From: Candidatus Harrisonbacteria bacterium
GTDB taxonomy: Bacteria > Patescibacteriota > Minisyncoccia > UBA6257 > 02-FULL-45-10c
DNA: 64,000 nucleotides
Assembly: GCA_016192685.1 (NCBI GenBank)
Contig: JACPTS010000003.1
Span: 15,119-79,118 of the forward strand
Direction of reading: 5' to 3'
Part shown: positions 1 to 64,000 of the stretch, piece by piece
Numbering within the stretch: the first letter of the stretch is position 1
Layout of the letters: every line of letters begins with the position of its first letter
Made by a program: the position numbers and the translations under genes
Notes under the pieces: model-generated
The model's input: the letters and a program-made list of their open reading frames with translations, nothing else
The model's database searches: none
Told to the model about the DNA's origin: nothing

Positions 1-2
1 AT

Positions 3-152
3 GTCGGGACTGCTTCGGTATTGGTAAATGTAGTTGGCAAACCGGCGGGGATTTCCGCGGAACTTTGGGCGAATGTCGGCGCAGTATCCGCGGTCTTTAT
101 TTCTTTATTTATAAATTTTCTCGGGATGAAATTTATTGTTTTTAAAAGATGA
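3..152 (+). CDS. 3' end of a membrane-protein gene that starts upstream of the window (partial)
   Basis: Frame 3 is open from the window edge to TGA at 150-152. The tail is hydrophobic (VGTASVLVNVVGKPAGISAELWANVGAVSAVFISLFINFLGMKFIVFKR). There is no start codon in the window, so it is absent from the ORF track. Confidence 0.25.
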   Translation, partial: VGTASVLVNVVGKPAGISAELWANVGAVSAVFISLFINFLGMKFIVFKR

Positions 153-163
153 ATATGTTATAA

Positions 164-352
164 ATGGTACAACCGTTTGGAAATGAAGTTATGCGACTGG
201 AAGAAAAAATAGAGTTAGGAATGAAAATATTTGTCTGTGTTCTGATTTTGGTTCTTCTCTCCATACCGCTAATAGCCTTGCATAATCAAATAGTGGATTT
301 TCTTGCGGATCTCACCGTAAAAATCACTAAGTATTTATTTAGTGTAAAATAA
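164..352 (+). CDS. small hypothetical membrane protein (62 aa)
   Basis: ORF with a central hydrophobic segment, immediately followed by a GC hairpin and T-tract. Confidence 0.3.
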   Translation: MVQPFGNEVMRLEEKIELGMKIFVCVLILVLLSIPLIALHNQIVDFLADLTVKITKYLFSVK

Positions 353-371
353 GCGCCTCGGGGCGCTTTTT
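353..371 (+). terminator. intrinsic terminator (GCGCC-tcgg-GGCGC + TTTTT)
   Basis: Perfect 5-bp GC stem with a tetraloop and a T-run, seen directly in the sequence. Confidence 0.55.
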
Positions 372-387
372 ATGTTAATATAAAATA

Positions 388-1434
388 GTGGATTGGATTT
401 TAATACTTTTATTATTAGTAGTTATTGGCGGTTTTGCCGCTTTATTTTTAGTTTTAAAAAATCAAAAATCCGAACCTCAAAAAGATGATCGAGAAGCGTT
501 TTTAATGCTTCAGGATCAAATTCATAAAATTACTCAGACTTTGGATATAAAGTTGGGAGAGAGTTCTAAAGTTACCCAGCATCAATTTAGTGAAAGCAGT
601 CGATTAATTAAAGAAATTACACAAGAACTTACTCGGGTTAGTGAGGGTCAAAAGCAAGTTATGAGTATCACTGATCAGCTTCAAAATTTGCAGGATATTT
701 TAAAAAATCCGAAACAGCGCGGAGTGTTAGGAGAATACTATCTTGAAACTGCGTTGAAAAATTTTCTAGGACCAGGACTTTATCAAACTCAATATCCTTT
801 TCGTGAGGGTGTAATTGTTGACGCAGTTATTTTTTATCAAGAAAAAATAATTCCGATTGATTCTAAATTTAGTTTGGAAAATTATAATCGTATTTTAGAA
901 GTAAAAACTCCAGTAGAAAAAGAAAAATATGAGAAGGCTTTTGTGGCGGATATTAAAAATCGTATCGATGAAACCTCAAAATATGTTAAACCAGAAGAAG
1001 ATACGATGGATTTTGCTATTATGTATATTCCATCAGAAGCAATTTATTATGATTTAATGATTAATAAAGTTGGAGCAATAACCGAAGATACAAATAGTCT
1101 TTTAAATTATGCTCATAAAAAGAGGGTTATGGTTGTCGGACCTACTACTTTTGCAGCATTTCTTCAAACCCTTCTTCAGGGGCTTAAAAATCAGAAGATT
1201 TCTGAGCAAACGAGGGGAATAGTTAAACAAGTAGAAAATTTAAGTAAACATTTAATTTCTTACGATGATTTTATGCAAAGATTAGGAAAAAATTTAAATA
1301 CTGCAACGGGTATGTATAGTAGTGCATATAAAGAATTTAAAAAAATAGATAAAGACGTTTTTAAAATTACCGGAAAAGAAATGGGGATAGAGCCAATGTT
1401 TTTAGAAAAGGCTGACGTTTTAGATGAAGAATAG
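388..1434 (+). CDS. rmuC: DNA recombination protein RmuC-like
   Basis: N-terminal TM helix, long coiled-coil region, and a C-terminal segment (VMVVGPTTFAAFLQTLLQGLKN) typical of the RmuC/DUF195 family. Confidence 0.55.
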   Translation: MDWILILLLLVVIGGFAALFLVLKNQKSEPQKDDREAFLMLQDQIHKITQTLDIKLGESSKVTQHQFSESSRLIKEITQELTRVSEGQKQVMSITDQLQNLQDILKNPKQRGVLGEYYLETALKNFLGPGLYQTQYPFREGVIVDAVIFYQEKIIPIDSKFSLENYNRILEVKTPVEKEKYEKAFVADIKNRIDETSKYVKPEEDTMDFAIMYIPSEAIYYDLMINKVGAITEDTNSLLNYAHKKRVMVVGPTTFAAFLQTLLQGLKNQKISEQTRGIVKQVENLSKHLISYDDFMQRLGKNLNTATGMYSSAYKEFKKIDKDVFKITGKEMGIEPMFLEKADVLDEE

Positions 1435-1439
1435 GATTA

Positions 1440-2117
1440 ATGGATTTATACAATCAAAAATGGCAGAAGTTTTTAGGTCGGATTTGGCCGTTTAATTTTA
1501 TTCCGTTTGTAGAGCTTGTGCTGGCTGCCGGGTCGCTGGCGACCGGTAATATGAACGAAAATTCGGATTTTGATGTGATTATCGGGGTCAGGCAAGGAAG
1601 GATTTTTACGGCCAGATTTTTTTGTTGGCTGACTTTTGGAATGTTCGGTTGGCGCGCAAAACATCCAGCCTATAAGTCCAATGAGTCCTATAAGTCCTAT
1701 AGAAATAAAATCTGTTTTAATCATTTCGTAACTCCAAAAGCTTACCGTTTATCGCCGCCGCATAATGAATATTGGAAAAAACTTTATGAATCTTTGATTC
1801 CAGTTTACGGCAGTCCGGAAGCGATTCAAAAATTTTTTGATGCCAATAGCGATTGGATGGGCAGTCAGCGTATTTATCAGGATAATCCACGGCATAAATA
1901 TAAAAAAAGCGGTTGGATTAAGTGTTTTCGGGAATGGCTGCTTGGCGGAAGGTTCGGCGATTGGGCGGAAAGAAAGTTAAAGGCAATTCAAATAAAAAGA
2001 ATAGAGCGTAATCTTAAAACTCAAATCGGCCACAAGCCAAGAATAATTTTTAATGATAATGAACTAGAGTTCCACCCCGATACTAAAAGAATTGAAAATT
2101 TTTTAAAAGAAGAATAA
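1440..2117 (+). CDS. nucleotidyltransferase-domain protein (Pol-beta-like NTase fold)
   Basis: GS-x9-11-[DE]h[DE] motif (GSLATGNMNENSDFDVII). About 225 aa, similar in size to kanamycin/lincosamide nucleotidyltransferase-like or SMODS-like enzymes. Confidence 0.5.
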   Translation: MDLYNQKWQKFLGRIWPFNFIPFVELVLAAGSLATGNMNENSDFDVIIGVRQGRIFTARFFCWLTFGMFGWRAKHPAYKSNESYKSYRNKICFNHFVTPKAYRLSPPHNEYWKKLYESLIPVYGSPEAIQKFFDANSDWMGSQRIYQDNPRHKYKKSGWIKCFREWLLGGRFGDWAERKLKAIQIKRIERNLKTQIGHKPRIIFNDNELEFHPDTKRIENFLKEE

Positions 2118-2147
2118 GATATAAATATAGAACTTTGAAATTAGGAG

Positions 2148-2837
2148 TTGGCTTTGACTGAATGTCCGATTTGTATCCAATATACCGACCGACCAGCTGA
2201 AATTATTGCCCATCAAGTTTTAGCTTGGATTGCGGAGAAAGAAGAATTTTGGCGGCTGGTCCATGTAACACCAAATAGCACCAGAGATACTAAAGGAAAG
2301 GATTTTTTTATTGTTCCAGAAAAGGGAAGTAGGTTTTGTCTTCCTCTCCAAATTAAATCCATCCGTATTCTGGAAAGCAAAAAATTAAAAATTAAGTTGG
2401 AACGAATGCGTAAAGAACCGGATAAAAACAAACCGCAAAGAATAAAAAGAAATTGGGAAGAAAGGTTTAAAAACCCCGCTAAATTGAAAAAATATTTACG
2501 GCAAGTTATCGCGGATTACGCCAAATTAGATTTAATTGTTAATGACCAAGAGATTAAAAAAGGTTTTGAATCAGCGACACGCCGATTGAATTTGGAACAG
2601 ATTTTAAATGAAGAAGCCGGCGGTCAGGAGATTTATCAAGTGTATGGCGAAATTGAATATTTTATAGATGCCTTTGCCAAAGCTATTCGGCACGCTGAAT
2701 TACACCCAAGCGTTAAGGTGCTTCTATTTGTGGATACCAGCGAAGACTCTGATTTAGAAAAACAAATCCCTGGCTTAAAAGAAATTTGGCTACCGCTAAT
2801 TAAAAAGGCGGTAAATTTAGAAAAAGGTCCTAAATAG
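2148..2837 (+). CDS. hypothetical protein (229 aa), Lys-rich middle region
   Basis: Long ORF in the dense + strand context with no recognisable motif. The terminator hairpin overlaps its stop codon. Confidence 0.45.
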   Translation: MALTECPICIQYTDRPAEIIAHQVLAWIAEKEEFWRLVHVTPNSTRDTKGKDFFIVPEKGSRFCLPLQIKSIRILESKKLKIKLERMRKEPDKNKPQRIKRNWEERFKNPAKLKKYLRQVIADYAKLDLIVNDQEIKKGFESATRRLNLEQILNEEAGGQEIYQVYGEIEYFIDAFAKAIRHAELHPSVKVLLFVDTSEDSDLEKQIPGLKEIWLPLIKKAVNLEKGPK

Positions 2838-2846
2838 GACTTTTTT
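2821..2846 (+). terminator. intrinsic terminator hairpin containing a GTCCTA-AA-TAGGAC inverted repeat
   Basis: aaaaaggtccta-aa-taggactttttt is a near-perfect 11-bp stem with a T-run. The stem carries the GTCCTA/TAGGAC motif that recurs elsewhere in the window. Confidence 0.5.
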
Positions 2847-2849
2847 ATT

Positions 2850-2878
2850 TTGACATTTTTTATCCCCCCGACTATATT
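2850..2878 (+). promoter_or_regulatory. sigma70-type promoter (TTGACA, 17-bp spacer, TATATT) for the clan-CD peptidase gene
   Basis: Consensus -35 TTGACA at 2850-2855, exact 17-bp spacer, -10 TATATT at 2873-2878. Confidence 0.55.
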
Positions 2879-2893
2879 TTTAGAAAACGCACT

Positions 2894-3685
2894 TTGACAG
2901 CTAAAAACGTGAAAGCAATAATTCTTGTTTTTGACCAGCCGGAAAGAAAAATAGGTTCTATGTCAGAATTTTGCTATTGCATCAAGAATAGCTCTGTTTC
3001 AAAAGCTGAAAAACTGCTTGGGTATTTAAAAGACGTCCGTTTGCTGCCGGATGATAATGTTTCTCTTTTAAAGAGCTCTTTTTTTGATAATGCCCGCCAG
3101 CTTTTACAGGAATTGCGGATGCTTGTTCAGCGGCGCAAAGATGAAGATTTGCTGTTTTATTATAATGGCCATGGCCAAAGAGGCGGCTGGAATCTCGGAG
3201 AAAATAAATTGGGCTACGGAGATAAAGTAATTCATTATTCGGAATTGGAGGATATTTTCAAGGATTTTAACGAAAAATTGATTTTTTTCAATGAATGCTG
3301 TTACGGGCTTTCTTTGAATCCATATTTGAGCAAGGCGATTTTGGGCAGGTATCTTTTGCTCAGCGGTTCAAGAAATCGCTGCGTCAGTTTTTGTAATCAA
3401 AGCATTTTAGACGTAACTCTTTCATCGTGGGAACATAGAAAGATTGCCAGGCCGAAAGTTTATTTTACAATGATTAACGATAAAAAAGATTCTTTGCTGG
3501 ACAGTGTAACCCCTACCAGAAATCCTTTGGCGGAAAATGTAGTTTTGCGACCTTGCGTAGCGCGATGCGGCACGGGCTGTTTGGCGGAAGGAATAAATTG
3601 GTCGGTTCAGAAAATTTTTTCCAATCCCAGGCCGTCTTTGCGAAGAGGCAGTGATTTAGATTATCTTATGTATCCGCCAATTTAA
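2894..3685 (+). CDS. clan CD (caspase/legumain-like) cysteine peptidase-domain protein, paralog A
   Basis: Putative catalytic dyad: His in YYNGHGQRGGW, Cys in FFNECCYG, 42 residues apart (caspase/legumain-like spacing). Shares these motifs and the C-terminal RRGsDLDYLmYP motif with the ORF at 7121-7702. The start is ambiguous (TTG 2894, GTG 2912 or ATG 2960). Confidence 0.5.
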   Translation: MTAKNVKAIILVFDQPERKIGSMSEFCYCIKNSSVSKAEKLLGYLKDVRLLPDDNVSLLKSSFFDNARQLLQELRMLVQRRKDEDLLFYYNGHGQRGGWNLGENKLGYGDKVIHYSELEDIFKDFNEKLIFFNECCYGLSLNPYLSKAILGRYLLLSGSRNRCVSFCNQSILDVTLSSWEHRKIARPKVYFTMINDKKDSLLDSVTPTRNPLAENVVLRPCVARCGTGCLAEGINWSVQKIFSNPRPSLRRGSDLDYLMYPPI

Positions 3686-3712
3686 AGCCGCAAGGCTTTT
3701 TTTGTTTGTTAC
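3686..3712 (+). terminator. weak intrinsic terminator (AGCC-gcaa-GGCT + T7)
   Basis: Short stem-loop followed by a TTTTTTT run. Confidence 0.3.
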
Positions 3713-3747
3713 CAAAATTATTGAACAGCGGTTTTAATTTATTAGAT

Positions 3748-3774
3748 TTAGCACTCTTGACGAAAGAGTGACAA
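3748..3774 (+). promoter_or_regulatory. CIRCE-like HrcA operator upstream of groES
   Basis: TTAGCACTC-N9-GAGTGACAA against consensus TTAGCACTC-N9-GAGTGCTAA (2 mismatches, exact 9-bp spacer), about 25 bp before groES. An embedded TTGACG could serve as a -35. Confidence 0.65.
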
Positions 3775-3797
3775 GTCGGGTAAAATAATAGTTAAAT

Positions 3798-4094
3798 TTG
3801 TATATGAATCTTAAACCATTAAACGACCACATCTTCCTGGAACCGCTGGAGGAAGAAAAAATTACTAAATCCGGCATTGTTTTGCCGGAAACAGCGGAAA
3901 AAGAAAAGCCAATTAAAGGCCGGGTGGTCGCCGTTGGCCCCGGAAAATTGGATGAAAAAGGGAAACGGGTGCCGATGTCGGTAAAAGTCGGAGATAAGGT
4001 TTTATTTAAAAAATACGGTCCTGACGAGCTGGAAGTGGACGGCAAAAAATATTTAGTCGGGGAGGAAGGGGATATTTTGGCGATTATTAACTAA
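3798..4094 (+). CDS. groES: co-chaperonin GroES
   Basis: Size 98 aa. Start MNLKPLNDHIFLEPLEEE and a mobile-loop region typical of the family. Immediately upstream of groEL. Confidence 0.95.
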   Translation: MYMNLKPLNDHIFLEPLEEEKITKSGIVLPETAEKEKPIKGRVVAVGPGKLDEKGKRVPMSVKVGDKVLFKKYGPDELEVDGKKYLVGEEGDILAIIN

Positions 4095-4135
4095 TGACAC
4101 ATGACTGACTACAAAAAACAACAAACAACATTTTT

Positions 4136-5773
4136 ATGGCGAAATTAATTAATTTTGACGAAAAAGCGAGGGAATCGCTTAAAAAAGGCATTGATGTTTT
4201 GGCGGCCGCGGTGCGGATGACTTTGGGTCCGCGCGGCCGGGCGGTGGTGATTGAAAGGGGTTATGGCGCGCCGCAGGTCACTTTTGACGGCGTTACCGTG
4301 GCTAAAGAAATTGAATTGGAAAATAAATTTGAAAATTTGGGCGCCGAACTTATTAAACAGGCCGCAGATAAGACTAATGACGCTGTCGGCGACGGCACGA
4401 CTACCGCGGTTGTGCTGGCTCACGCGATGATTGATGAAGGCGAGAATGCCATTAAAGAAAAAGGTTTTAATGTTATTCGGCTTGCCGAAGAATTAAAAAA
4501 AGCCAGTGAGGCAGTGGTAAGAAATTTGGAAAAACAGCGCGAGCCGATTAATGATAATAAAAAAATAGAAGAAGTGGCCACTCTTTCGGCCAAGCATCCG
4601 GAAATAGGAAAATTAATCGCGGAAGTTATGGGGAAAGTCGGCAGGGACGGAGTGGTGACCATTGAGGATTCCAATACTATCGGAAATTCTCATGAATTAG
4701 TGGAAGGAATGCAATTTGATAGGGGTTATATTTCCCCGTATATGGTTACTAACAGCGAGCGGATGGAAGCAGTGCTGGAAAATCCGCAGATTTTGGTTAC
4801 CGACAAGAAAATTTCTTCAATTCAGGAATTATTGCCGCTATTGGAAAAAGTGGTTCAAGGCGGGAAAAAAGAATTGGTTATTATAGCGGATGAAGTGGAA
4901 GGCGAAGCGCTTGCCACTTTGGTGGTAAATAAGCTTAGAGGAATTTTTAGCGTTTTAGCAGTTAAAGCGCCTGGATTTGGCGACAGAAAAAAAGAAATGC
5001 TTCAGGATATTTGCGCGGTAACCGGCGCTCAATTCATTTCCGAAGAAATCGGAAGGAAATTTGATTCGATAACTTTGAATGACTTAGGCCAAGCCCATCG
5101 GGTTGTTTCCAACAAAGACAATACTACGATTGTGGGCGGCAAGGGTGATAAATCGGAAATTGAAAAAAGAGTTGCCCAGCTTAAAAATCAATTAAAGAAA
5201 ACCGATTCGGAATTTGATAAAGAAAAATTGCAGGAACGGCTTGGGAAACTTTCCGGCGGCGTTGCCGTGATTAAAGTTGGCGCGCCGACCGAATCCGCCC
5301 AAAAAGAATTAAAGCAAAGAGTGGAAGACGCGGTGGCTGCAACTCGCGCGGCTATGGAGGAAGGAATTGTTCCGGGCGGCGGCGTTGCGCTCTTTAATGT
5401 TCTGCAGGATTTAAAATCCGGCAAAGAAGAAAATTCTGAAGCTGGAGCGGCAATGGTTATTTTAAGGCGGGCTTTAGAAGCTCCATTAACCGCGATTGTG
5501 GAAAATAGCGGAGAAAATCCGGAAAAAGTTTTGTCGGGATTGCGAAATAAAAAGGAAGTTTGGGTCGGTTTTAACGCCCATTCCAATAAAACCGATGACC
5601 TTAAAAAAGCCGGCATTATTGACCCGCTTAAAGTTACCAAAACCGCGTTTTTGAATGCGGTTTCGGTGGCGGCAACTTATTTGACCATCGGCGCCGCGGT
5701 AACGGATAAACCGGAGCCAAAAACTCCGCCAGCCGGAATGCCGCCAGGAGGAATGGGGATGGGTGAATATTAA
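4136..5773 (+). CDS. groEL: chaperonin GroEL
   Basis: 545 aa with the GPRGR motif, [12 protein letters not shown], and a C-terminal GGM repeat ([11 protein letters not shown]). Confidence 0.97.
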
Positions 5774-5869
5774 GAAGTTAAAAGGTTTTATAAAAAATCC
5801 GCTTTACAACAGGCGAGTTTTGTTTTAATATTAATTTAGCTCAATAATTATTGAATAGGAGATTCATAA

Positions 5870-6304
5870 ATGGTCATTAGTTGGGAAACAGTGCATTGGG
5901 AACTATCTATTTTATTAATATATCTCTTATTCCCGATTGGTGCAGCAGGCGCAGTCTACTCCACAGAAAAATCAGCAGAAAAAAGGAAGAAGGATCTGAA
6001 GTTTTTTAAAAATATAGTAGCCTTATGTCTTGGCTTTATGCTGTTTATATTGAGCATGTTAATCTATCCCGCGATTGGCCCATGGGAAGTTAAAGATCGT
6101 GGAGTATTTGATAATGTTGAATATACGGATACAAGAGTGAAAAAAGTGCCTGTTGGTTGGCGAACACTTCATAAAACAATACTTCATTTTTCTGACGGGC
6201 GTACCGCAGTTCTTCCAGGCGAATATCCAATAGAATTTTCTAAAGGCACACCGATTAAAGTGATGACGAAAAATGATTTTTATAAAATTGTAAAAGATCA
6301 GTAA
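5870..6304 (+). CDS. hypothetical membrane protein (144 aa)
   Basis: Two N-terminal TM helices then a soluble domain, followed by a terminator. Confidence 0.45.
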   Translation: MVISWETVHWELSILLIYLLFPIGAAGAVYSTEKSAEKRKKDLKFFKNIVALCLGFMLFILSMLIYPAIGPWEVKDRGVFDNVEYTDTRVKKVPVGWRTLHKTILHFSDGRTAVLPGEYPIEFSKGTPIKVMTKNDFYKIVKDQ

Positions 6305-6317
6305 TCATTTATTTTCT

Positions 6318-6340
6318 CCGCTTGCCAGCGGGGATTTTTT
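6318..6340 (+). terminator. intrinsic terminator (CCGCT-tgcc-AGCGG + T6)
   Basis: GC stem-loop plus a T-run directly after the stop codon. Confidence 0.55.
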
Positions 6341-6346
6341 ATTTTC

Positions 6347-6382
6347 CTTATACCCCTTATTCGTACGAATAAGGGGTATAAG
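6347..6382. repeat. 36-bp perfect palindrome cttaTACCCCTTATTCGTACGAATAAGGGGTAtaag (copy 1 of 2; 32-bp core identical to 9237-9268)
   Basis: Perfect dyad symmetry centred on GTAC. It sits between a terminator and the dCMP deaminase start. The identical 32-bp core recurs upstream of htpX. Confidence 0.8.
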
Positions 6383-6450
6383 GAATAACTTGTATTCTTA
6401 AATTACAAAGTTTATGCTTTAGAAAGTTCAATAAAAATTAAAAACAGGAT

Positions 6451-7032
6451 ATGCTGGAAAATCCAATTAGAAGACTTTCAAAAATTGAATGTGGCATGTT
6501 TTTGGCTTATGGCCTTGCGTGTCGAGGCACATGTCCGCGAGCCAGAGTTGGATGTCTGCTTATGGATAAGAACGGTTATCATATTGCAACTGGTTATAAC
6601 GGTTCTGCTCCGGGCGCGCCGCACTGCGATGATGTGCAATGCGAGTTGAAAGATGGGCATTGTGTCCGCGTGAAAGCTCATGCGGAAAAAAATGCGCTTA
6701 AGCGGGCAAAGAAATTTGGAGCATACCGCCGGCTTAAGGATGGTTATGCGTTTACGACTATCAGGCCATGCAATAGCAGTCATTGCTTTGATGATTTAGC
6801 AATATCAGGCATCAAGAATATCATTTATTTTGAGGAATACAATGCTAATCTTGTATCCGCGCATCAAGAAAAAGTATGCCAAAAAAAAGGGATTATTTTA
6901 GAAAAATTTAATCTTGATATTGTTGAACTTATACAGAAAACGCTTGATTTTCACCAAGGTCCCGGCGGACTTTTAACTGGAAAAAATAAACTCCGCATCG
7001 TGGAAGATATTCCGGAAATGATGGACCATTAA
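6451..7032 (+). CDS. comEB: dCMP deaminase (cytidine/deoxycytidylate deaminase zinc-binding family)
   Basis: HAEKNAL and PCNSSHC zinc-binding motifs (H-x-E ... PC-x2-4-C). About 190 aa. Confidence 0.8.
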   Translation: MLENPIRRLSKIECGMFLAYGLACRGTCPRARVGCLLMDKNGYHIATGYNGSAPGAPHCDDVQCELKDGHCVRVKAHAEKNALKRAKKFGAYRRLKDGYAFTTIRPCNSSHCFDDLAISGIKNIIYFEEYNANLVSAHQEKVCQKKGIILEKFNLDIVELIQKTLDFHQGPGGLLTGKNKLRIVEDIPEMMDH

Positions 7033-7034
7033 TA

Positions 7035-7058
7035 CCCCAGTTTGACTGGGGATTTTTC
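7035..7058 (+). terminator. intrinsic terminator (CCCCAG-tttga-CTGGGG + T5)
   Basis: Perfect 6-bp GC stem plus a T-run. Confidence 0.6.
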
Positions 7059-7120
7059 TTGCCAGAATTATAAATTCCGGATAAACTGAAATTAGTAATT
7101 TAATATTTTATCATTAGCCA

Positions 7121-7702
7121 ATGCGGCTCCTGATAGTAACGCATTTCAGCGATGAATTTTCCGAAGACACCGCGAAATTTTATGAATATTTTTTAAAAAT
7201 TGTTAAGCTTCCGGAAAACCAAATTAGTTTTTACGCGCTGGAAACTTTTATTCGCGGTCAGAAGATAGAAGATGTTTTCGGGGAATTAGTGGCTAAAGAT
7301 TCTCCGCTGGTTATTTATTATGGCGGACACGGCGCCCGGGACGGCTGGAAATTATCCGGAAAATATACTGCGCTTTATAAAAATATCGTGCCGGTTTTGA
7401 AAGGACAAAAAAAGCCCCTGATTTTTTTAAATGATTGCTGTTTCGGAATGGCATTGCAGGATTATTTGCCGCAATTGAATTGCCGGCATCTGCTTTTGGG
7501 ACTTTGTCCGAAAACTCTGGAGGGTTACGACTCTTTGGTTCCGGCAACTCTCAAATGCTGGAAAGAATCAAAACCGGCTGACCCGAAACAATGGGTATAC
7601 CGCCGGAATAAATTGACTTCCTTTGCTTTGCAAAAATGCGCCGATCGGCTTCGGCGCGGAGAAAATTTAGATTATCTGTGTTATCCAAGACAAACCCGCT
7701 AA
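7121..7702 (+). CDS. clan CD (caspase/legumain-like) cysteine peptidase-domain protein, paralog B
   Basis: YYGGHGARDGW (His) and FLNDCCFG (Cys) with the same spacing as paralog A. Shared C-terminal RRGENLDYLCYP motif. Has its own promoter-like TTGCCA-17-TAAACT and its own terminator. Confidence 0.5.
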   Translation: MRLLIVTHFSDEFSEDTAKFYEYFLKIVKLPENQISFYALETFIRGQKIEDVFGELVAKDSPLVIYYGGHGARDGWKLSGKYTALYKNIVPVLKGQKKPLIFLNDCCFGMALQDYLPQLNCRHLLLGLCPKTLEGYDSLVPATLKCWKESKPADPKQWVYRRNKLTSFALQKCADRLRRGENLDYLCYPRQTR

Positions 7703-7728
7703 AGGCGGGTTTTTCATTGATTTTTATT
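7703..7728 (+). terminator. intrinsic terminator (CCCGCtaaaGGCGGG + T5)
   Basis: Stem-loop overlapping the stop codon, followed by a T-run. Confidence 0.5.
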
Positions 7729-7773
7729 TTTAAAACGTTTATTCTATAAGCAGTTTCTTAAAAGGAGGAAAAT

Positions 7774-8697
7774 ATGGATAATGAAAAATTGCCGGAACAG
7801 ATTCAAAATAAAGAAAAAAAGACGCTCCGCCCAGTAAATCCGGGAGCAGAAAAATGGCTGAATCGTCCGGTTAAGTGCTTAGATCATGGGTTTGTTTATT
7901 TAGTGGATTATTTAGGAGATGATTCGGCTATTGCTCAAGCTGCCCGGGTTTCTTACGGCCAGGGAACTAAGAAAGTTAGCGAGGACAGGGGATTAATCAG
8001 ATATTTGATGAGGCATCGGCACACCACTCCTTTTGAAATGTGTGAGCTGAAATTTCACTGCAAAATGCCGATTTTTGTGGCACGGCAATGGATTCGGCAC
8101 CGGACTGCCAATGTGAATGAATATTCCGGCCGCTATTCGGAAATGTCGGACGAGTTTTATCTTCCAAACTCCGCTGTATTAAGAAAGCAATCACAAGGCA
8201 ATAAGCAGGGTCGGAGCGAAGAAAAATTAACTTCCGAACAGCAAGCGAAAGTGCTCCAGCTATTTAAAGAGGATTATGAGCGCCAATATAAAAATTATCA
8301 GGAGTCTCTTAATTTGGGTTTAACAAGGGAATTGGCTCGCATTGGGCTTTCAGTCGCGAATTATACCCAATGGTATTGGAAAATTGATTTACATAACCTT
8401 TTCCATTTCTTGAATCTTCGGCTGGATAACCATGCGCAGTATGAAATCCGCGTTTACGGCGAGGCAATGGCAAGGATTGTAAAAGACGCCTTCCCGCTGG
8501 CCTATGAAGCTTTTGAAGATTACCGGTTAAATGCAGGGAATTTTTCCGGTCCGGAATTAAAGCTGTTGAGATTGTTGGCTAAACGTTGGCCAATCGATAA
8601 AAGCAGCGCCAGAGAAATAGCCAGCATTAATTTTCGGAATAAAAGAGAAACCGAAGAATTCTTGAAAAAAATTGATATGCTTGGATTATTTGTTTAA
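7774..8697 (+). CDS. thyX: flavin-dependent thymidylate synthase ThyX
   Basis: ThyX signature RHRTANVNEYSGRYS (RHRxxxxxS). 307 aa. RBS AAGGAGG upstream. Confidence 0.9.
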   Translation: MDNEKLPEQIQNKEKKTLRPVNPGAEKWLNRPVKCLDHGFVYLVDYLGDDSAIAQAARVSYGQGTKKVSEDRGLIRYLMRHRHTTPFEMCELKFHCKMPIFVARQWIRHRTANVNEYSGRYSEMSDEFYLPNSAVLRKQSQGNKQGRSEEKLTSEQQAKVLQLFKEDYERQYKNYQESLNLGLTRELARIGLSVANYTQWYWKIDLHNLFHFLNLRLDNHAQYEIRVYGEAMARIVKDAFPLAYEAFEDYRLNAGNFSGPELKLLRLLAKRWPIDKSSAREIASINFRNKRETEEFLKKIDMLGLFV

Positions 8698-8708
8698 GAA
8701 AAATCATA

Positions 8709-8731
8709 CCCGCGCTTGCGCGGGATTTTTT
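8709..8731 (+). terminator. intrinsic terminator (CCCGCGC-ttg-GCGCGGG + T6)
   Basis: Perfect 7-bp GC stem plus a T-run. Confidence 0.6.
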
Positions 8732-8767
8732 ATGGAGTATCATATAATCAGCGCTTTTAAAGAATAA

Positions 8768-9199
8768 TTGGCAATGAAATTAAGAATTGTTGTTTTGGCG
8801 TTAAGCTTATTTGTTCCTTTATCGCATTCTTTCGCTGATGAGCCGATTTCCGTATCCAGTATCCCATTTCAATCAGTTGATTATTGGGACGGATTAAATA
8901 GCCAAGTAGTTTTTGATTCGGTAAAATTACACGAAAAATCTTGGAAGCTTGTTGTGCCGATGGATAAAGTAGAGGTAGTTTTGCTGGAAGAAAAAAATAT
9001 TTATACGACGTTAAATTTAGTAAATGCAAGGGAAGATTACGGCAGTCCCGATTGGCTGAAAGCGGAAAAAGCAATTGTGGTAGTGCGCCAAAAAAGCGAT
9101 TTTATTTTATGGCAAAATTTCCTGGCGAGAATTAAAAAGAGACAAGAGTTGGAAAGAAAGAAATGGCTAGAACCAATCAGGGTTTTGCCTCCAGTGTAG
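8768..9199 (+). CDS. hypothetical secreted protein (143 aa)
   Basis: N-terminal signal peptide MAMKLRIVVLALSLFVPLSHSFA, with a terminator after the stop. Confidence 0.5.
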   Translation: MAMKLRIVVLALSLFVPLSHSFADEPISVSSIPFQSVDYWDGLNSQVVFDSVKLHEKSWKLVVPMDKVEVVLLEEKNIYTTLNLVNAREDYGSPDWLKAEKAIVVVRQKSDFILWQNFLARIKKRQELERKKWLEPIRVLPPV

Positions 9200-9200
9200 T

Positions 9201-9228
9201 CCCGCATTATTGCGGGATTTTTGTTTTT
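9201..9228 (+). terminator. intrinsic terminator (CCCGCA-ttat-TGCGGG + T-run)
   Basis: Perfect 6-bp stem plus a T-run. Confidence 0.6.
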
Positions 9229-9236
9229 TATTATAC

Positions 9237-9268
9237 TATACCCCTTATTCGTACGAATAAGGGGTATA
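9237..9268. repeat. 32-bp perfect palindrome TATACCCCTTATTCGTACGAATAAGGGGTATA (copy 2 of 2)
   Basis: Identical to the core at 6349-6380. Again lies just after a terminator and about 52 bp before a start codon (htpX). Both downstream leaders share CAGGATATG. Confidence 0.8.
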
Positions 9269-9320
9269 AGAAGAATTACCTTTTTATTTTTTAAAAAATC
9301 TATTATAATTTAAGCAGGAT

Positions 9321-10229
9321 ATGAATCAATTTCTTTATAAAAATAAAACTTTGAATCTTTTTAAGACCTGGCTGTTATTTGCCGGATTTTTGGGATTTGT
9401 AATAGCGTTTGGTTTTGCTTTTGCCCAGATTTACCAAAATTCCTCTATTCTTTATTTTGCGGTTATTTTGAGCGTTGGAACGGCGCTTTTCAGCTACTGG
9501 TTTTCCGATAAAATGGTACTCGCCATGGTTAAAGCCAAGCCAGTTTCCAAGGATTCCGCGCCGGAACTTTATGATTTGGTTTCGGATTTGGCGAAAGAAG
9601 CGAATTTACCCTTGCCAAAAATTTATATTGTTGAGGAAAATGCTCCAAATGCTTTTGCCACCGGCCGGAATCCGAAACATGCGGTAGTGGCGGTAACCAC
9701 CGGAATATTGCGGAAATTAAATAAAGATGAGCTTAGAGGGGTGCTGGCGCATGAACTTTCTCATGTTGCCAATCGCGATATGCTGGTAGGAACCGTAGCG
9801 GTGATTTTAGTCGGATTTATTTCTATTGCTTCTGATTTTTTTATGCGGTCAATGCTTTGGGGCGGAATGCGAAGAGATAGCCGAAATCAAGGAGGGACGA
9901 ATATTATTTTTCTGATAATTGGAGTGATTTTGGCAATGCTGGCGCCGTTGGCGGCGACTTTAATGCGTCTGGCAATTTCCAGAAAGCGGGAACTTTTAGC
10001 GGATTCTTCCGGAGCTCTTTTGACTCGGAAACCGGAAAATCTGGCGAGCGCTTTAATAAAAATTTCTTCTGATTCAACGCCAATGCTCCGTGCCAATAAT
10101 GCTAATTCCCATCTTTGGTTTGACGACCCGTTTGACAATAAGCCGCGTACTCCGTTTTTGCATAAATTATTCATGAGCCATCCGCCAACAGAGGAAAGAG
10201 TAAAGAACCTGCGCGGGTTAAAAATTTGA
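9321..10229 (+). CDS. htpX: zinc metalloprotease HtpX (M48)
   Basis: HELSHVANRD (HExxH), four TM segments, and C-terminal motifs of HtpX-type M48 proteases. Confidence 0.85.
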   Translation: MNQFLYKNKTLNLFKTWLLFAGFLGFVIAFGFAFAQIYQNSSILYFAVILSVGTALFSYWFSDKMVLAMVKAKPVSKDSAPELYDLVSDLAKEANLPLPKIYIVEENAPNAFATGRNPKHAVVAVTTGILRKLNKDELRGVLAHELSHVANRDMLVGTVAVILVGFISIASDFFMRSMLWGGMRRDSRNQGGTNIIFLIIGVILAMLAPLAATLMRLAISRKRELLADSSGALLTRKPENLASALIKISSDSTPMLRANNANSHLWFDDPFDNKPRTPFLHKLFMSHPPTEERVKNLRGLKI

Positions 10230-10259
10230 TTGACTTTTTGAATTCACTGCATTATTCTG

Positions 10260-10625
10260 ATGCCAGAACGTTGCAAGGAGGAAATTGTGAAACTTCACAT
10301 GCTTTATTTTCGCGGATTAAGGGGAGAAACAATCAATCTTTATCTGGAAACAGAAAAGGCTATGATTCTTGGCGCAACCGCGGATATGCTCTGGGCATAT
10401 CAATTCTCTTTGCTGAAAAATAAGAATTTAAGTTTATTGAAAAGATTTACAAGGCGTTACGAGTTTAAAGAAGTGCAGGATTCGGACTTAGAACAGGCGA
10501 TTAACAAGTGGCTTGAAGAAAAAAGTTCTTTTCGTTCGGAAAGTTTGAAAGCAGGGATGAAAGAAAAAATAATGAACTACGCGCGAGACATCTTTTCGGA
10601 TAAAAGAAGAATCCCCTTGAGATAA
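10260..10625 (+). CDS. hypothetical protein (121 aa)
   Basis: ORF in the dense + strand context with no recognisable motif. Confidence 0.35.
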   Translation: MPERCKEEIVKLHMLYFRGLRGETINLYLETEKAMILGATADMLWAYQFSLLKNKNLSLLKRFTRRYEFKEVQDSDLEQAINKWLEEKSSFRSESLKAGMKEKIMNYARDIFSDKRRIPLR

Positions 10626-10659
10626 GGGGATTTTTATTATAGATTTATTTATAGATTAT

Positions 10660-10748
10660 GGAGGGTTCGCATAGCGGTCTATTGCGCCTGCTTGGAGAGC
10701 AGGTTTCTCCGAAAGGGGATCGTGAGTTCAAATCTCACACCCTCCGCA
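10660..10748 (+). tRNA. tRNA-Ser (anticodon GGA), type II with long variable arm, CA 3' end
   Basis: Hand-folded cloverleaf. Acceptor stem GGAGGGT/ACCCTCC, 3-bp D stem, anticodon stem CCTGC/GCAGG with loop TTGGAGA, a 17-nt variable arm, and T arm GTGAG-TTCAAAT-CTCAC. Confidence 0.85.
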
Positions 10749-10777
10749 GTCAACATTTTTTATCGAGAGACCTATTT

Positions 10778-10936
10778 ATGTCTAATAAAATTGATAAAGA
10801 GAAATACTTTGCTAAATGCACTCGGTGCGGGATTGATACGGATAACCCCCGATTAATTAATCAACGTTGTCGTATGATGTATAAAAATAAAGGGCGATGT
10901 AAAGGATATTATCGCAGTAATTTATTTAAATCATGA
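10778..10936 (+). CDS. small Cys-rich (zinc-ribbon-like) protein, 52 aa
   Basis: CTRCG ... C-x4-C ... C arrangement (KCTRCGIDTDNPRLINQRCRMMYKNKGRC). It is the 3' part of the track ORF 10658-10936, whose 5' part overlaps the tRNA and is not coding. Confidence 0.3.
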   Translation: MSNKIDKEKYFAKCTRCGIDTDNPRLINQRCRMMYKNKGRCKGYYRSNLFKS

Positions 10937-11222
10937 ATATAAATATTAAAAAAAATAATTGAAGAATATGATTTATCTAAAACTGATGAAGGAATCATAA
11001 AAGAGTCAGCTACTGGAAATACAGCGGGCATAAATCAATCCCGCGTTATAACAGAATTAATTCTTGGAAAAAAGATAGAGAAAGCAGCAAATAAAATAAT
11101 AAAATCTAATCAATTTCATTTATGGGCAATGATTGCATTGACGGCCGGCCTCTTTTTTGTAGGTTTCGTTACAATGATAATTCAATTAATACAATCTGGG
11201 TGGAATCCTTTTAGATAAAAAC

Positions 11223-11672
11223 ATGAAAAGAGATTTTACATATTGGCTCCGTTGGCTTGTATTGCTACCCGGTACATTACTCGCAATAATATTTGCTAGT
11301 TTTCTACTTCATTGGGTGCTTTACTCTACGTTGACAGGGTTTATTGAGCCCTATCCCGAACTTCCAGAAAGGATTTTGTTACCGTTTGTAGCGGCCGTTA
11401 TTTTCATTTGGGCGGGAGCCTACATTGCACCGGAACACAAATTTAAAACAGCTATTATCCTTTTCGGAATTTTGATGTTTTCGCTTGGTGGATTTGTATT
11501 TATTGTATTCACTAACTCTGATTGGGTTGGAGGTCAATTATATTTTGAGGGCGGGGGCATTGGCCCGATAATGTCTGTTCTCGGTGCAATTTTTGGATTA
11601 TTCTATCCAATCTTAAGGAAAAAACGTAAGGTTGCTATTTCGCCCGCCGACCGAGATACGTTGCCGGGATAG
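11223..11672 (+). CDS. hypothetical membrane protein (4 TM)
   Basis: Four hydrophobic helices. Lies in the tRNA-Ser-adjacent accessory segment. Confidence 0.45.
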   Translation: MKRDFTYWLRWLVLLPGTLLAIIFASFLLHWVLYSTLTGFIEPYPELPERILLPFVAAVIFIWAGAYIAPEHKFKTAIILFGILMFSLGGFVFIVFTNSDWVGGQLYFEGGGIGPIMSVLGAIFGLFYPILRKKRKVAISPADRDTLPG

Positions 11673-11764
11673 CCCCAAAACTGCTAAAATTCTCTTTATG
11701 GGGTTGGTTCTAGATTGACTTACACCGCCTTACCGAAATATAGATGTAATAAAATTAAATCCTT

Positions 11765-12037
11765 ATGCCTTTCAGGAATAGAAGATTTGCAAAAAAAGTA
11801 AAAGAAAAACCATGTGAGTGGTGCGGTTGGCAAGCGGCAAGTCGTCACGCTGCACACATTGTAGATGAGGTTCGAGAGGCAAAAAAATGGAATGCGATAT
11901 CCTTTTGCCCCAATTGCGCTACTGTTTTTGACGACATCATAAGACCAAAACTTTATAAAGCCTTGAATGAATATGGCGCGAAAAATCTACCCACGTCTTG
12001 GAAACAATCAAATAAGTTATTTAAAAAAGTCGATTAA
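11765..12037 (+). CDS. HNH-like / zinc-finger small protein
   Basis: CEWCG ... HAAHIV ... N ... CPNC arrangement, compatible with an HNH nuclease core (CxxC-H-N-H-CxxC). Confidence 0.4.
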   Translation: MPFRNRRFAKKVKEKPCEWCGWQAASRHAAHIVDEVREAKKWNAISFCPNCATVFDDIIRPKLYKALNEYGAKNLPTSWKQSNKLFKKVD

Positions 12038-12062
12038 AAAGAAACAAATTGAGTAATTAATT

Positions 12063-12542
12063 ATGGTATCAATAGAAAAGTATACTGAACAAGGGAAAAA
12101 AGAAATTGAAGAGAAGTACGTAAAACTAGAGAAATCTAAAGCATGGTTTGACACAAAATATATTAAAGACGAGGAACAACTAACCCAGGAACAAATTGCC
12201 TATCTTCGTAAATATTCAATAACGATCATCGGATTGTGGCCACTAAACGCTTTGGTGCGAAAACAATGGGATCTGGTTATTATTTTAGTAATTATTTACT
12301 TTCTTCTACCGGCGGGAGTAGCACTTTTGGAGATTTACTCTAGTGTTTACTTGGCTATCGCCTTAACAGTGGTTCCTAGTATATGGTGGTTATATTTTAG
12401 TCTTAAGCACGGAAGAAGGTTGGCGTGGAATCGTAATGAATGGAAGAGCTTTGAATCTTTCGAAAAATCTGAAAGGGTGTGGGCTTTATTTGCGTGGATA
12501 ACAGTAGCGTTTTATGTGTTGCTGGTAGCAATCGGTTATTAA
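12063..12542 (+). CDS. hypothetical membrane protein
   Basis: Charged N-terminal domain followed by TM helices. Confidence 0.4.
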   Translation: MVSIEKYTEQGKKEIEEKYVKLEKSKAWFDTKYIKDEEQLTQEQIAYLRKYSITIIGLWPLNALVRKQWDLVIILVIIYFLLPAGVALLEIYSSVYLAIALTVVPSIWWLYFSLKHGRRLAWNRNEWKSFESFEKSERVWALFAWITVAFYVLLVAIGY

Positions 12543-12772
12543 AGAGAAGGTTAACCTACGACCCCGACTCACGTGCCTCATTTTGCAAGCCGCCCCAAAA
12601 CCCCGAATTTCCCTCTAAAATCTTGGCACTTAACCCACGTGTCCCGCCAGTTGTTTTGTTCATATTTTATGGGGTAATTTTGACCCTGATGATAGGTGGG
12701 ACGTTAGAATCTCTTGCAAAATACTTTTGACTTGGTTATACTACTTTTAGTAGTTCAACAATAATTTGGAGG

Positions 12773-12955
12773 ATGGAAATGGGACTTTCTACGGACCTTG
12801 CAAATGCGGCAAAGAAACTTCGTCGAAACATCGATGCCGGTGTTGAGGTAAAAAGGGCTGTTCGTGTGTTTGCGAAAGACGTGGAAAAAGCTGCCGAAAC
12901 GGTGAAAAAAGCCACTCGTGCATTATTGAACGTCCTACCCCCCAGCGATGATTAA
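12773..12955 (+). CDS. small hypothetical protein (60 aa)
   Basis: RBS GGAGG 8 bp upstream and a terminator at 12975-13003. Confidence 0.35.
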   Translation: MEMGLSTDLANAAKKLRRNIDAGVEVKRAVRVFAKDVEKAAETVKKATRALLNVLPPSDD

Positions 12956-12974
12956 TCATTTATCATCAATCAAC

Positions 12975-13003
12975 GCGGCGAGATAACATCAAGCCGCTTT
13001 TTA
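12975..13003 (+). terminator. intrinsic terminator (GCGGC...GCCGC + T5)
   Basis: 5-bp GC stem with a 13-nt loop and a T-run. Confidence 0.45.
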
Positions 13004-13035
13004 TTTTAAATGTTATTATTAAGATAGGGTTTAAT

Positions 13036-14004
13036 ATGATTTACGAAGCGATTAAAAATTTTCACGCCCAGTTTGATTTTAAGCCGGCAGTAGAAAACGC
13101 CGGCAAGCTTAAAAAATACGGGCAATTTATTGTTGCCGGTATGGGCGGTTCAAATTTAGCGCCGGAGCTTTTAAAAATCCGGAGGTCGGCTTTAAATATC
13201 ATTTCCCATCGTAATTACGGGTTGCCGGCTTTATCGCCCAAAATTTTAAAAAATACCCTGATTATCGCCAGTTCTTATTCCGGCAATACCGAAGAGACTC
13301 TGGACGCTTTTAAAATGGCGGTAAGCAAAAATTATCCGACAGCGGCAATTACCGTTGGCGGGAAATTATTGGATTTAGCTAAAAAATTTAAAAAGCCGTT
13401 TATTCAATTGCCTGATACCGGTATCCAGCCCCGGTCAGCGCTGGGATTTTTCACTAAATCGCTTTTAAAGATAACCGGCGACCAGGAAGCATCGCGAGAA
13501 ATATCCGAATTAGCTAAGGTTTTAAAACCTTACGAATTGGAGAGAGCGGGAAAAGCGCTGGCCAAAAAATTAAAGGGACATGTGCCGGTTATTTACGTCT
13601 CGGAGCGCAACCGGGCGATTGCTTACAATTGGAAGATTAAATTCAATGAGACCGGAAAAATTCCGGCTTTTATCAATGCTTTTCCGGAGCTTAACCATAA
13701 TGAAATGACCGGTTTTGATGTGAAAGATTCTACTCAGAACCTTTCAAAAAATTTTTACTTCCTTTTTTTAAAAGATCCGGCGGACCATCCAAAAATTGTA
13801 AAAAGAATGAATATTACGGAACGGCTTTATCGGGAACGGCAATTGCCGGTGGAAACAATGGTTTTAAGCGGCAAAAGCGTTTTTCATAAAATTTTTTCTT
13901 CTTTAGTGCTGGCTGATTGGGCGGCTTATTATACGGCAGAAGAATATAAAGTGGAAGCAACGGAAGTGCCGATGGTTGAAGAATTTAAACGGCTAATAAA
14001 ATAG
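13036..14004 (+). CDS. bifunctional phosphoglucose/phosphomannose isomerase (SIS-domain PGI/PMI family)
   Basis: 322 aa. SIS-domain motifs (VAGMGGSNLAPELLK, SYSGNTEET) resembling archaeal-type PGI/PMI. Confidence 0.65.
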   Translation: MIYEAIKNFHAQFDFKPAVENAGKLKKYGQFIVAGMGGSNLAPELLKIRRSALNIISHRNYGLPALSPKILKNTLIIASSYSGNTEETLDAFKMAVSKNYPTAAITVGGKLLDLAKKFKKPFIQLPDTGIQPRSALGFFTKSLLKITGDQEASREISELAKVLKPYELERAGKALAKKLKGHVPVIYVSERNRAIAYNWKIKFNETGKIPAFINAFPELNHNEMTGFDVKDSTQNLSKNFYFLFLKDPADHPKIVKRMNITERLYRERQLPVETMVLSGKSVFHKIFSSLVLADWAAYYTAEEYKVEATEVPMVEEFKRLIK

Positions 14005-14084
14005 AGAAAATTAATTGATTGACTTCTGATAATTTTAGACGCATTCTGTAATTAGAATCTTAAACTTGAATATATTGGGTAAAA

Positions 14085-14561
14085 ATGTCTGAACTAGACT
14101 GGACCTCAAGAAGGCCAGATTTTTCTGATCCTGACAAATACGAAAAAGAGGGGTGGGAAAAAACTGGAAAGTATGACTTACCGCATCGTAACGGTAAATT
14201 CGTGTCCTGGGCAACTTTTGGAACCGTAGACCCGATAGATAAAATAGGAACGCTTGTTGAATATCAAAACGAATCCTTAGGCTTAAAGGCCATTACTATA
14301 GATTTTTTCAATCAAGGCATAGTCTATACCGAGTGGCTGATGATGAATAATACCGCCATCGGGGCTCCGCGAGGCTTGGCGCTTTTCATAAATAATCACT
14401 GGATTATTAAAAAATTAAATGAGGTTTTTGTTTTAGATGTTGAAATAAATTTTGCCGGCGGCCAAAAGATTGCCAATAAAGTAAGGCTCTCTTTTGTGGA
14501 AAAACAGCGCTTACCGCAACAGATAACAACCGCTTCAATATTAATAGCCAGAGAAAACTAA
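14085..14561 (+). CDS. hypothetical protein (158 aa)
   Basis: No recognisable motif. Followed by a tandem-duplicated terminator-like hairpin (GTAAACTCTCCTTT x2). Confidence 0.4.
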   Translation: MSELDWTSRRPDFSDPDKYEKEGWEKTGKYDLPHRNGKFVSWATFGTVDPIDKIGTLVEYQNESLGLKAITIDFFNQGIVYTEWLMMNNTAIGAPRGLALFINNHWIIKKLNEVFVLDVEINFAGGQKIANKVRLSFVEKQRLPQQITTASILIAREN

Positions 14562-14625
14562 GTAAACTCTCCTTTGTAAACTCTCCTTTAAGGGGAGTTT
14601 TCATTTGCTGTGGTATAATTAAATT

Positions 14626-15555
14626 ATGAACGAAAACAATAAAAGTTCTCCAAAAGACGTATTTTTGCATCTTTTGGCGATTATCGCTCTTTATATAAGC
14701 GCCGGCAGTTTAATCCGCCTTTGGTTTGATTATATTAATTTATCGTTTCCGGATATTTTGAATTATTATTCTTATTCCGCGACCGCGGGAACAATCCGTT
14801 GGGGAATGGCGGCTTTAATTATCGTTTTTCCGGTATATCTTTCGGCTTCCTGGCTTTTAAATAAAGATTATAGAAATCAGCCGGAGAAGCGGGATTTAAA
14901 AATAAGAAAATGGCTGGTGTATTTTACGCTTTTTATCGCCGCGGTAATGATTATCGGCGATCTGGTGGCGCTGGTGTATAATTTTTTGGGAGGGGATTTA
15001 ACCGCCCGTTTTACTTTAAAAATAGCGGTAATTTTGACAGTGGCCGGAGCAATTTTCAGTTATTATCTTCTGGATCTTCGAAGAAAATATACTGTCGGGC
15101 AGCTTAAAATTTTAACCGTAACCGTATCAATAATAGTATTAGGAAGCATTATTACGGGATTTTTTACTGCCGGTTCTCCTTTTAAAGCCAGACTGCGGCG
15201 TTTTGATGAGCGGCGAATCAATGATTTGCAAATCTTGCAAAATGAAATTATCAATTATTGGGCCCAAAAAGATAAGTTGCCGGCAAGTCTGGATGATTTA
15301 AAAAATGACATCACCGGTTTCCGGCCGCCGGCAGACCCGGAATCTAACACCGCCTATAATTATAAAGTTTTGAAACCGCTTTCCTTTGAGCTTTGCTCCA
15401 ACTTTCATTTTCCTTCGGAAGAAAATTTGAGGGTTCCCAAAGCAGTTTCTTATTACGAAGGCCCTTATCAGCAAAACTGGAATCATGATAAAGGCGAAAC
15501 ATGTTTTTCGCGAACTATTGACCCGGAACTTTATCGGCCGAAAGAAAAACGCTAA
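14626..15555 (+). CDS. hypothetical integral membrane protein (309 aa)
   Basis: Multiple TM helices in the N-terminal half and a soluble C-terminal domain. Confidence 0.5.
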   Translation: MNENNKSSPKDVFLHLLAIIALYISAGSLIRLWFDYINLSFPDILNYYSYSATAGTIRWGMAALIIVFPVYLSASWLLNKDYRNQPEKRDLKIRKWLVYFTLFIAAVMIIGDLVALVYNFLGGDLTARFTLKIAVILTVAGAIFSYYLLDLRRKYTVGQLKILTVTVSIIVLGSIITGFFTAGSPFKARLRRFDERRINDLQILQNEIINYWAQKDKLPASLDDLKNDITGFRPPADPESNTAYNYKVLKPLSFELCSNFHFPSEENLRVPKAVSYYEGPYQQNWNHDKGETCFSRTIDPELYRPKEKR

Positions 15556-15558
15556 ATC

Positions 15559-16200
15559 ATGAATGACCTGCTGCTTTTAATTTTCCAATTCCTGGTTTTT
15601 ATTTTTTCCGTGATGGTACATGAAGTTTCCCACGGTTTAATGGCCCTAAAATTAGGCGATGACACCGCTAAAGATTTGGGCCGGTTAAATTTGAATCCAG
15701 CTAAACATTTGGATTTTTTTGGCTCTTTTGTCTTGCCGTTCATTTTAGTGATTACTAACAGCCCGGTGATTTTCGGCTGGGCCAAGCCGGTGCCTTATAA
15801 TCCGAATAATTTAAAAAATCCGAAAATTGGAGCGGCTTTAATCGGGGCGGCCGGACCGTTAAGTAATATTTTCATTGCGGTAATTTTTGGGATTCTATTG
15901 CGCCTTGCCGGCCCGGCTGTTGAACTGAATCCGAATCTGGCTCCGCTTATCCTGTTTTTTAATGTCATTATTTTTATTAATTTATTATTGGCGGTATTTA
16001 ATTTGGTTCCGATTCCGCCGCTGGATGGCTCTAAATTGCTTTTTGCCTTACTGCCATCTCAATCTTATCGCCTCCAGCGGCTTTTGGAACAATACGGACT
16101 CGTTATTTTACTTTTATTTTTATTTATCGGTTTCGGATTGCTCATTCCGATTATTCAAGGATTGCACGCTGTTTTAGTCGGCCGCTGGTTGACGCTATAA
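15559..16200 (+). CDS. site-2 protease family (M50) intramembrane metalloprotease
   Basis: HEVSHGLMA (HExxH) in TM1 and the LDG motif (PIPPLDGSKLL) in a later TM helix. Confidence 0.75.
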   Translation: MNDLLLLIFQFLVFIFSVMVHEVSHGLMALKLGDDTAKDLGRLNLNPAKHLDFFGSFVLPFILVITNSPVIFGWAKPVPYNPNNLKNPKIGAALIGAAGPLSNIFIAVIFGILLRLAGPAVELNPNLAPLILFFNVIIFINLLLAVFNLVPIPPLDGSKLLFALLPSQSYRLQRLLEQYGLVILLLFLFIGFGLLIPIIQGLHAVLVGRWLTL

Positions 16201-16236
16201 AAGAGCTATGATTTAATTTAGGTAAATTAGGGTTCT

Positions 16237-17439
16237 TTGATAATTAATTTAATGAAAAAGCGCTTGCGGTGCTTATTGATATTTTGTTTGCCAATTTTTT
16301 TAATTAAGGAACCAGTTTTTGCCGCTTCTCTTTCAAATGAACTTCAAGCTCTGGAAAAAGTAACAGACGTATTATTTACGATTGAAAAATTTTTCCATAA
16401 AGAAGTTGATCTCAAAAAATGCGTGGAAGCAACTCTCCAAAGGGGAATTTCAGAATGCCTGGACCCTTTTAGCCAATATTTAACCAAAGAAGAAGCCGCC
16501 AGCCGCGAAGAAGAAATAAGCGGCCACCTCAGCGGCGGCATTGGCATAAGGTTAATGGGACGAAGAACCAAAGAACATAATGAAATTATTATTGTTGCCG
16601 TATTAAAAAACACCCCGGCCGAAAAAACCGGCCTAAAACCCGGCGATGTAATAGTCGCGATCTCTTCAACTTCTAAAAAAGAAAATCAAATTTCTGCCCA
16701 CGGCTTGGCTATGAATGAGGTAGTTAAACTTATCAGAGGGGAAATTGGCACCGAGGTATTGCTGATAATCTCGCGCGAAAATGAGATTAAAGAATTTACT
16801 TTGGCGCGAGCCGATATAAAATTAGTTACAGTTGAATATAAGATGCTGGATTCTCAAGCCGGTTATCTCCAAATAATTGAATTCGGCTCGGAAACCGGAG
16901 ATGATTTTCAGGCGGCCGTCAGCAGTTTATCGGCAAGCGGCATGAAAGTAATGGTTCTTGACCTTAGGAATAATCCGGGCGGCTTGCTGAGGTCGGTTCT
17001 GAATATTAATTCCTTATTCGCGAAAGATGGCGCTTCGCTTTTATATACGGCCGGTCGTAATGACCTCCCGCATCAGTATGTGCCGAACGACGATAAAATC
17101 GGCCAATATAAAAATCTGAAAGTCGTGGTTTTGATTAATGAATACAGCGCTAGCGCCGCGGAAATCATGGCTGGCTGGCTGAAAAACGATTGCGGCGCGC
17201 CGCTAATCGGTAAAAAAACTTTCGGTAAAGGATCAGTTCAAATAAACATTGAGCTGAATGACGGCTCCGTACTTCACTTGACTGTGGCTGAATACTTTGT
17301 CGGTAAAGACAGAATTAAGGTTCATGAAATCGGAATCAGCCCCACTATTGAGTTAGAAAATCCGAAATCAGTTAAATCCGAAGCGGATGATTTACAGCTA
17401 AAAAGAGCGCTGGAAGAAGCAAATAAATTGATAAGGTGA
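16237..17439 (+). CDS. ctpA: carboxyl-terminal processing protease (S41, CtpA-like) with PDZ domain
   Basis: Signal peptide, PDZ segment ([11 protein letters not shown]) and S41 core motifs ([16 protein letters not shown]). Confidence 0.85.
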
Positions 17440-17451
17440 TAAATGTTAAAA

Positions 17452-17477
17452 GACGGGAACTTGACTCCCGTCTTTTT
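17452..17477 (+). terminator. intrinsic terminator (GACGGGA-acttgac-TCCCGTC + T5)
   Basis: Perfect 7-bp stem plus a T-run after ctpA. It overlaps a TTGACT -35-like hexamer for the str operon. Confidence 0.6.
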
Positions 17478-17490
17478 AATTTGCTATTAT
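17461..17490 (+). promoter_or_regulatory. putative promoter of str operon (TTGACT, 18-bp spacer, TATTAT)
   Basis: Hexamers read directly from the sequence. This would leave a very short leader before the rpsL ATG at 17502. Confidence 0.35.
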
Positions 17491-17501
17491 ATATTTTATC
17501 T

Positions 17502-17912
17502 ATGCCAACGATAAAACAGCTTTTAAAGGGTTCAAGAAAAAGCAAGGTTTCTAAATCCAAATCTCCGGCACTGGGGCGTTATTTTAATTACATTCAAAAC
17601 CGGCCGGTAAAATCCGTTTCGCCTTTTAAACGGGGCGTTTGCCTGAAAGTTTTTACCACGACGCCGAAAAAGCCGAATTCCGCGCTTCGCAAAGTTGCCA
17701 GAGTCCGCTTAACCAACGGCATGGAGGTTACCGCTTATATCGGTGGAGAGGGCCATAATTTGCAGGAACACTCGGTGGTAGTCATCCGCGGCGGCCGGGT
17801 AAAAGATTTGCCTGGAGTCCGCTATCATATTGTCCGGGGAGTTTTGGATACCAGCGGAGTAAGCGCCAGAAAACAGCAAAGGTCTAAGTATGGAGCCAAA
17901 CGCCCAAAGTAA
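17502..17912 (+). CDS. rpsL: 30S ribosomal protein S12
   Basis: [13 protein letters not shown] ... [11 protein letters not shown] ... conserved S12 sequence. The track ORF starts 22 codons earlier without support. Confidence 0.95.
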
Positions 17913-17918
17913 AACTAT

Positions 17919-18386
17919 ATGAGAAAAAAGCGCAATTATAAACGAGAGCGCCAGCCGGATTTAAATTATGGCAGCGTGACCGTCGGCCGGTTCATTAATT
18001 ATTTAATGGAAGACGGTAAAAAACGGGCGGCGGAAAAAATAATGTATGGAGCTTTGGAGAAAATAAAAAAAGATACCGGCCAAGAACCGCTGCCAATTTT
18101 TGAAAAAGCGATTGAAAATGTTTCTCCGATGGTTGAAGTAAAAACCCGAAGGGTCGGCGGAGCGAATTACCAGGTGCCGATAGAAGTAAGGCAGGAACGA
18201 AAATTTATGCTTACTGCGCGCTGGCTGATTGATGCCGCCAAGAAAAAAACCGGCAAACCAATGGCTCAAAAACTGGCGGAAGAATTACTGCTGGCCTCTA
18301 AAAATGAAGGCGCCGCCATTAAAAAGAAACAGGATACCCACCGGATGGCAGAGGCTAATAGGGCATTCGCGCATTTTGCGCGATAA
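17919..18386 (+). CDS. rpsG: 30S ribosomal protein S7
   Basis: 155 aa with conserved S7 motifs (GKKRAAEKIMYGAL, RRVGGANYQVP). Confidence 0.95.
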   Translation: MRKKRNYKRERQPDLNYGSVTVGRFINYLMEDGKKRAAEKIMYGALEKIKKDTGQEPLPIFEKAIENVSPMVEVKTRRVGGANYQVPIEVRQERKFMLTARWLIDAAKKKTGKPMAQKLAEELLLASKNEGAAIKKKQDTHRMAEANRAFAHFAR

Positions 18387-18396
18387 CTAAAAAGCA

Positions 18397-18861
18397 ATGA
18401 AAGAATCTATGTTATCACCGGAAGAAAAAAGACCCCCAACCGTTAAAGAATCAATTCTTAAATCTTTTCAACGCTTTAGAAATCGTCCGGATAAACCAAA
18501 ATATACTTATGAAGAACAGTTGGAATTAGGAGAACGAAGTAAGGAAGTATATAAAAAATTTTTAAAAGAAAAAACTCCTGAAACGGAAAAAGCTCATCAG
18601 GAATTAAGCGCGAAATTTCTGGAAAGTAAGGCGGATAAAAAACATATTTCCGCGATACAAGCGCCTCTTTCCGCGATAGAATTATTTTTAGAATCTAAAA
18701 ATTCTGAATATATTCCGGAAACTAAACGTGGAAAATTATTTGATAAAGTTAACGATTTATTTAAAAAATTGGAAACAGCCCGCCAGCAAGAAAATATATC
18801 CGATGAATTAGTGGCTGAAGTATTAAATTTTTTGGATGAAATGGAAATTTATTTGAAATAA
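18397..18861 (+). CDS. hypothetical helical, charged protein inserted between rpsG and fusA (154 aa)
   Basis: ORF tightly packed in the str operon (10-bp and 8-bp gaps). No recognisable motif, predicted helical, K/E-rich. Confidence 0.5.
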
Positions 18862-18869
18862 ATTTTATT

Positions 18870-20972
18870 ATGGCCAGACAATATCCCCTGGAAAAAACAC
18901 GCGATATTGGAATTATCGCGCATATAGACGCCGGTAAAACCACCGTTTCCGAACGGATTCTTTTTTATACGGGAGTTTCGCATAAAATCGGCGAGGTGCA
19001 TGAAGGGGACACGGTGATGGACTGGATGGAACAGGAACGGGAGCGGGGCATTACCATTACTTCCGCCGCTACTACCTGTTTTTGGGTTCCTACCTATCAG
19101 CATGGTGATAAAAAATTTGAACACCGGATTAATTTAATTGATACTCCCGGGCATATTGATTTCACGGTTGAAGTAAAACGGTCTTTGCGCGTTCTGGACG
19201 GCGCCGTGGTGGTGTTTGACGGAGTGAGCGGAGTAGAGCCGCAGTCAGAAACCAACTGGCGTTACGCGGATGAATATAAAGTGCCGCGGCTTTGTTTTAT
19301 CAACAAATTGGACCGCACCGGCGCCAGCTTTGAAGGCAGTTACCAATCTATTTTGGAGCGATTAACGCCCAATGCGGTGCCGATTCAAATTCCTATCGGT
19401 TTGGAAAATAATTTTGAAGGAGTGGTGGATCTTTTAAAAATGAAAGCTTATCAATTTGAGGGAGAAAAAGGGGAAAAAATCAAAGAAATAGAAATTCCAG
19501 CCAATCTTTTGGAAGAAGCCAAAAAGCACCGCCACGCCTTAATTGAAAAAGTAGTTGAGCAGGATGATGATTTAATGTCCCATTATCTTGAGGGCAGGGA
19601 GCCGGACTTGAATTCTTTAAAAAGAGTGCTTAGAAAAGCAACAATTGCCAATACTCTGGTGCCGGTTGTTTGCGGTTCTGCCCTTAAGAATAAAGGCATA
19701 CAGCTGGTTTTAGACGCGGTCATAGATTATTTGCCTTCGCCGCTTGATTTGCCGCCGGTAAAAGGGCTGGATTTAAAATCCGGCGCGGAAATTACCAGGG
19801 AAGCCAGCGATGAGGCGCCGCTGGCCGCGCTCGCTTTTAAAATTGCCGCTGACCCGTTTGTCGGCAGTTTAACTTATTTCCGGGTTTATTCCGGAGTAAT
19901 GAAGCGAAGCACTTATGTTTTAAATTCCACGAAAAATATCAAAGAGCGGATTGGCCGGATGGTGCGGATGCATGCCAATCAGCGGGAAGAAGTGGAAGAA
20001 ATCCATGCCGGAGATTTAGGCGCCATTGTGGGATTAAAAGATACCACTACCGGAGACACGCTTTGCGATGAAAATAACCCGATTATTCTGGAAAAAATTA
20101 TTTTTCCCGAGCCGGTTATTTCTTTGCGCATTGAGCCGAAAACCAAGGCCGACCAGGAAAAAATGGGCATGGCTTTACGGCGTCTTAGTGAAGAAGACCC
20201 GACCTTCCGGGTGACCGGCGATATTGAAACCGGTGAAACGATTATCTGGGGAATGGGCGAATTGCATTTGGAAATTATTGTTGACCGGATGAAGCGTGAA
20301 TTTACCGTGCTTGCCAATGTGGGCCGTCCGCAGGTTGCTTACCGCGAAACTATTAAAATGGAAGCGGAAGCGGAAGGGAAATACATCAAGCAATCCGGCG
20401 GCCGCGGCCAATATGGACACGTGGAATTAAAAGTTGAACCGATGGAACGCGGCAAAGGATTTGAATTTGTGGATGATATCAAAGGAGGAGTGATTCCAAA
20501 AGAATTTATCAAACCGGTTGAAAAAGGGGTTATTGAAGCTATGCAAAAAGGCGTGGTTGCCGGCTATCCGTTAAATGATATGAAAGTTACTTTATATGAC
20601 GGTTCCTACCATGAAGTTGATTCGTCTGAAGCAGCTTTTAAAATTGCCGGTTCCATTGCTTTGCAGGAAGCGGCTAAACGGGCTAAACCGGTTTTGCTTG
20701 AGCCGATTATGAAAGTCCAAACTTTAGTGCCTTCAGAATTTATGGGTGACATTACCGGTGATTTAAGCTCTAAACGGGGGAAAATTGAGGCCATGACCGA
20801 CCGCGCCAACATTAAAGTCATTGACGCGAAAGTCCCGCTTTCGGAAATGTTCGGTTACGCGACTAAGCTCCGTTCCATGTCGCAAGGCCGCGGCAATTTT
20901 AATATGGAATTTTCCCACTATGAAGAAGTGCCGAATAATATTGCCGAATTGATTAAGGAAGGGAAAAAATAA
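18870..20972 (+). CDS. fusA: elongation factor G
   Basis: G-domain motifs ([21 protein letters not shown]) and EF-G domains II-V. 700 aa. Confidence 0.97.
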
Positions 20973-20999
20973 AGTCTCGCTGAAAAGCGAGACTTTTTA
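20973..20999. terminator. bidirectional intrinsic terminator (AGTCTCGC-tgaaaa-GCGAGACT flanked by A/T runs)
   Basis: Perfect 8-bp stem between convergent fusA (+) and the CPBP-like gene (-). Confidence 0.6.
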
Positions 21000-21002
21000 T
21001 TT

Positions 21003-21680
21003 TTAAGGATGCCAAGTGTAAAATCCGGGACCGATTCTAAGATGATGATGCCAGGCTTCCGGCAAGCAATACATTGTTGATACGGCAAGAATCGCGTGAA
21101 AAACCGCCAGTAAATAAATATTTCTGGCGCGCTGGAAAAAATAGGCGCTTAGCCATCCGCCAATCAGCGTAACTGCTAAAAGCACCGGGTTAGGAATATG
21201 CACAAGCGAAAATAAAATTCCGGAAATTAAAACAGCGTTTTTTTGTGAAATTCCATTGATGCAAACAGCGGCTGCATCTTCAGCGGCGGCCGCATCTTCT
21301 AAACCGCAAAGCCGATTATAAAAATAGCCATTTAACAATAATTGCTGGAAAAAAGCCCAAGGCAAGTAGAGTAAAAAAAATTTCAGCATTTTAAGCGGAA
21401 GATAGGGAATAACGAAGAAAGACGGATTCCAAAATTCGCCGATTAATCCGATAGCGCGTTCAAAAAAAACAAAAGTGAAAATCATCAGCAGATATTGAAG
21501 TTCGTTTCCCGCGGGTTTAAAAAGCAATTTAAAAACTTTTGGATTTCGCCGCCAATATCTTAAAGCAAAAGCTAATGGCGCCAAGCCGATAAGCCAAGGC
21601 AACGCTTTTGAAATTTCGCCAGACCAGATGGCCAGCTGAATCAAAAGAAAAACCAGCCCGACTTCGCTGAGCAGTCCCAT
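21003..21680 (-). CDS. CPBP-family (CAAX-protease-like) intramembrane protein
   Basis: Multi-TM protein with FSLVH (FxxxH) and a downstream H-x3 motif. Contains an Ala-rich low-complexity insert (EDAAAAEDAAA) caused by a short DNA direct repeat. Confidence 0.4.
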   Translation of the reverse strand: MGLLSEVGLVFLLIQLAIWSGEISKALPWLIGLAPLAFALRYWRRNPKVFKLLFKPAGNELQYLLMIFTFVFFERAIGLIGEFWNPSFFVIPYLPLKMLKFFLLYLPWAFFQQLLLNGYFYNRLCGLEDAAAAEDAAAVCINGISQKNAVLISGILFSLVHIPNPVLLAVTLIGGWLSAYFFQRARNIYLLAVFHAILAVSTMYCLPEAWHHHLRIGPGFYTWHP

Positions 21681-21773
21681 ATTTTTTAATTTTTCAATAT
21701 TACTGATTTCAGATTAACAGTCGGCGTATTTTATTGCAATGCGAGAATTATTTTTATTAACATTTCAGAGGTA

Positions 21774-21801
21774 TTGACACTTTTAACTGTTTTCATATAT
21801 A
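21774..21801 (+). promoter_or_regulatory. putative tuf promoter (TTGACA, 16-bp spacer, TATATA)
   Basis: Consensus -35 with an A/T -10. A CAGCGGC...GCCGCTG hairpin at about 21851-21881 lies in the leader. Confidence 0.4.
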
Positions 21802-21893
21802 CTATTTTGTATTGTGCGTCGAGTGTAATTAATAATTAAAAATAAAATTTTATAGACAGCGGCATGGCTTAAAAGCCGCTGGAAATTAAGGTT

Positions 21894-23093
21894 ATGGCAG
21901 AAAAAGCCAAATTTGAACGGAAAAAGCCGCACGTAAACGTCGGCACCATCGGACACGTTGACCACGGCAAAACTACTTTGACCGCGGCTTTAACGCACGT
22001 CCTTTTTTTAAAAGGTTTCGCTTCCAAAGAAGAAAAAGTAGATGACATTGACAATGCTCCGGAAGAAAAAGCCCGCGGCATTACTATTGCTCTTCATCAT
22101 TCGGAATATGAATCCGAAAAGCGCCATTACGCGCACGTAGACGCTCCGGGCCACGCTGATTACATTAAAAATATGATTACCGGCGCCGCCCAGATGGATG
22201 GCGCAATTATTGTGGTTTCCGCCGCGGATGGCCCAATGCCTCAAACCAGAGAACATATTTTACTTGCCCGCCAAGTCGGCGTGCCGGCACTAGTTGTTTT
22301 CTTAAATAAAGTGGATATGGTGGATGATAAAGAACTTATAGATTTAGTGGAATCAGAAGTCCGGGAGCTCTTGAAAAAATATGATTTTCCGGGCGATACC
22401 ACTCCGGTTATCCGCGGTTCGGCGCTGAAAGCTTTAAATGTTAAATCTGCTGATGACGCTGACGCTAAACCGATTTTAGACTTAGTGAAAGCTCTAGACG
22501 AATTTATTCCCGAACCGGTTAGGGATATCAGCAAACCGTTTTTGATGCCGATTGAAGACATATTTTCTATTGAAGGCCGCGGCACTGTGGTTACCGGCCG
22601 TGTTGAAAGAGGGGTAGCCAAACTTAACGAAGAATTAGAGATAATCGGTCTTAAGCCAACCGCTAAAACTGTTGTTACCGGCATTGAAATGTTTAATAAG
22701 CTTTTAGACGAAGGCCGAGCTGGCGATAATGTCGGCGTACTTCTGAGGGGCCTTAAAAAAGAAGATGTGGAACGCGGACAAGTGCTGGCCAAGCCCGGAT
22801 CAGTCACTCCGCACACCGAATTTGAAACTGAAGTATATGTTTTAAGCAAAGAAGAAGGCGGCCGGCATACTCCTTTCTTTAAGGGATATAAGCCGCAATT
22901 CTATATCAGAACTACCGACGTCACCGGCGAAGTAATCTTGCCGGAAGGAATGGAAATGGTGATGCCGGGAGATACGGTAAAACTTTCGGTGAAACTCATT
23001 GCTCCAGTGGCCCTGGAAGAAAAACAGCGCTTTGCCATCCGTGAAGGAGGCAAAACAGTTGGAGCAGGAGTAGTTATTAAAATCCTGAAATAG
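21894..23093 (+). CDS. tuf: elongation factor Tu
   Basis: [22 protein letters not shown] motifs. 399 aa. Confidence 0.97.
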
Positions 23094-23123
23094 GATTTTG
23101 ATATAAGCCCTATTGGCCCAATT

Positions 23124-23141
23124 AGTCCTCTAGGTCCTATA
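23124..23141. repeat. TAGGTCCTA-type 9-bp motif cluster upstream of rpsJ (AGTCCTCTAGGTCCTATA)
   Basis: Member of the recurrent GTCCTA/TAGGAC motif family, about 5 bp before the rpsJ start. Confidence 0.45.
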
Positions 23142-23145
23142 TCTT

Positions 23146-23478
23146 ATGGCAATGGTAAAAAAAGACATTGAAAAAGAAAAATTAAGGTTAAGGATCAAGG
23201 CTTATGACCATAAGCTGATTGACAATTCTTGCCGCCAAATTATTGATACGGCAAAACGTCAAGACGCGGAAGTAATCGGCCCAACTCCTTTGCCAACCGA
23301 AATTCGAAAATACACGGTGAATCGCTCTACGTTTGTCCATAAAGATTCCCGCGAACAATTTGAGCTTCGGGTGCATAAAAGATTAATTGATATTTTGAAT
23401 CCGAATCAAAAAATCATTGAATCGCTTTCTGCCCTTAATTTACCTGCAGGTGTTGATATTGAAATTAAAATGGTGTAG
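23146..23478 (+). CDS. rpsJ: 30S ribosomal protein S10
   Basis: 110 aa with the conserved S10 core ([12 protein letters not shown] ... GPTPLPT). Confidence 0.95.
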
Positions 23479-23519
23479 AATCAATCAACATCATAAGGAA
23501 TTAGCCAAAATAAGATGAT

Positions 23520-23550
23520 AAAAAATCACAGGCTAAGCCTGTGATTTTTT
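23520..23550 (+). terminator. strong terminator/attenuator-like hairpin between rpsJ and rplC (AAAAAATCACAGGC-taa-GCCTGTGATTTTTT)
   Basis: Perfect 14-bp stem, 3-nt loop and a T6 run, inside what is normally one operon. Confidence 0.6.
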
Positions 23551-23559
23551 ATAAACAAT

Positions 23560-23982
23560 ATGGAAAAGGTTTTAGCAACAAAATTAAAAATGACTCAAAT
23601 TTGGAAAGGCGATGCCGTTGCGTCAGTCTCACCATTGAAATTGGCTGAAAGCGCCAAAATAGAAGAATTTAAAGAAGGGGACTTAGTGAAGGTGAGCGGC
23701 GTAACCAAAGGCCATGGTTTTCAGGGCGTTGTAAAAAGATATAGTTTTGCCGGCGGACCAAAAACTCACGGCCAGAAAAATCGCTACCGGGCTCCGGGTT
23801 CTATCGGCAATACTTCTCCGCAAAGAGTTGTTCCCGGCCGAAAAATGGCCGGCCGGATGGGAGGAAAGAAAAAAACCATTCGGAATTTAACAGTCATAGC
23901 GATTAATAAGGATCAAGGAACAATTTTAGTTAAAGGATCAGTTCCGGGAAATGCCGGCGGGAAATTAACTATTATTAAATAG
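23560..23982 (+). CDS. rplC: 50S ribosomal protein L3 (short form, 140 aa)
   Basis: Conserved L3 segments (GVTKGHGFQGVVKR, GQKNRYRAPGSIG). Shorter than the canonical protein. Confidence 0.85.
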   Translation: MEKVLATKLKMTQIWKGDAVASVSPLKLAESAKIEEFKEGDLVKVSGVTKGHGFQGVVKRYSFAGGPKTHGQKNRYRAPGSIGNTSPQRVVPGRKMAGRMGGKKKTIRNLTVIAINKDQGTILVKGSVPGNAGGKLTIIK

Positions 23983-23998
23983 GTCCTATAAGACTTAT
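23979..23998. repeat. ATAGGTCCTATAAGACTTAT motif immediately upstream of rplD
   Basis: Member of the recurrent GTCCTA/TAGGAC (TAAGTCCTA-type) motif family, ending 7 bp before the ATG. Confidence 0.5.
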
Positions 23999-24005
23999 AA
24001 AATTT

Positions 24006-24632
24006 ATGGAAAATATTAAAGTTTACAATCAGGATGGCAATGTAACCGGCGAAATGGAAGCGCCGCGATTTTTATCTTCCAAATGGAATGGCGCCTTAAT
24101 CCATCAGGTATTTAAAGCAATCGTCGCGAATAAACGGCATCCGATTGCCCATACTAAGGATCGCAGCGAAGTCAGCGGCGGCGGCATTAAGCCGTGGCGC
24201 CAAAAAGGGACTGGCCGGGCAAGGCAGGGTTCTATCCGTTCGCCGCTTTGGCGGCACGGAGGAATAACTTTTGGCCCGCGGAATACCACGGATTTTTCTC
24301 AAAAAATCAACCGGAAGATGCTGAAAAAGGCGCTTTGGGAAGTTTTAGCTAAAAAATATTCTTTAAATCAGCTGAAAGTAATTAAAGATTTAGAAGTTAA
24401 TCCAAAAACTAAAGAATTAAACCGGATAATAACTAATTTAGTCGGCCAAAAAACTGCCTTATTGGCCGTAAGCAGCGCCAATAAAAATGTTTTCCGGGCG
24501 GCTGGCAACCTTGCCAAAATCAAAGCTCTGCCGATCAAAAATCTAAGCGTTTACGATGTTTTAAATTACCAATATGTTTTGCTGGATCAGGCGGCGCTTA
24601 CGGAATTAACAAATAATTATGCCTCTAAATAA
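24006..24632 (+). CDS. rplD: 50S ribosomal protein L4
   Basis: 208 aa, L4 family, in operon order. Confidence 0.9.
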   Translation: MENIKVYNQDGNVTGEMEAPRFLSSKWNGALIHQVFKAIVANKRHPIAHTKDRSEVSGGGIKPWRQKGTGRARQGSIRSPLWRHGGITFGPRNTTDFSQKINRKMLKKALWEVLAKKYSLNQLKVIKDLEVNPKTKELNRIITNLVGQKTALLAVSSANKNVFRAAGNLAKIKALPIKNLSVYDVLNYQYVLLDQAALTELTNNYASK

Positions 24633-24903
24633 ATTTGCCGTTAAAAATCCAATCGTAACGGAAAAATCCACCGAATTAGGCAAAAACGGAAAGTATGTTT
24701 TTTTGATTGACAAAAATACTACCGCTTCCGAAGCAAAAAAAATAGTAGAGAATATTTATCAAGTAAAAGTTATCGGCACTAACGTTATTAATATTAAGAG
24801 CAAGAAACGCCGGCTGGGAAATTCAGTCGGCATTAAACCCGGTTATAAAAAGGTTATTATGACTTTCCAAAAGGGGCAAAAATTAGATATACTATCGCAG
24901 TAA
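24619..24903 (+). CDS. rplW: 50S ribosomal protein L23
   Basis: 94 aa, L23, overlapping the rplD end. Confidence 0.9.
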   Translation: MPLNKFAVKNPIVTEKSTELGKNGKYVFLIDKNTTASEAKKIVENIYQVKVIGTNVINIKSKKRRLGNSVGIKPGYKKVIMTFQKGQKLDILSQ

Positions 24904-24913
24904 TAAAATAAAT

Positions 24914-25738
24914 ATGAAGACTTATAAACCCACAACTCCATCGCGAAGACAATTGACTACCGTTGATTACGGTGTTTTAACCGCGGTAAAACCGATGAAA
25001 GCGCTGACGGCTAAATTAGCTTCGCGGGCCGGAAGAAATAATCAAGGCAGAATTACTATGAGGCATCAGGGAAGCGGCAATAAAAAAACTTACCGATTAG
25101 TTGATTTTAAGCAGGATAAAATCGGCATTCCCGGCAGAGTAAAAACAATTGAATATGACCCTTATCGGACTGCTTTTATCGCTCTGATAGTTTATAAAGA
25201 CGGGGAATGGCGGTATATTTTAGCTCCAAAAGATTTAACAATAGGCGCGGAAATTTTAACCGCCCAGCAGGCGCCGCTGGCTGTCGGCAATCGTTTGATT
25301 TTAAAGAATATTCCTATCGGTTATTTAGTTTATAATGTGGAATCTCATCCGAATAAAGGAGGCCAGCTGGCCCGTTCCGCCGGAGCTTATGCCGAAGTAT
25401 TGGGCCAGGAAGGAAATTATTCAATTTTAAAGCTTTCTTCCGGAGAAGTTCGCAAGGTTTTGTCCGACAGCTTTGCTTCTATCGGCCAAGTTTCTAATCC
25501 GGACTGGAATTTAGTGAATATCGGGAAAGCCGGGCGCTCCCGCTGGCTCGGCATTCGGCCAACAGTTCGCGGTAATGCCATGAATCCAGTGGATCATCCT
25601 CACGGCGGCGGAGAAGGCCGGCAGCCAAGAGGAACCAAGCGCCCTAAAGATATCTGGGGTAATATAACCGGAGGCCGCAAAACCAGAAATAAAAATAAAT
25701 GGTCAAATAAATTAATTATGCAGAGACGGCCAAAATAA
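24914..25738 (+). CDS. rplB: 50S ribosomal protein L2
   Basis: 274 aa with the conserved HPHGGGEG motif. Confidence 0.95.
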
Positions 25739-25739
25739 T

Positions 25740-26072
25740 ATGTCACGTTCAAGTAAAAAGGGTCCTTATGTTGACCCCAAATTATTGAAGAAAATTACTA
25801 AGGTGAAGCCGGACGGAAAAACGGTTATTAAAACCTGGTCCCGGGATTCCGAAATCGCGCCGGAAATGGTCGGCTATACTTTTGGCGTCCATAACGGGAA
25901 AAACTTTATAGAAGTATTAATCAAAGAAGAAATGGTCGGGCATCGCCTTGGAGAATTTTCTTTGACTAGAAAATTCCTTCGGCATGGCGGAAAAATGCAG
26001 AGAGAGCTGGAAACTACTGCCCAAACCAAAGCGGCTCCGCCCGGCGGAACAGCCACGCCACCCAAAAAATAA
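25740..26072 (+). CDS. rpsS: 30S ribosomal protein S19 (with C-terminal extension)
   Basis: S19 core ([12 protein letters not shown] ... VHNGK) plus a low-complexity 18-aa tail. Confidence 0.9.
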
Positions 26073-26090
26073 GTCCAACTAGTAAAATTT

Positions 26091-26588
26091 ATGACAAAAG
26101 TAACCGCAAAATTAAATTATTTGCACATAGCGCCGAGAAAAGTCCGGCTTATTGCCAATGCCCTGAAAGGACTATCCGTTAATGAGGCGGAGGCTCAGCT
26201 TTTATTCCGGCCGCAGCGTCCGGCAAAACCGCTTCTTGACCTTTTGCGTTCTGCCGCCGCCAGCGCTAAATATAACCATAAATTAAACCCGGATAAATTA
26301 ATAATTAGCAGCATTAAAGTAGATCAGGGGCCGATGATAAAAAGATCTCTGCCGCGGGCAATGGGCAGAGCAACGCCGCTCCAGAAAAAAATGAGCCATA
26401 TTTCCCTGATTTTAGAAGAAAAATCTCTGGTTAAATCGCCGCGTTTCAATATTGTAATTACAAAAAAAGAAAAAACGCCCAAAAAAGAAAGTAAAGCTGT
26501 TAAACCAAAAATAGGAGTGGCAAAGGTGGCGAAACCAAAAGAACAAGTTGGGTTTTTTAGAAAAATGTTTAACAGAAAAAGCGTATAA
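26091..26588 (+). CDS. rplV: 50S ribosomal protein L22 (with Lys-rich C-terminal extension)
   Basis: L22 core plus a K-rich extension. Confidence 0.9.
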   Translation: MTKVTAKLNYLHIAPRKVRLIANALKGLSVNEAEAQLLFRPQRPAKPLLDLLRSAAASAKYNHKLNPDKLIISSIKVDQGPMIKRSLPRAMGRATPLQKKMSHISLILEEKSLVKSPRFNIVITKKEKTPKKESKAVKPKIGVAKVAKPKEQVGFFRKMFNRKSV

Positions 26589-26591
26589 TTT

Positions 26592-27245
26592 ATGGGTCAT
26601 AAAATTCATCCAAATTCATACAGGACAGGCGTAACCAAAGATTGGAGCGCCCGGTGGTTCGCTAAGGATAATTTTGAAAACTTTTTAAAGGCAGATTTGG
26701 CAATCCGCAAAGTGATAAAAGAAAAAATCGGCGATGCCGGCATTGATAAAATAGATATTGAAAGAAGCGGGTCTCGTTGCCGTATTTCAATTAAGGCCGC
26801 TAAACCGGGTTTAATTATCGGCCGCGGCGGCAAGGGAATTGAAGAACTGACTAAAGCCATTGAAACTGCTCTTAAAAAATTATTCTCTAAAAGCAAAGTT
26901 TCTCTGCCGGGTATCAGTTTAAATGTGGAGGAATTAAAACGTTCTGATGTTTCCGCTTCGGTTACTGCCCAGCAACTTGCCTGGAATCTGGAAAAAAGGA
27001 TGCCTTTCCGTAGAACGATGAAAAAACAATTGGATTCCATAATGCAAAATAGAGGAGTGCAGGGGGCAAAGATTAAATTATCCGGCCGGCTGGACGGCAA
27101 TGAAATCGCAAGAAAAGAATGGCTGGCTAAAGGCCGGCTTCCGCTTACCACCCTGCGCGCCAACATTGATTATGGAGAGGCAACCGCTTTTAATAGTTAT
27201 GGAACCGTCGGAATAAAAGTGTGGATTTATAAAGGTGAGATTTAA
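26592..27245 (+). CDS. rpsC: 30S ribosomal protein S3
   Basis: KH domain and S3 C-terminal domain. 217 aa. Confidence 0.95.
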   Translation: MGHKIHPNSYRTGVTKDWSARWFAKDNFENFLKADLAIRKVIKEKIGDAGIDKIDIERSGSRCRISIKAAKPGLIIGRGGKGIEELTKAIETALKKLFSKSKVSLPGISLNVEELKRSDVSASVTAQQLAWNLEKRMPFRRTMKKQLDSIMQNRGVQGAKIKLSGRLDGNEIARKEWLAKGRLPLTTLRANIDYGEATAFNSYGTVGIKVWIYKGEI

Positions 27246-27263
27246 TAAGCCTTTATTAAAATT

Positions 27264-27423
27264 ATGTTAACTCCTAAAAAAATAAAACATCGCAAGTGGA
27301 CAAAAACTCTCGGAAACCCTCGGTTTTCCGACGTCGCTTCGCTCCTGCCTTCCGATACGGGAAAACCTACGTTTTCCCGCCCCCTTTCCTCCTTTTGCCA
27401 TTTTCAAGGTAAAACACTATAAT
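27264..27423 (+). other. diverged duplicate of the rplP 5' end (52-codon u[15 protein letters not shown]...) fused to GC-rich hairpins
   Basis: Starts 19 bp after the rpsC stop and encodes [12 protein letters not shown], identical to the L16 N-terminus but with different codons. It then diverges and contains a perfect 9-bp-stem hairpin CGGGAAAAC-ctac-GTTTTCCCG. Confidence 0.6.
27395..27423 (+). promoter_or_regulatory. internal promoter directly upstream of rplP (TTGCCA, 17-bp spacer, TATAAT)
   Basis: Near-consensus hexamers with exact spacing inside the ribosomal operon, 8 bp before the rplP ATG. Confidence 0.45.
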
Positions 27424-27431
27424 AAATCACT

Positions 27432-27845
27432 ATGCTTACCCCAAAAAAGATAAAACATAGAAAATGGCAAAAGGGCCGTTCAATAAACCGGAAAATTGAA
27501 ACGCGCGGCGCCACTCTTTCTTACGGCAGTTTTGGATTAAAAGCCCAATCCGGCGCCTGGATTAACAGCCGGCAGATTGAGGCTGCCCGCCGAGCCATCA
27601 GTAATTTTGTTAAAAGAGAAGGAAAGGTGTGGATCCGAATTTTCCCGGATAAGCCGATTACCCAAAAACCGCCGGAGGTTACTATGGGCGGCGGCAAGGG
27701 AGATGTTAAAGAATTTGTTTTTCCGGTCCGGCCGGGGAGGATTCTTTTTGAAATGGACGGCGTTGCTCCGGAGATTGCCAAAGAGGCTCTCCGTTTAGCG
27801 GGATTTAAACTGCCGATTAAAACCAAAATTATCATTAAAGAATAA
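27432..27845 (+). CDS. rplP: 50S ribosomal protein L16
   Basis: 137 aa with the conserved L16 N-terminus and core ([25 protein letters not shown]). Confidence 0.95.
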
Positions 27846-27846
27846 A

Positions 27847-28112
27847 GCGATGTCTAAACTAATATTATCACTAATTAACAAGAGCTATTTTATTTTAAAT
27901 CCAAGGCGCGACAACGAGCTTGTGGTTTTACCACAGCGAGGAGGAGCAACGAAGGAGTTAAATAAAATAGCCTTGCCCTTCGGGAGAATTGATTTTGACC
28001 AATTTCTGCGTTATTTCTCCTCGCAGTATGTTCATACAGCTTCGTCGAAAAGCCTTGAAATTGATACAAAATCAATTCTTTAATTTAGTAAGAATATTAG
28101 TTTAGACATCGC
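27847..28112. mobile_element. R3-family structured palindromic element (about 265 bp, MITE/ERIC-like) between rplP and rpmC
   Basis: 20-bp perfect terminal inverted repeats GCGATGTCTAAACTAATATT at 27847-27866 and 28093-28112. Internal arms are imperfectly complementary (GCGAGGAGGA/TCTCCTCGC, CAAGGCGCGACAACGAGCTTG/CAGCTTCGTCGAAAAGCCTTG). The central motif CCCTTCGGGA at 27976-27985 is shared with the copy at 38862-39128. A third, 16-bp copy of the terminal motif lies at 28299-28314. Confidence 0.65.
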
Positions 28113-28114
28113 AT

Positions 28115-28306
28115 ATGAAGAAAGATCTATTACAAAATTTGCGAGAGAAAAATAAAGATGAACTCTTGAAAGAGCTGCAGTCTTCAAAGGATAATTTGTG
28201 GCAATTACAGAGAGATTTAAAAAGAGGCAAGGTTAAAAATATCAAAGAAGCACGTAATCTGAAAAAGACCATCGCGGTCATTAATACTTTATTAAGTAAT
28301 GTCTAA
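28115..28306 (+). CDS. rpmC: 50S ribosomal protein L29
   Basis: 63 aa, helical, L29-like, in operon order. Confidence 0.85.
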   Translation: MKKDLLQNLREKNKDELLKELQSSKDNLWQLQRDLKRGKVKNIKEARNLKKTIAVINTLLSNV

Positions 28307-28314
28307 ACTAATAT
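28299..28314 (+). repeat. solo copy of the R3 terminal motif ATGTCTAAACTAATAT between rpmC and rpsQ
   Basis: 16/16 identity to the core of the element 1 inverted repeats. It overlaps the rpmC stop codon. Confidence 0.6.
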
Positions 28315-28317
28315 AAT

Positions 28318-28623
28318 ATGAGTATTTTAAATATCTTTACCAAAATATCTCCGGAGGAAAATTCCCAATCCCGAAATCAAAAAATATCCTCGCAGAACCG
28401 CAAGTTAAAAGGCGTGGTAGTTTCTAATAAAATGAAGAAGACCGTAGTGGTGGCAATTACCCGCTCAAAAAAACATTCCAAATATCAAAAATACTTCACG
28501 GTTACTAAAAGATTTAAGGCTCATGACGAAAAAAATGAATATCAAGTCGGGGATAAAGTAATCATTCAGGAAACCAGGCCAATAAGCAAGGAAAAGCGAT
28601 GGATAGTAATAAGTAAAATCTAA
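28318..28623 (+). CDS. rpsQ: 30S ribosomal protein S17 (N-terminally extended)
   Basis: S17 core ([16 protein letters not shown] ... KRWIVI). Confidence 0.9.
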
Positions 28624-28629
28624 ATTTGC

Positions 28630-28998
28630 ATGATTCAAGAACGTTCCATATTAAAAGTAGCTGATAATAGCGGCGCGAAAATCGTCCGATGTTTTAGAGT
28701 TTTGGGCGGAAGCCGGAAAAGATATGCCGAAATCGGCGACATTATTATCGCCTCTGTTCAAACAGCGGAACCAAGAAAGGCGGTAAAGAAAAAAGACGTT
28801 GTTAAGGCTTTAATAGTCAGGCAAAGAAAGGCTTTGCGCAGAAAAGACGGCTCCTATCTGCGTTTTGACGACAATGCCGTAGTTTTAATAGACGAAAAAG
28901 GAGAACCGAAAGCGACTAGAATTTTCGGGCCGCTGCCCCGGGAAATTAAAGACAAAAAATTTGAAACTATTTTCGGCATGGCCGAGGAAGTAGTATAA
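28630..28998 (+). CDS. rplN: 50S ribosomal protein L14
   Basis: 122 aa, start [17 protein letters not shown]. Confidence 0.95.
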
Positions 28999-29000
28999 AT

Positions 29001-29306
29001 ATGAAAATTCATAAAAACGACAATGTTCAAATAATGGCTGGTAAAGATAAGGGAAAACAGGGCAAAATTCTAAAAGTGGATATAAAATCCGGCAAAGTTC
29101 TGGTTCAGGGTTTAAATTTATATAAAAAACACCAGCGGCCGAAAAAACAGGGGGAAAAAGGCGAGATAATCTCCGTTGCCCGTCCGCTCAACTTTTCCAA
29201 TGTAATGCTTGTTTGTAATTCCTGCGCTAAACCGGTCAGAATCGGCTTTAAAATTGAAGGCGAAGATAAAATCCGCTATTGTAAAAAATGCAAATCCAAT
29301 CTATGA
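29001..29306 (+). CDS. rplX: 50S ribosomal protein L24 (with C-terminal CxxC...CxxC zinc ribbon)
   Basis: KOW motif near the N-terminus. The C-terminal CNSC ... CKKC is an unusual extension. Confidence 0.9.
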   Translation: MKIHKNDNVQIMAGKDKGKQGKILKVDIKSGKVLVQGLNLYKKHQRPKKQGEKGEIISVARPLNFSNVMLVCNSCAKPVRIGFKIEGEDKIRYCKKCKSNL

Positions 29307-29800
29307 CAAAAGATATGACAAAAGAAAAATACAAAAATTTAGAAAAAATAGTGGTAAATACCGGAGTTGGCCGGCTTTCCAGCCAGCCAAATTTTGAAGA
29401 GAAAATTCTTCCGGAAGTGATAAAAGAAATGAGTTTTCTTACTGGCCAAAAACCGGCCGTACGCCCGGCGAAAATTTCAATCGCGGGATTTAAACTAAGA
29501 AGCGGGACCGCTGTTGGATTAAAAACCACCTTGCGAAAACAAAGAATGGAGGAGTTTTTAAAAAAAGTTATCCGCGTAGTTTTGCCGCGGGTCAGAGATT
29601 TCCGCGGCTTAAAAAAAGAATCCGTGGATAAAAGCGGTAATTTGACTATTGGTTTAAAAGAATACTTGGTTTTCCCGGAAATAAATTCGGAGGTTGCTAA
29701 AACAAACTTCGGCCTGGAGATAACTATAGTGCCGAAATTAAAGAAAAAAGAAAAGGCGATGGAATTATATAAAGAATTAGGAATACCATTTAAAAAATAA
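29303..29800 (+). CDS. rplE: 50S ribosomal protein L5
   Basis: L5 family. The start was chosen at an ATGA overlap with the rplX stop (alternatives at 29288 and 29315). Confidence 0.88.
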   Translation: MTKDMTKEKYKNLEKIVVNTGVGRLSSQPNFEEKILPEVIKEMSFLTGQKPAVRPAKISIAGFKLRSGTAVGLKTTLRKQRMEEFLKKVIRVVLPRVRDFRGLKKESVDKSGNLTIGLKEYLVFPEINSEVAKTNFGLEITIVPKLKKKEKAMELYKELGIPFKK

Positions 29801-29812
29801 AAACTTAAGCGT

Positions 29813-29998
29813 ATGGCTAAAACATCCGTAGTGGCGCGAGCCCAAAAAAAACCAAAATTTTCTACCCGCATTGTCCGGCGCTGTTTTCGCTGCGGAAGAA
29901 AACGCGGCTACCTTAGGGATTTCGGCCTTTGCAGAATTTGTTTTCGGGAATTAGCTACTCACGGTGAAATTCCTGGGGTAAAAAAATCCAGTTGGTAA
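29813..29998 (+). CDS. rpsZ: 30S ribosomal protein S14 type Z (zinc-binding)
   Basis: 61 aa with CFRCGR ... CRIC. Confidence 0.9.
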
Positions 29999-30006
29999 CT
30001 TTTAAA

Positions 30007-30041
30007 TAAGTCCTGTAAGACCTATAGGACTAATAAGACTT
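30007..30041. repeat. tandem 9-bp motif array TAAGTCCTG-TAAGACCTA-TAGGACTAA-TAAGACTT abutting the rpsH ATG
   Basis: Member of the GTCCTA/TAGGAC motif family, ending at the start codon. Confidence 0.55.
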
Positions 30042-30422
30042 ATGTATTACGATCTATTAACCAAAATTAAAAACGCTCAAGCAGTTAAAAAAGAAAGTAT
30101 TAAAATTCCTTATACTAATATGGATTTTGCTATTGCCGAAATTCTTGCTAAACATAAATTCGTGGAAGAAGTTTTCAAAAAGGGGAGAATGCCCAAAAGA
30201 GTTTTGGATATAAAACTCAAATATCAAAACGGCCAAGGAAAAATCCTGGGAATTAAATTGCTTAGCAAACCGTCCAGAAAATTATTTGCCGGCTATAAAG
30301 ATATTAAACCGGTTCGGCAGGGGTATGGCTTGCTGGTTCTGTCTACTCCTAAAGGAATTATGGATGGCAAAAACGCCAAAAAAGAAAAAGTCGGCGGGCA
30401 ATTACTATTTGAAATCTGGTAA
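30042..30422 (+). CDS. rpsH: 30S ribosomal protein S8
   Basis: 126 aa, S8. Confidence 0.9.
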   Translation: MYYDLLTKIKNAQAVKKESIKIPYTNMDFAIAEILAKHKFVEEVFKKGRMPKRVLDIKLKYQNGQGKILGIKLLSKPSRKLFAGYKDIKPVRQGYGLLVLSTPKGIMDGKNAKKEKVGGQLLFEIW

Positions 30423-30423
30423 C

Positions 30424-30984
30424 ATGTCTAAAATAGGGAAAAAACCAATAGAAATCCCGGCAGGGGTAAATATAGAAATTAAAGATTCCCGCCTGGAAAT
30501 TAAGGGCAAGGAAGGAGCCTTATCTTTGTCAGTTTTACCATATACCAAAGTTGAATTAAAAAACAATCAAGTTTTGGTAATGGCGGAAGCTGACGAAAAA
30601 CAAGCCCGTTCTAATTGGGGAACAATGCGGGCGCTGGCCCAAAATGCCGTTCTCGGAGTCAGCGGCGGTTTTACTAAAGAATTAGAGATTCAAGGCATTG
30701 GCTATCGGGCGGCCGCCGAAGGCGCTAATTTAGTTTTGAATATCGGCTTTTCTCATCCGGTGAAATTTACGCCGCCAGCAGGAATAAAAATCAGCGTGGA
30801 AAAAAATCTTATTAAAGTTTCCGGGGTGGATAAAAATTTAGTCGGCGAAGTGGCGGCTAAAATCAGAGCTTTAAAAAAACCAGAGCCTTATAAAGGAAAG
30901 GGTATCAGGTATAAAGGCGAAGTAGTCAAAATTAAAGCCGGCAAAAAAGCAGTGAGCACAGCCGGCGCCGGAGCAGCGGCTTAA
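30424..30984 (+). CDS. rplF: 50S ribosomal protein L6
   Basis: Start MSKIGKKPIEIPAGV. The track ORF begins earlier inside rpsH. Confidence 0.9.
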   Translation: MSKIGKKPIEIPAGVNIEIKDSRLEIKGKEGALSLSVLPYTKVELKNNQVLVMAEADEKQARSNWGTMRALAQNAVLGVSGGFTKELEIQGIGYRAAAEGANLVLNIGFSHPVKFTPPAGIKISVEKNLIKVSGVDKNLVGEVAAKIRALKKPEPYKGKGIRYKGEVVKIKAGKKAVSTAGAGAAA

Positions 30985-30994
30985 AATTAAACTT

Positions 30995-31010
30995 GTAGGA
31001 CTTAAGACTT
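30995..31010. repeat. GTAGGACTTAAGACTT motif abutting the rplR ATG
   Basis: Partial member of the TAGGAC/TAAGACTT motif family. Confidence 0.4.
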
Positions 31011-31367
31011 ATGAAAAATATTAAATTAAAAAATCTACAAAAAAAGCGGAGGAAGAGCCGCAATCGGGCAAAAATTTTTGGGACGCCGGAGAAGCCCCGC
31101 CTTTCGGTTTTTAGAAGTAATCGCTATACCAGCATCCAATTAATTGATGATACAACCGGCAGAACTTTATTGGCGCTTTCCACTAAAAATCTGAAAAAAC
31201 AAGGAAAAAATAAATCAGAGCAGGCCAACCTTTTAGGGAAAGAGCTGGCGGAAAAATCCCTCCAACTCGGACTTAAAAAAGCAGTATTCAATAAAGGTCA
31301 ATATAAATATCTTGGTCGGATTAAAGCGATTGCCGAAGGGGCGCGCTCTAAAGGATTAATTTTATGA
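31011..31367 (+). CDS. rplR: 50S ribosomal protein L18
   Basis: 118 aa, L18. Confidence 0.9.
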   Translation: MKNIKLKNLQKKRRKSRNRAKIFGTPEKPRLSVFRSNRYTSIQLIDDTTGRTLLALSTKNLKKQGKNKSEQANLLGKELAEKSLQLGLKKAVFNKGQYKYLGRIKAIAEGARSKGLIL

Positions 31368-31882
31368 ACGAAAACAAACCATTTCAAACAAGAAATAGAA
31401 ACCCGCGTTCCAATCGGCCGAGAAGACAAGATTCGGAATTCCGAAAAGATCCCTACAAAGATAAAGTACTGGACTTGCGTAGAGTTACCCGGGTAGTTGC
31501 CGGAGGCAAAAGATTCCGTTTTCGGGTAACCGTGGTTATTGGCGATGAAAATGGCACGGTAGGCGTGGGAGTTGCCAAAGGACTGGATGTCCAAACATCG
31601 GTGGAAAAGGCCAAAAGAGCGGCTAAAAGCAATATTCTAAAAATTCCGCTGAAGGGCAGGACTATTCCCCATGAAGTAATGGCTAAATTCAGCGCTGCTA
31701 AAGTAATTATCCGCCCGGCAGTTCCGGGCCATGGATTAAAAGCCGGCGGCGCGGTGCGGATAGTTTTATCGCTGGCCGGAGTTAAAGATGCGACAGCAAA
31801 ATGCCTCGGCCGGACGCCGAATAAATTAACTAATGCCCTGGCAACAATGAAAGCTTTGGCTCAGTTAAAAGCTAAAAATTAA
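31364..31882 (+). CDS. rpsE: 30S ribosomal protein S5
   Basis: dsRBD-like and S5 C-terminal domains. ATGA overlap with rplR. Confidence 0.95.
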   Translation: MNENKPFQTRNRNPRSNRPRRQDSEFRKDPYKDKVLDLRRVTRVVAGGKRFRFRVTVVIGDENGTVGVGVAKGLDVQTSVEKAKRAAKSNILKIPLKGRTIPHEVMAKFSAAKVIIRPAVPGHGLKAGGAVRIVLSLAGVKDATAKCLGRTPNKLTNALATMKALAQLKAKN

Positions 31883-31889
31883 AAGTTTT

Positions 31890-32276
31890 ATGGAATTATT
31901 TCACGGCTTAAAAAATAAAAAAGCTAAAAGGATTGCCCGCGGAGGCAAAAGAGGAACTACTGCCGGAAGAGGCACTAAAGGACAGAAATCCCGAGCCGGA
32001 CACCGGATTCGCCCGGCGGAACGGGATCTTTTAATCCGCCTCCCGAAACTTCGCGGCTATAAAAATAAACCTATTTCAAAAAAAATGAGGGCTGTTAATA
32101 TAGGCGATTTAGAAAAAATGGCGGAAAAAGAATTCAGTAAAAATAATTTAGGGCTGGTAAAAATCCTCGGGAAAGGAAAGTTAGCCAAAGCGGTTACCAT
32201 ACAAGGATTGCCGGTTTCAAAAAACGCCAAACTAAAAATTGAGAAAGCCGGCGGCCAAGTAAATAATAAAAAATAA
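31890..32276 (+). CDS. rplO: 50S ribosomal protein L15 (no L30 gene between rpsE and rplO)
   Basis: G/R-rich N-terminus typical of L15. L30 (rpmD) is absent. Confidence 0.85.
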   Translation: MELFHGLKNKKAKRIARGGKRGTTAGRGTKGQKSRAGHRIRPAERDLLIRLPKLRGYKNKPISKKMRAVNIGDLEKMAEKEFSKNNLGLVKILGKGKLAKAVTIQGLPVSKNAKLKIEKAGGQVNNKK

Positions 32277-32280
32277 ATTA

Positions 32281-33543
32281 ATGGATAAATTCCTGCAATT
32301 ATTTCAAATTCCCGATTTAAAGAAAAAACTGCTGGTTATTCTGGGCTTATTGCTGGTTTTCCGGTTATTTTCCGCTATCCCCATACCAAGCGTGGATACG
32401 GAAAGGCTGGCGGCCTTTTTAAGCCAGAATCAATTGCTGGGATTTTTTAACATTTTTTCCGGCGGGGCTTTATCCAATCTTTCCATAGTAATGCTGGGAG
32501 TCGGGCCTTACATCACGGCTACCATTATTCTCCAGCTTTTAACCATGATTTTCCCGCAGCTGAAAGAAATTTATTACGAACAGGGAGAAATCGGCCGGGC
32601 AAAATTTAACCGCCTGTCTCATTATTTAACCGTTCCGCTGGCGGCTTTGCAATCATACGGATTTTTAAACCTGTTAGTCGCCCAGCAAGTTTTGGTGAAT
32701 TTATCCTTTTTTGATATTTTAAGGAATATCACCTTAGTTACCGCCGGCTCCTTATTTTTAGTCTGGTTAGCTGACTTAATTTCGGAACAAAAGCTGGGTA
32801 ATGGCGTATCGCTTTTAATTTTTGCCGGTATTGTCAGCGGATTGCCGCAAACTATCCAAGGCGTAATCGTAACTTATGAGCCAAGTTTGCTTCCAACTTA
32901 CGCCGCTTTCTTAATTTTGGCCATGATTGTGATTGCCGGAGTAGTATTCATTAACGAGGGCGAGAGAAAAATTCCGGTTTCTTACGCAAAACGAGTCCGC
33001 GGCAACCGAGTTTACGGAGGCGCTTCCAGTTATCTGCCGCTGAAAGTCAATCAAGCCGGAGTAATTCCGATTATTTTTGCCATCTCTCTTCTGCTTTTTC
33101 CGCAATTTTTAGCCCAAATTTCCGGATTTATCTCCGTAGATTTATCCATCCGTTTAACTGAATTAGTCAACAAACTTTTAAATAATCAGCTGATTTACAG
33201 CGCCTTTTATTTCTTTTTAGTAGTTTTATTCACTTATTTTTATACCGCTGTTACTTTTGACCCGCAGGAAATTTCTAAAAATTTGCAGCGGAGCGGCGCT
33301 TTTGTTCCGGGCATTCGGCCCGGCCAGCCGACCGGCGAATTTTTAAACAAAATTATAAATAGAACTACGATTTGGGGAGCTTTATTTTTGGGGACAATCG
33401 CGGTTCTGCCCAATCTTACCCAGATTTTAACCGGTATCCAGCTTTTAAGCCTTGGCGGCACCGCGCTTTTAATCGTGGTTTCCGTGGCAATAGAAATCAT
33501 GCGGCATATTGAATCGCAGTTGGTGCTTCGCGAATACGAGTAG
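32281..33543 (+). CDS. secY: preprotein translocase subunit SecY
   Basis: 420 aa, 10 TM helices, conserved SecY segments. Confidence 0.95.
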   Translation: MDKFLQLFQIPDLKKKLLVILGLLLVFRLFSAIPIPSVDTERLAAFLSQNQLLGFFNIFSGGALSNLSIVMLGVGPYITATIILQLLTMIFPQLKEIYYEQGEIGRAKFNRLSHYLTVPLAALQSYGFLNLLVAQQVLVNLSFFDILRNITLVTAGSLFLVWLADLISEQKLGNGVSLLIFAGIVSGLPQTIQGVIVTYEPSLLPTYAAFLILAMIVIAGVVFINEGERKIPVSYAKRVRGNRVYGGASSYLPLKVNQAGVIPIIFAISLLLFPQFLAQISGFISVDLSIRLTELVNKLLNNQLIYSAFYFFLVVLFTYFYTAVTFDPQEISKNLQRSGAFVPGIRPGQPTGEFLNKIINRTTIWGALFLGTIAVLPNLTQILTGIQLLSLGGTALLIVVSVAIEIMRHIESQLVLREYE

Positions 33544-33565
33544 CCGCTCAACTATTTTTCCAAAA

Positions 33566-33816
33566 CGGTTCGGTATACTTCTATGAGAACCGCGGTTCTC
33601 GCGCTCCAGCGGCGCGAGCCCGCTACGCCTCGCCGCGATTTTTGTTTTGCTTCGCCAAGTCTGACTTGGCTTCGCAAAACAAACCAAGCAAATCGCGGCT
33701 CCGTAGTTTCTCTACGAAGCATACCGAACCATTTTGTTTTGATAAAAATAGCTTCGCTTGGTTGGGAGAATATTTTAAAATTTGTAGTTACCGCACGACA
33801 AATAGGCATAGCTCAC
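33566..33816. repeat. R1-family GC-rich nested-palindrome element, copy 1 (between secY and adk)
   Basis: Outer inverted repeats GGTTCGGTATaCTTCtaTGAG / CTCtaCGAAGcATACCGAACC, inner pair CTACGCCTCGCCGCGATTT / AAATCGCGGCTCCGTAG, and a central hairpin TTTGTTTTGCTTCGCCAAGTC-tga-CTTGGCTTCGCAAAACAAA. The core and the tail CCGCACGACAAATAGGCATAGCTCAC recur at 35412-35558. Confidence 0.7.
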
Positions 33817-33874
33817 TTCACTGGATTTTTAAAATAGATATAGCTCGCTTTTGTTGTGATATAATTCTTTCTAT

Positions 33875-34558
33875 ATGAGAAAGGTAATAATAATCTACGG
33901 GCCGCCGGGAGCCGGCAAGGGGACGCAAGCGAATTTGTTGGCTGGCAAGCTGGGGTTAATCCATTTTGACACCGGAAAATACCTGGAACAGCTGCTGCAC
34001 GATTCCGAACTTCAAAAAAACCCGGAGATTAAAAAAGCAAGAAAAATTTTTGATTCCGGCGCTTTGGTAACGCCAAGTTTTGTTTTAAAAGTTACTTCTA
34101 AAAAAACCAGAGAAATTGCCAAAGCCGGCTGGGGCATAGTTTTTAGCGGTTCGCCTCGGACCCTTTTTGAAGCTTTCGGCGATTCAAAAAATGAGGGTTT
34201 AATTCCAGCTTTTGAAAAATTGTACGGCAAAAAAAATATAGTGCCGATTTTGCTGAAAATAGACCCTAAAATTTCAATTTTGCGGAACGCTCACCGCCTG
34301 GTTTGCTCAGTTTGCGGAACAGCCATTTTATACAGCGATACGGAACATCAGCATAAAACCTGCCCTCTTTGCGGCGGAAAATTATACAAGCGAGTGGTAG
34401 ATAATCCTAAGGTTTTTGGAACAAGAATTAAGGAATATCAGGAACGGACCGCGCCGATTTTAGCCGGACTTAAAAAACGCGGCTATAAAATTACGGAAGT
34501 AGACGGCCGGCCGCTTCCCTACAAAGTTTTTGACTCAATTCTGAAGAAATTAAAATAA
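33875..34558 (+). CDS. adk: adenylate kinase (zinc-binding lid)
   Basis: GPPGAGKGTQ P-loop and a lid CxxC ... CxxC (CSVCG ... CPLCG). Confidence 0.9.
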   Translation: MRKVIIIYGPPGAGKGTQANLLAGKLGLIHFDTGKYLEQLLHDSELQKNPEIKKARKIFDSGALVTPSFVLKVTSKKTREIAKAGWGIVFSGSPRTLFEAFGDSKNEGLIPAFEKLYGKKNIVPILLKIDPKISILRNAHRLVCSVCGTAILYSDTEHQHKTCPLCGGKLYKRVVDNPKVFGTRIKEYQERTAPILAGLKKRGYKITEVDGRPLPYKVFDSILKKLK

Positions 34559-34659
34559 TACGAATTTACAAATTTATGCGAATGCTGCGAAAAATACGAA
34601 TTCGTTGTATTTGTAGATTAGCATTTATTCGTAGATTTGTATTATATTAGCGTAAGCGC
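34556..34659. repeat. R2-family about 104-bp palindromic element, copy A (exactly fills the adk stop to map start gap)
   Basis: About 90% identical to 36547-36651. Contains subterminal inverted repeats AATCTACAAAT / ATTTGTAGATT and a central palindrome TACGAATTCGT. It begins at the upstream TAA and ends at the downstream ATG. Confidence 0.75.
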
Positions 34660-35412
34660 ATGATAAAGACCGAAGACCAAATCAAAATGATTCGGATTGC
34701 CGGCAAAATCCTGGCCAATGTGGCAATCAAAATCAAAGAAGCGGCCAAGGAGGGCGTTTCCTTAAAAGCATTAGACCAGCTGGCTAAACGATTAATTGAA
34801 GAAGCCGGCGCCGAGCCGGCCTTTTTGGGTTATCAGCCGTATGGCGCGGAAAAGCCGTTTCCCGCCTCTATTTGCGCTTCTTTAAATGAAGTGGTGGTGC
34901 ATGGCGTTCCGACTGATTATAAGCTCAAATCCGGCGATTTATTAAAGCTGGATTTTGGAGTCGCTTATCAGGGCTTTATTGCTGACGGCGCTTTCACGGC
35001 AGGCGTTGGTAAAATATCAGAAACCGCTAGCCGGTTAATTGGAGTTACTAAGCATGCCCTTCAAATAGGAATAAAAGAATGCAAACCAAATAAAACTTTA
35101 GGCGATATCGGCTGGGCAATTAATAATTATGTTACTAAACACAGCTTTAAAGTAGTTAAGGGACTTTCCGGCCATGGCGTTGGCCTGGAACTCCACGAAG
35201 ACCCGCCGGTTTTTAATGAAGGGCAAAAAAATACCGGATTAAAATTAAAGCCGGGAATGGTGCTTGCATTGGAACCGATGGTCAGCGCCGGCGACCCGTA
35301 TCTTTTACAGTTGCCAGACGACAGCTACGCCACCCGCGATAAAAGCTTAACTGCCCATTTTGAGCATACAGTGTTGATTACGAAAGGGGAGCCGGAAATA
35401 TTGACTCGGTAG
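34660..35412 (+). CDS. map: methionine aminopeptidase type I
   Basis: 250 aa, pita-bread fold with conserved metal-ligand context. Confidence 0.9.
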   Translation: MIKTEDQIKMIRIAGKILANVAIKIKEAAKEGVSLKALDQLAKRLIEEAGAEPAFLGYQPYGAEKPFPASICASLNEVVVHGVPTDYKLKSGDLLKLDFGVAYQGFIADGAFTAGVGKISETASRLIGVTKHALQIGIKECKPNKTLGDIGWAINNYVTKHSFKVVKGLSGHGVGLELHEDPPVFNEGQKNTGLKLKPGMVLALEPMVSAGDPYLLQLPDDSYATRDKSLTAHFEHTVLITKGEPEILTR

Positions 35413-35558
35413 CTCACTATGCTTATTTGTCTACCGGCACCGGCGTTCGCCGACTCCTGCGGTCGGCGCCGCCTACGCCTCGCCGCGATTTTTCGCTTCG
35501 CAAAACCAAGCAAATCGCGGCTCCGTAGTTGCCGTACGACAAACAAGTATAGTTCGCT
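35412..35558. repeat. R1-family GC-rich element, copy 2 (after map; lacks the central hairpin)
   Basis: Shares CTACGCCTCGCCGCGATTTTT, GCTTCGCAAAACCAAGCAAATCGCGGCTCCGTAGTT and the tail CCGTACGACAAACAAGTATAGTTCGC with copy 1. Its own outer inverted repeats are GCTCACTATGCTTATTTGTC / GACAAACAAGTATAGTTCGC. Confidence 0.7.
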
Positions 35559-35570
35559 TATTTTTGGAAT

Positions 35571-35599
35571 TGATTAGTTTTTGTTTTATTGCTATACTA
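35571..35599 (+). promoter_or_regulatory. promoter (TTGATT, 17-bp spacer, TATACT) for a small membrane protein gene
   Basis: Hexamers and spacing read directly from the sequence. Confidence 0.4.
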
Positions 35600-35629
35600 A
35601 TATCAGTACAAAAATACTCGGGGATAAAA

Positions 35630-35773
35630 ATGACAGCCTGGCTTGCCTGGAAAGGAATATTGGCAATATTCGCATTTGTAAATTTTTATTTTGCCTATAA
35701 ATTTAATGATAGTTGGAGAGTATTTCATATTGGTTCCGGACTATTGTGTGTCTATATTTTATTCTCTTGGTGA
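35630..35773 (+). CDS. small hydrophobic protein (47 aa)
   Basis: Internal ATG of the track ORF 35564-35773. Hydrophobic sequence MTAWLAWKGILAIFAFVNFYFAYKF... with its own promoter and a perfect 18-bp palindromic terminator. Confidence 0.35.
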   Translation: MTAWLAWKGILAIFAFVNFYFAYKFNDSWRVFHIGSGLLCVYILFSW

Positions 35774-35796
35774 GACGCTAATTAGCGTCTTTTTTG
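35773..35796 (+). terminator. intrinsic terminator (AGACGCTAAT|TAGCGTCT + T5)
   Basis: Perfect 18-bp palindrome plus a T-run. Confidence 0.6.
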
Positions 35797-35817
35797 TTAT
35801 ACTAAATAAGTAATATC

Positions 35818-36549
35818 ATGGCCAGACCATTTCTATCAGTAATTATTCCAGCCTATAACGAATCTAAGCGGTTGCCGCTGACGCTTATTGATATTGACAA
35901 GCATTTGGAACAGCAGGAATATTCTTACGAAATTTTAGTTGTGAATGACGGCTCTGCAGACCAAACGGCAGAAATTGTAAATCGTTTTATGCCGCTGATT
36001 GAAAATCTAAAAATTATTGATAATAAAGAAAATAAAGGCAAAGGCGCGGCGGTTCGGCAGGGAATGCTCCTTGCCAAAGGCACTTGGCGGCTTTTTATGG
36101 ACGCGGATAATTCCACTTCCATCGTAGAATTTAATAAAATGATTCCTTATTTTAAAGAAGGGTATGAAGTAGTAATCGGCTCTCGTGATGTAAGGGGCGC
36201 CCGGATGCTTCCGCCGCAGGCGTTTTATAAACGCTGGCTGGGTGATATTGGCAATTTATTCATTCAAGCCCTGTTATTGCCCGGAATCTGGGATACCCAG
36301 TGTGGCTTTAAATGTTTTTCCGATGAGGCGGCGGAACGGATATTTCATCTGACAAAAATTGACCGCTGGGGCTTTGACGCCGAAGCATTGGCATTAGCTA
36401 AAGCATTAAACTATCAAATAAAAGAAATGCCGGTATTTTGGGTAAACGATCCCAGAACTCATGTATCCTGGAAAACTTATTTGCAAGTTCTCTGGGAAAC
36501 TGTTAAAGTGCGATGGTGGCTTTGGCAAAATGCCTACGGTATTAAATAA
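35818..36549 (+). CDS. GT2-family glycosyltransferase (polyprenol-phosphate glycosyltransferase-like)
   Basis: LSVIIPAYNES ... VVNDGSAD ... DAD motifs of GT-A fold GT2 enzymes. 243 aa. Confidence 0.7.
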   Translation: MARPFLSVIIPAYNESKRLPLTLIDIDKHLEQQEYSYEILVVNDGSADQTAEIVNRFMPLIENLKIIDNKENKGKGAAVRQGMLLAKGTWRLFMDADNSTSIVEFNKMIPYFKEGYEVVIGSRDVRGARMLPPQAFYKRWLGDIGNLFIQALLLPGIWDTQCGFKCFSDEAAERIFHLTKIDRWGFDAEALALAKALNYQIKEMPVFWVNDPRTHVSWKTYLQVLWETVKVRWWLWQNAYGIK

Positions 36550-36651
36550 TACGAATCTACAAATTTATGCGAATGCTACGGAAAATACGAATTCGTTGTA
36601 TTTGTAGATTAGCATTTATTCGTTGATTAGTATTACACCGAGCGTAAGCGT
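36547..36651. repeat. R2-family about 104-bp palindromic element, copy B (fills the GT2 stop to greA start gap)
   Basis: See copy A. Again spans exactly from the TAA to the next ATG. Confidence 0.75.
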
Positions 36652-37110
36652 ATGGACAAACAATATCTCACTAAAGAACGTTTAGAAGAATTAAAAACAG
36701 AACTCGCGGATTTAAAAGTCCGGCGGCGAATTGAAGTTGGAGAAAGGTTAAAAAAAGCCAAAGAACTCGGCGACCTTTCGGAAAATTCCGAATATTTTGA
36801 GGCCAGGGAAGAACAGGCGCAGGTGGAAACCCGGATTGGCGAATTGGAAGATATGATTAAAAATTCGGAAATTATTGAAAAAACTCGGGCCGGAGCGACA
36901 GTCTCCATCGGCGCCACTATTCAAGCGGAAAAAGACGGCCAACGGAGAAAATTTACGATTGTCGGCTCTAATGAGGCTAAACCGGAAGAGGGCCTGATTT
37001 CCAATGAATCGCCGTTAGGAAGAGCTTTTTTGGGTAAAAAAGCCGGCGATAAAGTGCAGGTCAAAACTCCCGGCGGAATAGCGGAATATCTGGTGATTTC
37101 AATCGAATAA
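36652..37110 (+). CDS. greA: transcription elongation factor GreA
   Basis: 152 aa. N-terminal coiled coil with acidic tip (DLSENSEY) and C-terminal FKBP-like domain. Confidence 0.9.
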   Translation: MDKQYLTKERLEELKTELADLKVRRRIEVGERLKKAKELGDLSENSEYFEAREEQAQVETRIGELEDMIKNSEIIEKTRAGATVSIGATIQAEKDGQRRKFTIVGSNEAKPEEGLISNESPLGRAFLGKKAGDKVQVKTPGGIAEYLVISIE

Positions 37111-37114
37111 TCAA

Positions 37115-38503
37115 ATGCTTGAGGACATCATTCAAGAACGTAAAAAAAAGAAAGAAAATCTGATTAGGGCGGGATATAATGTTTATCCAAGCAGAGTAGA
37201 AAAGGATTATCAAATCAGTGACGTTCTTCGTCGCTTTTTCTTTTTATCTTTATTGAAAAGAAAAGTTTCTTTGGCCGGAAGAATCATCGGGATGCGAATT
37301 CAGGGCGGAGTAATCTTTTTAGACTTAAAAGATGCCGGCGGTAAAATTCAGGCGATTTTAAATAAAAAACAAGTAAAGGATTTTGAATTATTAAAAGAGA
37401 ATCTGGATTTAGGAGATTTTGTTTCCGTTATCGGAACCCTTTTTAAAACTAAAAAAGGGGAGCGGAGCGTCCGGGTAAAAAATTTAACGCTGGCCGCGAA
37501 AAGCCTCCGGCCGATTCCGTCAGAATGGTATGGCTTAAAAGACATTGAAGAGCGCTACCGGAAAAGATACCTGGATTTAATCTTAAATCAAGAAGTAAAA
37601 GAAAAATTAGTTTCCCGTTCCAAAATTGTCCGAACTTTAAGAAATATCCTGGAAAAAGACGGATTTTTAGAGGTAGAAACCCCGATGCTTCAGCCGCTAG
37701 CCGGCGGCGCTACTGCCCGTCCTTTTAAAACGCATCACAATGCCTTGGATACTGATTTCTATCTTAGAATCGCGCCGGAGCTTTATTTAAAACGCCTTTT
37801 AGTCGGCGGTTTTGAAAAGATATTTGAAATCGGCCGGAATTTCCGCAATGAAGGAATGGACCGCGACCATAATCCGGAATTTACCATGCTGGAGCTTTAT
37901 TGGGCTTATCAGAATTATCAAGGCCTGATGCGCGAACTTCAAAAATGGCTTACTTTGCTGATTAAAGAACTTAAAACCGAAACGATTAGCCATAACGGAG
38001 AAAAAATTTCTTTGCTGGCAAAATGGCAGACCATTACTTATGAAGAGGCGATTAAAAAATACAGCGGGAAAAATTGGAAGGATTTAAATGCGGAAGAAAT
38101 AGATGAAGTTTTTAAAAAAACCGTCCGCCCGAATTTAATCCAGCCGACTTTTGTCATTCGTTATCCAAAAGCCATTTCACCGCTCGCTAAATCCTGCCCG
38201 GATAATCCGGAACTAACCGAGCGATTCCAATTAATAGTCGCCGGCACGGAATTAGTTAATGGCTTTTCGGAATTAAACGACCCGGAAGATCAGCGCCAAC
38301 GAATGGAAGAGCAGGAGAAAATGCATCGCGCCGGCAATGAAGAAGCTTCGCGCTTAGACGAAGATTTTTTGGAAGCCCTAGAATACGGCATGCCTCCAGC
38401 CGCCGGTTTAGGAATCGGCATTGACCGCTTAGCCGCGCTTTTAACCGATACTCAATCGGTAAAAGACATCATTATTTTTCCGACCTTGCGCCCAAAGCAT
38501 TAA
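37115..38503 (+). CDS. lysS: lysyl-tRNA synthetase (class II)
   Basis: OB anticodon-binding domain plus class II motifs (FRNEGMDRDHNPEFT, GGLGIGIDR). Confidence 0.92.
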   Translation: MLEDIIQERKKKKENLIRAGYNVYPSRVEKDYQISDVLRRFFFLSLLKRKVSLAGRIIGMRIQGGVIFLDLKDAGGKIQAILNKKQVKDFELLKENLDLGDFVSVIGTLFKTKKGERSVRVKNLTLAAKSLRPIPSEWYGLKDIEERYRKRYLDLILNQEVKEKLVSRSKIVRTLRNILEKDGFLEVETPMLQPLAGGATARPFKTHHNALDTDFYLRIAPELYLKRLLVGGFEKIFEIGRNFRNEGMDRDHNPEFTMLELYWAYQNYQGLMRELQKWLTLLIKELKTETISHNGEKISLLAKWQTITYEEAIKKYSGKNWKDLNAEEIDEVFKKTVRPNLIQPTFVIRYPKAISPLAKSCPDNPELTERFQLIVAGTELVNGFSELNDPEDQRQRMEEQEKMHRAGNEEASRLDEDFLEALEYGMPPAAGLGIGIDRLAALLTDTQSVKDIIIFPTLRPKH

Positions 38504-38548
38504 TTTGGTATAATAAATTTAGTCCAGAAAAAATTTTAAGCTGGAAAA

Positions 38549-38860
38549 ATGGGAAAGGAAGGGAAGCCTTCGGAAAGGAATCTCCGCCTCAAAATGCTAT
38601 TAGAGATTAAAAGAGACGTAACGCTTTTAATCTTCACTGCCAATTATAACGATGACCCGACAAAGATTAAGCTGAAAAAAGGCACGAAAGTAACTCTTTT
38701 AGACGATAATCCGTCAATTTGCGCCACTACCGAACGGCTGGCAACCGGTCCCAGCGTTAAAATTGAAGAAACAAAAGGCGTTGAAGTAGAAGAAAGATTT
38801 ATCGGAAAAGAAGTTACGGTTCCCGCTCAATGCCTAAGAATTCACCCCCAAGAATTATAG
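38549..38860 (+). CDS. hypothetical protein (103 aa)
   Basis: ORF. An R3 element and then a terminator follow its stop. Confidence 0.4.
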   Translation: MGKEGKPSERNLRLKMLLEIKRDVTLLIFTANYNDDPTKIKLKKGTKVTLLDDNPSICATTERLATGPSVKIEETKGVEVEERFIGKEVTVPAQCLRIHPQEL

Positions 38861-38861
38861 G

Positions 38862-39128
38862 AGCGCGGAATACGAACAGAATCAATTTAGCGGAGCTAAT
38901 TTGAGCCAGATTCAAGGCGCGAGGAGGAAATCGTAGCTTAAGCTACCTTTCCGACGAGCAACGCAGAATATGGACAAAATCGCTCCGCCCTTCGGGAAGC
39001 TCAAAAATGGCTGATTTCTTTGTTGCTCCTCCTCAAGGTATCTAAAGATACACTTTCGTCGTCGCGCCTAGAAATCATCTCATTTTTGAGCTTCTAAATT
39101 CTGATTCATGTTCGTATCCCGCGCTCCT
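38862..39128. mobile_element. R3-family structured palindromic element (about 267 bp), copy 2, in the 3' region of the preceding ORF
   Basis: Terminal inverted repeats GGAGCGCGGAATACGAACAGAATCAATTTAG / CTAAATTCTGATTCATGTTCGTATCCCGCGCTCC. Inner inverted arms GGCGCGAGGAGGAAA / TTTCGTCGTCGCGCC. Central CCCTTCGGGA at 38998-39007. Shares ordered sub-motifs (CAAGGCGCGA, GAGCAACG, CCCTTCGGGA, CTCCTC) with the element at 27847-28112. Confidence 0.65.
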
Positions 39129-39153
39129 AACTCCGGCATTGCCGGAGTTTTTC
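39129..39153 (+). terminator. intrinsic terminator (AACTCCGGC-att-GCCGGAGTT + T3)
   Basis: Perfect 9-bp stem. Confidence 0.55.
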
Positions 39154-39180
39154 TATTGAGCTAATTAAGGTATAATCCTA

Positions 39181-40440
39181 ATGGTATATACTCTTACTAT
39201 GCTGGATGTTAACTTAATCCGTAAAAATCCAAACGAAGTCAGAACGGGCTTAAAAGCAAAAAACGCCGACCCGGAATTAGTGGACAAATTTTTAGAGCTG
39301 GATGAAAAGTGGCGGAATTTGAATAAAAAATTTGACGATTTACGGACAGAACAAAAAAAGCTGGGCAAAGAATCAAGAGAGAAAGCCGGGGAGATTAAAG
39401 CCGAATTAAAAAAGATAGAAGCGGATTTAAACGATTTAGACAAAATGCGGCAGGAAATTTTACATCAAATGCCCAACCTACCCCTGCCTTCAGTGCCGCT
39501 CGGCAAAGACGAAACTGAAAATAAAGTATTAAGGGAAGCCGGCGAAAAGCCAAAATTAAAAAAATTTAAAGATTATTTGACGCTAGCCGCGGAATTGGAT
39601 TTAATAGACGTGGAACGGGCCAGCAAAATTTCCGGCAGCCGGTTTGGCTATCTTAAAGGCCCGGCAGCGCTTTTAGAATTCGCTTTAGTGCGGTTAGCTA
39701 TGGATACGGCAATGAAAAATGGCTTTATTCCGGTTGTCCCGCCAGTTTTAATAAACGAAAAAGCAATGTGGGGCATGGGTTATCTGGAGCGCGGCCGCGA
39801 TGAAATTTATTATCTGCCGGCAGATAACCTTTATTTAGCCGGAACTTCAGAACAAGCGATCGGACCGATGCATATGGATGAAGTTTTTCAACCGGCGGAA
39901 TTACCCAAACGCTACGTTGCCTTTTCCAGTTGTTTTCGCCGGGAAGCCGGTTCTTACGGAAAAGACACCAAAGGCATCTTGCGGGTGCATCAATTTGATA
40001 AAGTGGAAATGTTCAGTTTTACCAAGCCGGAAAATTCAGGGCAAGAACATGAATTACTGCTTTCCATAGAAGAAGAATTAATGCAAAAGCTGGAATTGCC
40101 CTATCGGGTGGTCAATATTTGTTCCGGGGATTTAGGCGATCCGGCAGCGGCTAAATATGATATTGAAGTCTGGCTTCCCGGCCAAAATAACGGAAAAGGC
40201 GAATATCGGGAAACCCATTCTACGTCCAACACTACTGATTTTCAATCCCGCCGCTTGAACATTAAATACAAAAATTCCGATGGAAAATTAGAGTTCGTTC
40301 ACATGCTCAATGGCACGGCTTTTGCCATCGGCCGGATGATTATCGCGATTTTAGAAAATTATCAAACTGAAGAAGGAACAATTAAAATCCCAAAGGCGCT
40401 TCAAGAATACTTAAATTGCAAAGAAATTAAAATGCCCTAA
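39181..40440 (+). CDS. serS: seryl-tRNA synthetase
   Basis: N-terminal coiled coil and class II core (FSSCFRREAGSYG, RVHQFDKVE). TATAAT lies 7 bp upstream, so the mRNA may be leaderless. Confidence 0.95.
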   Translation: MVYTLTMLDVNLIRKNPNEVRTGLKAKNADPELVDKFLELDEKWRNLNKKFDDLRTEQKKLGKESREKAGEIKAELKKIEADLNDLDKMRQEILHQMPNLPLPSVPLGKDETENKVLREAGEKPKLKKFKDYLTLAAELDLIDVERASKISGSRFGYLKGPAALLEFALVRLAMDTAMKNGFIPVVPPVLINEKAMWGMGYLERGRDEIYYLPADNLYLAGTSEQAIGPMHMDEVFQPAELPKRYVAFSSCFRREAGSYGKDTKGILRVHQFDKVEMFSFTKPENSGQEHELLLSIEEELMQKLELPYRVVNICSGDLGDPAAAKYDIEVWLPGQNNGKGEYRETHSTSNTTDFQSRRLNIKYKNSDGKLEFVHMLNGTAFAIGRMIIAILENYQTEEGTIKIPKALQEYLNCKEIKMP

Positions 40441-40453
40441 ATACTAGGGCGTT

Positions 40454-41002
40454 TTATTTAATTAAAGTATTAATAACGAATCCGATAAAAACTGAAAAGT
40501 TTATAATCACATGAACCAAAAGCGCTGACAGCCAACCGCGAATTCCGCCAACTCTAAAAACCAATAATCCAAGAAAAACGCTGTCCACTAAAGCCGCATA
40601 AGGGACTACGTGGAATTCCGACCACATTAATCCCGGAAGAATAATAGAAAAATAAATTACCGGATTTTCCAAAACAATCAAAAATCTTAAAAATTCAAAA
40701 TTACGCAATAAAGTCAGGACCGCAATCGGGCCGCGGAACTTTAACTCCTCTTTCAATGGAGTTTTAATAACCCAATCGCATCCAACCCACTTTAAATTTT
40801 TATCTCTGGCTTCATCTTCTATATCTTGTTTAATTTCCCGATTGACGCCCTTATTACGCATAGTCGCAACCAAAGTGATTGGAACGCTAATTACCAACAT
40901 TAAAATTAAGGTGGTAACAACGGGGTTTAATTTTTCAAAGAAATTTTTAGCGGCGTGAGAGTGGTTAATAAAAGCTGCTAGCCGGTCCTTAAGCATCACC
41001 AA
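40454..41002 (-). CDS. CPBP-family intramembrane glutamic endopeptidase (CAAX-protease-like)
   Basis: EELKFR (EExxxR) and HVIIN (HxxxN) motifs in a multi-TM protein. Confidence 0.5.
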   Translation of the reverse strand: MVMLKDRLAAFINHSHAAKNFFEKLNPVVTTLILMLVISVPITLVATMRNKGVNREIKQDIEDEARDKNLKWVGCDWVIKTPLKEELKFRGPIAVLTLLRNFEFLRFLIVLENPVIYFSIILPGLMWSEFHVVPYAALVDSVFLGLLVFRVGGIRGWLSALLVHVIINFSVFIGFVINTLIK

Positions 41003-41050
41003 GATTCATTGTCAAAGTACTTAAAACTATATTAAATTAAAGATAAGGCT

Positions 41051-42157
41051 ATGTCAAAATTAAAAACCTGGGTAGAAATCAATAGAAAGGCGGCAGAGCA
41101 TAACGCGGATACAATAAAATCTTTGCTGGAGCCGAAAACCAAACTTTGGGCTGTGGTTAAGTCAAATGCCTATGGCCATGGCCTAAAAACTTTTTCCGAA
41201 ATAATCAATTCCAAAGTTGATGGTTTTTGCGTAGATAGCGTCACGGAAGGAAGCAAACTTAGAAAAAATAAGATAAAAAAACCAATTTTAGTGCTGGGCC
41301 CTACTTTTGCTTCGTCTTTAAAATTGGCGGCAGAGGATAATCTGATAATTACTATTTCTAACTGGGACATTTTAAAAGCGCTGGCAAAAAACAAACATCA
41401 GCCGGCTATCCATTTAAAAATTGACAGCGGCATGCATAGGCAGGGATTTTATAATAGCGAACTGGCGGCAGTATCCCGATTCATTAAGTCAAAAAAGTTG
41501 GATTTACAAGGCGCCTATACCCATTTTGCCTCAGCCAAGGATTTGAATTATCCGACTTATACCGAAAATCAGTTTGCCGCTTTTCAAAAAGGATTGGAAA
41601 TTTTAAAAAGGTCTGGTTTTAAAAATTTAAAGCGGCACGCCTCCGCAACCGGCGCCACTTTAATTAATCCTAAATATCATTTGGATTTTGTAAGAGTGGG
41701 AATCGGTTTATACGGCCTCTGGCCATCCAAGGAGCTGACGATTCAACGTCCGGACATAAAACTCAAGCCGGTTCTTTCTTGGCATACTATTGTCAGTGAA
41801 GTAAAGAACCTTAAATCCGGGGATTTTGTTGGTTACGATTTGGCGGAAAGAGTCCGTAAGCCGACCAAAATGGCTATTTTGCCGATCGGCTACTGGCATG
41901 GATTTCCCCGGACGCTTTCTGGAATCGGTGAAGTGCTGATAAACGGTAAAATGGCGAAGGTAATCGGCCGCGTGTCTATGGATCTAATAGCGATAAATGC
42001 GGATAACATTCGTTGTAAAGCGGGGGATAGGGCTACTTTGATTGGCAAGCAAAAAAAAGAGCAGCTTTTTGCCTTTGATGTCGCCCAAAAAATTGGCACA
42101 ATCCATTACGAATTACTAACCCGGATTAATCCTTTAATTGAACGGGTGGCAATTTAA
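41051..42157 (+). CDS. alr: alanine racemase
   Basis: PLP-binding motif AVVKSNAYGHG. 368 aa. Confidence 0.85.
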   Translation: MSKLKTWVEINRKAAEHNADTIKSLLEPKTKLWAVVKSNAYGHGLKTFSEIINSKVDGFCVDSVTEGSKLRKNKIKKPILVLGPTFASSLKLAAEDNLIITISNWDILKALAKNKHQPAIHLKIDSGMHRQGFYNSELAAVSRFIKSKKLDLQGAYTHFASAKDLNYPTYTENQFAAFQKGLEILKRSGFKNLKRHASATGATLINPKYHLDFVRVGIGLYGLWPSKELTIQRPDIKLKPVLSWHTIVSEVKNLKSGDFVGYDLAERVRKPTKMAILPIGYWHGFPRTLSGIGEVLINGKMAKVIGRVSMDLIAINADNIRCKAGDRATLIGKQKKEQLFAFDVAQKIGTIHYELLTRINPLIERVAI

Positions 42158-42159
42158 AT

Positions 42160-42939
42160 ATGCAAGCCTATCTTGACCAAAACCAAACAATGAAACAGCG
42201 CCGGAATTTTCGGATAAAGCTTTATTTTAGTATTTTTTTTATACTTTTACTTTTAATTGCCTTGCTTTATATATTAAGATATTCTCCGGTTTTTCAGGCG
42301 CGTGATTTTCATATTTTGGGCAGCCAACAGCTTTCTCAAGAAGTTATTTTAGCTACCTTAAAGCCATTAGTATTAAATAATCGCTGGGAAGAATTTTTAG
42401 GTTGGCAAAATCTCATTGTTTGGAATCAAAACCGCCTTGATTTGGGCGGGACAGCGCTGCTAGAGGCCAAAATTGACCGCGATTGGCTTCGCCAATCAGT
42501 TAATATCTCAATCAAAGAACGGGAGCGTTTGGCGATTTGGTGCGGCATTAACAACTATTGTTATTGGATTGACCAATCCGGAATTGCTTTTGAAGAAGCG
42601 CCGTTGACCGAAGGCTCATTAATTTTAACTATCCATAATAATTCGGAATCCGCGGTTTTAGGCGCTAAAATAGCGGAAGATCGGTTTATAAAAAATCTAA
42701 TTTCGGTTTTAGAGGGTATTTCAGAGCTTCGCTTACCGGTAAAAAAAATCGTTTTTGATAAACGGCTTCAAGAAATACAAGTTGCTGTTTATTCCGGACC
42801 TGATTTATTTTTTAGCATCCGTTTTGATCCAAGCCTGAATTTATCATCCCTGCGTTCTCTGCGAGAAAAAGGCGAACTGCAAAAAGCAAAATATATTGAC
42901 TTAAGGGTTGAAAACCGGATTTATTACAAAAACCTATAA
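42160..42939 (+). CDS. ftsQ: cell division protein FtsQ/DivIB-like (POTRA)
   Basis: Short cytoplasmic N-terminus, single TM helix and a periplasmic POTRA-like domain. Confidence 0.55.
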   Translation: MQAYLDQNQTMKQRRNFRIKLYFSIFFILLLLIALLYILRYSPVFQARDFHILGSQQLSQEVILATLKPLVLNNRWEEFLGWQNLIVWNQNRLDLGGTALLEAKIDRDWLRQSVNISIKERERLAIWCGINNYCYWIDQSGIAFEEAPLTEGSLILTIHNNSESAVLGAKIAEDRFIKNLISVLEGISELRLPVKKIVFDKRLQEIQVAVYSGPDLFFSIRFDPSLNLSSLRSLREKGELQKAKYIDLRVENRIYYKNL

Positions 42940-44766
42940 TTTGTAGATAAAAATGGAGGTTCCGGCGCGGTCAACGAAACCGTAAGGATTTTCCAGCCAG
43001 CGATATTCGTCCGTTGGATTTCTGTAAAAATCAGCGGCTGGTTTTGCCAATGCCCCTTGCAAAGTATTCACTGAAATTGCCAGCCACCCGATTCCTTCAT
43101 CTTTCGGACTGCCTTTCGCAGACCACCAGGGAACAAATTGCTCGCCCAGGTAATAATTCGGGTCGCCGCCGCCAAAGTAGTCAACTGCTAATTTTTCCTC
43201 GCGAGGAAGATTTTCTTCCGCCCACTTTTTTAATCTTTTTAAATCTTGCCCCCAATCAAAGTTGGAATCAGTGGCATAGTAAAACCCGTCAGTCCGCCAG
43301 CCAAAAAATTGATTATAATAAGACAAAAAATGGGGCGCCGCCAGCATTGTTTCTAAAACCAGCCAAATAATCGCCGCGCTGATAACCAGGGTTTTAAGCC
43401 AAAAACTAAAAATAGCGTGCATAAAATTATCAACGCCATCCAAAAAAGTAATGGGGGTATCGGCTGGCTTTGCTGAAAACCATTTTTTTATCGCGCCCGC
43501 AACCAAAATATAAATAAACGGCACTGTCGGGAGAATATGCCGCACTCCGATATTCAGCGGACTGGTAATGCTGGAAATCCAATAAAGGATAATAAAAACC
43601 AGCGAACTGAATTCCCAGAAATGAAGCGTTAAATATTCCTTAAATTTGCCGCCAATTTCTTTCCCGTGCCGCAGAGCGCGAATCATCCTTAAAATTCCAA
43701 GAACCGAACCTAGAAAAATTAAAAGCAAGATTGGCAGCGGTTCTTTCATCAAATAAATCAGCGGAAAATAATACCGCCAGCCATGAGAGGAAAGTTCGCC
43801 AAGAAAATAGGCATTGTTGCCGCCGGCTGACCGTTGAAACACCATTAAAACACCCAGCAAATATTGCGCCAGCGGGCGCCAGGCCGGAATTTTAGCCATT
43901 TGAATATCCAGAAAGGCCAGCGGCGGAAAACCAAAATTTTGTAAAATAGTTTCCGTATCCACAACCTGTTTTTCCAAGGGATAATTCCAGGTAGTTAATA
44001 AATACAGCGGATAAACAATAAAAAGATAACCAATGGCAATGACTGATAACCAAGATTTTAAATTTCTGTAAGAATACCGCCAAAAATTCTCAAAATTAGC
44101 AATGGCGTAAAAAATACTTATTAAAAAGAGGGCGGGAATTAAAAGCACGGAAGAAAATTTGACTGCCTGAGCAAAACCAAAAGCCAATCCAGCCAGCCAA
44201 AGATTTTTATTACCGGGCTGTTCTAAAAGTTTTAAAAATGAGTAAAGCGTCAGCAAAGCACCAAGAGTCGCCGCTACATCAGTAGTAACATAATGGCCGT
44301 GGGCTAAAACAATCGGCGAAAATCCAAATAAAAAAGCCGGCAGCAGCGCCCACCAGCGGCCGAGCAGTTCTTTCGCGAAAATATAAATAAAAATTATAGT
44401 AAGAAGAGCCAATAATATCGGCCCGGTTCGCGCCCAAAAAATTATTTTATCGGCGTCATTGCCGGATTTATATAAAAATTCATTACCTGCCCACCATTGC
44501 TCATTTGAGCCGTTCCAATATCCTTTGGAAGTGTCAAAATTAATATTTTGGAAAAGAAGCGGCAAACCAGCCAGCATTTTGACGAGCGGCGGATGTTCCG
44601 GATTAAAGCGGTAATCTAAATGTCTTACATAAGTATAGCCGGCGACAATATGGGCAGTTTCGTCAAAAATCGCCGAATCCCCGGCAGCGGCGTTAAATAA
44701 AAAAAGCGCCGCCGCGATAATTAATAAAAATAAGATAAAATTAGGCAAGGCGAGTAATTTTCGCAT
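42934..44766 (-). CDS. GT-C fold glycosyltransferase, ArnT/PMT (GT39/GT83)-like
   Basis: Loop-1 DE motif (IFDETAHIVAGYTY) and multiple TM helices. 610 aa. Confidence 0.65.
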   Translation of the reverse strand: MRKLLALPNFILFLLIIAAALFLFNAAAGDSAIFDETAHIVAGYTYVRHLDYRFNPEHPPLVKMLAGLPLLFQNINFDTSKGYWNGSNEQWWAGNEFLYKSGNDADKIIFWARTGPILLALLTIIFIYIFAKELLGRWWALLPAFLFGFSPIVLAHGHYVTTDVAATLGALLTLYSFLKLLEQPGNKNLWLAGLAFGFAQAVKFSSVLLIPALFLISIFYAIANFENFWRYSYRNLKSWLSVIAIGYLFIVYPLYLLTTWNYPLEKQVVDTETILQNFGFPPLAFLDIQMAKIPAWRPLAQYLLGVLMVFQRSAGGNNAYFLGELSSHGWRYYFPLIYLMKEPLPILLLIFLGSVLGILRMIRALRHGKEIGGKFKEYLTLHFWEFSSLVFIILYWISSITSPLNIGVRHILPTVPFIYILVAGAIKKWFSAKPADTPITFLDGVDNFMHAIFSFWLKTLVISAAIIWLVLETMLAAPHFLSYYNQFFGWRTDGFYYATDSNFDWGQDLKRLKKWAEENLPREEKLAVDYFGGGDPNYYLGEQFVPWWSAKGSPKDEGIGWLAISVNTLQGALAKPAADFYRNPTDEYRWLENPYGFVDRAGTSIFIYKL

Positions 44767-44788
44767 ATAATTTAATTATATAACATTT

Positions 44789-45151
44789 ATGCTTTTTAAA
44801 TTTCCCAAAGATGATAAAAATTTCTCCTGGACCCAGCATGTTAAAAATAAAATGCTGTATTATCGTCTTTCCGAACAAAAAATTAAGACGGTTTTAAAAA
44901 ATCCGGCGCGCAAAGAAGAGGGGATTGCGCCAAAAACTACGGCGGTTATGAAAAGAAATGATACACCAAAAAGAAAAGAAGAGTTGTGGGTGATGTACCA
45001 AAAATTAACAAAGAACGACAAACAACCGACAACCAACAACAAAATTAGGGTAATTTCCGCCTGGCGGTATCCGGGAGTAAGCCCGAAAGGCAAACAAATT
45101 CCGATTCCGGAAGATATTTTAAATGAATTAGAAGACGTGATTAATGAATAG
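44789..45151 (+). CDS. hypothetical protein (120 aa)
   Basis: ORF overlapping the mpg start by 8 nt. No recognisable motif. Confidence 0.4.
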   Translation: MLFKFPKDDKNFSWTQHVKNKMLYYRLSEQKIKTVLKNPARKEEGIAPKTTAVMKRNDTPKRKEELWVMYQKLTKNDKQPTTNNKIRVISAWRYPGVSPKGKQIPIPEDILNELEDVINE

Positions 45152-45728
45152 AGTTTTGCCGAAGAAATTCTTCCATAACAAAAATACGACCTTAATTGCG
45201 AAAAATCTATTGGGGAAATTTTTAGTCCGGCGTTATCGCAAGAAAATCAAAGCTTACCTAATCACTGAAATAGAAGCGTATGATGGCCCCAAAGATAAAG
45301 CTTCCCATGCTCATCGCGGCAAAACTGAAAGAAATAAAATTATGTTCGGCCCGGCAGGTTGTTGGTACGTCTATTTCACTTACGGAATGCATTGGATGCT
45401 GAATATCGTAACCGGACCCAAAAATTATCCGGCAGCAGTTTTAATTCGTTCAGTAATTCCATCGGTAACGCCAATGGTAACGCCAAAGCAGTTTATCCAG
45501 TTATCAAGCTCGAGCTTGATAACTGGATATAATGGTCCGGGAAGATTAACTAAAGCTTTAAATATTGATAAAAAAATGAATGGAAAAATAGCTGATAAAA
45601 AAAGCGGTTTATGGATAGAAGATATGGGAGTAAAAATTAGGCCGTCACAAATAAAAAAAGGACTGCGTATCGGAGTAGCTTATGCCGGCCCGACTTGGAG
45701 CAAGAAAAAATGGCGTTTTTATATATAA
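45144..45728 (+). CDS. mpg: DNA-3-methyladenine glycosylase (Mpg/AAG family)
   Basis: ITEIEAYDGPKDKASHAHRGKTERNKIMFGPAGCWYVYFTYGMH matches the AAG family core. Confidence 0.8.
   Translation: MNRVLPKKFFHNKNTTLIAKNLLGKFLVRRYRKKIKAYLITEIEAYDGPKDKASHAHRGKTERNKIMFGPAGCWYVYFTYGMHWMLNIVTGPKNYPAAVLIRSVIPSVTPMVTPKQFIQLSSSSLITGYNGPGRLTKALNIDKKMNGKIADKKSGLWIEDMGVKIRPSQIKKGLRIGVAYAGPTWSKKKWRFYI
45495..45528. repeat. 34-bp perfect palindrome ATCCAGTTATCAAGCTCGAGCTTGATAACTGGAT inside the mpg coding sequence
   Basis: Perfect dyad centred on CTCGAG, read in frame as IQLSSSSLITGY. It is preceded by a direct repeat GTAACGCC-aatg-GTAACGCC at 45465-45484. Confidence 0.75.
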
Positions 45729-45800
45729 AATTTTAGTTGACTGCCAATTGATTTTATAGTATTTTATTAGTAGTAAATTTTACAACTAAAAGGAGGAAAA

Positions 45801-46958
45801 ATGGATTTCCGTTTCACTGAAATAGAAGAAGAAATTCGCAAATTGGCGGCGGAGGTATCCCAAAAATATCTTTTGAAAATCAGGGGAAAATTAGACGAAG
45901 CTGAAGAATATCCGGAAGAGTTTATCCGAGAAACAGGCCGAACAGGATTATTGTCGGTTTATCTGCCGGAAGAATACGAAGGAATGGGATTGGGCGTCAC
46001 CGCGCTTTGCATAGTCATGGAAGAAATTTCCAAAGTCTGCACCGGCGCATCAACGGTTTACGGCGCAAATGCTTTAGGCGCAATGCCAATAATGTTGTCC
46101 GGAACCGATGAACAAAAAAAGAAATATCTCCCAAAAATCGCCCGCGGCGAATGCTTGGTAGCTTTCGGATTCACTGAAGCGAACGCCGGTTCTGACGCTT
46201 TAGCAATGCAGATGAAAGCGGTTAAAGATGGCGATGCCTATGTTTTTAACGGCAGCAAGGTGTTTATTACTAATGCCGGACACGCCAATCTTTACACGGT
46301 TTTTGCCGTAACCAATCCAAATAGAGGCGCGCGCGGCATATCCGCTTTTCTGATAGAAAAAGGAACGCCGGGATTTGATTTCGGAAAAAAAGAAGATAAA
46401 CTTGGAATTCGTTGTTCGGAAACGCGCAGTTTGGAATTCAACAATTGCCGTATTCCTGCGGAAAATCTTCTTGGCGGCAAAGAAGGACTGGGAGCGATTA
46501 CCGCGCTTAATACTTTGCATCGCGCCAGAATGGGAGTCGGAGCGCAAGGCGTTGGTTTAGCCCAAGGAGCATTTAATGAAGCGTTGAAATACGCCAAACA
46601 GAGAAAACAATTCGGGCAAAGCATTGTTGCTTTCCAGGTTATTCAGCATAAATTTGCTGATATGGCTATGAAAATAGAAACTGCCCGCTTGCTAGTTTAT
46701 CGGGCTGCTTGGGAAGCAGACCAGAATCCGAAAGGCGCGGTTGCCAAGCTCGGTTCCATGGCAAAATGTTACGGTTCCGATATAGCGATAGAAGTCGCGA
46801 TTGAAGCGATTCAAATTTGCGGCGGAATCGGGTATATGCGCGATTTTCCGGTGGAAAAATACATGCGTGACGCCAAAATCCTCCAAATTTACGAAGGCAC
46901 GAATGAAATGCAGAGAAACGAAATAGCCAGCGTTCTTTTAAAAGAAAGCAATAAATAA
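45801..46958 (+). CDS. acyl-CoA dehydrogenase
   Basis: ACAD family motifs (GFTEANAGSD, YEGTNEMQR). RBS AAAGGAGG. Confidence 0.85.
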   Translation: MDFRFTEIEEEIRKLAAEVSQKYLLKIRGKLDEAEEYPEEFIRETGRTGLLSVYLPEEYEGMGLGVTALCIVMEEISKVCTGASTVYGANALGAMPIMLSGTDEQKKKYLPKIARGECLVAFGFTEANAGSDALAMQMKAVKDGDAYVFNGSKVFITNAGHANLYTVFAVTNPNRGARGISAFLIEKGTPGFDFGKKEDKLGIRCSETRSLEFNNCRIPAENLLGGKEGLGAITALNTLHRARMGVGAQGVGLAQGAFNEALKYAKQRKQFGQSIVAFQVIQHKFADMAMKIETARLLVYRAAWEADQNPKGAVAKLGSMAKCYGSDIAIEVAIEAIQICGGIGYMRDFPVEKYMRDAKILQIYEGTNEMQRNEIASVLLKESNK

Positions 46959-47031
46959 AAAATACTCCGGCAAAACCGGGGTATTTTTCTTGAATTTACA
47001 AGCTAAAAGCTATAAGATAGAAACTAACTTT

Positions 47032-48045
47032 ATGAAGTTATCTATCGGCATCGTAGGCCTCCCAAACGTAGGAAAATCCACGCTTTTTAAAGCCTTGACT
47101 AAAAACGATATTCTTATCGCAAATTATCCGTTTGCGACGATTGACCCGAATATCGGGATAGTTCCGGTTCCGGATGAGCGGCTGGATAAATTGGCGGAAA
47201 TGTCCAAATCTAAAAAGAAAATTCCCGCGATTGTGGAATTTTATGATATTGCCGGCTTGGTTAGAGGCGCGAGTATTGGGGAGGGGTTAGGCAATCAATT
47301 TTTAAATCATATTAAAGAAACTCAAGCTATTGTTGAAGTTTTGCGCTGTTTTCCTTCCAGTGAAATTATCCATGTGGAAAATTCCGTGGATCCGCTTCGC
47401 GATTTAGAAATTATCAACACAGAACTCGCATTGAAAGATTTAGAAATACTGGAAAAAAATTTTAAAAAAATAGAAGGCGAAGCGCGGACTGGGAATAAGG
47501 AAGCGCAAAAAGATTTGGAAGCGTTTCAGGCGGCAAAATCAACGCTGGAAAAAGGCGAACTTTTAACTAATCCACAACACCCTTACATACTTGAGAATGT
47601 AAGGATGAAAGAATTAAATTTATTGACGGCCAAGCCGCAGATTTATTTGTTAAATGGAAAGCCGGAAGATGTGCCGCAACAACTAATTGATAAAATAAAA
47701 TCGCTTGGCGCGGATTACATCATCGCAGACATCGCGGAAGAAAACTCAGACTTAAGCGGACTAATTAAAAAATCTTACCAAATTTTGAATTTAATCAGTT
47801 TTTTTACTACTGGTGAAGACGAAACTAGGGCTTGGACAATTCGACAGGGCGCTAAAGCTCCGGAAGCCGCCGGAGTAATCCATACTGATTTTGAAAAAAA
47901 ATTCATCCGCGCGGAAGTAATCAATTGGCAAAAACTTTTGGAAGCGGGGAGTTGGTCTAAAGCCAAGCAAAAAGGTGCAATGCGTTTAGAAGGGAAAGAT
48001 TACGTGGTCAATGATGGTGACGTTATCGAGGTACGGCATGGTTAA
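47032..48045 (+). CDS. ychF: ribosome-binding ATPase YchF (Obg family)
   Basis: GIVGLPNVGKST P-loop, a TGS-like C-terminus, and a start at the second ATG of the track ORF. Confidence 0.9.
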   Translation: MKLSIGIVGLPNVGKSTLFKALTKNDILIANYPFATIDPNIGIVPVPDERLDKLAEMSKSKKKIPAIVEFYDIAGLVRGASIGEGLGNQFLNHIKETQAIVEVLRCFPSSEIIHVENSVDPLRDLEIINTELALKDLEILEKNFKKIEGEARTGNKEAQKDLEAFQAAKSTLEKGELLTNPQHPYILENVRMKELNLLTAKPQIYLLNGKPEDVPQQLIDKIKSLGADYIIADIAEENSDLSGLIKKSYQILNLISFFTTGEDETRAWTIRQGAKAPEAAGVIHTDFEKKFIRAEVINWQKLLEAGSWSKAKQKGAMRLEGKDYVVNDGDVIEVRHG

Positions 48046-48049
48046 TTAA

Positions 48050-48078
48050 TTTGACAAAATCATAATCTTCTGATATTA
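48050..48078 (+). promoter_or_regulatory. consensus promoter (TTGACA, 17-bp spacer, TATTAT) for the small hydrophobic protein gene
   Basis: Exact -35 consensus, exact spacer and a good -10. Confidence 0.5.
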
Positions 48079-48120
48079 TTTAATTAGTAGAAAAATCGTA
48101 AATATAGTATGTAAGGAGGA

Positions 48121-48282
48121 ATGATTATGCTTGGCTTTGCAAAGCTAATCAAAGAGGTGCTATGGCGTACGTTGATGTTCGGTGGATTCACCCTTCTGAT
48201 ACTGCTGACAATCAGTCTTTTCCTTTATTGGCTGATAGGGGAGATCTTTAAGAAAATCTTCCCCCTTCCAGTGGAAGATTAG
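48121..48282 (+). CDS. small hydrophobic protein (53 aa), strongly signalled
   Basis: Strong SD TAAGGAGGAATGATTATG, a consensus promoter and a bidirectional terminator. Sequence MIMLGFAKLIKEVLWRTLMFGGFTLLILLTISLFLYWLIGEIFKKIFPLPVED. Confidence 0.45.
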   Translation: MIMLGFAKLIKEVLWRTLMFGGFTLLILLTISLFLYWLIGEIFKKIFPLPVED

Positions 48283-48322
48283 CGGTTCATAAAAAGCGGT
48301 CCGTTTTAATGAACCGCTTTTT
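48282..48322. terminator. bidirectional terminator (GCGGTTCAT ... ATGAACCGC + T5)
   Basis: 9-bp outer stem with an inner hairpin, lying between convergent genes. Confidence 0.5.
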
Positions 48323-48323
48323 G

Positions 48324-49814
48324 TTATAAATAAATTATTTTAGCGCCCCCAGGAACTTCCTCAAGTTTCTCAGAAGAAATATAATAGATATTTTTTTCCT
48401 TTCGTTTTTTATCGGTAAAAGTATCGGTGAGAAAAAGGATTGTTTGGAGCGAAATCGGATTGTCGCGTTCAATTTTATCTTTTACATCGCTAACCACTAT
48501 ATATTTCGGCGTTTCTTTCGGCAAAGAATTTAAATATTGGGCAATTATTGAATCATTATAGGCAAAGGCGGGTTTTACATTAGAATTCTGGCCCCAAGTG
48601 ATGAAATAAGTTACGTAAGATTCAAACAGCAACAAACTACAAAATACATAGACAACAACTGACAACAAGCAACTACTTAATTTTGGTTTTAGAAATTCGT
48701 AAATTTTTAGACCTCCAATTGCGGCTAAAATAAAAACTGGCGGCACCGCAAGCAGAGAACGAAGCGCATGCGGCAGGCCTTCGTTAGAAACTACCACCGG
48801 AATTAAAGCGATGAAAAGCCAGATGAATAAAATTACAAATGGTAATTTTGGGAAGTCCGACCTCCTAGAATTATTATTTTCAATATTTGGGAGGTCAGAC
48901 TTCCTTAATATTGATTTAGCGCCTGAAATAATTCCGACTAAAAAGAAAATTCCGACCGGCCAGAAAAGCAGGGGGCGGCCGGCAACATTATGACGCCAGT
49001 TAAAATCGCCGAATACATTGAACATCCCTGTGGTTTTTAAAATATTAAGACCAAGATCACGAACCGGAGTTTCGGAATTAAAAATAGAAATGCTGGAAGT
49101 ACGTCCAAGAAAATCTTGAGGGTGGTTATAAAAATAAATTCCAAACGGCGCAATAGTAACAATAGCAGCAATCGCAAAAAACAAAAAAACTATTCTAATA
49201 TTCTTAAGAACATTAGAATAGTTTTTAAAATAGAAATAAACAATAAAAATTATAAGCAGGGGGGTGACGCGATAGGCGATATAAGAATGAAATCCGAGAC
49301 CATAGGTTAATCCTGCCAGAATTGACAAAAAATAAGACCAATAGGACTTATAAGATTTATATGAGAGTAATAGAAAATATAACGCCCAAATCAGGAAAAA
49401 CGGCGCCATGATGGCCCGAAAACCGATGCGGGAAAAATTAATGTGCCAAAAACTCGTAGCAAGCAAAAATGACGCTAAAAGCGCCATTTTTTTATCCGCA
49501 AAGAGTTCTTTAGTAAAAAGATATAACCCCCAAACCGTTAAAATGCCGAAAATGGCGCTCGGGAGCCTTAAAACCCAAGGTTCGTTGCCAAAAGCCGCTA
49601 TAAACAAACTTTGAATATTGATAAATAAGCCTTCCCTACCATGGTTTTCCGGATAAAAAACTTTCCAATCCCGATTTTCCCATGCCTCAACCGCGTTATT
49701 GCCGTTCATCGCTTCATCCGGATAAAGCCCCGGCGGTAATTCAGTGAAATTGTGAAGCCGCAGAAAGGAAGCTATAATTAGGATAATAACTAATAACCAA
49801 AGTTTTTTAAACAT
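48324..49814 (-). CDS. GT-C fold glycosyltransferase, ArnT/PMT-like (second paralog)
   Basis: LYPDEAMNGNNA loop-1 DE motif. 496 aa, multi-TM. Confidence 0.6.
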   Translation of the reverse strand: MFKKLWLLVIILIIASFLRLHNFTELPPGLYPDEAMNGNNAVEAWENRDWKVFYPENHGREGLFINIQSLFIAAFGNEPWVLRLPSAIFGILTVWGLYLFTKELFADKKMALLASFLLATSFWHINFSRIGFRAIMAPFFLIWALYFLLLSYKSYKSYWSYFLSILAGLTYGLGFHSYIAYRVTPLLIIFIVYFYFKNYSNVLKNIRIVFLFFAIAAIVTIAPFGIYFYNHPQDFLGRTSSISIFNSETPVRDLGLNILKTTGMFNVFGDFNWRHNVAGRPLLFWPVGIFFLVGIISGAKSILRKSDLPNIENNNSRRSDFPKLPFVILFIWLFIALIPVVVSNEGLPHALRSLLAVPPVFILAAIGGLKIYEFLKPKLSSCLLSVVVYVFCSLLLFESYVTYFITWGQNSNVKPAFAYNDSIIAQYLNSLPKETPKYIVVSDVKDKIERDNPISLQTILFLTDTFTDKKRKEKNIYYISSEKLEEVPGGAKIIYL

Positions 49815-49836
49815 TTACTTAAATAATAACATTTCT

Positions 49837-50229
49837 ATGGAACCAAATATGAATCCAAAATTTGAGCACTCTGCTCTGGAAAAGGATATCCAAAGACTCA
49901 CGATAGAAATCCGGGAGCATAAAGAAAAATCCGGACAGCCGAAAATAGCAGATAAAGAAATAGTACGGTCAGTAATCGGCGCCCAAATCCAAGCCCAACC
50001 GGCTTCTCCGCCGCCTGCCCAACCTTCACTGATTTTACCGGCCTATCTCCAAAAAGAATCGCCGGAAATTCAATTAAAGGTGGAAGAATTAGTAGACCTG
50101 GCTTTTCATAAGGGCATTGCCGCTTCCGTTGCCGAGGCTAAAAAATACGGCCCTTTTATTTTAGATGCCCTGCATGATTCTTTAACCGCCAAAGTTTATG
50201 AGGAATTAAAAGCTAGAAAACTCTTTTAA
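49837..50229 (+). CDS. hypothetical protein (130 aa)
   Basis: ORF. Helical, with a P/A/Q-rich linker. Confidence 0.4.
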   Translation: MEPNMNPKFEHSALEKDIQRLTIEIREHKEKSGQPKIADKEIVRSVIGAQIQAQPASPPPAQPSLILPAYLQKESPEIQLKVEELVDLAFHKGIAASVAEAKKYGPFILDALHDSLTAKVYEELKARKLF

Positions 50230-50238
50230 TAAAATGAA

Positions 50239-52569
50239 ATGAATATTTTATTACTAAGCTATATTGTAATCGGAATCGCTTTAGCCGGCACGGCGTTTTT
50301 TTGGGTCATTAAAATAATCCAAAGGAAATATTTTTTGGAAACTTTAAAACTGCGGGTGCTTTTAGTAAAATTGCCGCAAAAACTAGAAAAAGAGACTAAA
50401 GAAAACGAACCGCTGAAAGAAATCAATCTGACTGGCCAGCTATTAAACGAGCTCAGCAATTTAAAAATTCCTTTTGCTTTGGAAGCGGCGGTCCACAATA
50501 TCGGGGAAGAAATTCATTTTTATCTTTCCGTTCCGAAAGATTCCATCCAATTCGCCATGCGGCAAATTCAGGGGCTTTGGAATGATGCCAGTGTCCAAGA
50601 AGTAGAGGACTATAATATTTTCAACCACCAAGGCGTCAGCCAAGGAGTATATCTAAAACAAAAAGAAACTTATGTCCTGCCAATTCGTACCTATGAAGAA
50701 GCGAACCTTGATACTTTTCTGCCGATTTTAAGCACCCTGTCTAAAATTCAAGAGATCGGCGAGGGTGTCTCTATTCAGGTTTTAGTAAAGCCGGCGCCGC
50801 AATCTTTTAAAAAAGCCGCTGTCAATTTTGTCTATCAGCTCAAAAAAGGAGCCAAGCTTGAAGAAGTATTGCGGGCCAGTAAAATGATTACTTTAAAAGA
50901 TATTCAAAAGGCCCTAAAAGGTAAAAAACCGGAAGAAGAAACTGCCGCTAAACCAATTTTAGATGAAGAAACTATTAAAGCCATAGAAAAGAAATTGGCC
51001 AAACAAATTTTTTCGGTTAATGTCCGGCTGGTTGTTTCCGCTCCCAGCCAACCAAAAGCCGATGAATTACTCAATGCCCTGGCTGGTTCCTTTGAACAAT
51101 TTGAAGCGCCGCTTAGAAACGGCATCCGGATTATTAAACCAAAAAACCAAAAAGAATTTTTGGCGAAATATATTTTCAGAAAATTTGACGATAAAGAAAG
51201 AGTGGTGCTCGGAACCGACGAATTAGCAAGCTTAATTCATCTGCCGACTTCCGCTACCGAAACTCCAAAAATTAAATGGCTCAAAGCGCGCGAAGCCGCT
51301 CCGCCGACCATTCTTCCGAAAGAAGGCACATTAATAGGGGAAAGCGCTTTTCGCGGAGAGCGGAGGCCGGTTTTCATTACCGATGAAGACCGGCGCCGGC
51401 ATATTTATCTTGTTGGCCAGACCGGAACCGGAAAATCCAATTTAATGATTAATATGGCGCTTAATGATATCCAGCAAGGAAAGGGCGTTACCGTCATTGA
51501 CCCGCATGGCGATTTGATTGAAGCTATTTTAGGTCTGATTCCGGAAAATCGCGCGGAAGATGTCATTGTTTTTGACCCTGGAGATTTAGTCCGGCCGTTA
51601 GGATTGAATATGCTGGAGTATGATTTTTCCAGGCCGGAAGAAAAAACTTTTATCGTCAACGAAATGCAGGGCATTTTTAATAAACTTTTCGCCCAAGAAA
51701 CCATGGGCCCGATATTTGAGCAATATATGCGGAATGCCCTGCTGCTTTTAATGGAAGATGCCCCCAATGAACCGGCGACCTTAATGGATGTGCCGAGGAT
51801 TTTCACTGATGCGGAATATCGGGAGAAAAAATTGGCTCGCTGCCAAAATCCGGTAATCAAAAATTTTTGGGAAAAAGAAGCGATGCTGGTTGGCGGGGAA
51901 GCTTCGCTTCAAAATATGACCCCCTATATCACTTCCAAATTCAATAATTTTATTGCCAATGATTATCTGCGGCCAATCATCGGCCAGCCAAAATCCGCTT
52001 TTCGTTTCCGGGAGGTGATGGATAACGGAAAAATCTTATTAGTGAATTTATCCAAGGGGCGGATAGGGGATATTAATGCCGGACTTTTAGGAATGATTAT
52101 TGTCGGAAAACTTTTAATGGCGGCGCTTTCCCGGGTAGATCTGCCGCAAGAGGAACGCCGGGATTTTAATCTTTACATTGATGAATTTCAAAACTTTACC
52201 ACGGATTCCATTTCCATTATTTTATCGGAGGCAAGAAAATACCGCCTAAATCTGGTAATGGCCCACCAATTTATCGCCCAGCTTCAGGACAAAACCCGGG
52301 ATGCGGTTTTTGGCAATGTCGGCTCACTGATAGTTTTTCGGGTTGGCGCCAAAGACGCGGAAGAATTAATAAAACAATTTGAGCCGATATTTACAAAAAA
52401 TGATTTGATTAATATTGATAACTTCAATGCTTATGTAAAACTGCTGATTAATGGCGAAACTGCCAAACCGTTTAATATCCAGACCCTGCCATCGCCAAGA
52501 GGAGACACTAATTTAAAAAATGAAATTAAAGAGTTGTCTCGCAATACTTATGGAATGCAAAGAGGTTAA
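50239..52569 (+). CDS. membrane-anchored P-loop ATPase of the VirD4/TraG/TraD (type IV coupling protein, FtsK/HerA superfamily)-like type
   Basis: N-terminal TM helix, Walker A LVGQTGTGKSN, Walker B NLYIDEFQNF, and a C-terminal TraG-D_C-like region. 776 aa. Confidence 0.5.
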   Translation: MNILLLSYIVIGIALAGTAFFWVIKIIQRKYFLETLKLRVLLVKLPQKLEKETKENEPLKEINLTGQLLNELSNLKIPFALEAAVHNIGEEIHFYLSVPKDSIQFAMRQIQGLWNDASVQEVEDYNIFNHQGVSQGVYLKQKETYVLPIRTYEEANLDTFLPILSTLSKIQEIGEGVSIQVLVKPAPQSFKKAAVNFVYQLKKGAKLEEVLRASKMITLKDIQKALKGKKPEEETAAKPILDEETIKAIEKKLAKQIFSVNVRLVVSAPSQPKADELLNALAGSFEQFEAPLRNGIRIIKPKNQKEFLAKYIFRKFDDKERVVLGTDELASLIHLPTSATETPKIKWLKAREAAPPTILPKEGTLIGESAFRGERRPVFITDEDRRRHIYLVGQTGTGKSNLMINMALNDIQQGKGVTVIDPHGDLIEAILGLIPENRAEDVIVFDPGDLVRPLGLNMLEYDFSRPEEKTFIVNEMQGIFNKLFAQETMGPIFEQYMRNALLLLMEDAPNEPATLMDVPRIFTDAEYREKKLARCQNPVIKNFWEKEAMLVGGEASLQNMTPYITSKFNNFIANDYLRPIIGQPKSAFRFREVMDNGKILLVNLSKGRIGDINAGLLGMIIVGKLLMAALSRVDLPQEERRDFNLYIDEFQNFTTDSISIILSEARKYRLNLVMAHQFIAQLQDKTRDAVFGNVGSLIVFRVGAKDAEELIKQFEPIFTKNDLINIDNFNAYVKLLINGETAKPFNIQTLPSPRGDTNLKNEIKELSRNTYGMQRG

Positions 52570-52578
52570 TATTAATTC

Positions 52579-54063
52579 ATGATTCTCATTAAAAACGCCC
52601 AAATTATTGACGGTACCGGCAAACCGCCTTTTAAAGGCGATATTTTAATAAAAGACGACAAAATTTCCGCGATCGGAACTTTTCCGAACCAGCGGGCGGA
52701 AACAGTAATTGACGGCTTGGGATTGACAGCAACGCCGGGCTTTATAGACCCTTATGCCACCTCTGACCATTATTTAACGCTTTTTACCAACCCCTTACAG
52801 CCGGATTTCCTGCTACAGGGGGTAACCACGATTATCGGCGGCCACTGCGGTTCTTCGCTGGCGCCGCTCTTATACGGCTCTTTAAAATCCATCCGCAAAT
52901 GGGGAAATCCTAATCAAATCAACATTGATTGGCTGTCTCTGAAAGAACTGAAAAATACCTTACGGCGCCTGAAAATCGGCGTTAATTTCGGAACCTTAGC
53001 GGGGCATTCCACCATTCGCCGAGATTTAATCGGTGAAGAAATCCGGGATCTGACCCAATCGGAATTGGAATTGTTCCAAGCCGCTCTTAAACAGGCGCTT
53101 CAAGAAGGGGCGCTTGGCTTTTCCACCGGGTTAAGTTATTCCCATTCGCGCCATGTTTCTTATTCAGAAATCAAAAATTTACTCGCCGCCATAAACGGAA
53201 AGGGAATTTACGGCACGCACCTTAGAAATGAAAAAGAGGATTTAATTGAATCAGTTCAAGAAACAATTAAAATTGCCGCCGAAACCGGCACAACAACGAT
53301 TATCAGCCATTTCCGGCCGATTATTGGTTTTGAAAATCAATTTCAGGAGGCGCTTCAGCTGATTCAAAAAAATTTAGGGGCCAGTAATATTTATTTTCAG
53401 GTTAATCCATTTGCCGCCAGTATTCTTCCGATTTATACGCTTTTGCCGGGCTGGGCCCAAAATGGCAATCTGGAACTGATGCTGGAAAATATTTCCGAGC
53501 CAAACCAGCGCCGCCAAATTATTCAGGACTTAAACCAAGCCAATATTAATTTTGAAAGCATGGTTATCGGCGAAGCCCAAGATAATAATTACCTTATCGG
53601 TAAAACCCTGAAAGAATTTTCCGAAACCAGGGAATTAAGCCCTGCCGATGGCCTTTTAGTATTGATGGAAATTACGCGGATGAAGGCCTTGATTTTCTAT
53701 CCCAACATCAATTCGGCAATGGCAACCGAGGCAGTTTTAAACCCCAGGTCGTTAATCGGGTCCAACAGCGCCAGTTTGCCGGCCGCCGGTTTTGCCTTAA
53801 AACCGGAAAAATCCACTCAAACCTTCCCGAAATTTTTGGAAATCGCCGCTTCTAAAAATGTGCCGCTGGAAGAAGCGATTAAAAAAATTACTCTGGTACC
53901 GGCAAAAATTTTTGGCCTGCAAAAAAGAGGCGCTTTGGCAGAAGGCTGGTTTGCTGATTTAGTCATGCTGAAAGAAAATCAGATTGTTAATGTAATAGTC
54001 AATGGCCGGTTGACAATTCAAGACGGCAAACTGACCGGAGAATCGGCTGGAGTGCCTATTTAA
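52579..54063 (+). CDS. amidohydrolase-family protein (N-acyl-D-amino-acid deacylase-like)
   Basis: N-terminal β-sandwich (IIDGTGKPPFKGDILIKDDKISAIG) and TIM-barrel amidohydrolase topology (PGFIDPY...). Confidence 0.6.
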   Translation: MILIKNAQIIDGTGKPPFKGDILIKDDKISAIGTFPNQRAETVIDGLGLTATPGFIDPYATSDHYLTLFTNPLQPDFLLQGVTTIIGGHCGSSLAPLLYGSLKSIRKWGNPNQINIDWLSLKELKNTLRRLKIGVNFGTLAGHSTIRRDLIGEEIRDLTQSELELFQAALKQALQEGALGFSTGLSYSHSRHVSYSEIKNLLAAINGKGIYGTHLRNEKEDLIESVQETIKIAAETGTTTIISHFRPIIGFENQFQEALQLIQKNLGASNIYFQVNPFAASILPIYTLLPGWAQNGNLELMLENISEPNQRRQIIQDLNQANINFESMVIGEAQDNNYLIGKTLKEFSETRELSPADGLLVLMEITRMKALIFYPNINSAMATEAVLNPRSLIGSNSASLPAAGFALKPEKSTQTFPKFLEIAASKNVPLEEAIKKITLVPAKIFGLQKRGALAEGWFADLVMLKENQIVNVIVNGRLTIQDGKLTGESAGVPI

Positions 54064-54071
54064 ATATTTCC

Positions 54072-55181
54072 ATGCGACTTTTTTCTCATAGGATAAACGG
54101 CCATGCCCCTGACTATCTGATTGTTTTTGGAACTTTTTTTTTGGTCATTTTCGGGCTCATCATGCTGACCAGCGCTTCTTCAGATTTAGGCCAGCTTAAA
54201 TTCAACGACAGTTATTTTTATCTTAAACACCAGCTCCTTTACGGTTTTCTGGTCGGCCTGATTGGGTTTTGGCTTACATCTAAATTTTATTATCGCCATT
54301 ATCAAAATCTTGCCATTCTTCTCTTAATGGCCGCTTTGGTAATGCTGATTCTGGTTTTTACTCCTATGGGGGTAACTTCCGGCAATGCCAGCCGTTGGAT
54401 TAAAATCGGGCCAATAACCTTTCAGCCTTCTGAGGCGCTGAAAATACCTTTTATTATCTATTTAGCTTCTTGGCTCGGAAATAAATCTTACCGGCAGAAA
54501 AATTTTTTTAGCGGCTTTGTGCCATTTCTAATCATTACCGGCTTTATCGGCTTCTTATTAATCTTACAGCCATCCACCAGCACGACAGCAATTTTATCAG
54601 CTACCGCTTTAATTATTTATTTTAAAAGCGGGGCAAAGATATCCTATATAATTTATGCCATTTTATTGGGGCTGGCGCTTTTCTTACTCATATCTTATTT
54701 AACGCCTTACCGCTGGACTAGAATTAAAACCTTCTTTAATCCAACCGAAAACTTGAGAACAACATCTTATCAGCTGAATCAGGCTTTAATCGCCATTGGT
54801 TCCGGCGGGCTTACCGGCGTTGGCTATGGGAAATCAACAACCAAAATCCATTATTTGCCCCAGCCGATAGATGATTCTATTTTTGCCGTCATTGCCGAAG
54901 AGCTGGGATTTATCGGCTCGGTAATTTTAATTCTGGTTTTGGCAACGGTAGTCATCAGAAGCTTTCTGCTTTCCAGAAAAATCTCAGATGAATTCGGCCA
55001 ATTGTTGCTGATTGGGTTCGGTTCTTTAATCGCCATCCAGGCTTTTATGCATATTGGCGCCATTTCCGGCCTGATTCCCTTAACCGGCGTACCTTTGCCG
55101 TTTATCAGTTACGGCGGCACAGCCTTGGCAATTTTTATGACTATTTCGGGTATAATGGTAAATATCTCCAAATATACTTAA
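54072..55181 (+). CDS. ftsW: SEDS-family peptidoglycan glycosyltransferase FtsW/RodA
   Basis: 10 TM helices and conserved SEDS segments (PSE, GSGG). Confidence 0.85.
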   Translation: MRLFSHRINGHAPDYLIVFGTFFLVIFGLIMLTSASSDLGQLKFNDSYFYLKHQLLYGFLVGLIGFWLTSKFYYRHYQNLAILLLMAALVMLILVFTPMGVTSGNASRWIKIGPITFQPSEALKIPFIIYLASWLGNKSYRQKNFFSGFVPFLIITGFIGFLLILQPSTSTTAILSATALIIYFKSGAKISYIIYAILLGLALFLLISYLTPYRWTRIKTFFNPTENLRTTSYQLNQALIAIGSGGLTGVGYGKSTTKIHYLPQPIDDSIFAVIAEELGFIGSVILILVLATVVIRSFLLSRKISDEFGQLLLIGFGSLIAIQAFMHIGAISGLIPLTGVPLPFISYGGTALAIFMTISGIMVNISKYT

Positions 55182-55187
55182 AAAATT

Positions 55188-56342
55188 ATGAAAAAATTGC
55201 GAATCTTACTAACTGGCGGGGGGACGGGGGGTCATATTTTCCCCCTGATTGCCGTTGCCAATGAGCTGCGGAAGCAAGCTGACAATTTCGAGGTTTCTCC
55301 AGACCTCCGTTATTTTGGCTCGGCGAGAAAATATGCCCGGGAAATCGTGGAAAATGACATAGAATTTGTGCCGATTCTAAGCGGAAAATGGCGCCGTTAC
55401 TGGTCTTTGCTGAATTTGTTGGATATGGTTAAATTTCTTTTAAGCTTTCCGCGATTGCTTTGGAAAATCTTTTGGTTTATGCCGGAAGTAACTTTTTCCA
55501 AGGGAGGGCCGGGAGCATTGGCCGCAATTTTAGTCAGCCGGTTTTACCGCATTCCGGTGATTATCCACGAATCAGACAGCTTGCCGGGCCTTACCAATAA
55601 AATCTCGGCCAGCTTTTCAAAAAAAATATTCGTTGCTTTTGCTTCCGCCATTCCTTATTTCAAAAATAAAAATATTGAAGTGGTCGGCAATCCGGTGCGA
55701 GAATCGCTTTTCGCTAATTTAGCTTCTTTAAAGCTAGACGGAGAGAATGAACAAGCGCAGGCCCGCAAAGGATTCGGATTAAATCCCAATGAGCCGGTAA
55801 TTTTAGTTTTGGGCGGTTCGCAAGGCGCGGAAAAACTAAATAATTTTATTTTAGAAAATTTAGAAATACTAACCCAGAATTTTCAGATATTGCACCAGGC
55901 GGGAGAAGGGAATTATGACAGCTATAAAAAAGAATTTGAATTTACAACTAAAGATTGGAGTGAAGTAGAAAAAAATCGCTATATTTTCCGCCCATTTTTT
56001 GATAAAGATCTCGGCGATGCGCTAATTTCGGCAGATCTAGTTGTTTCTCGGGCAGGCGCTGGTTCTATTTTTGAATTAGCCGCTTTTGGCCGGCCGGCAA
56101 TGCTGGTGCCTCTTCCGGAATCCGCCAACGGCCACCAAAAAGAAAATGCCCGGCTATACGCGGAAACTGGAGCAGCCATTGTCATTCAAGAAGAAAACTT
56201 GTTAGGTAATTTAGTGGCGGAAGAATTGCAAAAGCTGATTGCCAACCCGGAATTGCTTAAAAAAATGAGTGACGCGGCAAAAAGTTTTTATCGTCCTGAT
56301 GCCGCCTCTGTTATAGCAAAATATCTCCTTACTTATGTTTAG
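55188..56342 (+). CDS. murG: undecaprenyl-PP-MurNAc-pentapeptide GlcNAc transferase MurG
   Basis: GGGTGGHIFP motif, GT28. Confidence 0.9.
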   Translation: MKKLRILLTGGGTGGHIFPLIAVANELRKQADNFEVSPDLRYFGSARKYAREIVENDIEFVPILSGKWRRYWSLLNLLDMVKFLLSFPRLLWKIFWFMPEVTFSKGGPGALAAILVSRFYRIPVIIHESDSLPGLTNKISASFSKKIFVAFASAIPYFKNKNIEVVGNPVRESLFANLASLKLDGENEQAQARKGFGLNPNEPVILVLGGSQGAEKLNNFILENLEILTQNFQILHQAGEGNYDSYKKEFEFTTKDWSEVEKNRYIFRPFFDKDLGDALISADLVVSRAGAGSIFELAAFGRPAMLVPLPESANGHQKENARLYAETGAAIVIQEENLLGNLVAEELQKLIANPELLKKMSDAAKSFYRPDAASVIAKYLLTYV

Positions 56343-57765
56343 TAAATTAATCAAATTAATAAGTCCTATAAGTCCTATAGGACCTATTCGGGTCAGAATC
56401 GCGCCATCGCCGACCGGCTATTTGCATATTGGGACGGCCCGAACCGCTCTTTTTAACTGGCTTTTTGCCAAAAAACACGGCGGCAAATTTATTTTAAGAA
56501 TAGAAGACACTGACCTGGAAAGATCCGATAAAAAATACGAAAAAGACATTATAGATGGCTTGAGGTGGCTGGGATTGGATTGGGATGAAGGACCCCATCG
56601 GCAATCGGAACGATTAGCCATTTATGAAAAATATCTTCAAAACCTCCTAAGCGAAAACCAGGCTTACTATTGCGCCTGCACCAAGGAAACTTTGGAAAAA
56701 GAGCGGCAGCTTCAAATAAAGAAAGGGGAGGCGCCAAAATACAGCGGCAGATGCCGAAATTTTAAAATTGCTCCGGAACAGGGAGAAATTATCCGTTTTA
56801 AAATTCCGCCGGCGGAGAAAATCCAATTTCTGGATTTGATTCGCGGCCCGATTATTTTTGACAGCAGCTTAATCGGGGATTTGGCTATCGCCAAAAACTT
56901 ACAAACCCCTCTTTATAACTTCGCGGTTGTTATTGACGATTACGAAATGAAAATCAGCCACGTAATCCGCGGCGAAGACCACATTGCCAATACGCCCAAA
57001 CAGATTTTGCTCCAGCGAGCCCTAAACTTTCCGGAGCCAAAATACGCCCATCTGCCGCTGATTTTAGACCCGGACCGGAGCAAAATGTCCAAACGCTATT
57101 CGGCTACTTCCATCCAAGAATATAAAGAGCGAGGTTATTTGCCGGAAACTTTAGTAAATTTTATTGCTTTGCTTGGCTGGCATCCGGCCGATGACCAGGA
57201 AAAAATGGCGGCGTCGGAAATTATCCGAAAATTCAGCCTGGAAAGAATCCAAAAGGCCGGGGCGGTTTTTGACATCCAAAAACTCAACTGGCTGAACAGC
57301 CAATATTTAAAGGAAAAATCCGAATCCGAACTGTGGCAAAAAATAAAAGAGCTTTACGATAAAAAAATCAGTATTCAAAACGAGGCGGCTCTAAAATTAT
57401 TAAAAATAGGAAAATTGAGAATGTCAAAACTGGAAGATTTTCTTTCTTTGCAGGAATCTTTAACCTTACCGGATTATGACAGCAATTTATTATCTTGGAA
57501 AAATACTCATAAAGAAACAACTAAAGAAGCCTTGCGGCTGGCGCAAGAAGTAACCAGAACCATTCTCGTCCACGAATTTAATCAAAAAAATCTGGAAAAC
57601 CAACTTATGCCCCTAGCGGACAACCAAGGAAGGGGAGAGTTCCTGTGGCCTCTGCGAGTAGCCTTATCCGGAAAAGATAAATCACCCGGGCCATTTGAGC
57701 TGATGGAAGTATTGGGAAAAGAAGAATCGTTAAGAAGAATAAATATTGCTATTGAAAAATTATAA
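56335..57765 (+). CDS. gltX: glutamyl-tRNA synthetase
   Basis: RIAPSPTGYLHIG (HIGH) and KMSKR. The first about 17 codons are encoded by the tandem TAAGTCCTA repeat array, so the start is uncertain. Confidence 0.88.
   Translation: MFSKLIKLISPISPIGPIRVRIAPSPTGYLHIGTARTALFNWLFAKKHGGKFILRIEDTDLERSDKKYEKDIIDGLRWLGLDWDEGPHRQSERLAIYEKYLQNLLSENQAYYCACTKETLEKERQLQIKKGEAPKYSGRCRNFKIAPEQGEIIRFKIPPAEKIQFLDLIRGPIIFDSSLIGDLAIAKNLQTPLYNFAVVIDDYEMKISHVIRGEDHIANTPKQILLQRALNFPEPKYAHLPLILDPDRSKMSKRYSATSIQEYKERGYLPETLVNFIALLGWHPADDQEKMAASEIIRKFSLERIQKAGAVFDIQKLNWLNSQYLKEKSESELWQKIKELYDKKISIQNEAALKLLKIGKLRMSKLEDFLSLQESLTLPDYDSNLLSWKNTHKETTKEALRLAQEVTRTILVHEFNQKNLENQLMPLADNQGRGEFLWPLRVALSGKDKSPGPFELMEVLGKEESLRRINIAIEKL
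56360..56387. repeat. tandem 9-bp array TAAGTCCTA-TAAGTCCTA-TAGGACCTA containing the palindrome GTCCTATAGGAC (56372-56383)
   Basis: Perfect 12-bp palindrome within a 3-unit tandem repeat at the gltX 5' end. Confidence 0.7.
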
Positions 57766-57773
57766 ACTAAATT

Positions 57774-59051
57774 ATGAATAATAAGTCCTATAGGACCTAT
57801 AGAGCTTATAAGTCTTATGGGGCCTATCTAATAGCGTTTTTTCTTCTTCCGCTTTTTTCACTGGCGGCGGAAATTCCTCAAAATCTTAAAAACACTATTC
57901 AAGAAAAAACCCAGGCCCTGCAGGAAATAAACCAAAAAATCCTTCAAACCGAAAAAGAGCTGGAAGAAACCGAAGGCAAAAGCCTGACTTTGCAAAAAGA
58001 AATTAAGCAAAAAGAGCGGCAGCTAAGCCAATTAAACCTCAACATCAAAGCCGGTGAAATTACTATTGAGAGATTAAACCTGGAAATTGAATCTCTAAAA
58101 TACGATGTTACGGAAACCCGAACTAAAATCAGCGCCCAAAAAAACGGCATTGCTCAAATTTTAAAATCCATCCAACGGAGAGACAGCGAAAATACTCTGA
58201 CGGTTTTACTTAAAAATAGCAGTCTGGCGGAAAGCCTGGCCGAATTAGAAAATCTTTTAAATTTAAATGTCGGCCTTAGTGCCGGCGTCAATAAACTTAG
58301 TTTTCTTGATAAAAATTTATCCGACCAGCTTGGTTTAACTGCCAAAAAACAAACTGGGGTTATTTCAGAAAATAAAAATTTAAAAAACCGGCAATTAATC
58401 GCCGGTTCGGAAAAAAATGAACGCCAAAATCTGCTTACTCGGACTAAAAACCAAGAAAAATTGTATGCCGACCAACTAAAAGAGCTGAAAAAACTTCAGG
58501 CGGAAGTATCGGCGGAAGTGGAAAAAATAGAAGCCGAGCTGCGTTTAAAAATAGACCCGGCTCTTTTGCCAATTCCAAGGCCCGGCGTGCTTTCTTGGCC
58601 GATAACTATGAAAAATCAGGGCGGAACCGGCCGTTTAACCCAAAAATGGGGAATTCCTTCGCCGCTTTATGGAGGAAGAGCGCACAATGGCATAGACATC
58701 GGAGCTCCCATTGGAACGCCAATTTTTGCCGCGGGAAAAGGCAGGGTGGCGGAAGTCTGGAATCAAGACCGGTATTGCTATAAAGGCGCTTACGGCAAAT
58801 TTATCATTATTGAACATGAAAATAATCTCACTACTTTATATGCCCATTTATCTCTTCAGTCGGTAAAAAAAGGCGATTATGTGAACCAAGGAGACTTAAT
58901 CGGCTATGTCGGCCAAACCGGCTATGCTACCGGCCCGCATCTCCATTTCACCGTCTACGCAAGCCAAACTTTTATTCTCAAATCCAGCAAAGTCAATTGC
59001 GGCCCGATTATGCCATTTGGCGGCGATTTAGATCCGCTCCAGTACTTATAG
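57774..59051 (+). CDS. M23-family peptidase with N-terminal coiled coil (EnvC/LytM-like)
   Basis: HNGIDIGAPIGTPIFAAGKGRV and HLHF M23 motifs. Signal peptide after a repeat-encoded N-terminus. Confidence 0.8.
   Translation: MNNKSYRTYRAYKSYGAYLIAFFLLPLFSLAAEIPQNLKNTIQEKTQALQEINQKILQTEKELEETEGKSLTLQKEIKQKERQLSQLNLNIKAGEITIERLNLEIESLKYDVTETRTKISAQKNGIAQILKSIQRRDSENTLTVLLKNSSLAESLAELENLLNLNVGLSAGVNKLSFLDKNLSDQLGLTAKKQTGVISENKNLKNRQLIAGSEKNERQNLLTRTKNQEKLYADQLKELKKLQAEVSAEVEKIEAELRLKIDPALLPIPRPGVLSWPITMKNQGGTGRLTQKWGIPSPLYGGRAHNGIDIGAPIGTPIFAAGKGRVAEVWNQDRYCYKGAYGKFIIIEHENNLTTLYAHLSLQSVKKGDYVNQGDLIGYVGQTGYATGPHLHFTVYASQTFILKSSKVNCGPIMPFGGDLDPLQYL
57782..57828. repeat. TAAGTCCTA-type array containing GTCCTATAGGAC (57785-57796) at the 5' end of the M23 peptidase gene
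   Basis: ATAAGTCCTATAGGACCTATAGAGCTTATAAGTCTTATGGGGCCTAT, with the same units as at gltX, rpsH and rplD. Confidence 0.7.
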
Positions 59052-59072
59052 TATAATTAGTATAATAAAATT

Positions 59073-59330
59073 ATGCTGGACCTTATTTTAAAGCTATTTG
59101 ACCTATTTAACGAAACAGCCTCAAAAATGGCTGCTTATTTGCCGCAATCCGGCGCCGATGTAATCCGGATGTTTCAATCGCTTACTTTAATAGCTAATAA
59201 CCTTAATATCTGGATAAGCAATAATATCGGGGCTAATTTACAAACGGCCTTAGCCCCTTTGGGCCGTTTGCTTATTTTGTGGCTTAATTTTCTTTTAGAA
59301 GCGGTGAAGATTATTGTCGGGAAGCTTTAA
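59073..59330 (+). CDS. hypothetical protein (85 aa)
   Basis: ORF followed by a bidirectional terminator. Confidence 0.3.
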   Translation: MLDLILKLFDLFNETASKMAAYLPQSGADVIRMFQSLTLIANNLNIWISNNIGANLQTALAPLGRLLILWLNFLLEAVKIIVGKL

Positions 59331-59374
59331 GAAAGTGTCGCAAAAGAATGATTGTGCGACATATAGTTAATGCT

Positions 59375-59398
59375 AAAAAAGCGGGCTTTTGCCCGCTT
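59375..59398. terminator. bidirectional terminator (AAAAAAGCGGGC-tttt-GCCCGCTT)
   Basis: Perfect 8-bp GC stem flanked by A and T runs, between convergent genes. Confidence 0.55.
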
Positions 59399-59420
59399 CC
59401 CTGCTAAAGTCATGTTAAAG

Positions 59421-59951
59421 TCATTTTGGCTGGTTAGGCCCCATCAGTTGTTTAATAAGCTGTGTTACCGAAGAATCATCTCTCATATTCTCCCAGAAAT
59501 TAATCTGGCTTTTAGGAATATACATCGTATCCTCCGGGCCATGAATTTCATTTCCCAACTTAACCAGATTAATCTGCTGTTGCTGCTGTTGAGAAGGCTG
59601 AAGCTGCTGGTTAACTCTCAGGTAATAGGTATCCTTAAGTAAAACATATTCGCGATTTACTTCTCTAAGGCGGCCGAAATAAACTTGGCCGTTGGCCAAA
59701 AACACCGCTTGCCATTTATTTCTATCAACAGCCGGAAAAGTAAGCGACGGAAGCCATCCCAAAGAAATGGCCAATTTCCAAGCTAAGAATAAAATTGCCA
59801 GCAAAACCAGCCACCCTTTCCAGCCACTCGGAAAGCGTTCCAATAAAAAATTTTTCAGTTGGATAAAAATAGATTCTTTTTTGGGCATTGGTGGCTGGGA
59901 TTCCCGCCATCCGCCGGAATTACTGATATCCGCTAATCTTCTTGGAAGCAT
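59421..59951 (-). CDS. hypothetical membrane-anchored protein with poly-Q stretch (176 aa)
   Basis: One TM helix (WLVLLAILFLAWKLAISLGWL) and a QPSQQQQQQ stretch. The terminator lies downstream on the - strand. Confidence 0.45.
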   Translation of the reverse strand: MLPRRLADISNSGGWRESQPPMPKKESIFIQLKNFLLERFPSGWKGWLVLLAILFLAWKLAISLGWLPSLTFPAVDRNKWQAVFLANGQVYFGRLREVNREYVLLKDTYYLRVNQQLQPSQQQQQQINLVKLGNEIHGPEDTMYIPKSQINFWENMRDDSSVTQLIKQLMGPNQPK

Positions 59952-59958
59952 AAATTAA

Positions 59959-60240
59959 TTATAGCAAAATTACGCGGCTAAGAATATCACTTCTGGGGAT
60001 AAATCCGAAATGCCGGCTATCAGCGCTGTAAGCCTTATTATCTCCCTCTACAAAATAATTATCCCCTATTTTGGCGGTAATCCTCTTTACAATTTTCTTA
60101 CCGCCGGCTAATTTAATAATCGCCACATCTCCGATCCGAAAATTGAAAAATAATTGGCTGAATTTCTCGGCAATAACATATTGGCTGTCTTTTAAAGCCG
60201 GTAGCATACTATCTCCTGCTATCTTAAATCGCCTGATCAT
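59959..60240 (-). CDS. sodX: Ni-SOD maturation protease SodX (S26 signal-peptidase-like)
   Basis: GDSMLP (Ser nucleophile) and SADSRHFG boxes, 93 aa, immediately downstream of sodN. Confidence 0.7.
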   Translation of the reverse strand: MIRRFKIAGDSMLPALKDSQYVIAEKFSQLFFNFRIGDVAIIKLAGGKKIVKRITAKIGDNYFVEGDNKAYSADSRHFGFIPRSDILSRVILL

Positions 60241-60689
60241 TACTTTTTAGTGGCTTTAAATATCCGGTCAATCTCTTGAGTTGCCGCTTTTAATTCTCCC
60301 ACTGCCGTCATATCAATATTTTGCTTATTTTTGGATACTAATTTTGCCGCTTTCCAGAAAATTTCATGGAGATTCGGGAAAATTTCCAAATGCTCCGGCT
60401 TGAAATAATCTGTCCAAAGAATTAATAATTCTTTTTTACAGATTTCCCCCTGCTCTTCTTTTTCTATAATCATTCTCGTAAGTGAATTCTTATAAGCCAA
60501 CCACTCCCCTTTTGGGACGCTAGCAGCTGGTTTTTCCAACACTTCTAATTTCTGAACCATTTTTTCAATCGTGGCGACTGCAGTCAGCATCGTATCAGTT
60601 TCATAAATCCCGCACGGCACATCGCAATGGGCGTAAACAATCTCCGCCGGCCAAATTTTATCTAAAAGTTTTAATAATTTTTGTAACAT
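60240..60689 (-). CDS. sodN: nickel superoxide dismutase precursor SodN
   Basis: Leader peptide followed by the Ni-hook HCDVPCGIY (HCDLPCGVY-type). 149 aa. Confidence 0.8.
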   Translation of the reverse strand: MLQKLLKLLDKIWPAEIVYAHCDVPCGIYETDTMLTAVATIEKMVQKLEVLEKPAASVPKGEWLAYKNSLTRMIIEKEEQGEICKKELLILWTDYFKPEHLEIFPNLHEIFWKAAKLVSKNKQNIDMTAVGELKAATQEIDRIFKATKK

Positions 60690-60734
60690 GTTTAGATTGA
60701 ATTATACCATAATTTAAGCTAAAATATATAATAT

Positions 60735-60808
60735 TGCCGGGTCATCTAATGGTAGGATACATGACTCTGAATCATGTCATTTTGGTTCGAATCCAAACCC
60801 GGCAGCCA
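60735..60808 (+). tRNA. tRNA-Gln (anticodon CTG) with encoded CCA
   Basis: Hand-folded cloverleaf. Acceptor TGCCGGG/CCCGGCA, anticodon stem CATGA/TCATG with loop CTCTGAA, and T arm TTTGG-TTCGAAT-CCAAA. TATAAT lies 5 bp upstream. Confidence 0.8.
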
Positions 60809-60873
60809 CTAGCTCTAGTTCGAGAGACTCCGACGGGTCGGTTCTAGATCGGGATATTTTATAGAAAAACAAA

Positions 60874-60911
60874 ACGGGGGCTGCATGAGCTAACCCCCGT
60901 TACTTATTTTT
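60874..60911 (-). terminator. intrinsic terminator for the minus-strand gene (ACGGGGG...CCCCCGT then TTTTGTTTTT on - strand)
   Basis: Perfect 7-bp GC stem plus a T-run when read on the - strand. Confidence 0.55.
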
Positions 60912-61457
60912 GTGTTCAGGATGACCATATTTTTTCATGCGTTCAAGACCAAGAATTCTTATACCCCAGTAGCAAACGAGGTTTAAGATCTTGTGTATGA
61001 ATTGATTTCGCATGAATCTGTATGGGATATCCCTTTCAAATCCGCCAACAATTTTCTCCACCAGAATTACTGCCTCTGGAAACAACTTAGAGAAAATATA
61101 CTGCGCCCTTGTCACGCAATCTTCTTGCGCTATAAGAATAATGATGCCAGCAGTTAATTTGGCAACAATGACCACGTCCCTAATCGCCTCTCCCTCGGTG
61201 ATTACGTTTTTCAAAGGAATAGACGAAATGAGAATGTGTTCTCTTTGTACGCCTAGCCTCAGAAGATATCCAATCTTCTTGGGCATTTCTTTTGGACATC
61301 CTACCGTGTAGCTCATCACAATCCTCCGCTCTCTAGATGAATATTCCAAGTAATGCCTTGCTGCTGATTCAAGCGTTCTTTCTTCCACTACTGGAAGAGC
61401 GTCACGGGAATGGATATACCCGTAACTGAGCGGTATGATCAACAAGGTCTTTTCCAT
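60900..61457 (-). CDS. hypothetical protein (185 aa)
   Basis: ORF with a terminator. No confident motif. Confidence 0.4.
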   Translation of the reverse strand: MEKTLLIIPLSYGYIHSRDALPVVEERTLESAARHYLEYSSRERRIVMSYTVGCPKEMPKKIGYLLRLGVQREHILISSIPLKNVITEGEAIRDVVIVAKLTAGIIILIAQEDCVTRAQYIFSKLFPEAVILVEKIVGGFERDIPYRFMRNQFIHKILNLVCYWGIRILGLERMKKYGHPEHKNK

Positions 61458-61774
61458 GACACCCTCCTTGTTTAGATTTTCAAGTTACCTTATTAAGCTT
61501 TTCAGCTTAAAATTAATATATCATATTCCTAATGCTCTGTCAAGCATTTTAGGTACACTACATTTATCTTATTTTGATTTCAAAATAGCCCCGACCGAGA
61601 CCCGTCGTGAGACAGCCACTAAAGACGCCAAAATTCCCTCTAAAACCCCGGGTTCAGACCGGAGAACACAGCACCAGTCAGCGAGTATCGAAGGACCACC
61701 TTGCGTCAGTTCTATTTCGTGGATTTTATTTCCAGATGTTTAATAATTTTCTAAGGTACTCAACAATAACATCG

Positions 61775-62839
61775 TTATCCAAAAGTAAAAGTGAATATCC
61801 TAAAGCCGGGATGCGGAATGCGGATTTCAAGCGTATGCCAATTAGCGTCTCCGACTGTGTCTATAAGATTATAAAGCCGCGGAGAAGAGACAAGCACTGT
61901 CTCTGGAATCAGTTTTCCATCGAGAAAAATTTTAATGGGTATTTCTGAATTTTCTCTTGCCTCGGCAACAATATTTACTTTATTGGCTTTATACCGCAAT
62001 ATGATTTTCCCGTTCTCCCCTGTTAATTCTGATGACTCCGGACCAATAGTCCAGCTGCCTATGAAATAGAAACGATTTTGTTCAATCTCCGCAGGTTCGG
62101 TAAATATATGAGGCTCACCAGGGCGCACATTCGCATCTTTGTTCCCAATATTATTAATCCGTAAATATCCTAAATAAATTTCCGGCGTCCCGATGCTACG
62201 AAAATCAGTATCAGGCGGCGGTTCTTTTATTTCCGTTATCTTATCAAGCGTCAAAAGCCTTGCTTCGCGCAAAAGATTCTGGATTGCCGCCTCAGTTTCA
62301 GCATAATGTCCCTCGCCAAAGTTCCGATAGCGAATATTGCCATTAACATCAATCAGATAATGCGCCGGCCAATACTGATTTCCAAAAGCATTCCAAGTTT
62401 CATGTTCGCTGTCCAGCGCGACTGGATAAACAATGCTGTATTTTTTTATCGCCGCCTCCACATTTTCTATCTTTTTCTCAAAATCAAATTCCGGCGAATG
62501 TACCCCAAGAAGAATAAAACCGTTATCTTTGTACTTTTTATACCAGCTCTGAAGATGCGGAATAGTGCGGATGCAATTTATGCAGCTATACGTCCAAAAA
62601 TCAACAAGCACTACTTTCCCGCGCAAATCAACATCACTTAATGGACCCGAATTAATCCAGCTGGAAATGCCGCGCAATGAAGGCGCCCGCTCTTCAATAG
62701 GCAGCTTAACAGTTTGAATCAATAGGTTTTGTGGTTTGGGCGATGAAGTTTCTTTTGTCACTAAAATTCCTTTTTTATTAAGAGTTGCAAACACGCCCAC
62801 GACAAACGCTATGATAAAAAAGAGTGCGGCAAATTTCAT
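61775..62839 (-). CDS. TlpA/ResA-like thiol:disulfide oxidoreductase (thioredoxin fold) with extra C-terminal domain
   Basis: N-terminal TM anchor, WTYSCINCIRT CxxC redox motif in a redoxin context, 354 aa. Confidence 0.7.
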   Translation of the reverse strand: MKFAALFFIIAFVVGVFATLNKKGILVTKETSSPKPQNLLIQTVKLPIEERAPSLRGISSWINSGPLSDVDLRGKVVLVDFWTYSCINCIRTIPHLQSWYKKYKDNGFILLGVHSPEFDFEKKIENVEAAIKKYSIVYPVALDSEHETWNAFGNQYWPAHYLIDVNGNIRYRNFGEGHYAETEAAIQNLLREARLLTLDKITEIKEPPPDTDFRSIGTPEIYLGYLRINNIGNKDANVRPGEPHIFTEPAEIEQNRFYFIGSWTIGPESSELTGENGKIILRYKANKVNIVAEARENSEIPIKIFLDGKLIPETVLVSSPRLYNLIDTVGDANWHTLEIRIPHPGFRIFTFTFG

Positions 62840-62856
62840 ATGATTTCAATTTTAAT

Positions 62857-63615
62857 TTATAAATAATCCAACAGCTTATCATAATTGATAAAATTGAAAA
62901 TGCGATATAAGTAAGCAATCCAGATCCCGAGTTTATTAGTAAGAAGCAGAACACCAAGGAAGATTAGGAATAGGCCACCAATGATTGAGATGATATTAAG
63001 ATACTTGGAAATATTTTTAATATAACGGGAAGCAGATCCAATTCCAACGGCAATCAACAAAAAAGGCACTGCCAGTCCCGCGGAAAAAATTGTAAGCAAT
63101 AAAGCTCCTTGCAACGCCGAGGAAGCAGTGGACGCTAAAAGCAGAATTGAACCAAGGATCGGCCCGACGCAGGGCGTCCATCCAAACGCAAAAGCAGAGC
63201 CAAGGATGAAAGAATTTATAGGCTTTCCTTGTTTAAAGAGTCCTACCGCTTTAAATTGCTTTTCGCCCATAAGAAACGGGATTTTTACTATATTCAGCAT
63301 AAAAAACCCGAAGATAATCACAAAAATTCCCCCGATTCTTACGAGCCATAATCTATATGGAGCGAGAAAAGTCGCGCCAATAAATCCTACCAGTGTTCCC
63401 AGAATAATAAAAACCGCGCTAAAGCCAGCCATAAAGAAAAATCCATTTAGGAAAATTTTCCAGCGAGCCCTCTTTGCTTTCTCCGGGTTCTTAAGATCTT
63501 CCAAAGATGCTCCGCTGATAAATCCTAAATATCCAGGCACTAAAGGAAGTGTGCAGGGCGCGAGAAAAGTGAGGACGCCGGCGATAAAGGCAGGAATGAT
63601 AAGTGAAATATCCAT
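62857..63615 (-). CDS. ccdA: cytochrome c-type biogenesis/thiol-disulfide transporter CcdA (DsbD β-core)
   Basis: Six TM helices with the two conserved Cys in APCTLPLVPGY and WTPCVGPILG. Confidence 0.8.
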   Translation of the reverse strand: MDISLIIPAFIAGVLTFLAPCTLPLVPGYLGFISGASLEDLKNPEKAKRARWKIFLNGFFFMAGFSAVFIILGTLVGFIGATFLAPYRLWLVRIGGIFVIIFGFFMLNIVKIPFLMGEKQFKAVGLFKQGKPINSFILGSAFAFGWTPCVGPILGSILLLASTASSALQGALLLTIFSAGLAVPFLLIAVGIGSASRYIKNISKYLNIISIIGGLFLIFLGVLLLTNKLGIWIAYLYRIFNFINYDKLLDYL

Positions 63616-63617
63616 AG

Positions 63618-64000
63618 TTATGAATGATTACGATTAAAATCACGCAGGGCAGCGAGTTGCACATCTTGAAGATGTATTGAGAGGCGTTTGGATTTTATAA
63701 ATGCCTCGGCTTCTTCGGGGCTTTTCCCCTTGCGGATGAGATACGCCGCAACCAGCGTGGGAGCCCGACCATGGCCATTTTTGCAATGTACATATATCTT
63801 TTTTTTCATTGCCACCAACTTTTCAAGAGCTGACACGCCAAACTCTAACTGATCGGGGGTGGGCGAAGTCTGATCTTTTACCGGCAGCCACAAATAAAAT
63901 TTAACTCCAAAAGGAGCGTCAACCCTTTCTTCTTCCAAAGAAATATCCGCGGTGATTCCTTCTTTAACGAGCTTTTCTTCAAAATGAGTTTGGCAACACT
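63618..64000 (-). CDS. dual-specificity/Tyr phosphatase-like protein (CX5R), N-terminus beyond window edge
   Basis: VHCKNGHGRAPTLVAAYLI matches HCxxGxxR(S/A)xxxxxAYL. The frame stays open to the window end; the track start at 63938 is a TTG. Confidence 0.5.
   Translation of the reverse strand, partial: CCQTHFEEKLVKEGITADISLEEERVDAPFGVKFYLWLPVKDQTSPTPDQLEFGVSALEKLVAMKKKIYVHCKNGHGRAPTLVAAYLIRKGKSPEEAEAFIKSKRLSIHLQDVQLAALRDFNRNHS

Follow-up and report, generated by a model that had tools for sequence, protein, structure and literature searches.

Tandem nonamer arrays in a Candidatus Harrisonbacteria genome: probable solitary copies of a REP/RAYT-like repeat-gene system

The 64-kb stretch of Candidatus Harrisonbacteria DNA analysed here (the window) carries eight tandem arrays of a dyad-symmetric 9-bp unit. 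Judged by analogy with REP/RAYT systems, these arrays are probably the solitary copies of a repeat-gene system built from tandem nonamers. In other genomes such arrays flank a gene for a small Avd-like four-helix-bundle (4HB) protein. There the nonamer variant differs between the clades of this protein, and the solitary arrays of a genome are of the same variant as those around its own gene. The link between array and gene comes from these other genomes, such that for Harrisonbacteria the 4HB gene is a candidate partner only.

In the window, the nonamer consensus TATA(R)G(W)C(Y) exceeds its expected frequency about 15-fold. Allowing up to two mismatches, GTCCTATAGGAC was found 10 times compared to an expectation of 0.64, a count that none of 100 shuffled sequences reached. 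TARGWCCTA occurred 15 times (0.85 expected) and TAAGACTTATG with at most one mismatch 6 times (0.91 expected), while perfect palindromes are located at positions 56372 and 57785. These counts show that the recurrent 9-bp motif claimed by an earlier sequence-only reading is real and non-random. The unit TATA-R-G-W-C-Y can be written as GWC-YTATAR-GWC to make its dyad symmetry apparent, and the profile obtained from about 670 units is likewise symmetric. Four of its six reading frames are open. The units are clustered, with four of the arrays being intergenic and four coding although about 91% of the window is coding (P = 0.004). No further arrays turned up in the additional 20 kb when the contig was lengthened by 10 kb at either end.

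Four arrays occupy spacers in the ribosomal-protein operon region. Four degenerate units at 23104-23141 fill the 52-nt tuf-rpsJ spacer, and two to three units at 23980-24003 fill the rplC-rplD spacer, where the TAG stop codon of rplC is part of the first unit. Four units at 30007-30041 fill the rpsN-rpsH spacer and end at the rpsH ATG, and about two units, one of them truncated, lie at 30987-31010 between rplF and rplR. For these four arrays the description as abutting start codons is literally correct, but the whole spacer is filled and the upstream stop codon is equally abutted or even contained. The arrays touch both stop and start codons because they persist in intercistronic spacers of a few nucleotides. 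Their reading frames with respect to the flanking genes in the window are inconsistent.

The other four arrays are translated. As had been proposed, two of them encode N-terminal extensions: three to four units at 56351-56387, including the perfect palindrome GTCCTATAGGAC, give the extension LISPISPIGPI of GltX, and five units at 57773-57828 give KSYRTYRAYKSYGAY, which makes up the charged N-terminal part of the signal peptide in the M23 peptidase and precedes the hydrophobic signal core. Two in-gene arrays had been missed. At 1669-1705, array scan and translation revealed about four in-frame units (TRF period 9, 3.7 copies) that read YKSNESYKSY within a nucleotidyltransferase-like ORF (1440-2117). 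At 49333-49362, three in-frame units encode SYKSYKSYWSY in a loop of a PMT-family glycosyltransferase on the minus strand (48324-49814).

Among the seven sites listed originally, six are in-register 9-bp arrays, usually slightly longer than first described, while the seventh (2827-2840) is an ordinary intrinsic terminator. The corresponding plus-strand hairpin (2821-2846, AAAAAGGTCCT-AAAT-AGGACTTTTTT) lies 3' of the ORF 2148-2837 and contains no array. It consists of an 11-bp stem followed by a T-run, in which GGTCCT and AGGAC are 10 nt apart, and has a dG of -11.6 kcal/mol (z of -3.07 versus shuffles). Its stem holds the half-site GTCCTA/TAGGAC out of the 9-bp register. DNA uptake sequences (DUS/USS) are single 9-12-mers at about one per kb and often form inverted pairs in terminators. 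In the window the units are instead gathered in the eight arrays, and only this non-array site is terminator-like. Promoter and terminator roles of the arrays themselves were rejected, since no array overlaps a consensus site.

Comparison with relatives revealed a fast turnover of the arrays by gain, expansion and loss. The closest relative, L138, has an RpsC that is 96% identical and a nucleotide identity of about 88-92%, and it carries none of the four operon arrays in the orthologous spacers. The tuf-rpsJ spacer of L138 holds a different, 7-mer palindromic array and that of L139 measures just 5 nt, while the rplC-rplD spacer of L138 is 7 nt long. The rpsN-rpsH site has four units in the window, one in L140, none in L139 and an unrelated TIR element in L138. 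Between rplF and rplR the array is absent in L138 and L139, and about two units are present in L141. Relatives carry arrays at other junctions, namely rplN-rplX in L140 and rpsC-rplP in L073. Outside the operon, the gltX array is decayed in L135 (GltX 84% identical) and absent in other homologs; the M23 peptidase array is absent in L135 and L137, as is that of the PMT-family glycosyltransferase from the orthologs in these two. Arrays survive only where harm is small: in tiny intercistronic spacers, in-frame N-terminal tails and loops. Contingency loci vary their repeat number between strains and thereby switch expression or frame. A 9-bp unit cannot shift the frame, and the unit numbers of the arrays differ between species; the six strain-level contigs (L001-L006) are 100% identical to the window and thus carry no information on copy-number dynamics. 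The window differs from L138 and L135 to an even degree across the regions, for which reason paired arrays as marks of recombination or HGT junctions were rejected.

Matching arrays were found in Acidobacteriota, Planctomycetota, Verrucomicrobiota, Bacteroidota, Chlorobi and CPR, and 100 of the 119 array-seeded matches extend to at least three units. About 60% of these arrays are intergenic, near both 3' and 5' gene ends, and about 40% lie in frame within ORFs, proportions that are limited by the crude greedy-ORF gene calls at the foreign loci. Within ORFs the I(S/G)(P/L) frame is used 27 times and the Y(K/R)(S/T) frame 25 times. This near-equal use of both open frames together with the symmetric unit profile argues for an element acting at the DNA level. 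A selected peptide (collagen-like GPI or KSY motif) was rejected, as both frames are equally used and most arrays are non-coding. Across phyla the two orientations with respect to genes are used without bias (25:19, 34:37 and 26:24), and the arrays are bare repeats without conserved flanks.

The gene flanked by arrays encodes a protein of about 190 aa that carries TIGR02436 and TIGR04258 and belongs to Pfam PF05635, i.e. an Avd-like protein with a C-terminal 'suffix' domain. Profile scores were 27-34 bits for TIGR02436 (cut-off 24) and 68-89 bits for TIGR04258 (cut-off 40), and PF05635 was assigned to 119 of 120 homologs among those listed. The predicted structure is all-helical and Avd-like (pLDDT 79). 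Its best-probability Foldseek matches are Avd (8ub7) and BT_0352 (2rld), with E-values that are not significant; the profiles place the protein in the four-helix-bundle/Avd family. Avd itself is a pentamer. A profile search of the PDB sequences with the 4HB-suffix family gave no match. Proteins of PF05635/TIGR02436 have been described as Avd of DGRs, as ORFs of 23S rRNA intervening sequences and as passengers of small insertions (PMC10053308; bioRxiv 10.1101/2024.02.27.582315). The array-flanked gene differs from these by its additional TIGR04258 suffix, by having no adjacent reverse transcriptase and by lying outside rRNA. In the searchable literature we found no description of nonamer arrays, for this family or otherwise, of TIGR04258 suffix proteins or of a repeat-gene link. 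PF05635/Avd-like genes were seen in rRNA intervening sequences as well as beside type I restriction-modification genes.

Of the 119 array-seeded loci, 7 have a TIGR02436/TIGR04258 gene immediately next to the array. In 80 loci selected by the protein, the array density at the flanks of the 4HB gene was 1.5 per kb compared to 0.019 per kb elsewhere, an approximately 80-fold enrichment. Flanking T1-type arrays of at least three units were present at 29 of the 80 loci, and the rest have variant 9-periodic units in their flanks; a sequence-agnostic test of lag-9 self-identity at 72% was too strict for such degenerate variant arrays. The variants follow the protein. All 12 members of the clade defined by I(I/L)PPRGDY carry flanks of the ATGGGAW type, and T1 flanks occur at none of them. 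The complete replicon of Prevotella (P. nigrescens) holds four CTAG-type 9-bp arrays, one at the 4HB gene and three solitary ones in spacers, and no T1 arrays. CTAG is otherwise avoided in this replicon, with 17 of its 28 occurrences falling inside the arrays, and a BLAST search found the unit in no other plasmid record. For the P. nigrescens 4HB-suffix protein WP_004367454.1, a CCTAGG-type array is the putative cognate one, while the TATAGGACC type is non-cognate.

Between Planctomycetales, Kapabacteria and Chloroflexota, the 4HB-suffix proteins share 80-100% identity, which fits a horizontal spread of a gene-array cassette. Carriage by phages or plasmids was rejected: the gene occurred in 0 phage records, in one chromosome-like 'plasmid' record and in one of 2.9 million viral contigs. 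Neither a nuclease nor a transposase motif is recognisable in the protein, and its loci share no conserved gene for an enzymatic partner; therefore no transposition chemistry can be named. We found no cognate 4HB-family gene in the window with its 20 kb of extra flank (84 kb in total) or in about 100 kb from relatives.

From these data we propose that array and 4HB gene form a repeat-gene system that would work like REPIN-RAYT. The 4HB protein, or a process tied to it, would recognise its own nonamer, and this recognition would seed or maintain arrays elsewhere in the genome, by which the repeats could spread, while replication slippage would alter the number of units locally. The effects on neighbouring genes in the window, i.e. 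replaced 5' leaders and new N-termini, are then probably by-products and not regulatory design. Of the three interpretations offered earlier, that of a short satellite comes closest to the evidence. The supposed preference of insertion for initiation regions more plausibly reflects that arrays survive in permissive places. A dimeric DNA-binding-protein site, another of the three, may also apply: the unit has dyad symmetry, and the 4HB-suffix family, flanked by such arrays in other genomes, is a candidate cognate protein. A more far-reaching version, which we put forward tentatively, is that of an undescribed repeat-gene system spread horizontally over at least ten phyla including CPR, in which a non-HUH, nucleic-acid-binding 4HB protein would recognise the 9-bp unit specific to its clade and would drive or sustain the spread of solitary arrays to spacers and permissive coding sites.

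Some observations speak against the repeat-gene reading. The co-variation of gene and flanks could be simple co-inheritance, and the 4HB gene directly adjoins the arrays in just 7 of the 119 array-seeded loci. Moreover, CPR genomes repeatedly carry the arrays in ribosomal-protein operons (window, L140, L141 and L073), a recurrence that is not expected under pure neutrality.

A precedent for a repeat-gene system is given by the REP/REPIN elements and their RAYT gene (PMC3337134). As there, the nonamer arrays are short symmetric repeats scattered between genes; a small gene lies among repeats of its own, the repeat type is specific to the gene clade, and solitary repeats far outnumber those associated with the gene. 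REPs, however, are imperfect palindromes or hairpins of 20-40 bp with a GTAG head and strictly extragenic, whereas the repeats described here are 9-bp tandem nonamers that also occur as in-frame coding sequence. RAYTs are HUH/Y1 (IS200-like) transposases, in contrast to the Avd-like four-helix bundle, which lacks HUH/Y1 motifs. In addition, the nonamer repeat type is common to several phyla.

Other known repeats share single features with the arrays. Mycobacterial interspersed repetitive units (MIRU) are likewise tandem repeats in intercistronic spacers of operons that touch the flanking stop and start codons; their units, however, are reportedly 46-101 bp long, oriented with translation, contain small coupling ORFs that overlap these codons and are genus-restricted, whereas the arrays have 9-bp units, are orientation-free and pan-phylum, and keep no consistent frame to the flanking genes. 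The palindromic elements of Rickettsia resemble them as selfish repeats tolerated between genes and in frame within coding genes, but these are single elements of 100-150 bp restricted to Rickettsia and not tandem nonamers, and we know of no cognate gene for them. The cyanobacterial octamer HIP1 is likewise a very short palindrome, and it is enriched in coding as well as non-coding DNA throughout a large clade. It occurs as dispersed single copies, with neither fixed-period arrays nor a flanked cognate gene.

A different use of the same gene-array association would be a regulon, in which the 4HB-suffix protein or another dimeric DNA-binding regulator controls its own gene via the flanking arrays and further genes via the solitary ones. 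The dyad symmetry of the unit, the clade-specific unit around the 4HB gene in other genomes and the location of arrays near gene ends would suit such operators. Many arrays, however, sit in convergent 3'/3' spacers or in coding sequence, they turn over fast between close relatives, none overlaps a promoter-like site, and the vicinity of the window has no cognate gene, which makes a regulon unlikely.

Arrays could also arise and grow as an autonomous microsatellite by slippage alone, from seeds at stop/start junctions (...ATAAG...CTTATG, for example), in which case it would be incidental that they accompany the 4HB gene. In agreement with this, the unit number at one site varies (0, 1 or 4 units), 'empty' sites are already close to one unit (AAATAAGTTTAATATG in L138) and the repeats are bare. 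Yet the AT-rich nonamer is also present in genomes of 55-64% GC, where seeds should be rare, the enrichment at one gene family is 80-fold with clade-specific units, and P. nigrescens builds its arrays from a tetranucleotide that it otherwise avoids. We consider slippage alone very unlikely as the full explanation. A target-site duplication left by a transposon was also considered as a possible source of the 9-bp period.

A role in RNA processing or stability, with arrays acting as transcript hairpins, RNase III sites or 3' stabilisers comparable to 23S rRNA intervening sequences or REP hairpins, appears similarly improbable. In its favour, arrays in L041, L055 and L093 form long perfect palindromes with mirrored variants, related PF05635 ORFs sit in rRNA intervening sequences, CPR included, and the predicted folds of the M23 and PMT arrays are somewhat more stable than those of shuffles (z of -2.2 and -2.5). 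The commonest array type, (TATAAGTCC)n, is however not self-complementary, and for four of the eight window arrays the fold does not surpass that of shuffles. The operon arrays have z-values from +0.67 to -1.75.

Finally, the arrays had been suggested to be translational operators. As operators or initiation enhancers, read on the mRNA at or just upstream of starts, they would tune the translation of ribosomal-protein genes, gltX and secreted peptidases in a genome largely without Shine-Dalgarno sequences. Most window genes indeed lack such a sequence, four arrays end at or a few nucleotides from an ATG and two lie at N-termini, and CPR relatives have units directly before ribosomal-protein starts (TAA-ATAAGACCT-ATG in L140; also L141 and L073). 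Autogenous ribosomal-protein operators (the S10, spc and alpha leaders) are also located just upstream of such cistrons, but these are structured, strand-specific, rRNA-mimicking RNAs conserved across relatives, and the window arrays show none of these traits. The operator proposal is thus unsupported and highly improbable, because L138 lacks the arrays in each of the four orthologous spacers, the occupied junctions vary from genome to genome, orientation to the downstream gene is unbiased across phyla (25:19) and no frame is preferred, 3' ends and ORF interiors harbour arrays just as often, no special fold is formed, and Rfam at gathering thresholds returned two tRNAs only for the window and nine array-rich loci. 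A tempting model of ribosomal-protein regulation is thereby removed for the window.

If the link between the arrays and the 4HB gene is true, the repeat-gene reading would define a new class of bacterial interspersed repeat, consisting of tandem nonamers that are tolerated in frame, common to many phyla and paired with one of the commonest uncharacterised small gene families. The PF05635/23S intervening-sequence family would obtain its first defined nucleic-acid partner outside diversity-generating retroelements, and what its non-DGR members bind and do would become directly testable. The arrays also matter for annotation, where they yield spurious N-terminal extensions, low-complexity peptides (SYKSYKSY, PIGPIGPI, IGLIGLIG) and false small ORFs. 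Array-derived artefacts of this kind also occur within NRPS adenylation domains and signal peptides.

We found the motif at far more sites in the window than expected: GTCCTATAGGAC with up to two mismatches occurred 10 times against 0.64 expected, TARGWCCTA 15 times against 0.85 and TAAGACTTATG with up to one mismatch 6 times against 0.91, which confirms that it is real and recurrent. The copies keep a strict 9-bp register (TRF period 9), and a two-unit profile scan yielded eight arrays. Four are intergenic although about 91% of the window is coding (P = 0.004); they lie in the tuf-rpsJ (23104-23141), rplC-rplD (23980-24003), rpsN-rpsH (30007-30041) and rplF-rplR (30987-31010) spacers. The others are translated, as YKSNESYKSY in ORF 1440-2117 (1669-1705), SYKSYKSYWSY in a minus-strand PMT-family glycosyltransferase gene (49333-49362), LISPISPIGPI in GltX (56351-56387) and KSYRTYRAYKSYGAY, the charged head of the signal peptide, in the M23 peptidase (57773-57828). 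As an observation, the sequence-only reading is largely confirmed. Six of its seven sites are arrays, and the two that it took to be translated at N-termini, in GltX and the M23 peptidase, are so; the first two in-gene arrays were overlooked. Its site at 2827-2840 is out of register and, with an 11-bp stem and a T-run, is an intrinsic terminator. The hairpin (2821-2846; AAAAAGGTCCT-AAAT-AGGACTTTTTT) has a repeat half-site within its stem and the stop codon of ORF 2148-2837 in its loop. Single matches were also seen in the first codons of rplB (ATGAAGACTTATAAA, MKTYK; 24914-24928) and about 20 nt before rplV begins at 26091 (ATAAGTCCA).

An exact 18-mer scan of 596 Gb, one genome per species, returned at least 119 loci. 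This count alone is meaningless because, by our own calculation, about 70 matches are expected by chance; 100 of the 119 matches listed contain 3-20 in-register units. The array-bearing matches listed represent Acidobacteriota, Planctomycetota, Verrucomicrobiota, Bacteroidota, Chlorobi, Cloacimonadota, Nitrospirota, Desulfobacterota and several CPR groups, with cultured isolates among them. The AT-rich arrays sit within DNA of up to 64% GC. The profile of about 670 units, T79 A98 T97 A86 (G61/A32) G94 (A50/T47) C95 (C61/T33), is dyad-symmetric, and some arrays form long perfect palindromes with mirrored variants. According to a crude ORF caller applied to the foreign loci, 90 arrays are intergenic (median 9 nt to a 3' end and 25 nt to a 5' end) and 57 lie within ORFs with an N-terminal bias. 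Nonamer arrays are undescribed in the literature searched.

All-against-all ORF comparison revealed a protein of about 190 aa in seven array-seeded loci. Its gene always adjoins arrays, with arrays on both sides in L079, L100, L038 and L071. The protein exceeds the cut-offs for NCBIfam TIGR02436 (four helix bundle protein) and TIGR04258 (4-helix suffix domain) and bears Pfam PF05635; we call it 4HB-suffix protein. Because this sample had been array-selected, a second sample of 80 metagenome loci was picked solely by protein similarity. Arrays of the TATARGWCY type (T1) with at least three units were present in the immediate flanks of 29 of the 80, and T1 density was 1.5 per kb in flanks versus 0.019 per kb in the remainder of these loci. 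Loci without T1 have variant 9-periodic units (ATGNGWCC, ATGGGAW/WTCCCAT, TTTGTGTCC). The unit type co-varies with the protein clade: the I(I/L)PPRGDY clade has ATGGGAW flanks in 12/12 loci and T1 in 0/12, and T1 is restricted to FIPPHG(N/G)Y clades. The nonamer repeats are thus strongly and clade-specifically associated with a conserved Avd-like gene. A cognate gene was not found in 84 kb of the window's genome and about 100 kb from relatives.

Among Planctomycetales, Kapabacteria and Caldilinea the protein is 80-100% identical at 72-74% nucleotide identity, evidence that the gene, having passed between phyla, is strongly constrained. No enzymatic gene is conserved next to it in the 80 loci, nothing in the protein points to a catalytic activity, and it is essentially missing from phages, plasmids and viral contigs. 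The AlphaFold model is all-helical (pLDDT 79); its best-probability fold matches are the DGR protein Avd (8ub7) and BT_0352 (2rld), with E-values that are not significant. The family is described as uncharacterised; its reported members are Avd and ORFs within 23S rRNA intervening sequences, including those of CPR (PMC10053308; bioRxiv 10.1101/2024.02.27.582315). In the ATGGGAW clade (L153, L163 and relatives) each flank is a long hairpin with nonamer arrays as arms, (ATGGGAAGA)n - spacer - (TCTTCCCAT)n, and translation of the 5' copy extends the N-terminus by MRKNGINGIN...HSSHNSH. An hsdM-like gene (type I restriction-modification methylase) lies immediately upstream in 10/80 loci, including L159, L167, L170 and L171; all inspected examples belong to this clade.

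Solitary arrays match the gene-flanking type within one genome. On the complete isolate replicon NZ_CP082843.1 of Prevotella nigrescens a CCTAGG-type 9-bp array follows an annotated 'four helix bundle suffix domain-containing protein'. CTAG is strongly avoided there (28 in positions 1-300000), and 17 of the 28 fall at exact 9-bp spacing inside four arrays, one at the 4HB-suffix gene and three solitary in spacers. These 300 kb contain no array of another period and no T1 array, and by BLAST the CCTAGG-type unit is absent from all other plasmid records.

By analogy with REPIN-RAYT (PMC3337134), the 4HB-suffix protein would recognise its nonamer and underlie array dispersal or maintenance, while slippage would change the unit number. 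Cassette decay may leave solitary arrays: at L071 (944-1451) the gene is internally deleted to 121 aa, with helix 1 fused to the suffix domain and four arrays around it, and looks like a decaying cassette. Arrays and gene would then fall within an already known class, in which interspersed repeats have a cognate gene, and extend it in a testable way.

In the window, the four operon arrays occupy the whole spacer, with the ATG at one end and the upstream stop codon at most 12 nt from the other; the rplC stop TAG belongs to an array unit. They do reach start codons, as had been proposed, but equally begin at or near the upstream stop. A Shine-Dalgarno sequence is missing from most genes in the window. 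Changes to 5' leaders and N-termini are probably only by-products of the arrays.

The source names of identical proteins place the window in Candidatus Harrisonbacteria (Patescibacteria/CPR). Six strain-level contigs are uninformative because they are 100% identical to the window. In the nearest non-identical genome (L138 and L135; RpsC 96%, GltX 84%, about 82-92% nucleotide identity) the orthologous spacers at rpsJ, rplD, rpsH and rplR (L138) and the M23 and PMT sites (L135) lack an array, and gltX retains a decayed remnant alone (ATAAGACCA ATCAGCCCC ATCAGG). Among 120 GltX homologs only 2 have an N-terminal repeat-like insert. The rpsH site has no unit in L139, one in L140 (TAA-ATAAGACCT-ATG) and four in the window. 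S10/spc operon spacers recurrently hold CPR arrays at junctions that vary by genome (window 23104-31010): L140 has four units between rplN and rplX (3817-3852), where the window spacer is 2 nt, L141 about two ahead of rplR (14046-14073), and a Portnoybacteria contig (L073) an array in the rpsC-rplP junction (3161-3187). A neutral model alone does not obviously predict this concentration. Being absent or differently placed in relatives, the arrays are not conserved operators but labile sequences that were inserted or expanded. The nonamers form an interspersed repeat family with rapid turnover, strand-symmetric and located in permissive sites.

Of the three roles suggested from sequence, a short satellite comes closest. 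A DNA-binding-protein site is possible via the 4HB protein. A translational operator is unsupported, since orthologous spacers of the closest relative lack the array and junctions differ among genomes. The arrays are no peptide motif, since copies within ORFs use the two types of open frame equally (27 vs 25), and no mRNA signal, since their units show no orientation bias relative to adjacent genes or to the genes that contain them (25:19, 34:37, 26:24), their RNA folds are mostly no better than shuffles and Rfam matched no array in the window or in nine array-rich loci. Arrays do not overlap promoter- or terminator-like sites. The nonamer array is a DNA-level element. The sole Rfam matches in the window are two tRNA genes (10660-10746 and 60735-60805).

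In-frame arrays also occur in NRPS adenylation domains of Aminicenantes/Acidobacteriota (L027, L054/L078, L095; SYKSYRTY, SYKSYRSYRTY, SYKSYKTY), where they fall in the variable loop that separates motifs ELTAEKF and YKTGDL; here nonamer repeats produce low-complexity inserts in large enzymes. A palindromic 7-mer array, (GCGTAGG)x4 ... (CCTACGG)x4, in the tuf-rpsJ spacer of L138 (1094-1166) suggests that other short tandem-palindromic families share the niche. Finally, a very small mobile element seems to move among ribosomal-protein operon spacers. In the window's rplP-rpmC spacer (27846-28114) it spans about 260 bp, is bounded by perfect 20-bp terminal inverted repeats (GCGATGTCTAAACTAATATT / AATATTAGTTTAGACATCGC) and contains a 77-aa ORF that belongs to no known family; the L138 spacer there is empty (5 nt). 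A homologous element (terminal inverted repeat ATGACCTCTAAA, 85-aa ORF) lies in rpsN-rpsH of L138 (7748-8016), the junction that holds the window's 4-unit array.

Follow-up and report, generated by a model that had tools for sequence, protein, structure and literature searches.

Clan CD contains the caspases, metacaspases, legumain, GPI8 and gingipain, together with transamidases and ligases (PIGK and the peptide asparaginyl ligases) and the non-catalytic Raptor, although its enzymes are mostly hydrolases. The catalytic His and Cys are separated by 41–42 residues in legumain and PIGK and by about 53–56 residues in metacaspases, and the caspase-3 motifs have the layout SHGEEGIIFG ... KPKLFIIQACRG. 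Two open reading frames in the 64,000-nucleotide stretch of Candidatus Harrisonbacteria (CPR) DNA analysed here (the window) encode small proteins related to these enzymes; both are present on the + strand where the original prediction had placed them, with the following features.

2894..3685, + strand: ORF A (A-type, the pre-groES paralog), from the ORF list; a predicted caspase-fold core with two insertions
2972..2980, + strand: CxC of ORF A (Cys22, Cys24), with the Cys-rich PCVARCGTGC near residues 215–224 as its putative partner
3170..3175, + strand: predicted catalytic His of ORF A, His88-Gly89 in the 258-aa numbering, motif YYNGHG (His codon 3170–3172, verified), at the end of strand β3
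3299..3301, + strand: predicted nucleophile of ORF A, Cys131, the second Cys of NECC in the motif FNECCYG (codon verified), after strand β4
3638..3676, + strand: C-terminal family signature of ORF A, LRRGSDLDYLMYP (codons verified); the last strand, β6, and a short helix in the AF2 model
7121..7702, + strand: ORF B (B-type, the post-groEL paralog), 193 aa, from the ORF list; a predicted minimal six-stranded caspase-fold domain
7328..7333, + strand: predicted catalytic His of ORF B, His70-Gly71, motif YYGGHG (His codon 7328–7330, verified)
7439..7441, + strand: codon of the predicted nucleophile of ORF B, the invariant Cys107, second Cys of NDCC in the motif LNDCCFG
7649..7687, + strand: C-terminal family signature of ORF B, LRRGENLDYLCYP, from alignments and a codon check

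ORF A encodes 263 aa from TTG 2894 and 258 aa from GTG 2909, and the GTG is more likely to be the true start because a public gene call (P0015, 100% identical to ORF A) is 258 aa long and because all relatives have in common the N-terminus M-[KRH]-A-I-I-L. The NCBI hypothetical protein HYY86_03550 (Candidatus Harrisonbacteria) matches ORF B with 100% identity. The two are true paralogs, as had been proposed, with 27% identity over nearly all of B and a BLASTP E-value of 9e-19 for the single A-versus-B comparison. Both the HG...C context and the shared C-terminal motif are encoded in each; the His–Cys spacing falls inside the caspase/legumain range as claimed, but it is not a uniform 42 residues, A having 43 and B 37. 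The His/Cys pair is invariant among relatives (His in 158/158, Cys in 159/159), with Gly71 kept in 155 of 159 and an Asp or Glu two residues before the Cys (Cys-2; Asp105 in ORF B) in 121/159. The His-Gly and Cys are also invariant in alignments A1 and A2, and those of ORF A in alignment A4 and among A-type sequences (24/24 for His88-Gly89). In the family profile alignments the columns of Cys131 and Cys107 stand opposite the catalytic Cys of PIGK and metacaspase-4. Four residues of the C-terminal signature (R178, G180, L183 and D184 in ORF B numbering) are kept across the 159 relatives. Among the A-type sequences, the four Cys columns of the CxC and the Cys-rich stretch are kept in 24/24, 21/24, 22/24 and 21/24. 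The B-type sequences lack these columns, and we suggest that the four Cys form a putative structural metal site that only the A-type subfamily has.

Profile searches and structure models identify both proteins as members of clan CD, with the caspase-hemoglobinase fold, and the core of the original prediction, that of two paralogous stand-alone caspase/legumain-like Cys-His proteins, is thereby borne out. Neither protein reaches the gathering threshold of any Pfam or NCBIfam clan-CD model, but each independently matches Peptidase_C14 below threshold (16.0 and 15.4 bits against a cut-off of 21.4), and ORF A has further sub-threshold matches to Raptor_N (E=0.06) and caspase_w_EACC1. A narrow profile of 19 sequences built on the two window proteins (A1) finds PIGK at E=0.005 with both catalytic residues aligned, and a broader family profile (A2) matches metacaspase-4 (5e-7), GSU0716 (2e-5), PIGK (4e-5) and Raptor (8e-4); legumain, MALT1 and gingipain are also among the family-profile matches. 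Searched against 1.84 billion proteins, the family profile recovers at about 4e-11 two bona fide Peptidase_C14 proteins, P0127 and P0130 (Pfam 4e-48 and 5e-18). The Pfam matches of 135 family members are confined to clan CD (C25, C14, Raptor_N and C13), except for one marginal match to RNA_pol_Rpb2_4. The AF2 model of ORF B (pLDDT 95.1, pTM 0.91) has the element order b1-a1-b2-a2-b3-[HG]-hairpin-a3-b4-[C]-a4-b5-a5-b6, and that of ORF A has a pLDDT of 83 with a core above 90. Foldseek searches of the PDB return almost exclusively clan-CD structures: metacaspase 9, Yca1, PIGK, legumain, peptide asparaginyl ligases, caspase-3/7/8 and CED-3 for ORF B, and for ORF A a list of 71 matches with E<=1e-3 whose best 50 are all clan CD, Raptor included. 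TM-scores of both models against solved clan-CD structures are only 0.4–0.6.

Such proteins had been thought unusual in reduced genomes and inserted among housekeeping genes, and neither description holds. Clustered at 50% identity, the family comprises 483 clusters or more; nearly all its members are stand-alone proteins of 170–300 aa, and every source-given name seen is 'hypothetical protein'. It is best read as an unnamed, minimal, new clan-CD family that is typical of CPR bacteria and widespread among these ultra-small organisms. The A-type copies always lie in the order NTase, 229-aa protein, A, groES, and the B-type copies lie after groEL; the B-type slot between dCMP deaminase and thymidylate synthase is kept even where ThyA-DHFR takes the place of ThyX. 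This positional orthology extends over more than 15 distinct loci, and the genes are old residents of a CPR gene block; from these comparisons we judge ORFs A and B to be ancient paralogs that belong to the core gene set of CPR bacteria and are inherited vertically. Linkage to groESL and htpX may reflect inherited gene order and not functional coupling. The neighbours and the transcription signals are given below.

2850..2878, + strand: promoter-like site of ORF A, TTGACA-17-TATATT (11/12 consensus matches only)
3684..3699, + strand: terminator-like hairpin and T-run right after ORF A, splitting it from the CIRCE-controlled groESL unit
3748..3774, + strand: CIRCE-like HrcA operator before groES (context), with 2 mismatches
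3798–4094: groES, downstream of ORF A
4136–5773: groEL, downstream of ORF A
6451–7032: dCMP deaminase, flanking ORF B
7035..7114, + strand: dCMP-deaminase terminator (7035–7051), then weak promoter-like sites (7042–7114), 5′ of ORF B
7694..7710, + strand: terminator-like hairpin ACCCGC-TAAAG-GCGGGT and T-run overlapping the ORF B stop codon, read by eye
7774–8697: ThyX, flanking ORF B

The neighbours are thus those named originally, and the proposal that each ORF has its own promoter and terminator is plausible, with an 11/12 site for ORF A and weak promoter-like sites for ORF B. The terminator-then-promoter arrangement before B recurs at two orthologous loci (L001 and L018); the hairpin at its stop codon is not among the calls of the terminator scanner. 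The operator before groES, which has 2 mismatches, is the single CIRCE match in the whole window, where chance alone would yield 0.01. ORF A probably lies outside HrcA/CIRCE control, because this operator is downstream of its terminator, and the whole-window search found no CIRCE operator before ORF B.

We predict, with a probability of roughly 0.6, that ORFs A and B are constitutive cytosolic single-chain Cys-His endopeptidases. Each is little more than a bare catalytic domain, a six-stranded α/β sandwich whose third strand ends in the His-Gly and whose fourth ends in the Cys. The dyad (His70/Cys107 in B) would attack the peptide bond and form an acyl-enzyme intermediate. The acidic residue at Cys-2 (Asp105 in B, Glu in A) would help form the S1 pocket, as in metacaspases, PIGK and legumain, which suggests that the bond cleaved more probably follows a basic residue or Asn than, as in caspases, Asp, as judged from one aligned residue and the structures of legumain and metacaspase. 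The N-termini, MKAIILVFDQPE (ORF A, from GTG 2909) and MRLLIVTHFSDE (ORF B), correspond to strand β1 itself and not to signal peptides, and both proteins are therefore probably cytosolic; neither has a signal peptide, prodomain or obvious p20/p10 linker, and the suggestion that they process secreted substrates is disfavoured. Their role would be limited proteolysis of cytosolic proteins, for housekeeping or regulation, in organisms with a reduced set of proteases. Homo- or heterodimerisation of the paralogs is conceivable, since two to three lie side by side in many genomes and the C-terminal signature corresponds to the caspase dimerisation strand.

The same fold and Cys-His chemistry could instead serve transpeptidation, ligation or another acyl transfer, as in GPI8/PIGK and the peptide asparaginyl ligases of plants. 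Among solved structures the narrow profile matches PIGK best, both Foldseek searches place PIGK and the ligases high (8imx_K superposes with an rmsd of 3.5 Å over 190 columns), and the spacing of 37–43 residues is legumain/PIGK-like. We nonetheless consider acyl transfer unlikely: the broader profile favours metacaspase-4 and GSU0716, no acceptor-providing partner gene is conserved beside the genes, and PIGK and the ligases are secretory-pathway enzymes equipped with accessory subunits or prodomains, whereas ORFs A and B have neither. Non-catalytic caspase-fold scaffolds akin to the Raptor N-terminal domain, binding for example chaperonin clients, would fit the adjoining groESL, the high rank of Raptor structures in the ORF A Foldseek search, and Raptor_N as a recurrent sub-threshold Pfam match (15/135 members as well as ORF A). 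The His-Gly and Cys are, however, invariant in about 159 sequences that are otherwise only about 20% identical, the pattern expected for catalysis, and we regard pseudo-peptidases as improbable, slightly more so than the defence role considered below; in pseudo-orthocaspases, by contrast, the dyad is reported to be replaced by Tyr/Ser (PMC6426788). An unrelated α/β fold reached by a chance motif match, e.g. flavodoxin-like or amidotransferase, is barely credible. Single-sequence Pfam matches are sub-threshold, and a few flavodoxin-like or Rossmann-like structures appear with weak scores at ranks 29–50 of the ORF B Foldseek list, but single-sequence, narrow-profile and broad-profile searches and two independent structure predictions all lead to clan CD, with the catalytic residues aligned exactly in the profile alignments; these concordant searches effectively refute it.

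Prokaryotic conflict systems commonly include caspase-like proteases (PMC7159879, PMC8195603), and a defence or abortive-infection function had been suggested, in which the proteins would be effectors or activators of an anti-phage or toxin-like system switched on by infection, as with gasdermin, type III CRISPR and CHAT. Consistent with this, the A-type genes in all cases come after a gene of the nucleotidyltransferase fold and a small, uncharacterised one, next to RmuC, whose product is similar to the RmuC module in a DRT defence model, and an archaeal family member has as neighbours an integrase and the genes for a PIN protein and an NTase. However, PADLOC has no match for either protein or their immediate neighbours, no relatives were found in viral contigs, phage genomes or plasmids, partner genes are lacking, as are fused sensor or effector domains, and ORF B is under strong purifying selection (dN/dS ~0.09 against its L001 orthologue). 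A shared position by groESL, dCMP deaminase, thymidylate synthase and htpX is moreover retained in lineages as divergent as 23–38% identity, a pattern of core genes and not of variable defence islands. A defence role is thus disfavoured and less probable than acyl transfer, and limited cytosolic proteolysis remains our preferred reading.

Among the known systems, the Raptor N-terminal caspase-like domain (PF14538) resembles the window proteins through its recurrent weak Pfam matches, its profile matches at 8e-4 and its high ORF A Foldseek ranks, but Raptor is a eukaryotic scaffold without known peptidase activity, whereas the dyad is invariant in the ORF A/B family and its members stand alone. 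Caspases proper (MEROPS C14A) share an HG-x3-G-[aromatic/aliphatic] hairpin and short helix, and the K-P-L-I-F-x-x-x-C-x-G arrangement resembles caspase-3; caspase-3/7/8, caspase-4/11/1 and CED-3 are in the Foldseek lists. They differ in having Gln rather than Asp/Glu at Cys-2, in an Arg-Gln-Arg Asp-binding triad that we did not recognise by eye in the window proteins, and in their prodomain and cleavage linker, and the profile similarity is not significant (A2 against caspase-4, E=1.5). Legumain and GPI8/PIGK (MEROPS C13, PF01650) are top Foldseek matches for both models and share the acidic Cys-2 and a single-chain catalytic domain on a six-stranded sheet. However, neither window protein matches PF01650 even at E<=1 and just 4 of the 135 relatives do, ORFs A and B are bacterial, predicted to be cytosolic and without signal peptide, C-terminal prodomain or membrane anchor, and ORF B shows no recognisable counterpart of the legumain pocket motif Asn42/Arg44/His45. 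The caspase-hemoglobinase fold is also common to GSU0716 of Geobacter sulfurreducens (PDB 3bij) and the orthocaspases and metacaspases (MEROPS C14B, PF00656), in which the His-Gly likewise follows a hydrophobic strand, the Cys follows the next strand, and Asp occupies Cys-2 (NDCC in ORF B, compared to DSCHSG); the A2 alignment with GSU0716 extends into the downstream conserved Trp region. Just 19/135 relatives match C14 at E<=0.01, and the C14-like proteins are larger (285 aa and more, against 190–260 aa). Metacaspases have a wider His–Cys spacing and, in the A2 alignment, a long post-His loop missing from the window proteins, which have no p20/p10 linker and belong to a family with a C-terminal R-x-G-x-x-L-D signature of its own.

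The gene preceding groES (ORF A) and the one following groEL (ORF B) are present on the + strand where the original prediction placed them, and they are paralogous, sharing 27% amino acid identity across nearly all of B (BLASTP, E=9e-19). Their immediate neighbours are also as first described, with groESL after A and the dCMP deaminase and ThyX genes flanking B. The genes and signals of this part of the window are as follows.

388-2837: genes for RmuC, a 225-aa NTase-fold protein (weak NTP_transf_2 and MntA-like matches) and a 229-aa protein without a family match
2850-2878: near-consensus promoter-like site of ORF A
2894-3685, + strand: ORF A, 263 aa counted from TTG
2972-2980 and about 3551-3580: A-type CxC motifs, ORF A residues 22-24 and 215-224 (258-aa numbering)
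3684-3699: hairpin and T-run after ORF A
3748-3774: CIRCE-like HrcA operator, TTAGCACTC-N9-GAGTGACAA, with 2 mismatches, overlapping a groES promoter-like site at 3757-3786
3798-4094: groES, downstream of ORF A
4136-5773: groEL, downstream of ORF A
6451-7032: dCMP deaminase gene, upstream flank of ORF B
7035-7051: terminator of the deaminase gene, followed by weak promoter-like sites
7121-7702, + strand: ORF B, 193 aa counted from ATG
7694-7710: hairpin and T-run closing ORF B, overlapping its stop codon
7774-8697: ThyX gene, downstream flank of ORF B
9321-10229, 15559-16200 and 16237-17439, downstream on the same strand: envelope or quality-control proteases, namely HtpX (M48), a protein resembling M50 site-2 proteases, and a PDZ-domain C-terminal processing protease of family S41
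18870-20972: EF-G gene

The TTG codon at 2894 that opens the longest form of ORF A is part of a TTGACA promoter-like hexamer (2894-2922), and translation more likely begins at the GTG at 2909, giving a product of 258 residues, because the identical public gene call (P0015) has this length and because the resulting N-terminus, M-[KRH]-A-I-I-L, is common to all relatives, in which it corresponds to strand beta1 of the fold. The product of ORF B matches the NCBI hypothetical protein HYY86_03550, from a Candidatus Harrisonbacteria MAG, at 100% identity, which places the window in a CPR (Patescibacteria) genome. Judged from their promoter-like sites and hairpin/T-runs, A and B look like separate transcription units, in agreement with the proposal that each has its own promoter and terminator, the promoter-like sites of B being weak. 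The CIRCE-like operator is the only one in the 64-kb window, with 0.01 expected by chance, and since it is located after the terminator of A it leaves A outside CIRCE control; there is none upstream of B. Co-regulation of A and B by HrcA, or direct membership of the heat-shock regulon, is thus unsupported, and an alignment of the regions 5' of B orthologues reveals a conserved terminator-then-promoter layout without a conserved operator.

All of the motifs quoted in the original prediction are found, with YYNGHG, FNECCYG and LRRGSDLDYLMYP in A, and YYGGHG, LNDCCFG and LRRGENLDYLCYP in B; the uniform 42-residue spacing is not, A having 43 residues from His to Cys and B 37. Each dyad residue is preceded by a hydrophobic block (LLFYYNGHG and LIFFNECC in A; LVIYYGGHG and PLIFLNDCC in B). 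Among the 135 relatives in the broader of our two family alignments (A2), the only invariant columns are His70, Gly71 and Cys107 in B numbering, and the pairing of His and Cys extends through the homologues in a 159-sequence alignment.

Conserved positions in the 159-sequence alignment (B numbering)
Cys107: 159/159
His70: 158/158
Gly180: 156/159
Gly71, of His-Gly: 155/159
Trp147: 147/159
Trp76: 146/159
Tyr86: 144/159
Asn104: 137/159
Asp184: 136/159
Arg178: 135/159

An acidic residue, Asp or Glu, occupies the position two before the cysteine (Cys-2) in 121 of the 159 members. B is under purifying selection, with a dN/dS of about 0.09 against a 70%-identical orthologue. The A-type proteins carry two conserved CxC motifs, separated by about 195 residues, kept in 21-24 of 24 sequences and absent from the B-type proteins; these fall in the two insertions of A that are poorly modelled by AF2, and they may form a structural metal (zinc) site.

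Membership of this family in clan CD (Pfam clan CL0093) is established by fold, catalytic dyad and profile homology together. Individually, the two proteins score below the curated thresholds of C14, C13 and C25: the matches to Peptidase_C14 (PF00656) are 16.0 bits for A (E=0.01) and 15.4 bits for B (E=0.015), both short of the gathering threshold of 21.4, neither matches PF01650 (C13; gathering threshold 22.8 bits) at E<=1, and the further sub-threshold matches are to Raptor_N and NCBIfam caspase_w_EACC1 for A and to Peptidase_C25 for B. Neither A, B nor the other members scanned reach a Pfam-A (2025) or NCBIfam (2026) cut-off of their own. When the 135 members are scanned singly against Pfam, the matches are to C25 (30 members), C14 (19, at E<=0.01), Raptor_N (15) and C13 (4), so that the profile searches, apart from one marginal unrelated match, return clan-CD families only, as the caspase/legumain-like assignment had anticipated.

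With a narrow profile of 19 sequences (A1; A, B and their closest homologues), the best solved relative is the GPI transamidase PIGK (E=0.005), with both catalytic residues aligned, and a search of 1.84 billion cluster representatives at E<=1e-3 recovers 483 proteins, of which 116 fall at E<=1e-10; stand-alone proteins of 170-300 aa make up almost the whole set. The A2 alignment, used as a broad profile, matches metacaspase-4 (5e-7), GSU0716 (3bij; 2e-5), PIGK (4e-5) and Raptor (8e-4) among solved structures, with weaker scores for legumains, peptide asparaginyl ligases, MALT1, PorU and gingipain. Two long proteins retrieved by the family profile at about 4e-11, P0127 and P0130, are by their sequences bona fide Peptidase_C14 proteins (Pfam C14 E=4e-48 and 5e-18). 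We also note that in a 1089-aa protein (P0137) the family profile matches seven stretches, with HG motifs recurring roughly every 139 aa. This repetition may mean that it consists of seven tandem degenerate caspase-like modules, although the protein lacks a Pfam C14 match.

Structure prediction bears out the assignment for both proteins. The AF2 model of B (pLDDT 95.1, pTM 0.91) has the order b1-a1-b2-a2-b3-[His-Gly]-hairpin-a3-b4-[Cys]-a4-b5-helices-b6, with H70 after E63-68 and C107 after E100-105, such that the histidine follows strand 3 and the cysteine strand 4; as modelled, this is the caspase-hemoglobinase topology. The model of A has a pLDDT of 83, with a core above 90 and two low-confidence insertions. 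Foldseek searches of the PDB with B return metacaspase 9, Yca1, MCA4, PIGK, legumain, ligases, caspase-3/7/8 and CED-3, the top 28 matches all being clan CD, and with A the top 50 are exclusively clan CD, with 71 matches at E<=1e-3. The TM-scores to solved clan-CD structures are modest (0.4-0.6), which marks the family as a divergent branch. In both proteins strand beta1 forms the very N-terminus and the chain ends 10-13 residues past beta6; neither A nor B has a signal peptide, prodomain or linker, and the suggestion that they process secreted substrates is disfavoured by the lack of a signal peptide.

The genomic positions of these genes are conserved. The common block reads RmuC / NTase / small gene / groES / groEL / dCMP deaminase / B / Thy / 143-aa gene / (lemA) / htpX / hrcA-grpE-dnaK, and orthologues of B (48-72% identity) always lie between the dCMP deaminase and thymidylate synthase genes. 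This placement is kept even where ThyA and DHFR take the place of ThyX, a non-orthologous displacement at a fixed locus seen in two related genomes (L018 7670-8949 and L021 6554-8073, compared with ThyX in the window and in L001-L006), in which the dCMP deaminase and B-type genes stay upstream. In distant CPR genomes (Patescibacteria group and 'bacterium' MAGs; 23-38% identity), B-like genes are directly after groEL and before lemA-htpX, and in four loci (L010, L011, L012 and L022) they form a tandem pair right after groEL. A-like genes are always between the NTase / 229-aa gene pair and groES (the window, L007, L013, L016, L023, L024, L034 and L041), with a tandem pair in L024 after the NTase gene and a 112-aa gene, and a third subtype sits before rmuC (L013, L028 and L041). 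The metagenomic CPR contig L041 has three members in one block (6001-11146), in the order member / 57-aa gene / RmuC / NTase / 217-aa gene / A-type / A-type / GroES. The RmuC / NTase / third-gene run is itself kept in many CPR loci, the third gene encoding either 216-229 aa or 112-149 aa; by eye, its product looks like a small restriction-endonuclease-like (PD-(D/E)xK) domain.

Among roughly 20 distinct loci whose flanks could be used, about 14 have groESL or rmuC-NTase within 6 kb, and the remainder are in unrelated contexts, including an Aenigmatarchaeota archaeon and an Uhrbacteria contig. The A and B genes are vertically inherited and under constraint, and their fixed positions across related CPR loci do not fit the description of them as 'inserted' among housekeeping genes, at least as recent insertions. 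The 328-aa copy in the DPANN archaeon (Candidatus Aenigmatarchaeota, L019 4033-5019) is beside a phage-type integrase gene, a PIN gene and an NTase gene, neighbours that suggest horizontal transfer. Another member (L017 1256-2017) is on a contig labelled Acutalibacteraceae with a GC of 0.64, which may be mis-binned or may represent a genuine non-CPR occurrence. The genome scan used a 16-sequence subset and a single peptide pattern ([LFI]INDCC...) and produced no more than 8 loci from genomes and 20 from metagenomes, so that it under-samples the taxonomic range; a word-indexed homologue search with the large alignment gave 20 proteins only. The family has no name in Pfam or NCBIfam. Those members looked up that have a name in their source are all called 'hypothetical protein', one organism being named among the 20 representatives, a Patescibacteria group bacterium, and a full-text literature search found no description of the family. 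Because the curated cut-offs are missed, the names are uninformative and the literature is silent, we rate this as a minimal family of clan CD, not described before and characteristic of CPR bacteria.

As to what these proteins do, A and B would be cytosolic single-chain cysteine endopeptidases, with Cys131 of A and Cys107 of B as the predicted nucleophiles and His88 and His70, respectively, as the putative general acid/base. The Cys-2 position presumably contributes to the S1 pocket, as do Asp211 of the metacaspase TbMCA2, Glu187 of legumain and Gln283 of caspase-1, and its acidic residue argues against a caspase-type Asp specificity and would favour a basic residue or Asn at P1. The C-terminal signature common to A and B, R-x-G-x-x-L-D, forms strand b6 (E178-180 in the B model), the strand through which caspases dimerise, and this position, together with the recurrent co-location of paralogues, makes a putative homo- or heterodimerisation of the paralogues a reasonable proposal.

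A defence function was among the roles originally suggested. We reject it as the main reading, since PADLOC-DB 2.0 offers nothing relevant and there are no relatives in viral contigs, phage genomes or plasmids. No match at E<=1 was obtained for A, B or the neighbours of 229 and 144 aa, the NTase neighbour has noise-level matches only (0.04), and RmuC, which matches the RmuC module of a DRT model, is the sole exception among A, B and six neighbours; the neighbours of both genes are housekeeping genes. A link between B and dTMP synthesis, suggested by its flanks in the window, is dropped because the distant B-type genes are directly after groEL and before lemA-htpX; the dCMP deaminase/Thy flanks are confined to the Harrisonbacteria-like clade, and in our reading it is the nucleotide genes that moved in around B. 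The core-gene behaviour of A and B would best fit a role in limited proteolysis, serving the maintenance or regulation of cytosolic proteins, and the groESL/htpX neighbourhood is a suggestive functional cue, albeit one that may be mere inherited gene order. Limited proteolysis can be extended to a CPR-wide, and sporadically DPANN, cytosolic protease system that has gone unrecognised, in which one to three or more minimal paralogues, kept in the RmuC-groESL-htpX block and acting as homo- or heterodimers through the C-terminal strand, would serve quality control or regulated proteolysis and partly replace missing proteases in ultra-small cells, with a domain among the smallest in clan CD and near an ancestral linker-less form. 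We regard this full scheme as unlikely in its entirety, at about one chance in five.

Clan-CD proteases, including caspases, metacaspases, legumain, separase and GPI8, have central roles in cell death, immunity and protein maturation. Their prokaryotic relatives are known mainly as large multidomain proteins in conflict systems or multicellular bacteria. In contrast to these, the family described here amounts to the catalytic domain alone, about 190 aa long and with the dyad invariant, and it behaves as a vertically inherited core gene in very small genomes, often as several ancient paralogues that share a conserved block next to the chaperonin genes. If active, these proteins would define a new MEROPS-level family, provide a minimal scaffold for caspase-fold specificity and activation without prodomains or linkers, and add one more protease to the sparse CPR proteostasis toolkit.

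The differences from the known families are as follows. The C14 peptidases have p20 and p10 regions with a linker or autoprocessing site, whereas A and B are continuous compact domains of 258 and 193 aa. Metacaspases and orthocaspases have a long His-Cys spacing and a loop after the histidine, whereas this family has a short spacing and neither the long loop nor the p20/p10 linker, and two insertions in the target, between His and Cys, are required to align it with metacaspase-4. Legumain and GPI8 (C13) are proteins of the secretory pathway that carry a signal peptide or a membrane anchor, legumain also having a C-terminal prodomain, and A and B lack these features; the family is predicted to be cytosolic, is without a recognisable Asn/Arg/His pocket motif, and resembles PIGK at the profile level only (E=0.005 and 4e-5). 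The B-type proteins, at 187-194 aa, are presumably among the smallest clan-CD domains, comparable in size to the C80 CPD domain. The chemistry and fold are familiar; less expected are the stripped-down architecture, the core-gene status in CPR bacteria and the conserved arrangement of several paralogues by groESL.

Follow-up and report, generated by a model that had tools for sequence, protein, structure and literature searches.

A palindrome at two loci of a Candidatus Harrisonbacteria genome as a candidate operator of an ArsR-family protein found across Patescibacteria

We propose that two identical palindromes in a 64-kb stretch of a Candidatus Harrisonbacteria genome (hereafter the window, meaning the whole 64,000-nucleotide stretch that was analysed) are candidate operators of a homodimeric, winged-helix protein of the ArsR family that is widespread in Patescibacteria, a reading that we favour with moderate confidence. 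Because the same motif flanks an ArsR-family gene across many Patescibacteria, the window palindromes are most likely binding sites of that protein. The case is built on direct observation of the sequence and placement of the sites, their spread over the phylum, their invariant centre and covarying arms, and the bracketing of arsR genes. Transcription factors are very few in the ultra-small Patescibacteria (CPR), a group for which we know of no experimentally defined regulon. The proposal provides a concrete, testable pair, consisting of one small ArsR-family protein and one well-defined DNA motif.

Results

Two identical palindromes in the window

The window contains exactly two copies of the 32-mer TATACCCCTTATTCGTACGAATAAGGGGTATA, at 6349-6380 and 9237-9268, and the count stays at two when up to three mismatches are tolerated. 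None of 100 dinucleotide-preserving shuffles of the window contained it. The preliminary description is thus borne out in its report of an identical palindrome at two loci and in its judgement that such identity is unlikely by chance. That description was also right that the palindrome is longer at the first site, but the perfect palindrome there spans 42 bp, not 36 bp, and reaches 46 bp if one mismatch is allowed. At the second site it is exactly 32 bp long, with non-complementary flanks. The features of the two loci are as follows.

5870-6304, ORF upstream of terminator 1, encoding a 144-aa membrane protein
6315..6340, + strand, intrinsic terminator 1; stem 6315-6334 with 8 pairs, then TTTTTTATTT; ends 8 nt before the 32-mer
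6344..6385, no strand, palindrome copy 1, perfect over 42 bp, TTCCT-TATACCCCTTATTCG-TA-CGAATAAGGGGTATA-AGGAA; conserved 32-mer 6349-6380, invariant centre ATTCG-TA-CGAAT 6359-6370
6451..7032, + strand, dCMP deaminase (dCMP_cyt_deam_1; PF00383, 58.6 bits), candidate target of copy 1
8768-9199, ORF upstream of terminator 2, encoding a 143-aa secreted protein
9198..9229, + strand, intrinsic terminator 2; stem 9198-9219 with 9 pairs, then TTTGTTTTTT; the T-run ends 7 nt before the 32-mer
9237..9268, no strand, palindrome copy 2, identical 32-mer; invariant centre 9247-9258
9304..9309, + strand, TATAAT hexamer read off the sequence, putative -10 element of htpX, 11 nt before the ATG
9321..10229, + strand, htpX (M48 zinc protease, Peptidase_M48; PF01435, 126.8 bits), candidate target of copy 2

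As single-stranded DNA, copy 1 is predicted to form a 19-bp stem (-18.4 kcal/mol, z = -7.5) and copy 2 a 14-bp stem (-11.9 kcal/mol, z = -4.8). The two loci match over 34 nt only (TATACC...GGTATAAG), outside of which just the terminator T-runs are alike, and an alignment of the two leaders found nothing similar besides the palindrome, the T-runs and CAGGATATG. This last element, to which attention had been drawn as the common end of both leaders, is found in the window only at the dCMP deaminase and htpX starts (expected number 0.21; 2 of 100 shuffles reach two), and its sharing is real, yet weak evidence. The palindrome is also present in Logan assemblies made independently from several sequencing runs on this organism, with contigs breaking within it, and is thus not an artefact of one assembly; as a repeated perfect palindrome, it breaks short-read assemblies at both loci. 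A known RNA family was rejected, as no Rfam 15 family reached its gathering threshold and the only matches were to generic miRNA-precursor hairpins (for example, 32.6 bits against a threshold of 139). Phage origin was likewise rejected, since viral contigs contained no match to either arm variant. Literature searches by sequence and keyword found nothing on the motif.

Both sites sit between a terminator and the following start codon, as first described, with the dCMP deaminase ATG 70 nt past the 32-mer of copy 1 and the htpX ATG 52 nt past that of copy 2. The deaminase heads a same-strand run that continues with a 193-aa ORF of unknown function, ThyX (PF02511, 194.5 bits) and a 143-aa ORF; the htpX product is identical to NCBI MBI3046584.1 (Candidatus Harrisonbacteria). 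A consensus promoter scan does not call the hexamer at 9304..9309, because no -35 element is present; relatives keep a TATAAT just ahead of the htpX ATG, without the palindrome. If the hexamer is a -10 element, it would set the centre of copy 2 near -63. The palindromes themselves were rejected as terminators, because the hairpins with T-runs that the terminator scan calls are distinct from them and lie 8-17 nt upstream, and the flanks that follow the palindromes read TATAAGG and TATAAGA, which are not T-runs. In this genome groEL lies 0.6 kb upstream, and relatives have hrcA-grpE immediately 3′ of htpX.

Recent gain at both positions

The palindrome is missing from both positions in four syntenic relatives with HtpX proteins 74-87% identical, and both copies are therefore recent gains. 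Relatives without the palindromes have the gene block that lies between the copies, its order and orientation unchanged, and the block is thus ancestral, not a cassette delivered with the sites. It is scarcely credible, in our estimation, that the copies are site-specific recombination sites at the ends of a 2.9-kb cassette (dCMP deaminase, the unknown ORF, ThyX and the small secreted protein) that could be inverted or excised. Identical palindromes do flank functionally coherent thymidylate genes, pyrB and pyrC lie between such sites at another locus (L004), outward flanks show partial complementarity (I2: 40 nt, 95%), and assemblies break at both copies; however, such breaks are expected of any repeated 32-mer, the self-palindromic TA centre would confer no directionality, no recombinase was found near the window copies, and the block is ancestral. 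A mobile cassette between the copies was rejected on this last ground. Integron attC sites and cassette boundaries differ similarly, in that no integrase or recombinase is nearby and the inter-site block is present in site-free relatives. The core of the motif resembles telO of phage N15; a protelomerase or hairpin-telomere site was rejected, given that contigs continue across the sites, several of which are spaced 1-3 kb from one another, that the centre often lacks palindromic symmetry and that no such enzyme is encoded nearby.

Searches with tblastn and HMMs found no arsR homologue in the window, nor was one found in the 10 kb past each window end on Logan contigs, giving a total of about 84 kb in which the 32-mer again has two copies. 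A weak match at 59959-60240 was rejected as a signal-peptidase-like ORF, and protein searches with a cluster look-up yielded no ArsR protein linkable to this MAG. The suggestion that htpX and dCMP deaminase form a conserved, co-regulated set of stress targets is not supported by these comparisons, with four syntenic relatives lacking the sites and no arsR in about 84 kb; because the sites are missing in those relatives, any regulation of either gene would be recent and lineage-specific.

A 15-2-15 motif across Patescibacteria

A search of 185,579 species genomes for the exact motif TATACCCCTTAT-N8-ATAAGGGGTATA gave 27 sites, spread over 19 genomes with 1-4 sites each; all named genomes among the 19 are Patescibacteria. 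Its core was found at about 80 further metagenome loci. The geometry is that of a 15-2-15 dyad-symmetric palindrome. Over the 140 distinct sites, nothing but ATTCG-NN-CGAAT is invariant, and the central NN is free and mostly pyrimidine-purine. The arms vary and remain complementary, and such conservation as they appear to have is partly imposed by site collection, as the search patterns required exact matches. Equivalent spacers between Zn-ribbon paralogues in different genomes keep the centre and have different arms; this neighbour family has no homologue in the window. Many copies at random positions, or none in relatives, had been named as outcomes that would refute the operator idea, and the result is mixed: copies are few, absent from the closest relatives and numerous in more distant Patescibacteria. 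By spacer type, the canonical sites divide into 62 tandem, 13 convergent and 5 divergent, a distribution like background (chi-square p = 0.06-0.27), and the 13 lie between convergent 3′ ends, where promoters are not expected. Families of transposases, integrases and HUH/Y1 nucleases are not enriched among the genes up to 3.5 kb from the sites; no ParA or ParB partner genes were found in these neighbourhoods, and no SMC-loading partner is enriched there.

Many copies lie directly past the 3′ ends of genes, over the arsR stop codon, or fill the spacer of tandem genes, as might be expected if the palindrome acted at the RNA level, its transcript forming a hairpin that served as a terminator, a 3′-end stabiliser or an RNase III processing site. 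The stable predicted stem of 14-19 bp and the covarying arms fit such a role, and a few core matches (L040 and L043) are flanked by an A-run and a T-run as in ordinary terminators. We nevertheless think it very improbable. The window copies sit 3′ of canonical terminators of their own and are thus probably little transcribed, no T-run follows the canonical palindrome, and no Rfam family reaches threshold. Symmetry is perfect, and mismatches show no strand-specific excess of G-U pairs (T-G is about equal to C-A, as explained by pyrimidine-rich left arms). The invariant part is the apex, and the conserved sequence has the dyad symmetry that a dimer bound to duplex DNA would call for.

An ArsR-family gene bracketed by the motif

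A high-scoring ArsR-family ORF lies at most 160 bp from 24 of 109 distinct canonical sites (about 22%), and this family, with genes of 86-105 aa, is the top family of the motif neighbourhoods, appearing in 21 loci. When four ArsR genes were picked by protein similarity alone, all four proved to be bracketed by ...CTAATTCG-NN-CGAAT... motifs. Such bracketing is usual for the gene. The upstream site lies 17-100 nt before the arsR ATG, in or just upstream of an extended -10 promoter (TGnTAnAAT promoters come after it, in some cases abutting), and a site at the regulator's own promoter implies autoregulation. The downstream site overlaps the arsR stop codon, sometimes encoding the last five residues, or lies 20-70 nt past it.

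The protein matches Pfam HTH_5 (34.1 bits, against a cut-off of 22), and it has at least 4002 relatives, mostly annotated PF01022, the family amounting to at least 4000 sequence clusters. The nearest solved structures in the PDB are HlyU, PagR, SmtB and NolR (E = 3e-6 to 7e-4). It has no conserved Cys, its sole invariant His lies in the SRHL motif of the recognition helix, and no Cys, His or Asp set corresponding to the α3N or α5 metal sites is conserved. Since no metal-ligand residues are conserved, the protein is probably not a metal sensor, and the signal that it senses is probably not a metal; NolR and PagR are non-metal members of the ArsR family. A zinc regulon remains speculative, the regulator lacking conserved ligands and the target list being too mixed.

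A weak sequence match to AspA, an ArsR-like centromere-binding protein (E = 0.005), raises the question of whether the sites mark positions on the chromosome, rather than promoters, as centromere-like or chromosome-organising sites bound by the adjacently encoded winged-helix protein. Like parS/ParB and AspA sites, the motif is a conserved, low-copy palindrome beside the gene of its presumed binder, placed independently of promoters and retained over the radiation, and it adjoins dnaX in 11 loci. We consider this distinctly unlikely. The AspA match is far weaker than those to HlyU, PagR and SmtB; no ParA-type or SMC-loading partner is enriched; and the upstream sites overlap the regulator's promoter, as those of ordinary autoregulation do. 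Furthermore, sites are gained and lost between close relatives, the window sites among them, in a manner unlike core chromosome architecture.

Covarying arms and signs of copying

The arm covariation score is 0.309 against 0.153 in shuffles (none of 500 reaches it) and 0.12-0.15 for slid partners, and the arms covary without sequence conservation even inside one genome. Complementarity runs 5-8 nt past the conserved part in site-specific sequence. Moreover, 44 of 67 within-locus pairs have a central dinucleotide of the same class (16.9 expected, p = 3e-12), and both window copies share the free central TA. Arm complementarity and shared central dinucleotides suggest that an existing site is copied, or that sites are homogenised by hairpin-templated repair; new sites may thus arise by such routes and not through base-by-base evolution.

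These observations are also those on which a second reading draws, one that we regard as possible though unlikely, in which the palindrome is a self-propagating hairpin element, REP/REPIN-like in logic, its 32-42-bp unit being copied via a single-stranded hairpin or template switching. The bracketed ArsR-like gene would then be a home locus, and most solitary copies, the window pair included, passengers without regulatory purpose. The window copies are identical down to the free TA and missing in four syntenic relatives, the central dinucleotides are shared within loci, the arms covary and their complementarity extends site by site, and the sites, 13 of them convergent, are spread over intergenic types just as background is. 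As in REPtrons, in which RAYT genes are flanked by REPs, intergenic hairpin-capable palindromes with compensatory arm changes and evidence of mutual derivation lie on both sides of a gene. However, there are only 1-4 canonical copies per genome, compared with tens to hundreds of REPs, and what the flanked gene encodes is no Y1 transposase but an 87-aa DNA-binding protein without a catalytic domain; the surroundings of the sites out to 3.5 kb show no enrichment for transposase, integrase or HUH/Y1 families, and the motif is missing from viral contigs. Neither a target-site duplication nor an empty and filled site pair with clean boundaries was recovered, and sites at equivalent positions persist in divergent genomes with altered arms, which argues for function in place. 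For the minimal palindromic mobile unit of the preliminary description, the recent gains, shared centres and background-like spread speak in favour, and the low copy number and the lack of an associated transposase speak against.

Discussion

Of the readings considered, the best supported is the first suggestion of the preliminary description, that of an operator for a dimeric regulator, with the small ArsR-family protein of the motif-bracketed gene as the candidate regulator, although no arsR was found in about 84 kb of this genome. That absence, the lack of both sites in four syntenic relatives, the 13 convergent sites and the background-like placement all count against an operator, as do the covarying arms, for which a plain operator has no need. 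We infer that the protein binds the motif and that this genome encodes it, as we would the sign of any regulation and the signal sensed. In the proposed mechanism, an ArsR dimer would recognise the invariant inverted pentamers ATTCG-NN-CGAAT, and the motif would be a variant, at 15-2-15, of the 12-2-12 operator layout of ArsR/SmtB repressors. Most motif-carrying genomes would have one operator at the regulator's promoter for autoregulation and a second putative operator at or just past its stop codon, ahead of the following gene, with further single candidate operators in a few other intergenic regions. In this Harrisonbacteria genome, two such sites are recent additions directly ahead of the promoter regions of the dCMP deaminase-ThyX run and of htpX. 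Transcription of both units could be modulated at initiation by a bound dimer whose centre lies some 60 bp upstream of the likely start points.

The motif shares with the operators of SmtB, CzrA, CadC, NolR, HlyU and PagR an inverted repeat with a free 2-bp centre, an associated protein that matches HTH_5, and, in genomes other than this one, where no arsR lies within about 84 kb, one copy at the regulator's own promoter. In contrast to these systems, its half-sites are 15 nt long and often perfectly symmetric, the associated protein has no conserved metal-ligand set, the 3′ end of the regulator gene regularly has a second site, the arms show covariation in place of conservation, and copies also lie between convergent genes. 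The CIRCE/HrcA system is another in which long palindromic operators near chaperone or protease genes are conserved over a large phylogenetic distance. CIRCE, found upstream of groE/dnaK-type genes, has the consensus TTAGCACTC-N9-GAGTGCTAA, and its 9-N9-9 layout differs from 15-2-15 as its sequence does from the motif; the linked gene is arsR-like, not hrcA, and hrcA-bearing relatives lack the palindrome.

It is also conceivable, albeit doubtful, that the palindrome is a copy-and-paste operator, a hairpin-forming site that spreads or homogenises by a single-strand or template-switch route and takes the regulator's site to new genes. If so, the reduced genomes of Patescibacteria would harbour a quasi-autonomous module, made up of a minimal ArsR-like protein and its palindrome, able to rewire transcription or mark chromosome positions, and the site-bracketed arsR-like gene would be the locus from which copies spread. 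The motif, with its covarying arms and shared centres, is also a case for studying the gain of binding sites, with two gained within 3 kb in one lineage. The proposed targets include the regulator's own gene, a family of large Cys-rich Zn-ribbon proteins, and genes of nucleotide and DNA metabolism (pyrB/pyrC, thymidylate genes and the neighbours of dnaX). Zinc proteins recur among the neighbours of the sites, including HtpX, dCMP deaminase, PyrC, CysRS, carbonic-anhydrase-like proteins and the Zn-ribbon proteins.

Two identical palindromes ahead of the dCMP deaminase gene and htpX

Two copies of the 32-mer TATACCCCTTATTCGTACGAATAAGGGGTATA, at 6349-6380 and 9237-9268, are all that the window contains; allowing up to 3 mismatches reveals no third, and 100 shuffles of the window produced none. 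The preliminary description had placed an identical 32-bp palindrome at two loci, each after a terminator and upstream of the genes for dCMP deaminase and HtpX, and these positions are confirmed. It rightly called the first copy perfect but gave its length as 36 bp; the symmetry there extends over 42 bp. In both cases the palindrome lies 8-17 nt beyond the terminator.

Features at the two loci
6315-6334, terminator before copy 1, canonical hairpin and T-run
6344-6385, palindrome copy 1, perfect, 42 bp
6390-6418, weaker inferred promoter on the dCMP deaminase side, TTGTAT-17-TATGCT
6451-7032, dCMP deaminase gene, ATG 70 nt past the 32-mer of copy 1
7121-7702, 193-aa ORF between dCMP deaminase and ThyX, no Pfam match
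9198-9219, terminator before copy 2, canonical hairpin and T-run
9237-9268, palindrome copy 2, 32 bp
9304-9309, inferred -10 element of htpX, TATAAT
9321-10229, htpX, ATG 52 nt past copy 2

Outside the palindrome, an alignment of the two loci found likeness only in T-runs and in CAGGATATG at both starts, a 9-mer whose restriction to these two starts in the window is just modestly unlikely by chance. Several sequencing runs of this organism, assembled independently in Logan, also contain the 32-mer, and the sequence is therefore real. The Logan contigs break within it: L001, L002, L148 and L149, from at least 4 sequencing runs, start or end inside the 32-mer, and the repeated perfect palindrome is a systematic breakpoint that confuses k-mer assemblers.

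The HtpX encoded here is identical to that of a Candidatus Harrisonbacteria MAG (NCBI MBI3046584.1). G+C content of the window is 41%, almost all genes lie on the same strand, and most have a terminator of their own. Between the palindromes are genes for dCMP deaminase, the 193-aa ORF without family, ThyX and a 143-aa secreted protein. Inspection of the 193-aa ORF by eye reveals a caspase-like His/Cys pattern, YGGHG...NDCCFG, and a 187-aa counterpart occupies the same position in the closest relative, L141.

A symmetric motif in Patescibacteria

In one genome per species (185,579 species), the pattern TATACCCCTTAT-N8-ATAAGGGGTATA matched 27 sites in 19 genomes, with 1-4 sites per genome. All named genomes are Patescibacteria (Harrison-, Kaiser-, Lipton-, Zambryski- and Nomurabacteria, Paceibacterota, and MAGs labelled Saccharibacteria), and motif-bearing genomes range in G+C from 39 to 56%. 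A metagenome scan with a looser core yielded 112 stretches, 80 of which were retrieved; distinct canonical sites number 109 after duplicate removal. Neither arm variant was found in viral contigs, no Rfam family matches the palindrome, and a literature search by sequence and keyword found no description of the sequence or motif.

The consensus, nnnn-TA(T/C)A-CCCCTTATTCG-NN-CGAATAAGGGG-T(A/G)TA-nnnn (site pattern ATTCGNNCGAAT, layout 15-2-15), has ATTCG and CGAAT as its sole invariant parts among 140 distinct sites, and the central dinucleotide is free, being mainly pyrimidine-purine (CA/TG 56, CG 37, TA 19; n=144). When the retrieved loci were scanned with a profile, diverged relatives appeared in which the arms had changed yet remained complementary, such as CCTC/GAGG, CCCCTC..GAGGGG, CTAATTCG..CGAATTAG and GGCTAATTCG..CGAATTAGCC. 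Arm covariation scored 0.309, compared with 0.153 for shuffled arms (0 of 500 shuffles reached the observed value) and 0.12-0.15 for slid partners. Site-specific complementarity continues for 3-4 positions past the 32-mer (Watson-Crick pairs at 87, 75 and 72 of 107 sites versus ∼35 expected) and falls to chance by position 10; no RNA-like strand bias was seen among arm mismatches. One genome can hold different arms, each symmetric (L005, L007, L019 and L069), so symmetry does not simply reflect a lineage-specific protein specificity. It is best explained by the way long palindromes arise and persist, through hairpin copying or template-switch correction of quasi-palindromes. Cruciform formation could conceivably be required at the palindrome as well.

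Linkage to an ArsR-like protein

The commonest family within 3.5 kb of motif sites (21 loci) is an ORF of 86-105 aa with the consensus E(K/R)ILKALANxRRLAILxYL...SFKxTSRHL...EREQR; 24 of the 109 distinct canonical sites have it no more than 160 bp away. Its Pfam match, HTH_5 (ArsR), is above threshold; the nearest solved structures are HlyU, PagR, SmtB and NolR, and AspA, an ArsR-like centromere protein, is a weak match only. The family comprises at least 4002 sequence clusters in a profile search, and those few with names are from Patescibacteria; a Harrisonbacteria member is encoded at locus L006 (MEKILKAVANKRRL...SHE). The gene is bracketed by the motif. The centre of the upstream site lies 17-100 nt before the ATG, with an extended -10 promoter, TGnTAnAAT, after it and in some cases directly abutting it; the downstream site either overlaps the stop codon (...CTA ATT CGN NCG AAT AA, which encodes a C-terminal xNSxE*) or is found 20-70 nt beyond it, ahead of the next gene. 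Since loci had otherwise been collected by the palindrome, 4 family members on long contigs were picked by protein search alone as a control for bias, and 4 of 4 genes were bracketed by ...TCTCTAATTCG-NN-CGAAT... motifs; one of these loci has 5 such sites in 20 kb, some in spacers between Zn-ribbon paralogues.

Other neighbours recur. A Cys-rich Zn-ribbon family of ∼570-610 aa, often as tandem paralogues, occurs near sites in 13 loci, and between tandem paralogues the palindrome is the whole spacer; dnaX is found at 11 loci, and a PD-(D/E)XK nuclease, PGK, an ABC ATPase and pyrB/pyrC also recur. The Cys-rich proteins (loci L022, L035, L059, L068, L113, L157 and others, often preceded by the arsR gene) carry N- and C-terminal Zn-ribbons (CxxC...PPPTFCPxCRxQRRL) and match Pfam only below threshold; the window encodes no homologue. 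One arsR gene is divergent to a TK-ThyA-DHFR operon, with dCMP deaminase nearby.

Proposed mechanism and relation to known systems

Sequence, placement, distribution, covariation and gene linkage are direct observations. The palindrome is most likely a duplex-DNA binding site for a homodimer of the ArsR-like protein, which would read inverted ATTCG/CGAAT pentamers flanking a flexible pyrimidine-purine centre. The earlier suggestion of an operator for a dimeric regulator thus stands as the best-supported reading, now with a candidate family and a phylum-wide motif. The upstream site would mediate autoregulation of the ArsR-like gene, and the downstream one would act on the gene that follows, as a control site or an insulator. 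The two copies in the window lie just upstream of the promoter regions for the thymidylate-gene run and htpX; each palindrome centre precedes the inferred transcription start by ∼60 nt, so a bound dimer could modulate both units. Its binding, its effector and the sign of regulation are inferences. The window and 10 kb past each end contain no arsR homologue, and the regulator is presumed to be encoded in this genome.

The motif resembles the 12-2-12 operators of ArsR/SmtB proteins in function, and the linked protein has the marks of an ArsR member except for metal sensing: the family has no conserved Cys or metal-site His/Asp pattern. REP/REPIN-RAYT systems share the hairpin, the compensatory changes and the flanking of a gene by its own repeats; they differ in their defining properties, copy number and a transposase, and near sites no enrichment of transposase or recombinase families was seen. 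The palindrome is not CIRCE, a terminator, an Rfam RNA or a cassette boundary. The motif-regulator pair appears undescribed in the literature searched, and it is unusual in that the regulator gene is bracketed, the arms covary and the spread is copy-like.

Recent gain and copy-like spread

The gene order GroEL-(dCMP deaminase)-ThyX-HtpX is kept in 4 relatives (HtpX 87, 82, 76 and 74% identical), and throughout 7-13 kb these lack the palindrome and even the TTCGNNCGAA core; their htpX spacers hold a terminator and TATAAT only. It follows that the window acquired its two sites recently and that the genes lying between them are an ancestral block, not a cassette. The search of related genomes once proposed as a check thus came out both ways, negative in syntenic relatives and positive in other Patescibacteria, and the idea of htpX and dCMP deaminase as a conserved, co-regulated stress regulon is not supported. 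At 1571-1758 in one relative (L143, HtpX 82% identical), ttttccttatatcccc follows the groEL terminator and resembles the left half of site 1, ttttccttatacccc; the right half is absent. The element may be a half-site that has decayed or that is a precursor.

Spacers containing canonical sites are tandem, convergent or divergent in proportions (62/13/5) like background (p = 0.06-0.27), 13 sites lying between convergent 3′ ends. Sites of the same neighbourhood share the central dinucleotide, or its reverse complement, in 44 of 67 pairs versus 16.9 expected (22 of 33 with one pair per locus). Such sharing of an unconstrained dinucleotide, far above chance, indicates that palindrome copies derive from each other or are homogenised.

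Other repeats in the window

A loopless 40-bp palindrome with 1 mismatch, TTTATCCAGTTATCAAGCTCGAGCTTGATAACTGGATATA (45492-45531), sits within the 45144-45728 ORF for a methylpurine-DNA-glycosylase (Pfam Pur_DNA_glyco, 182 bits), where it may have been inserted in frame into the coding region. A 42-bp palindrome, AAAAACTATTCTAATATTCTTAAGAACATTAGAATAGTTTTT (49185-49226), lies within a PMT_2 glycosyltransferase ORF on the minus strand (48324-49814), which also contains a ATAAGACC/ATAGGACT repeat copy at 49322-49361. The latter coordinates recur in a second palindromic family, built of 9-bp units ATAAGTCCT / ATAGGACCT with core AAGTCCTATAGGACTT.

Copies of the second repeat family
1680-1719
23103-23141
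23978-24017
30005-30044
49322-49361
56358-56397
57771-57819

The majority are at gene junctions, for example those of gltX and an M23 peptidase, and one occupies the whole S14-S8 ribosomal-protein spacer, reaching into the ATG.

A 92-nt direct repeat, 95% identical (34553-34644 and 36544-36635), follows adk and a GT2 gene and precedes map and greA. Both copies are rich in CGAAT/ATTCG pentamers (ACGAATTCGT, TTATTCGTAG), the pentamer of the palindrome's invariant core, and could be another putative binding array for the ArsR-like protein. Adjoining them are paired GC-rich repeats of 64 nt and 37 nt (33580-33717 and 35430-35539; 73-92% identical), candidates for small RNA genes or structured elements.
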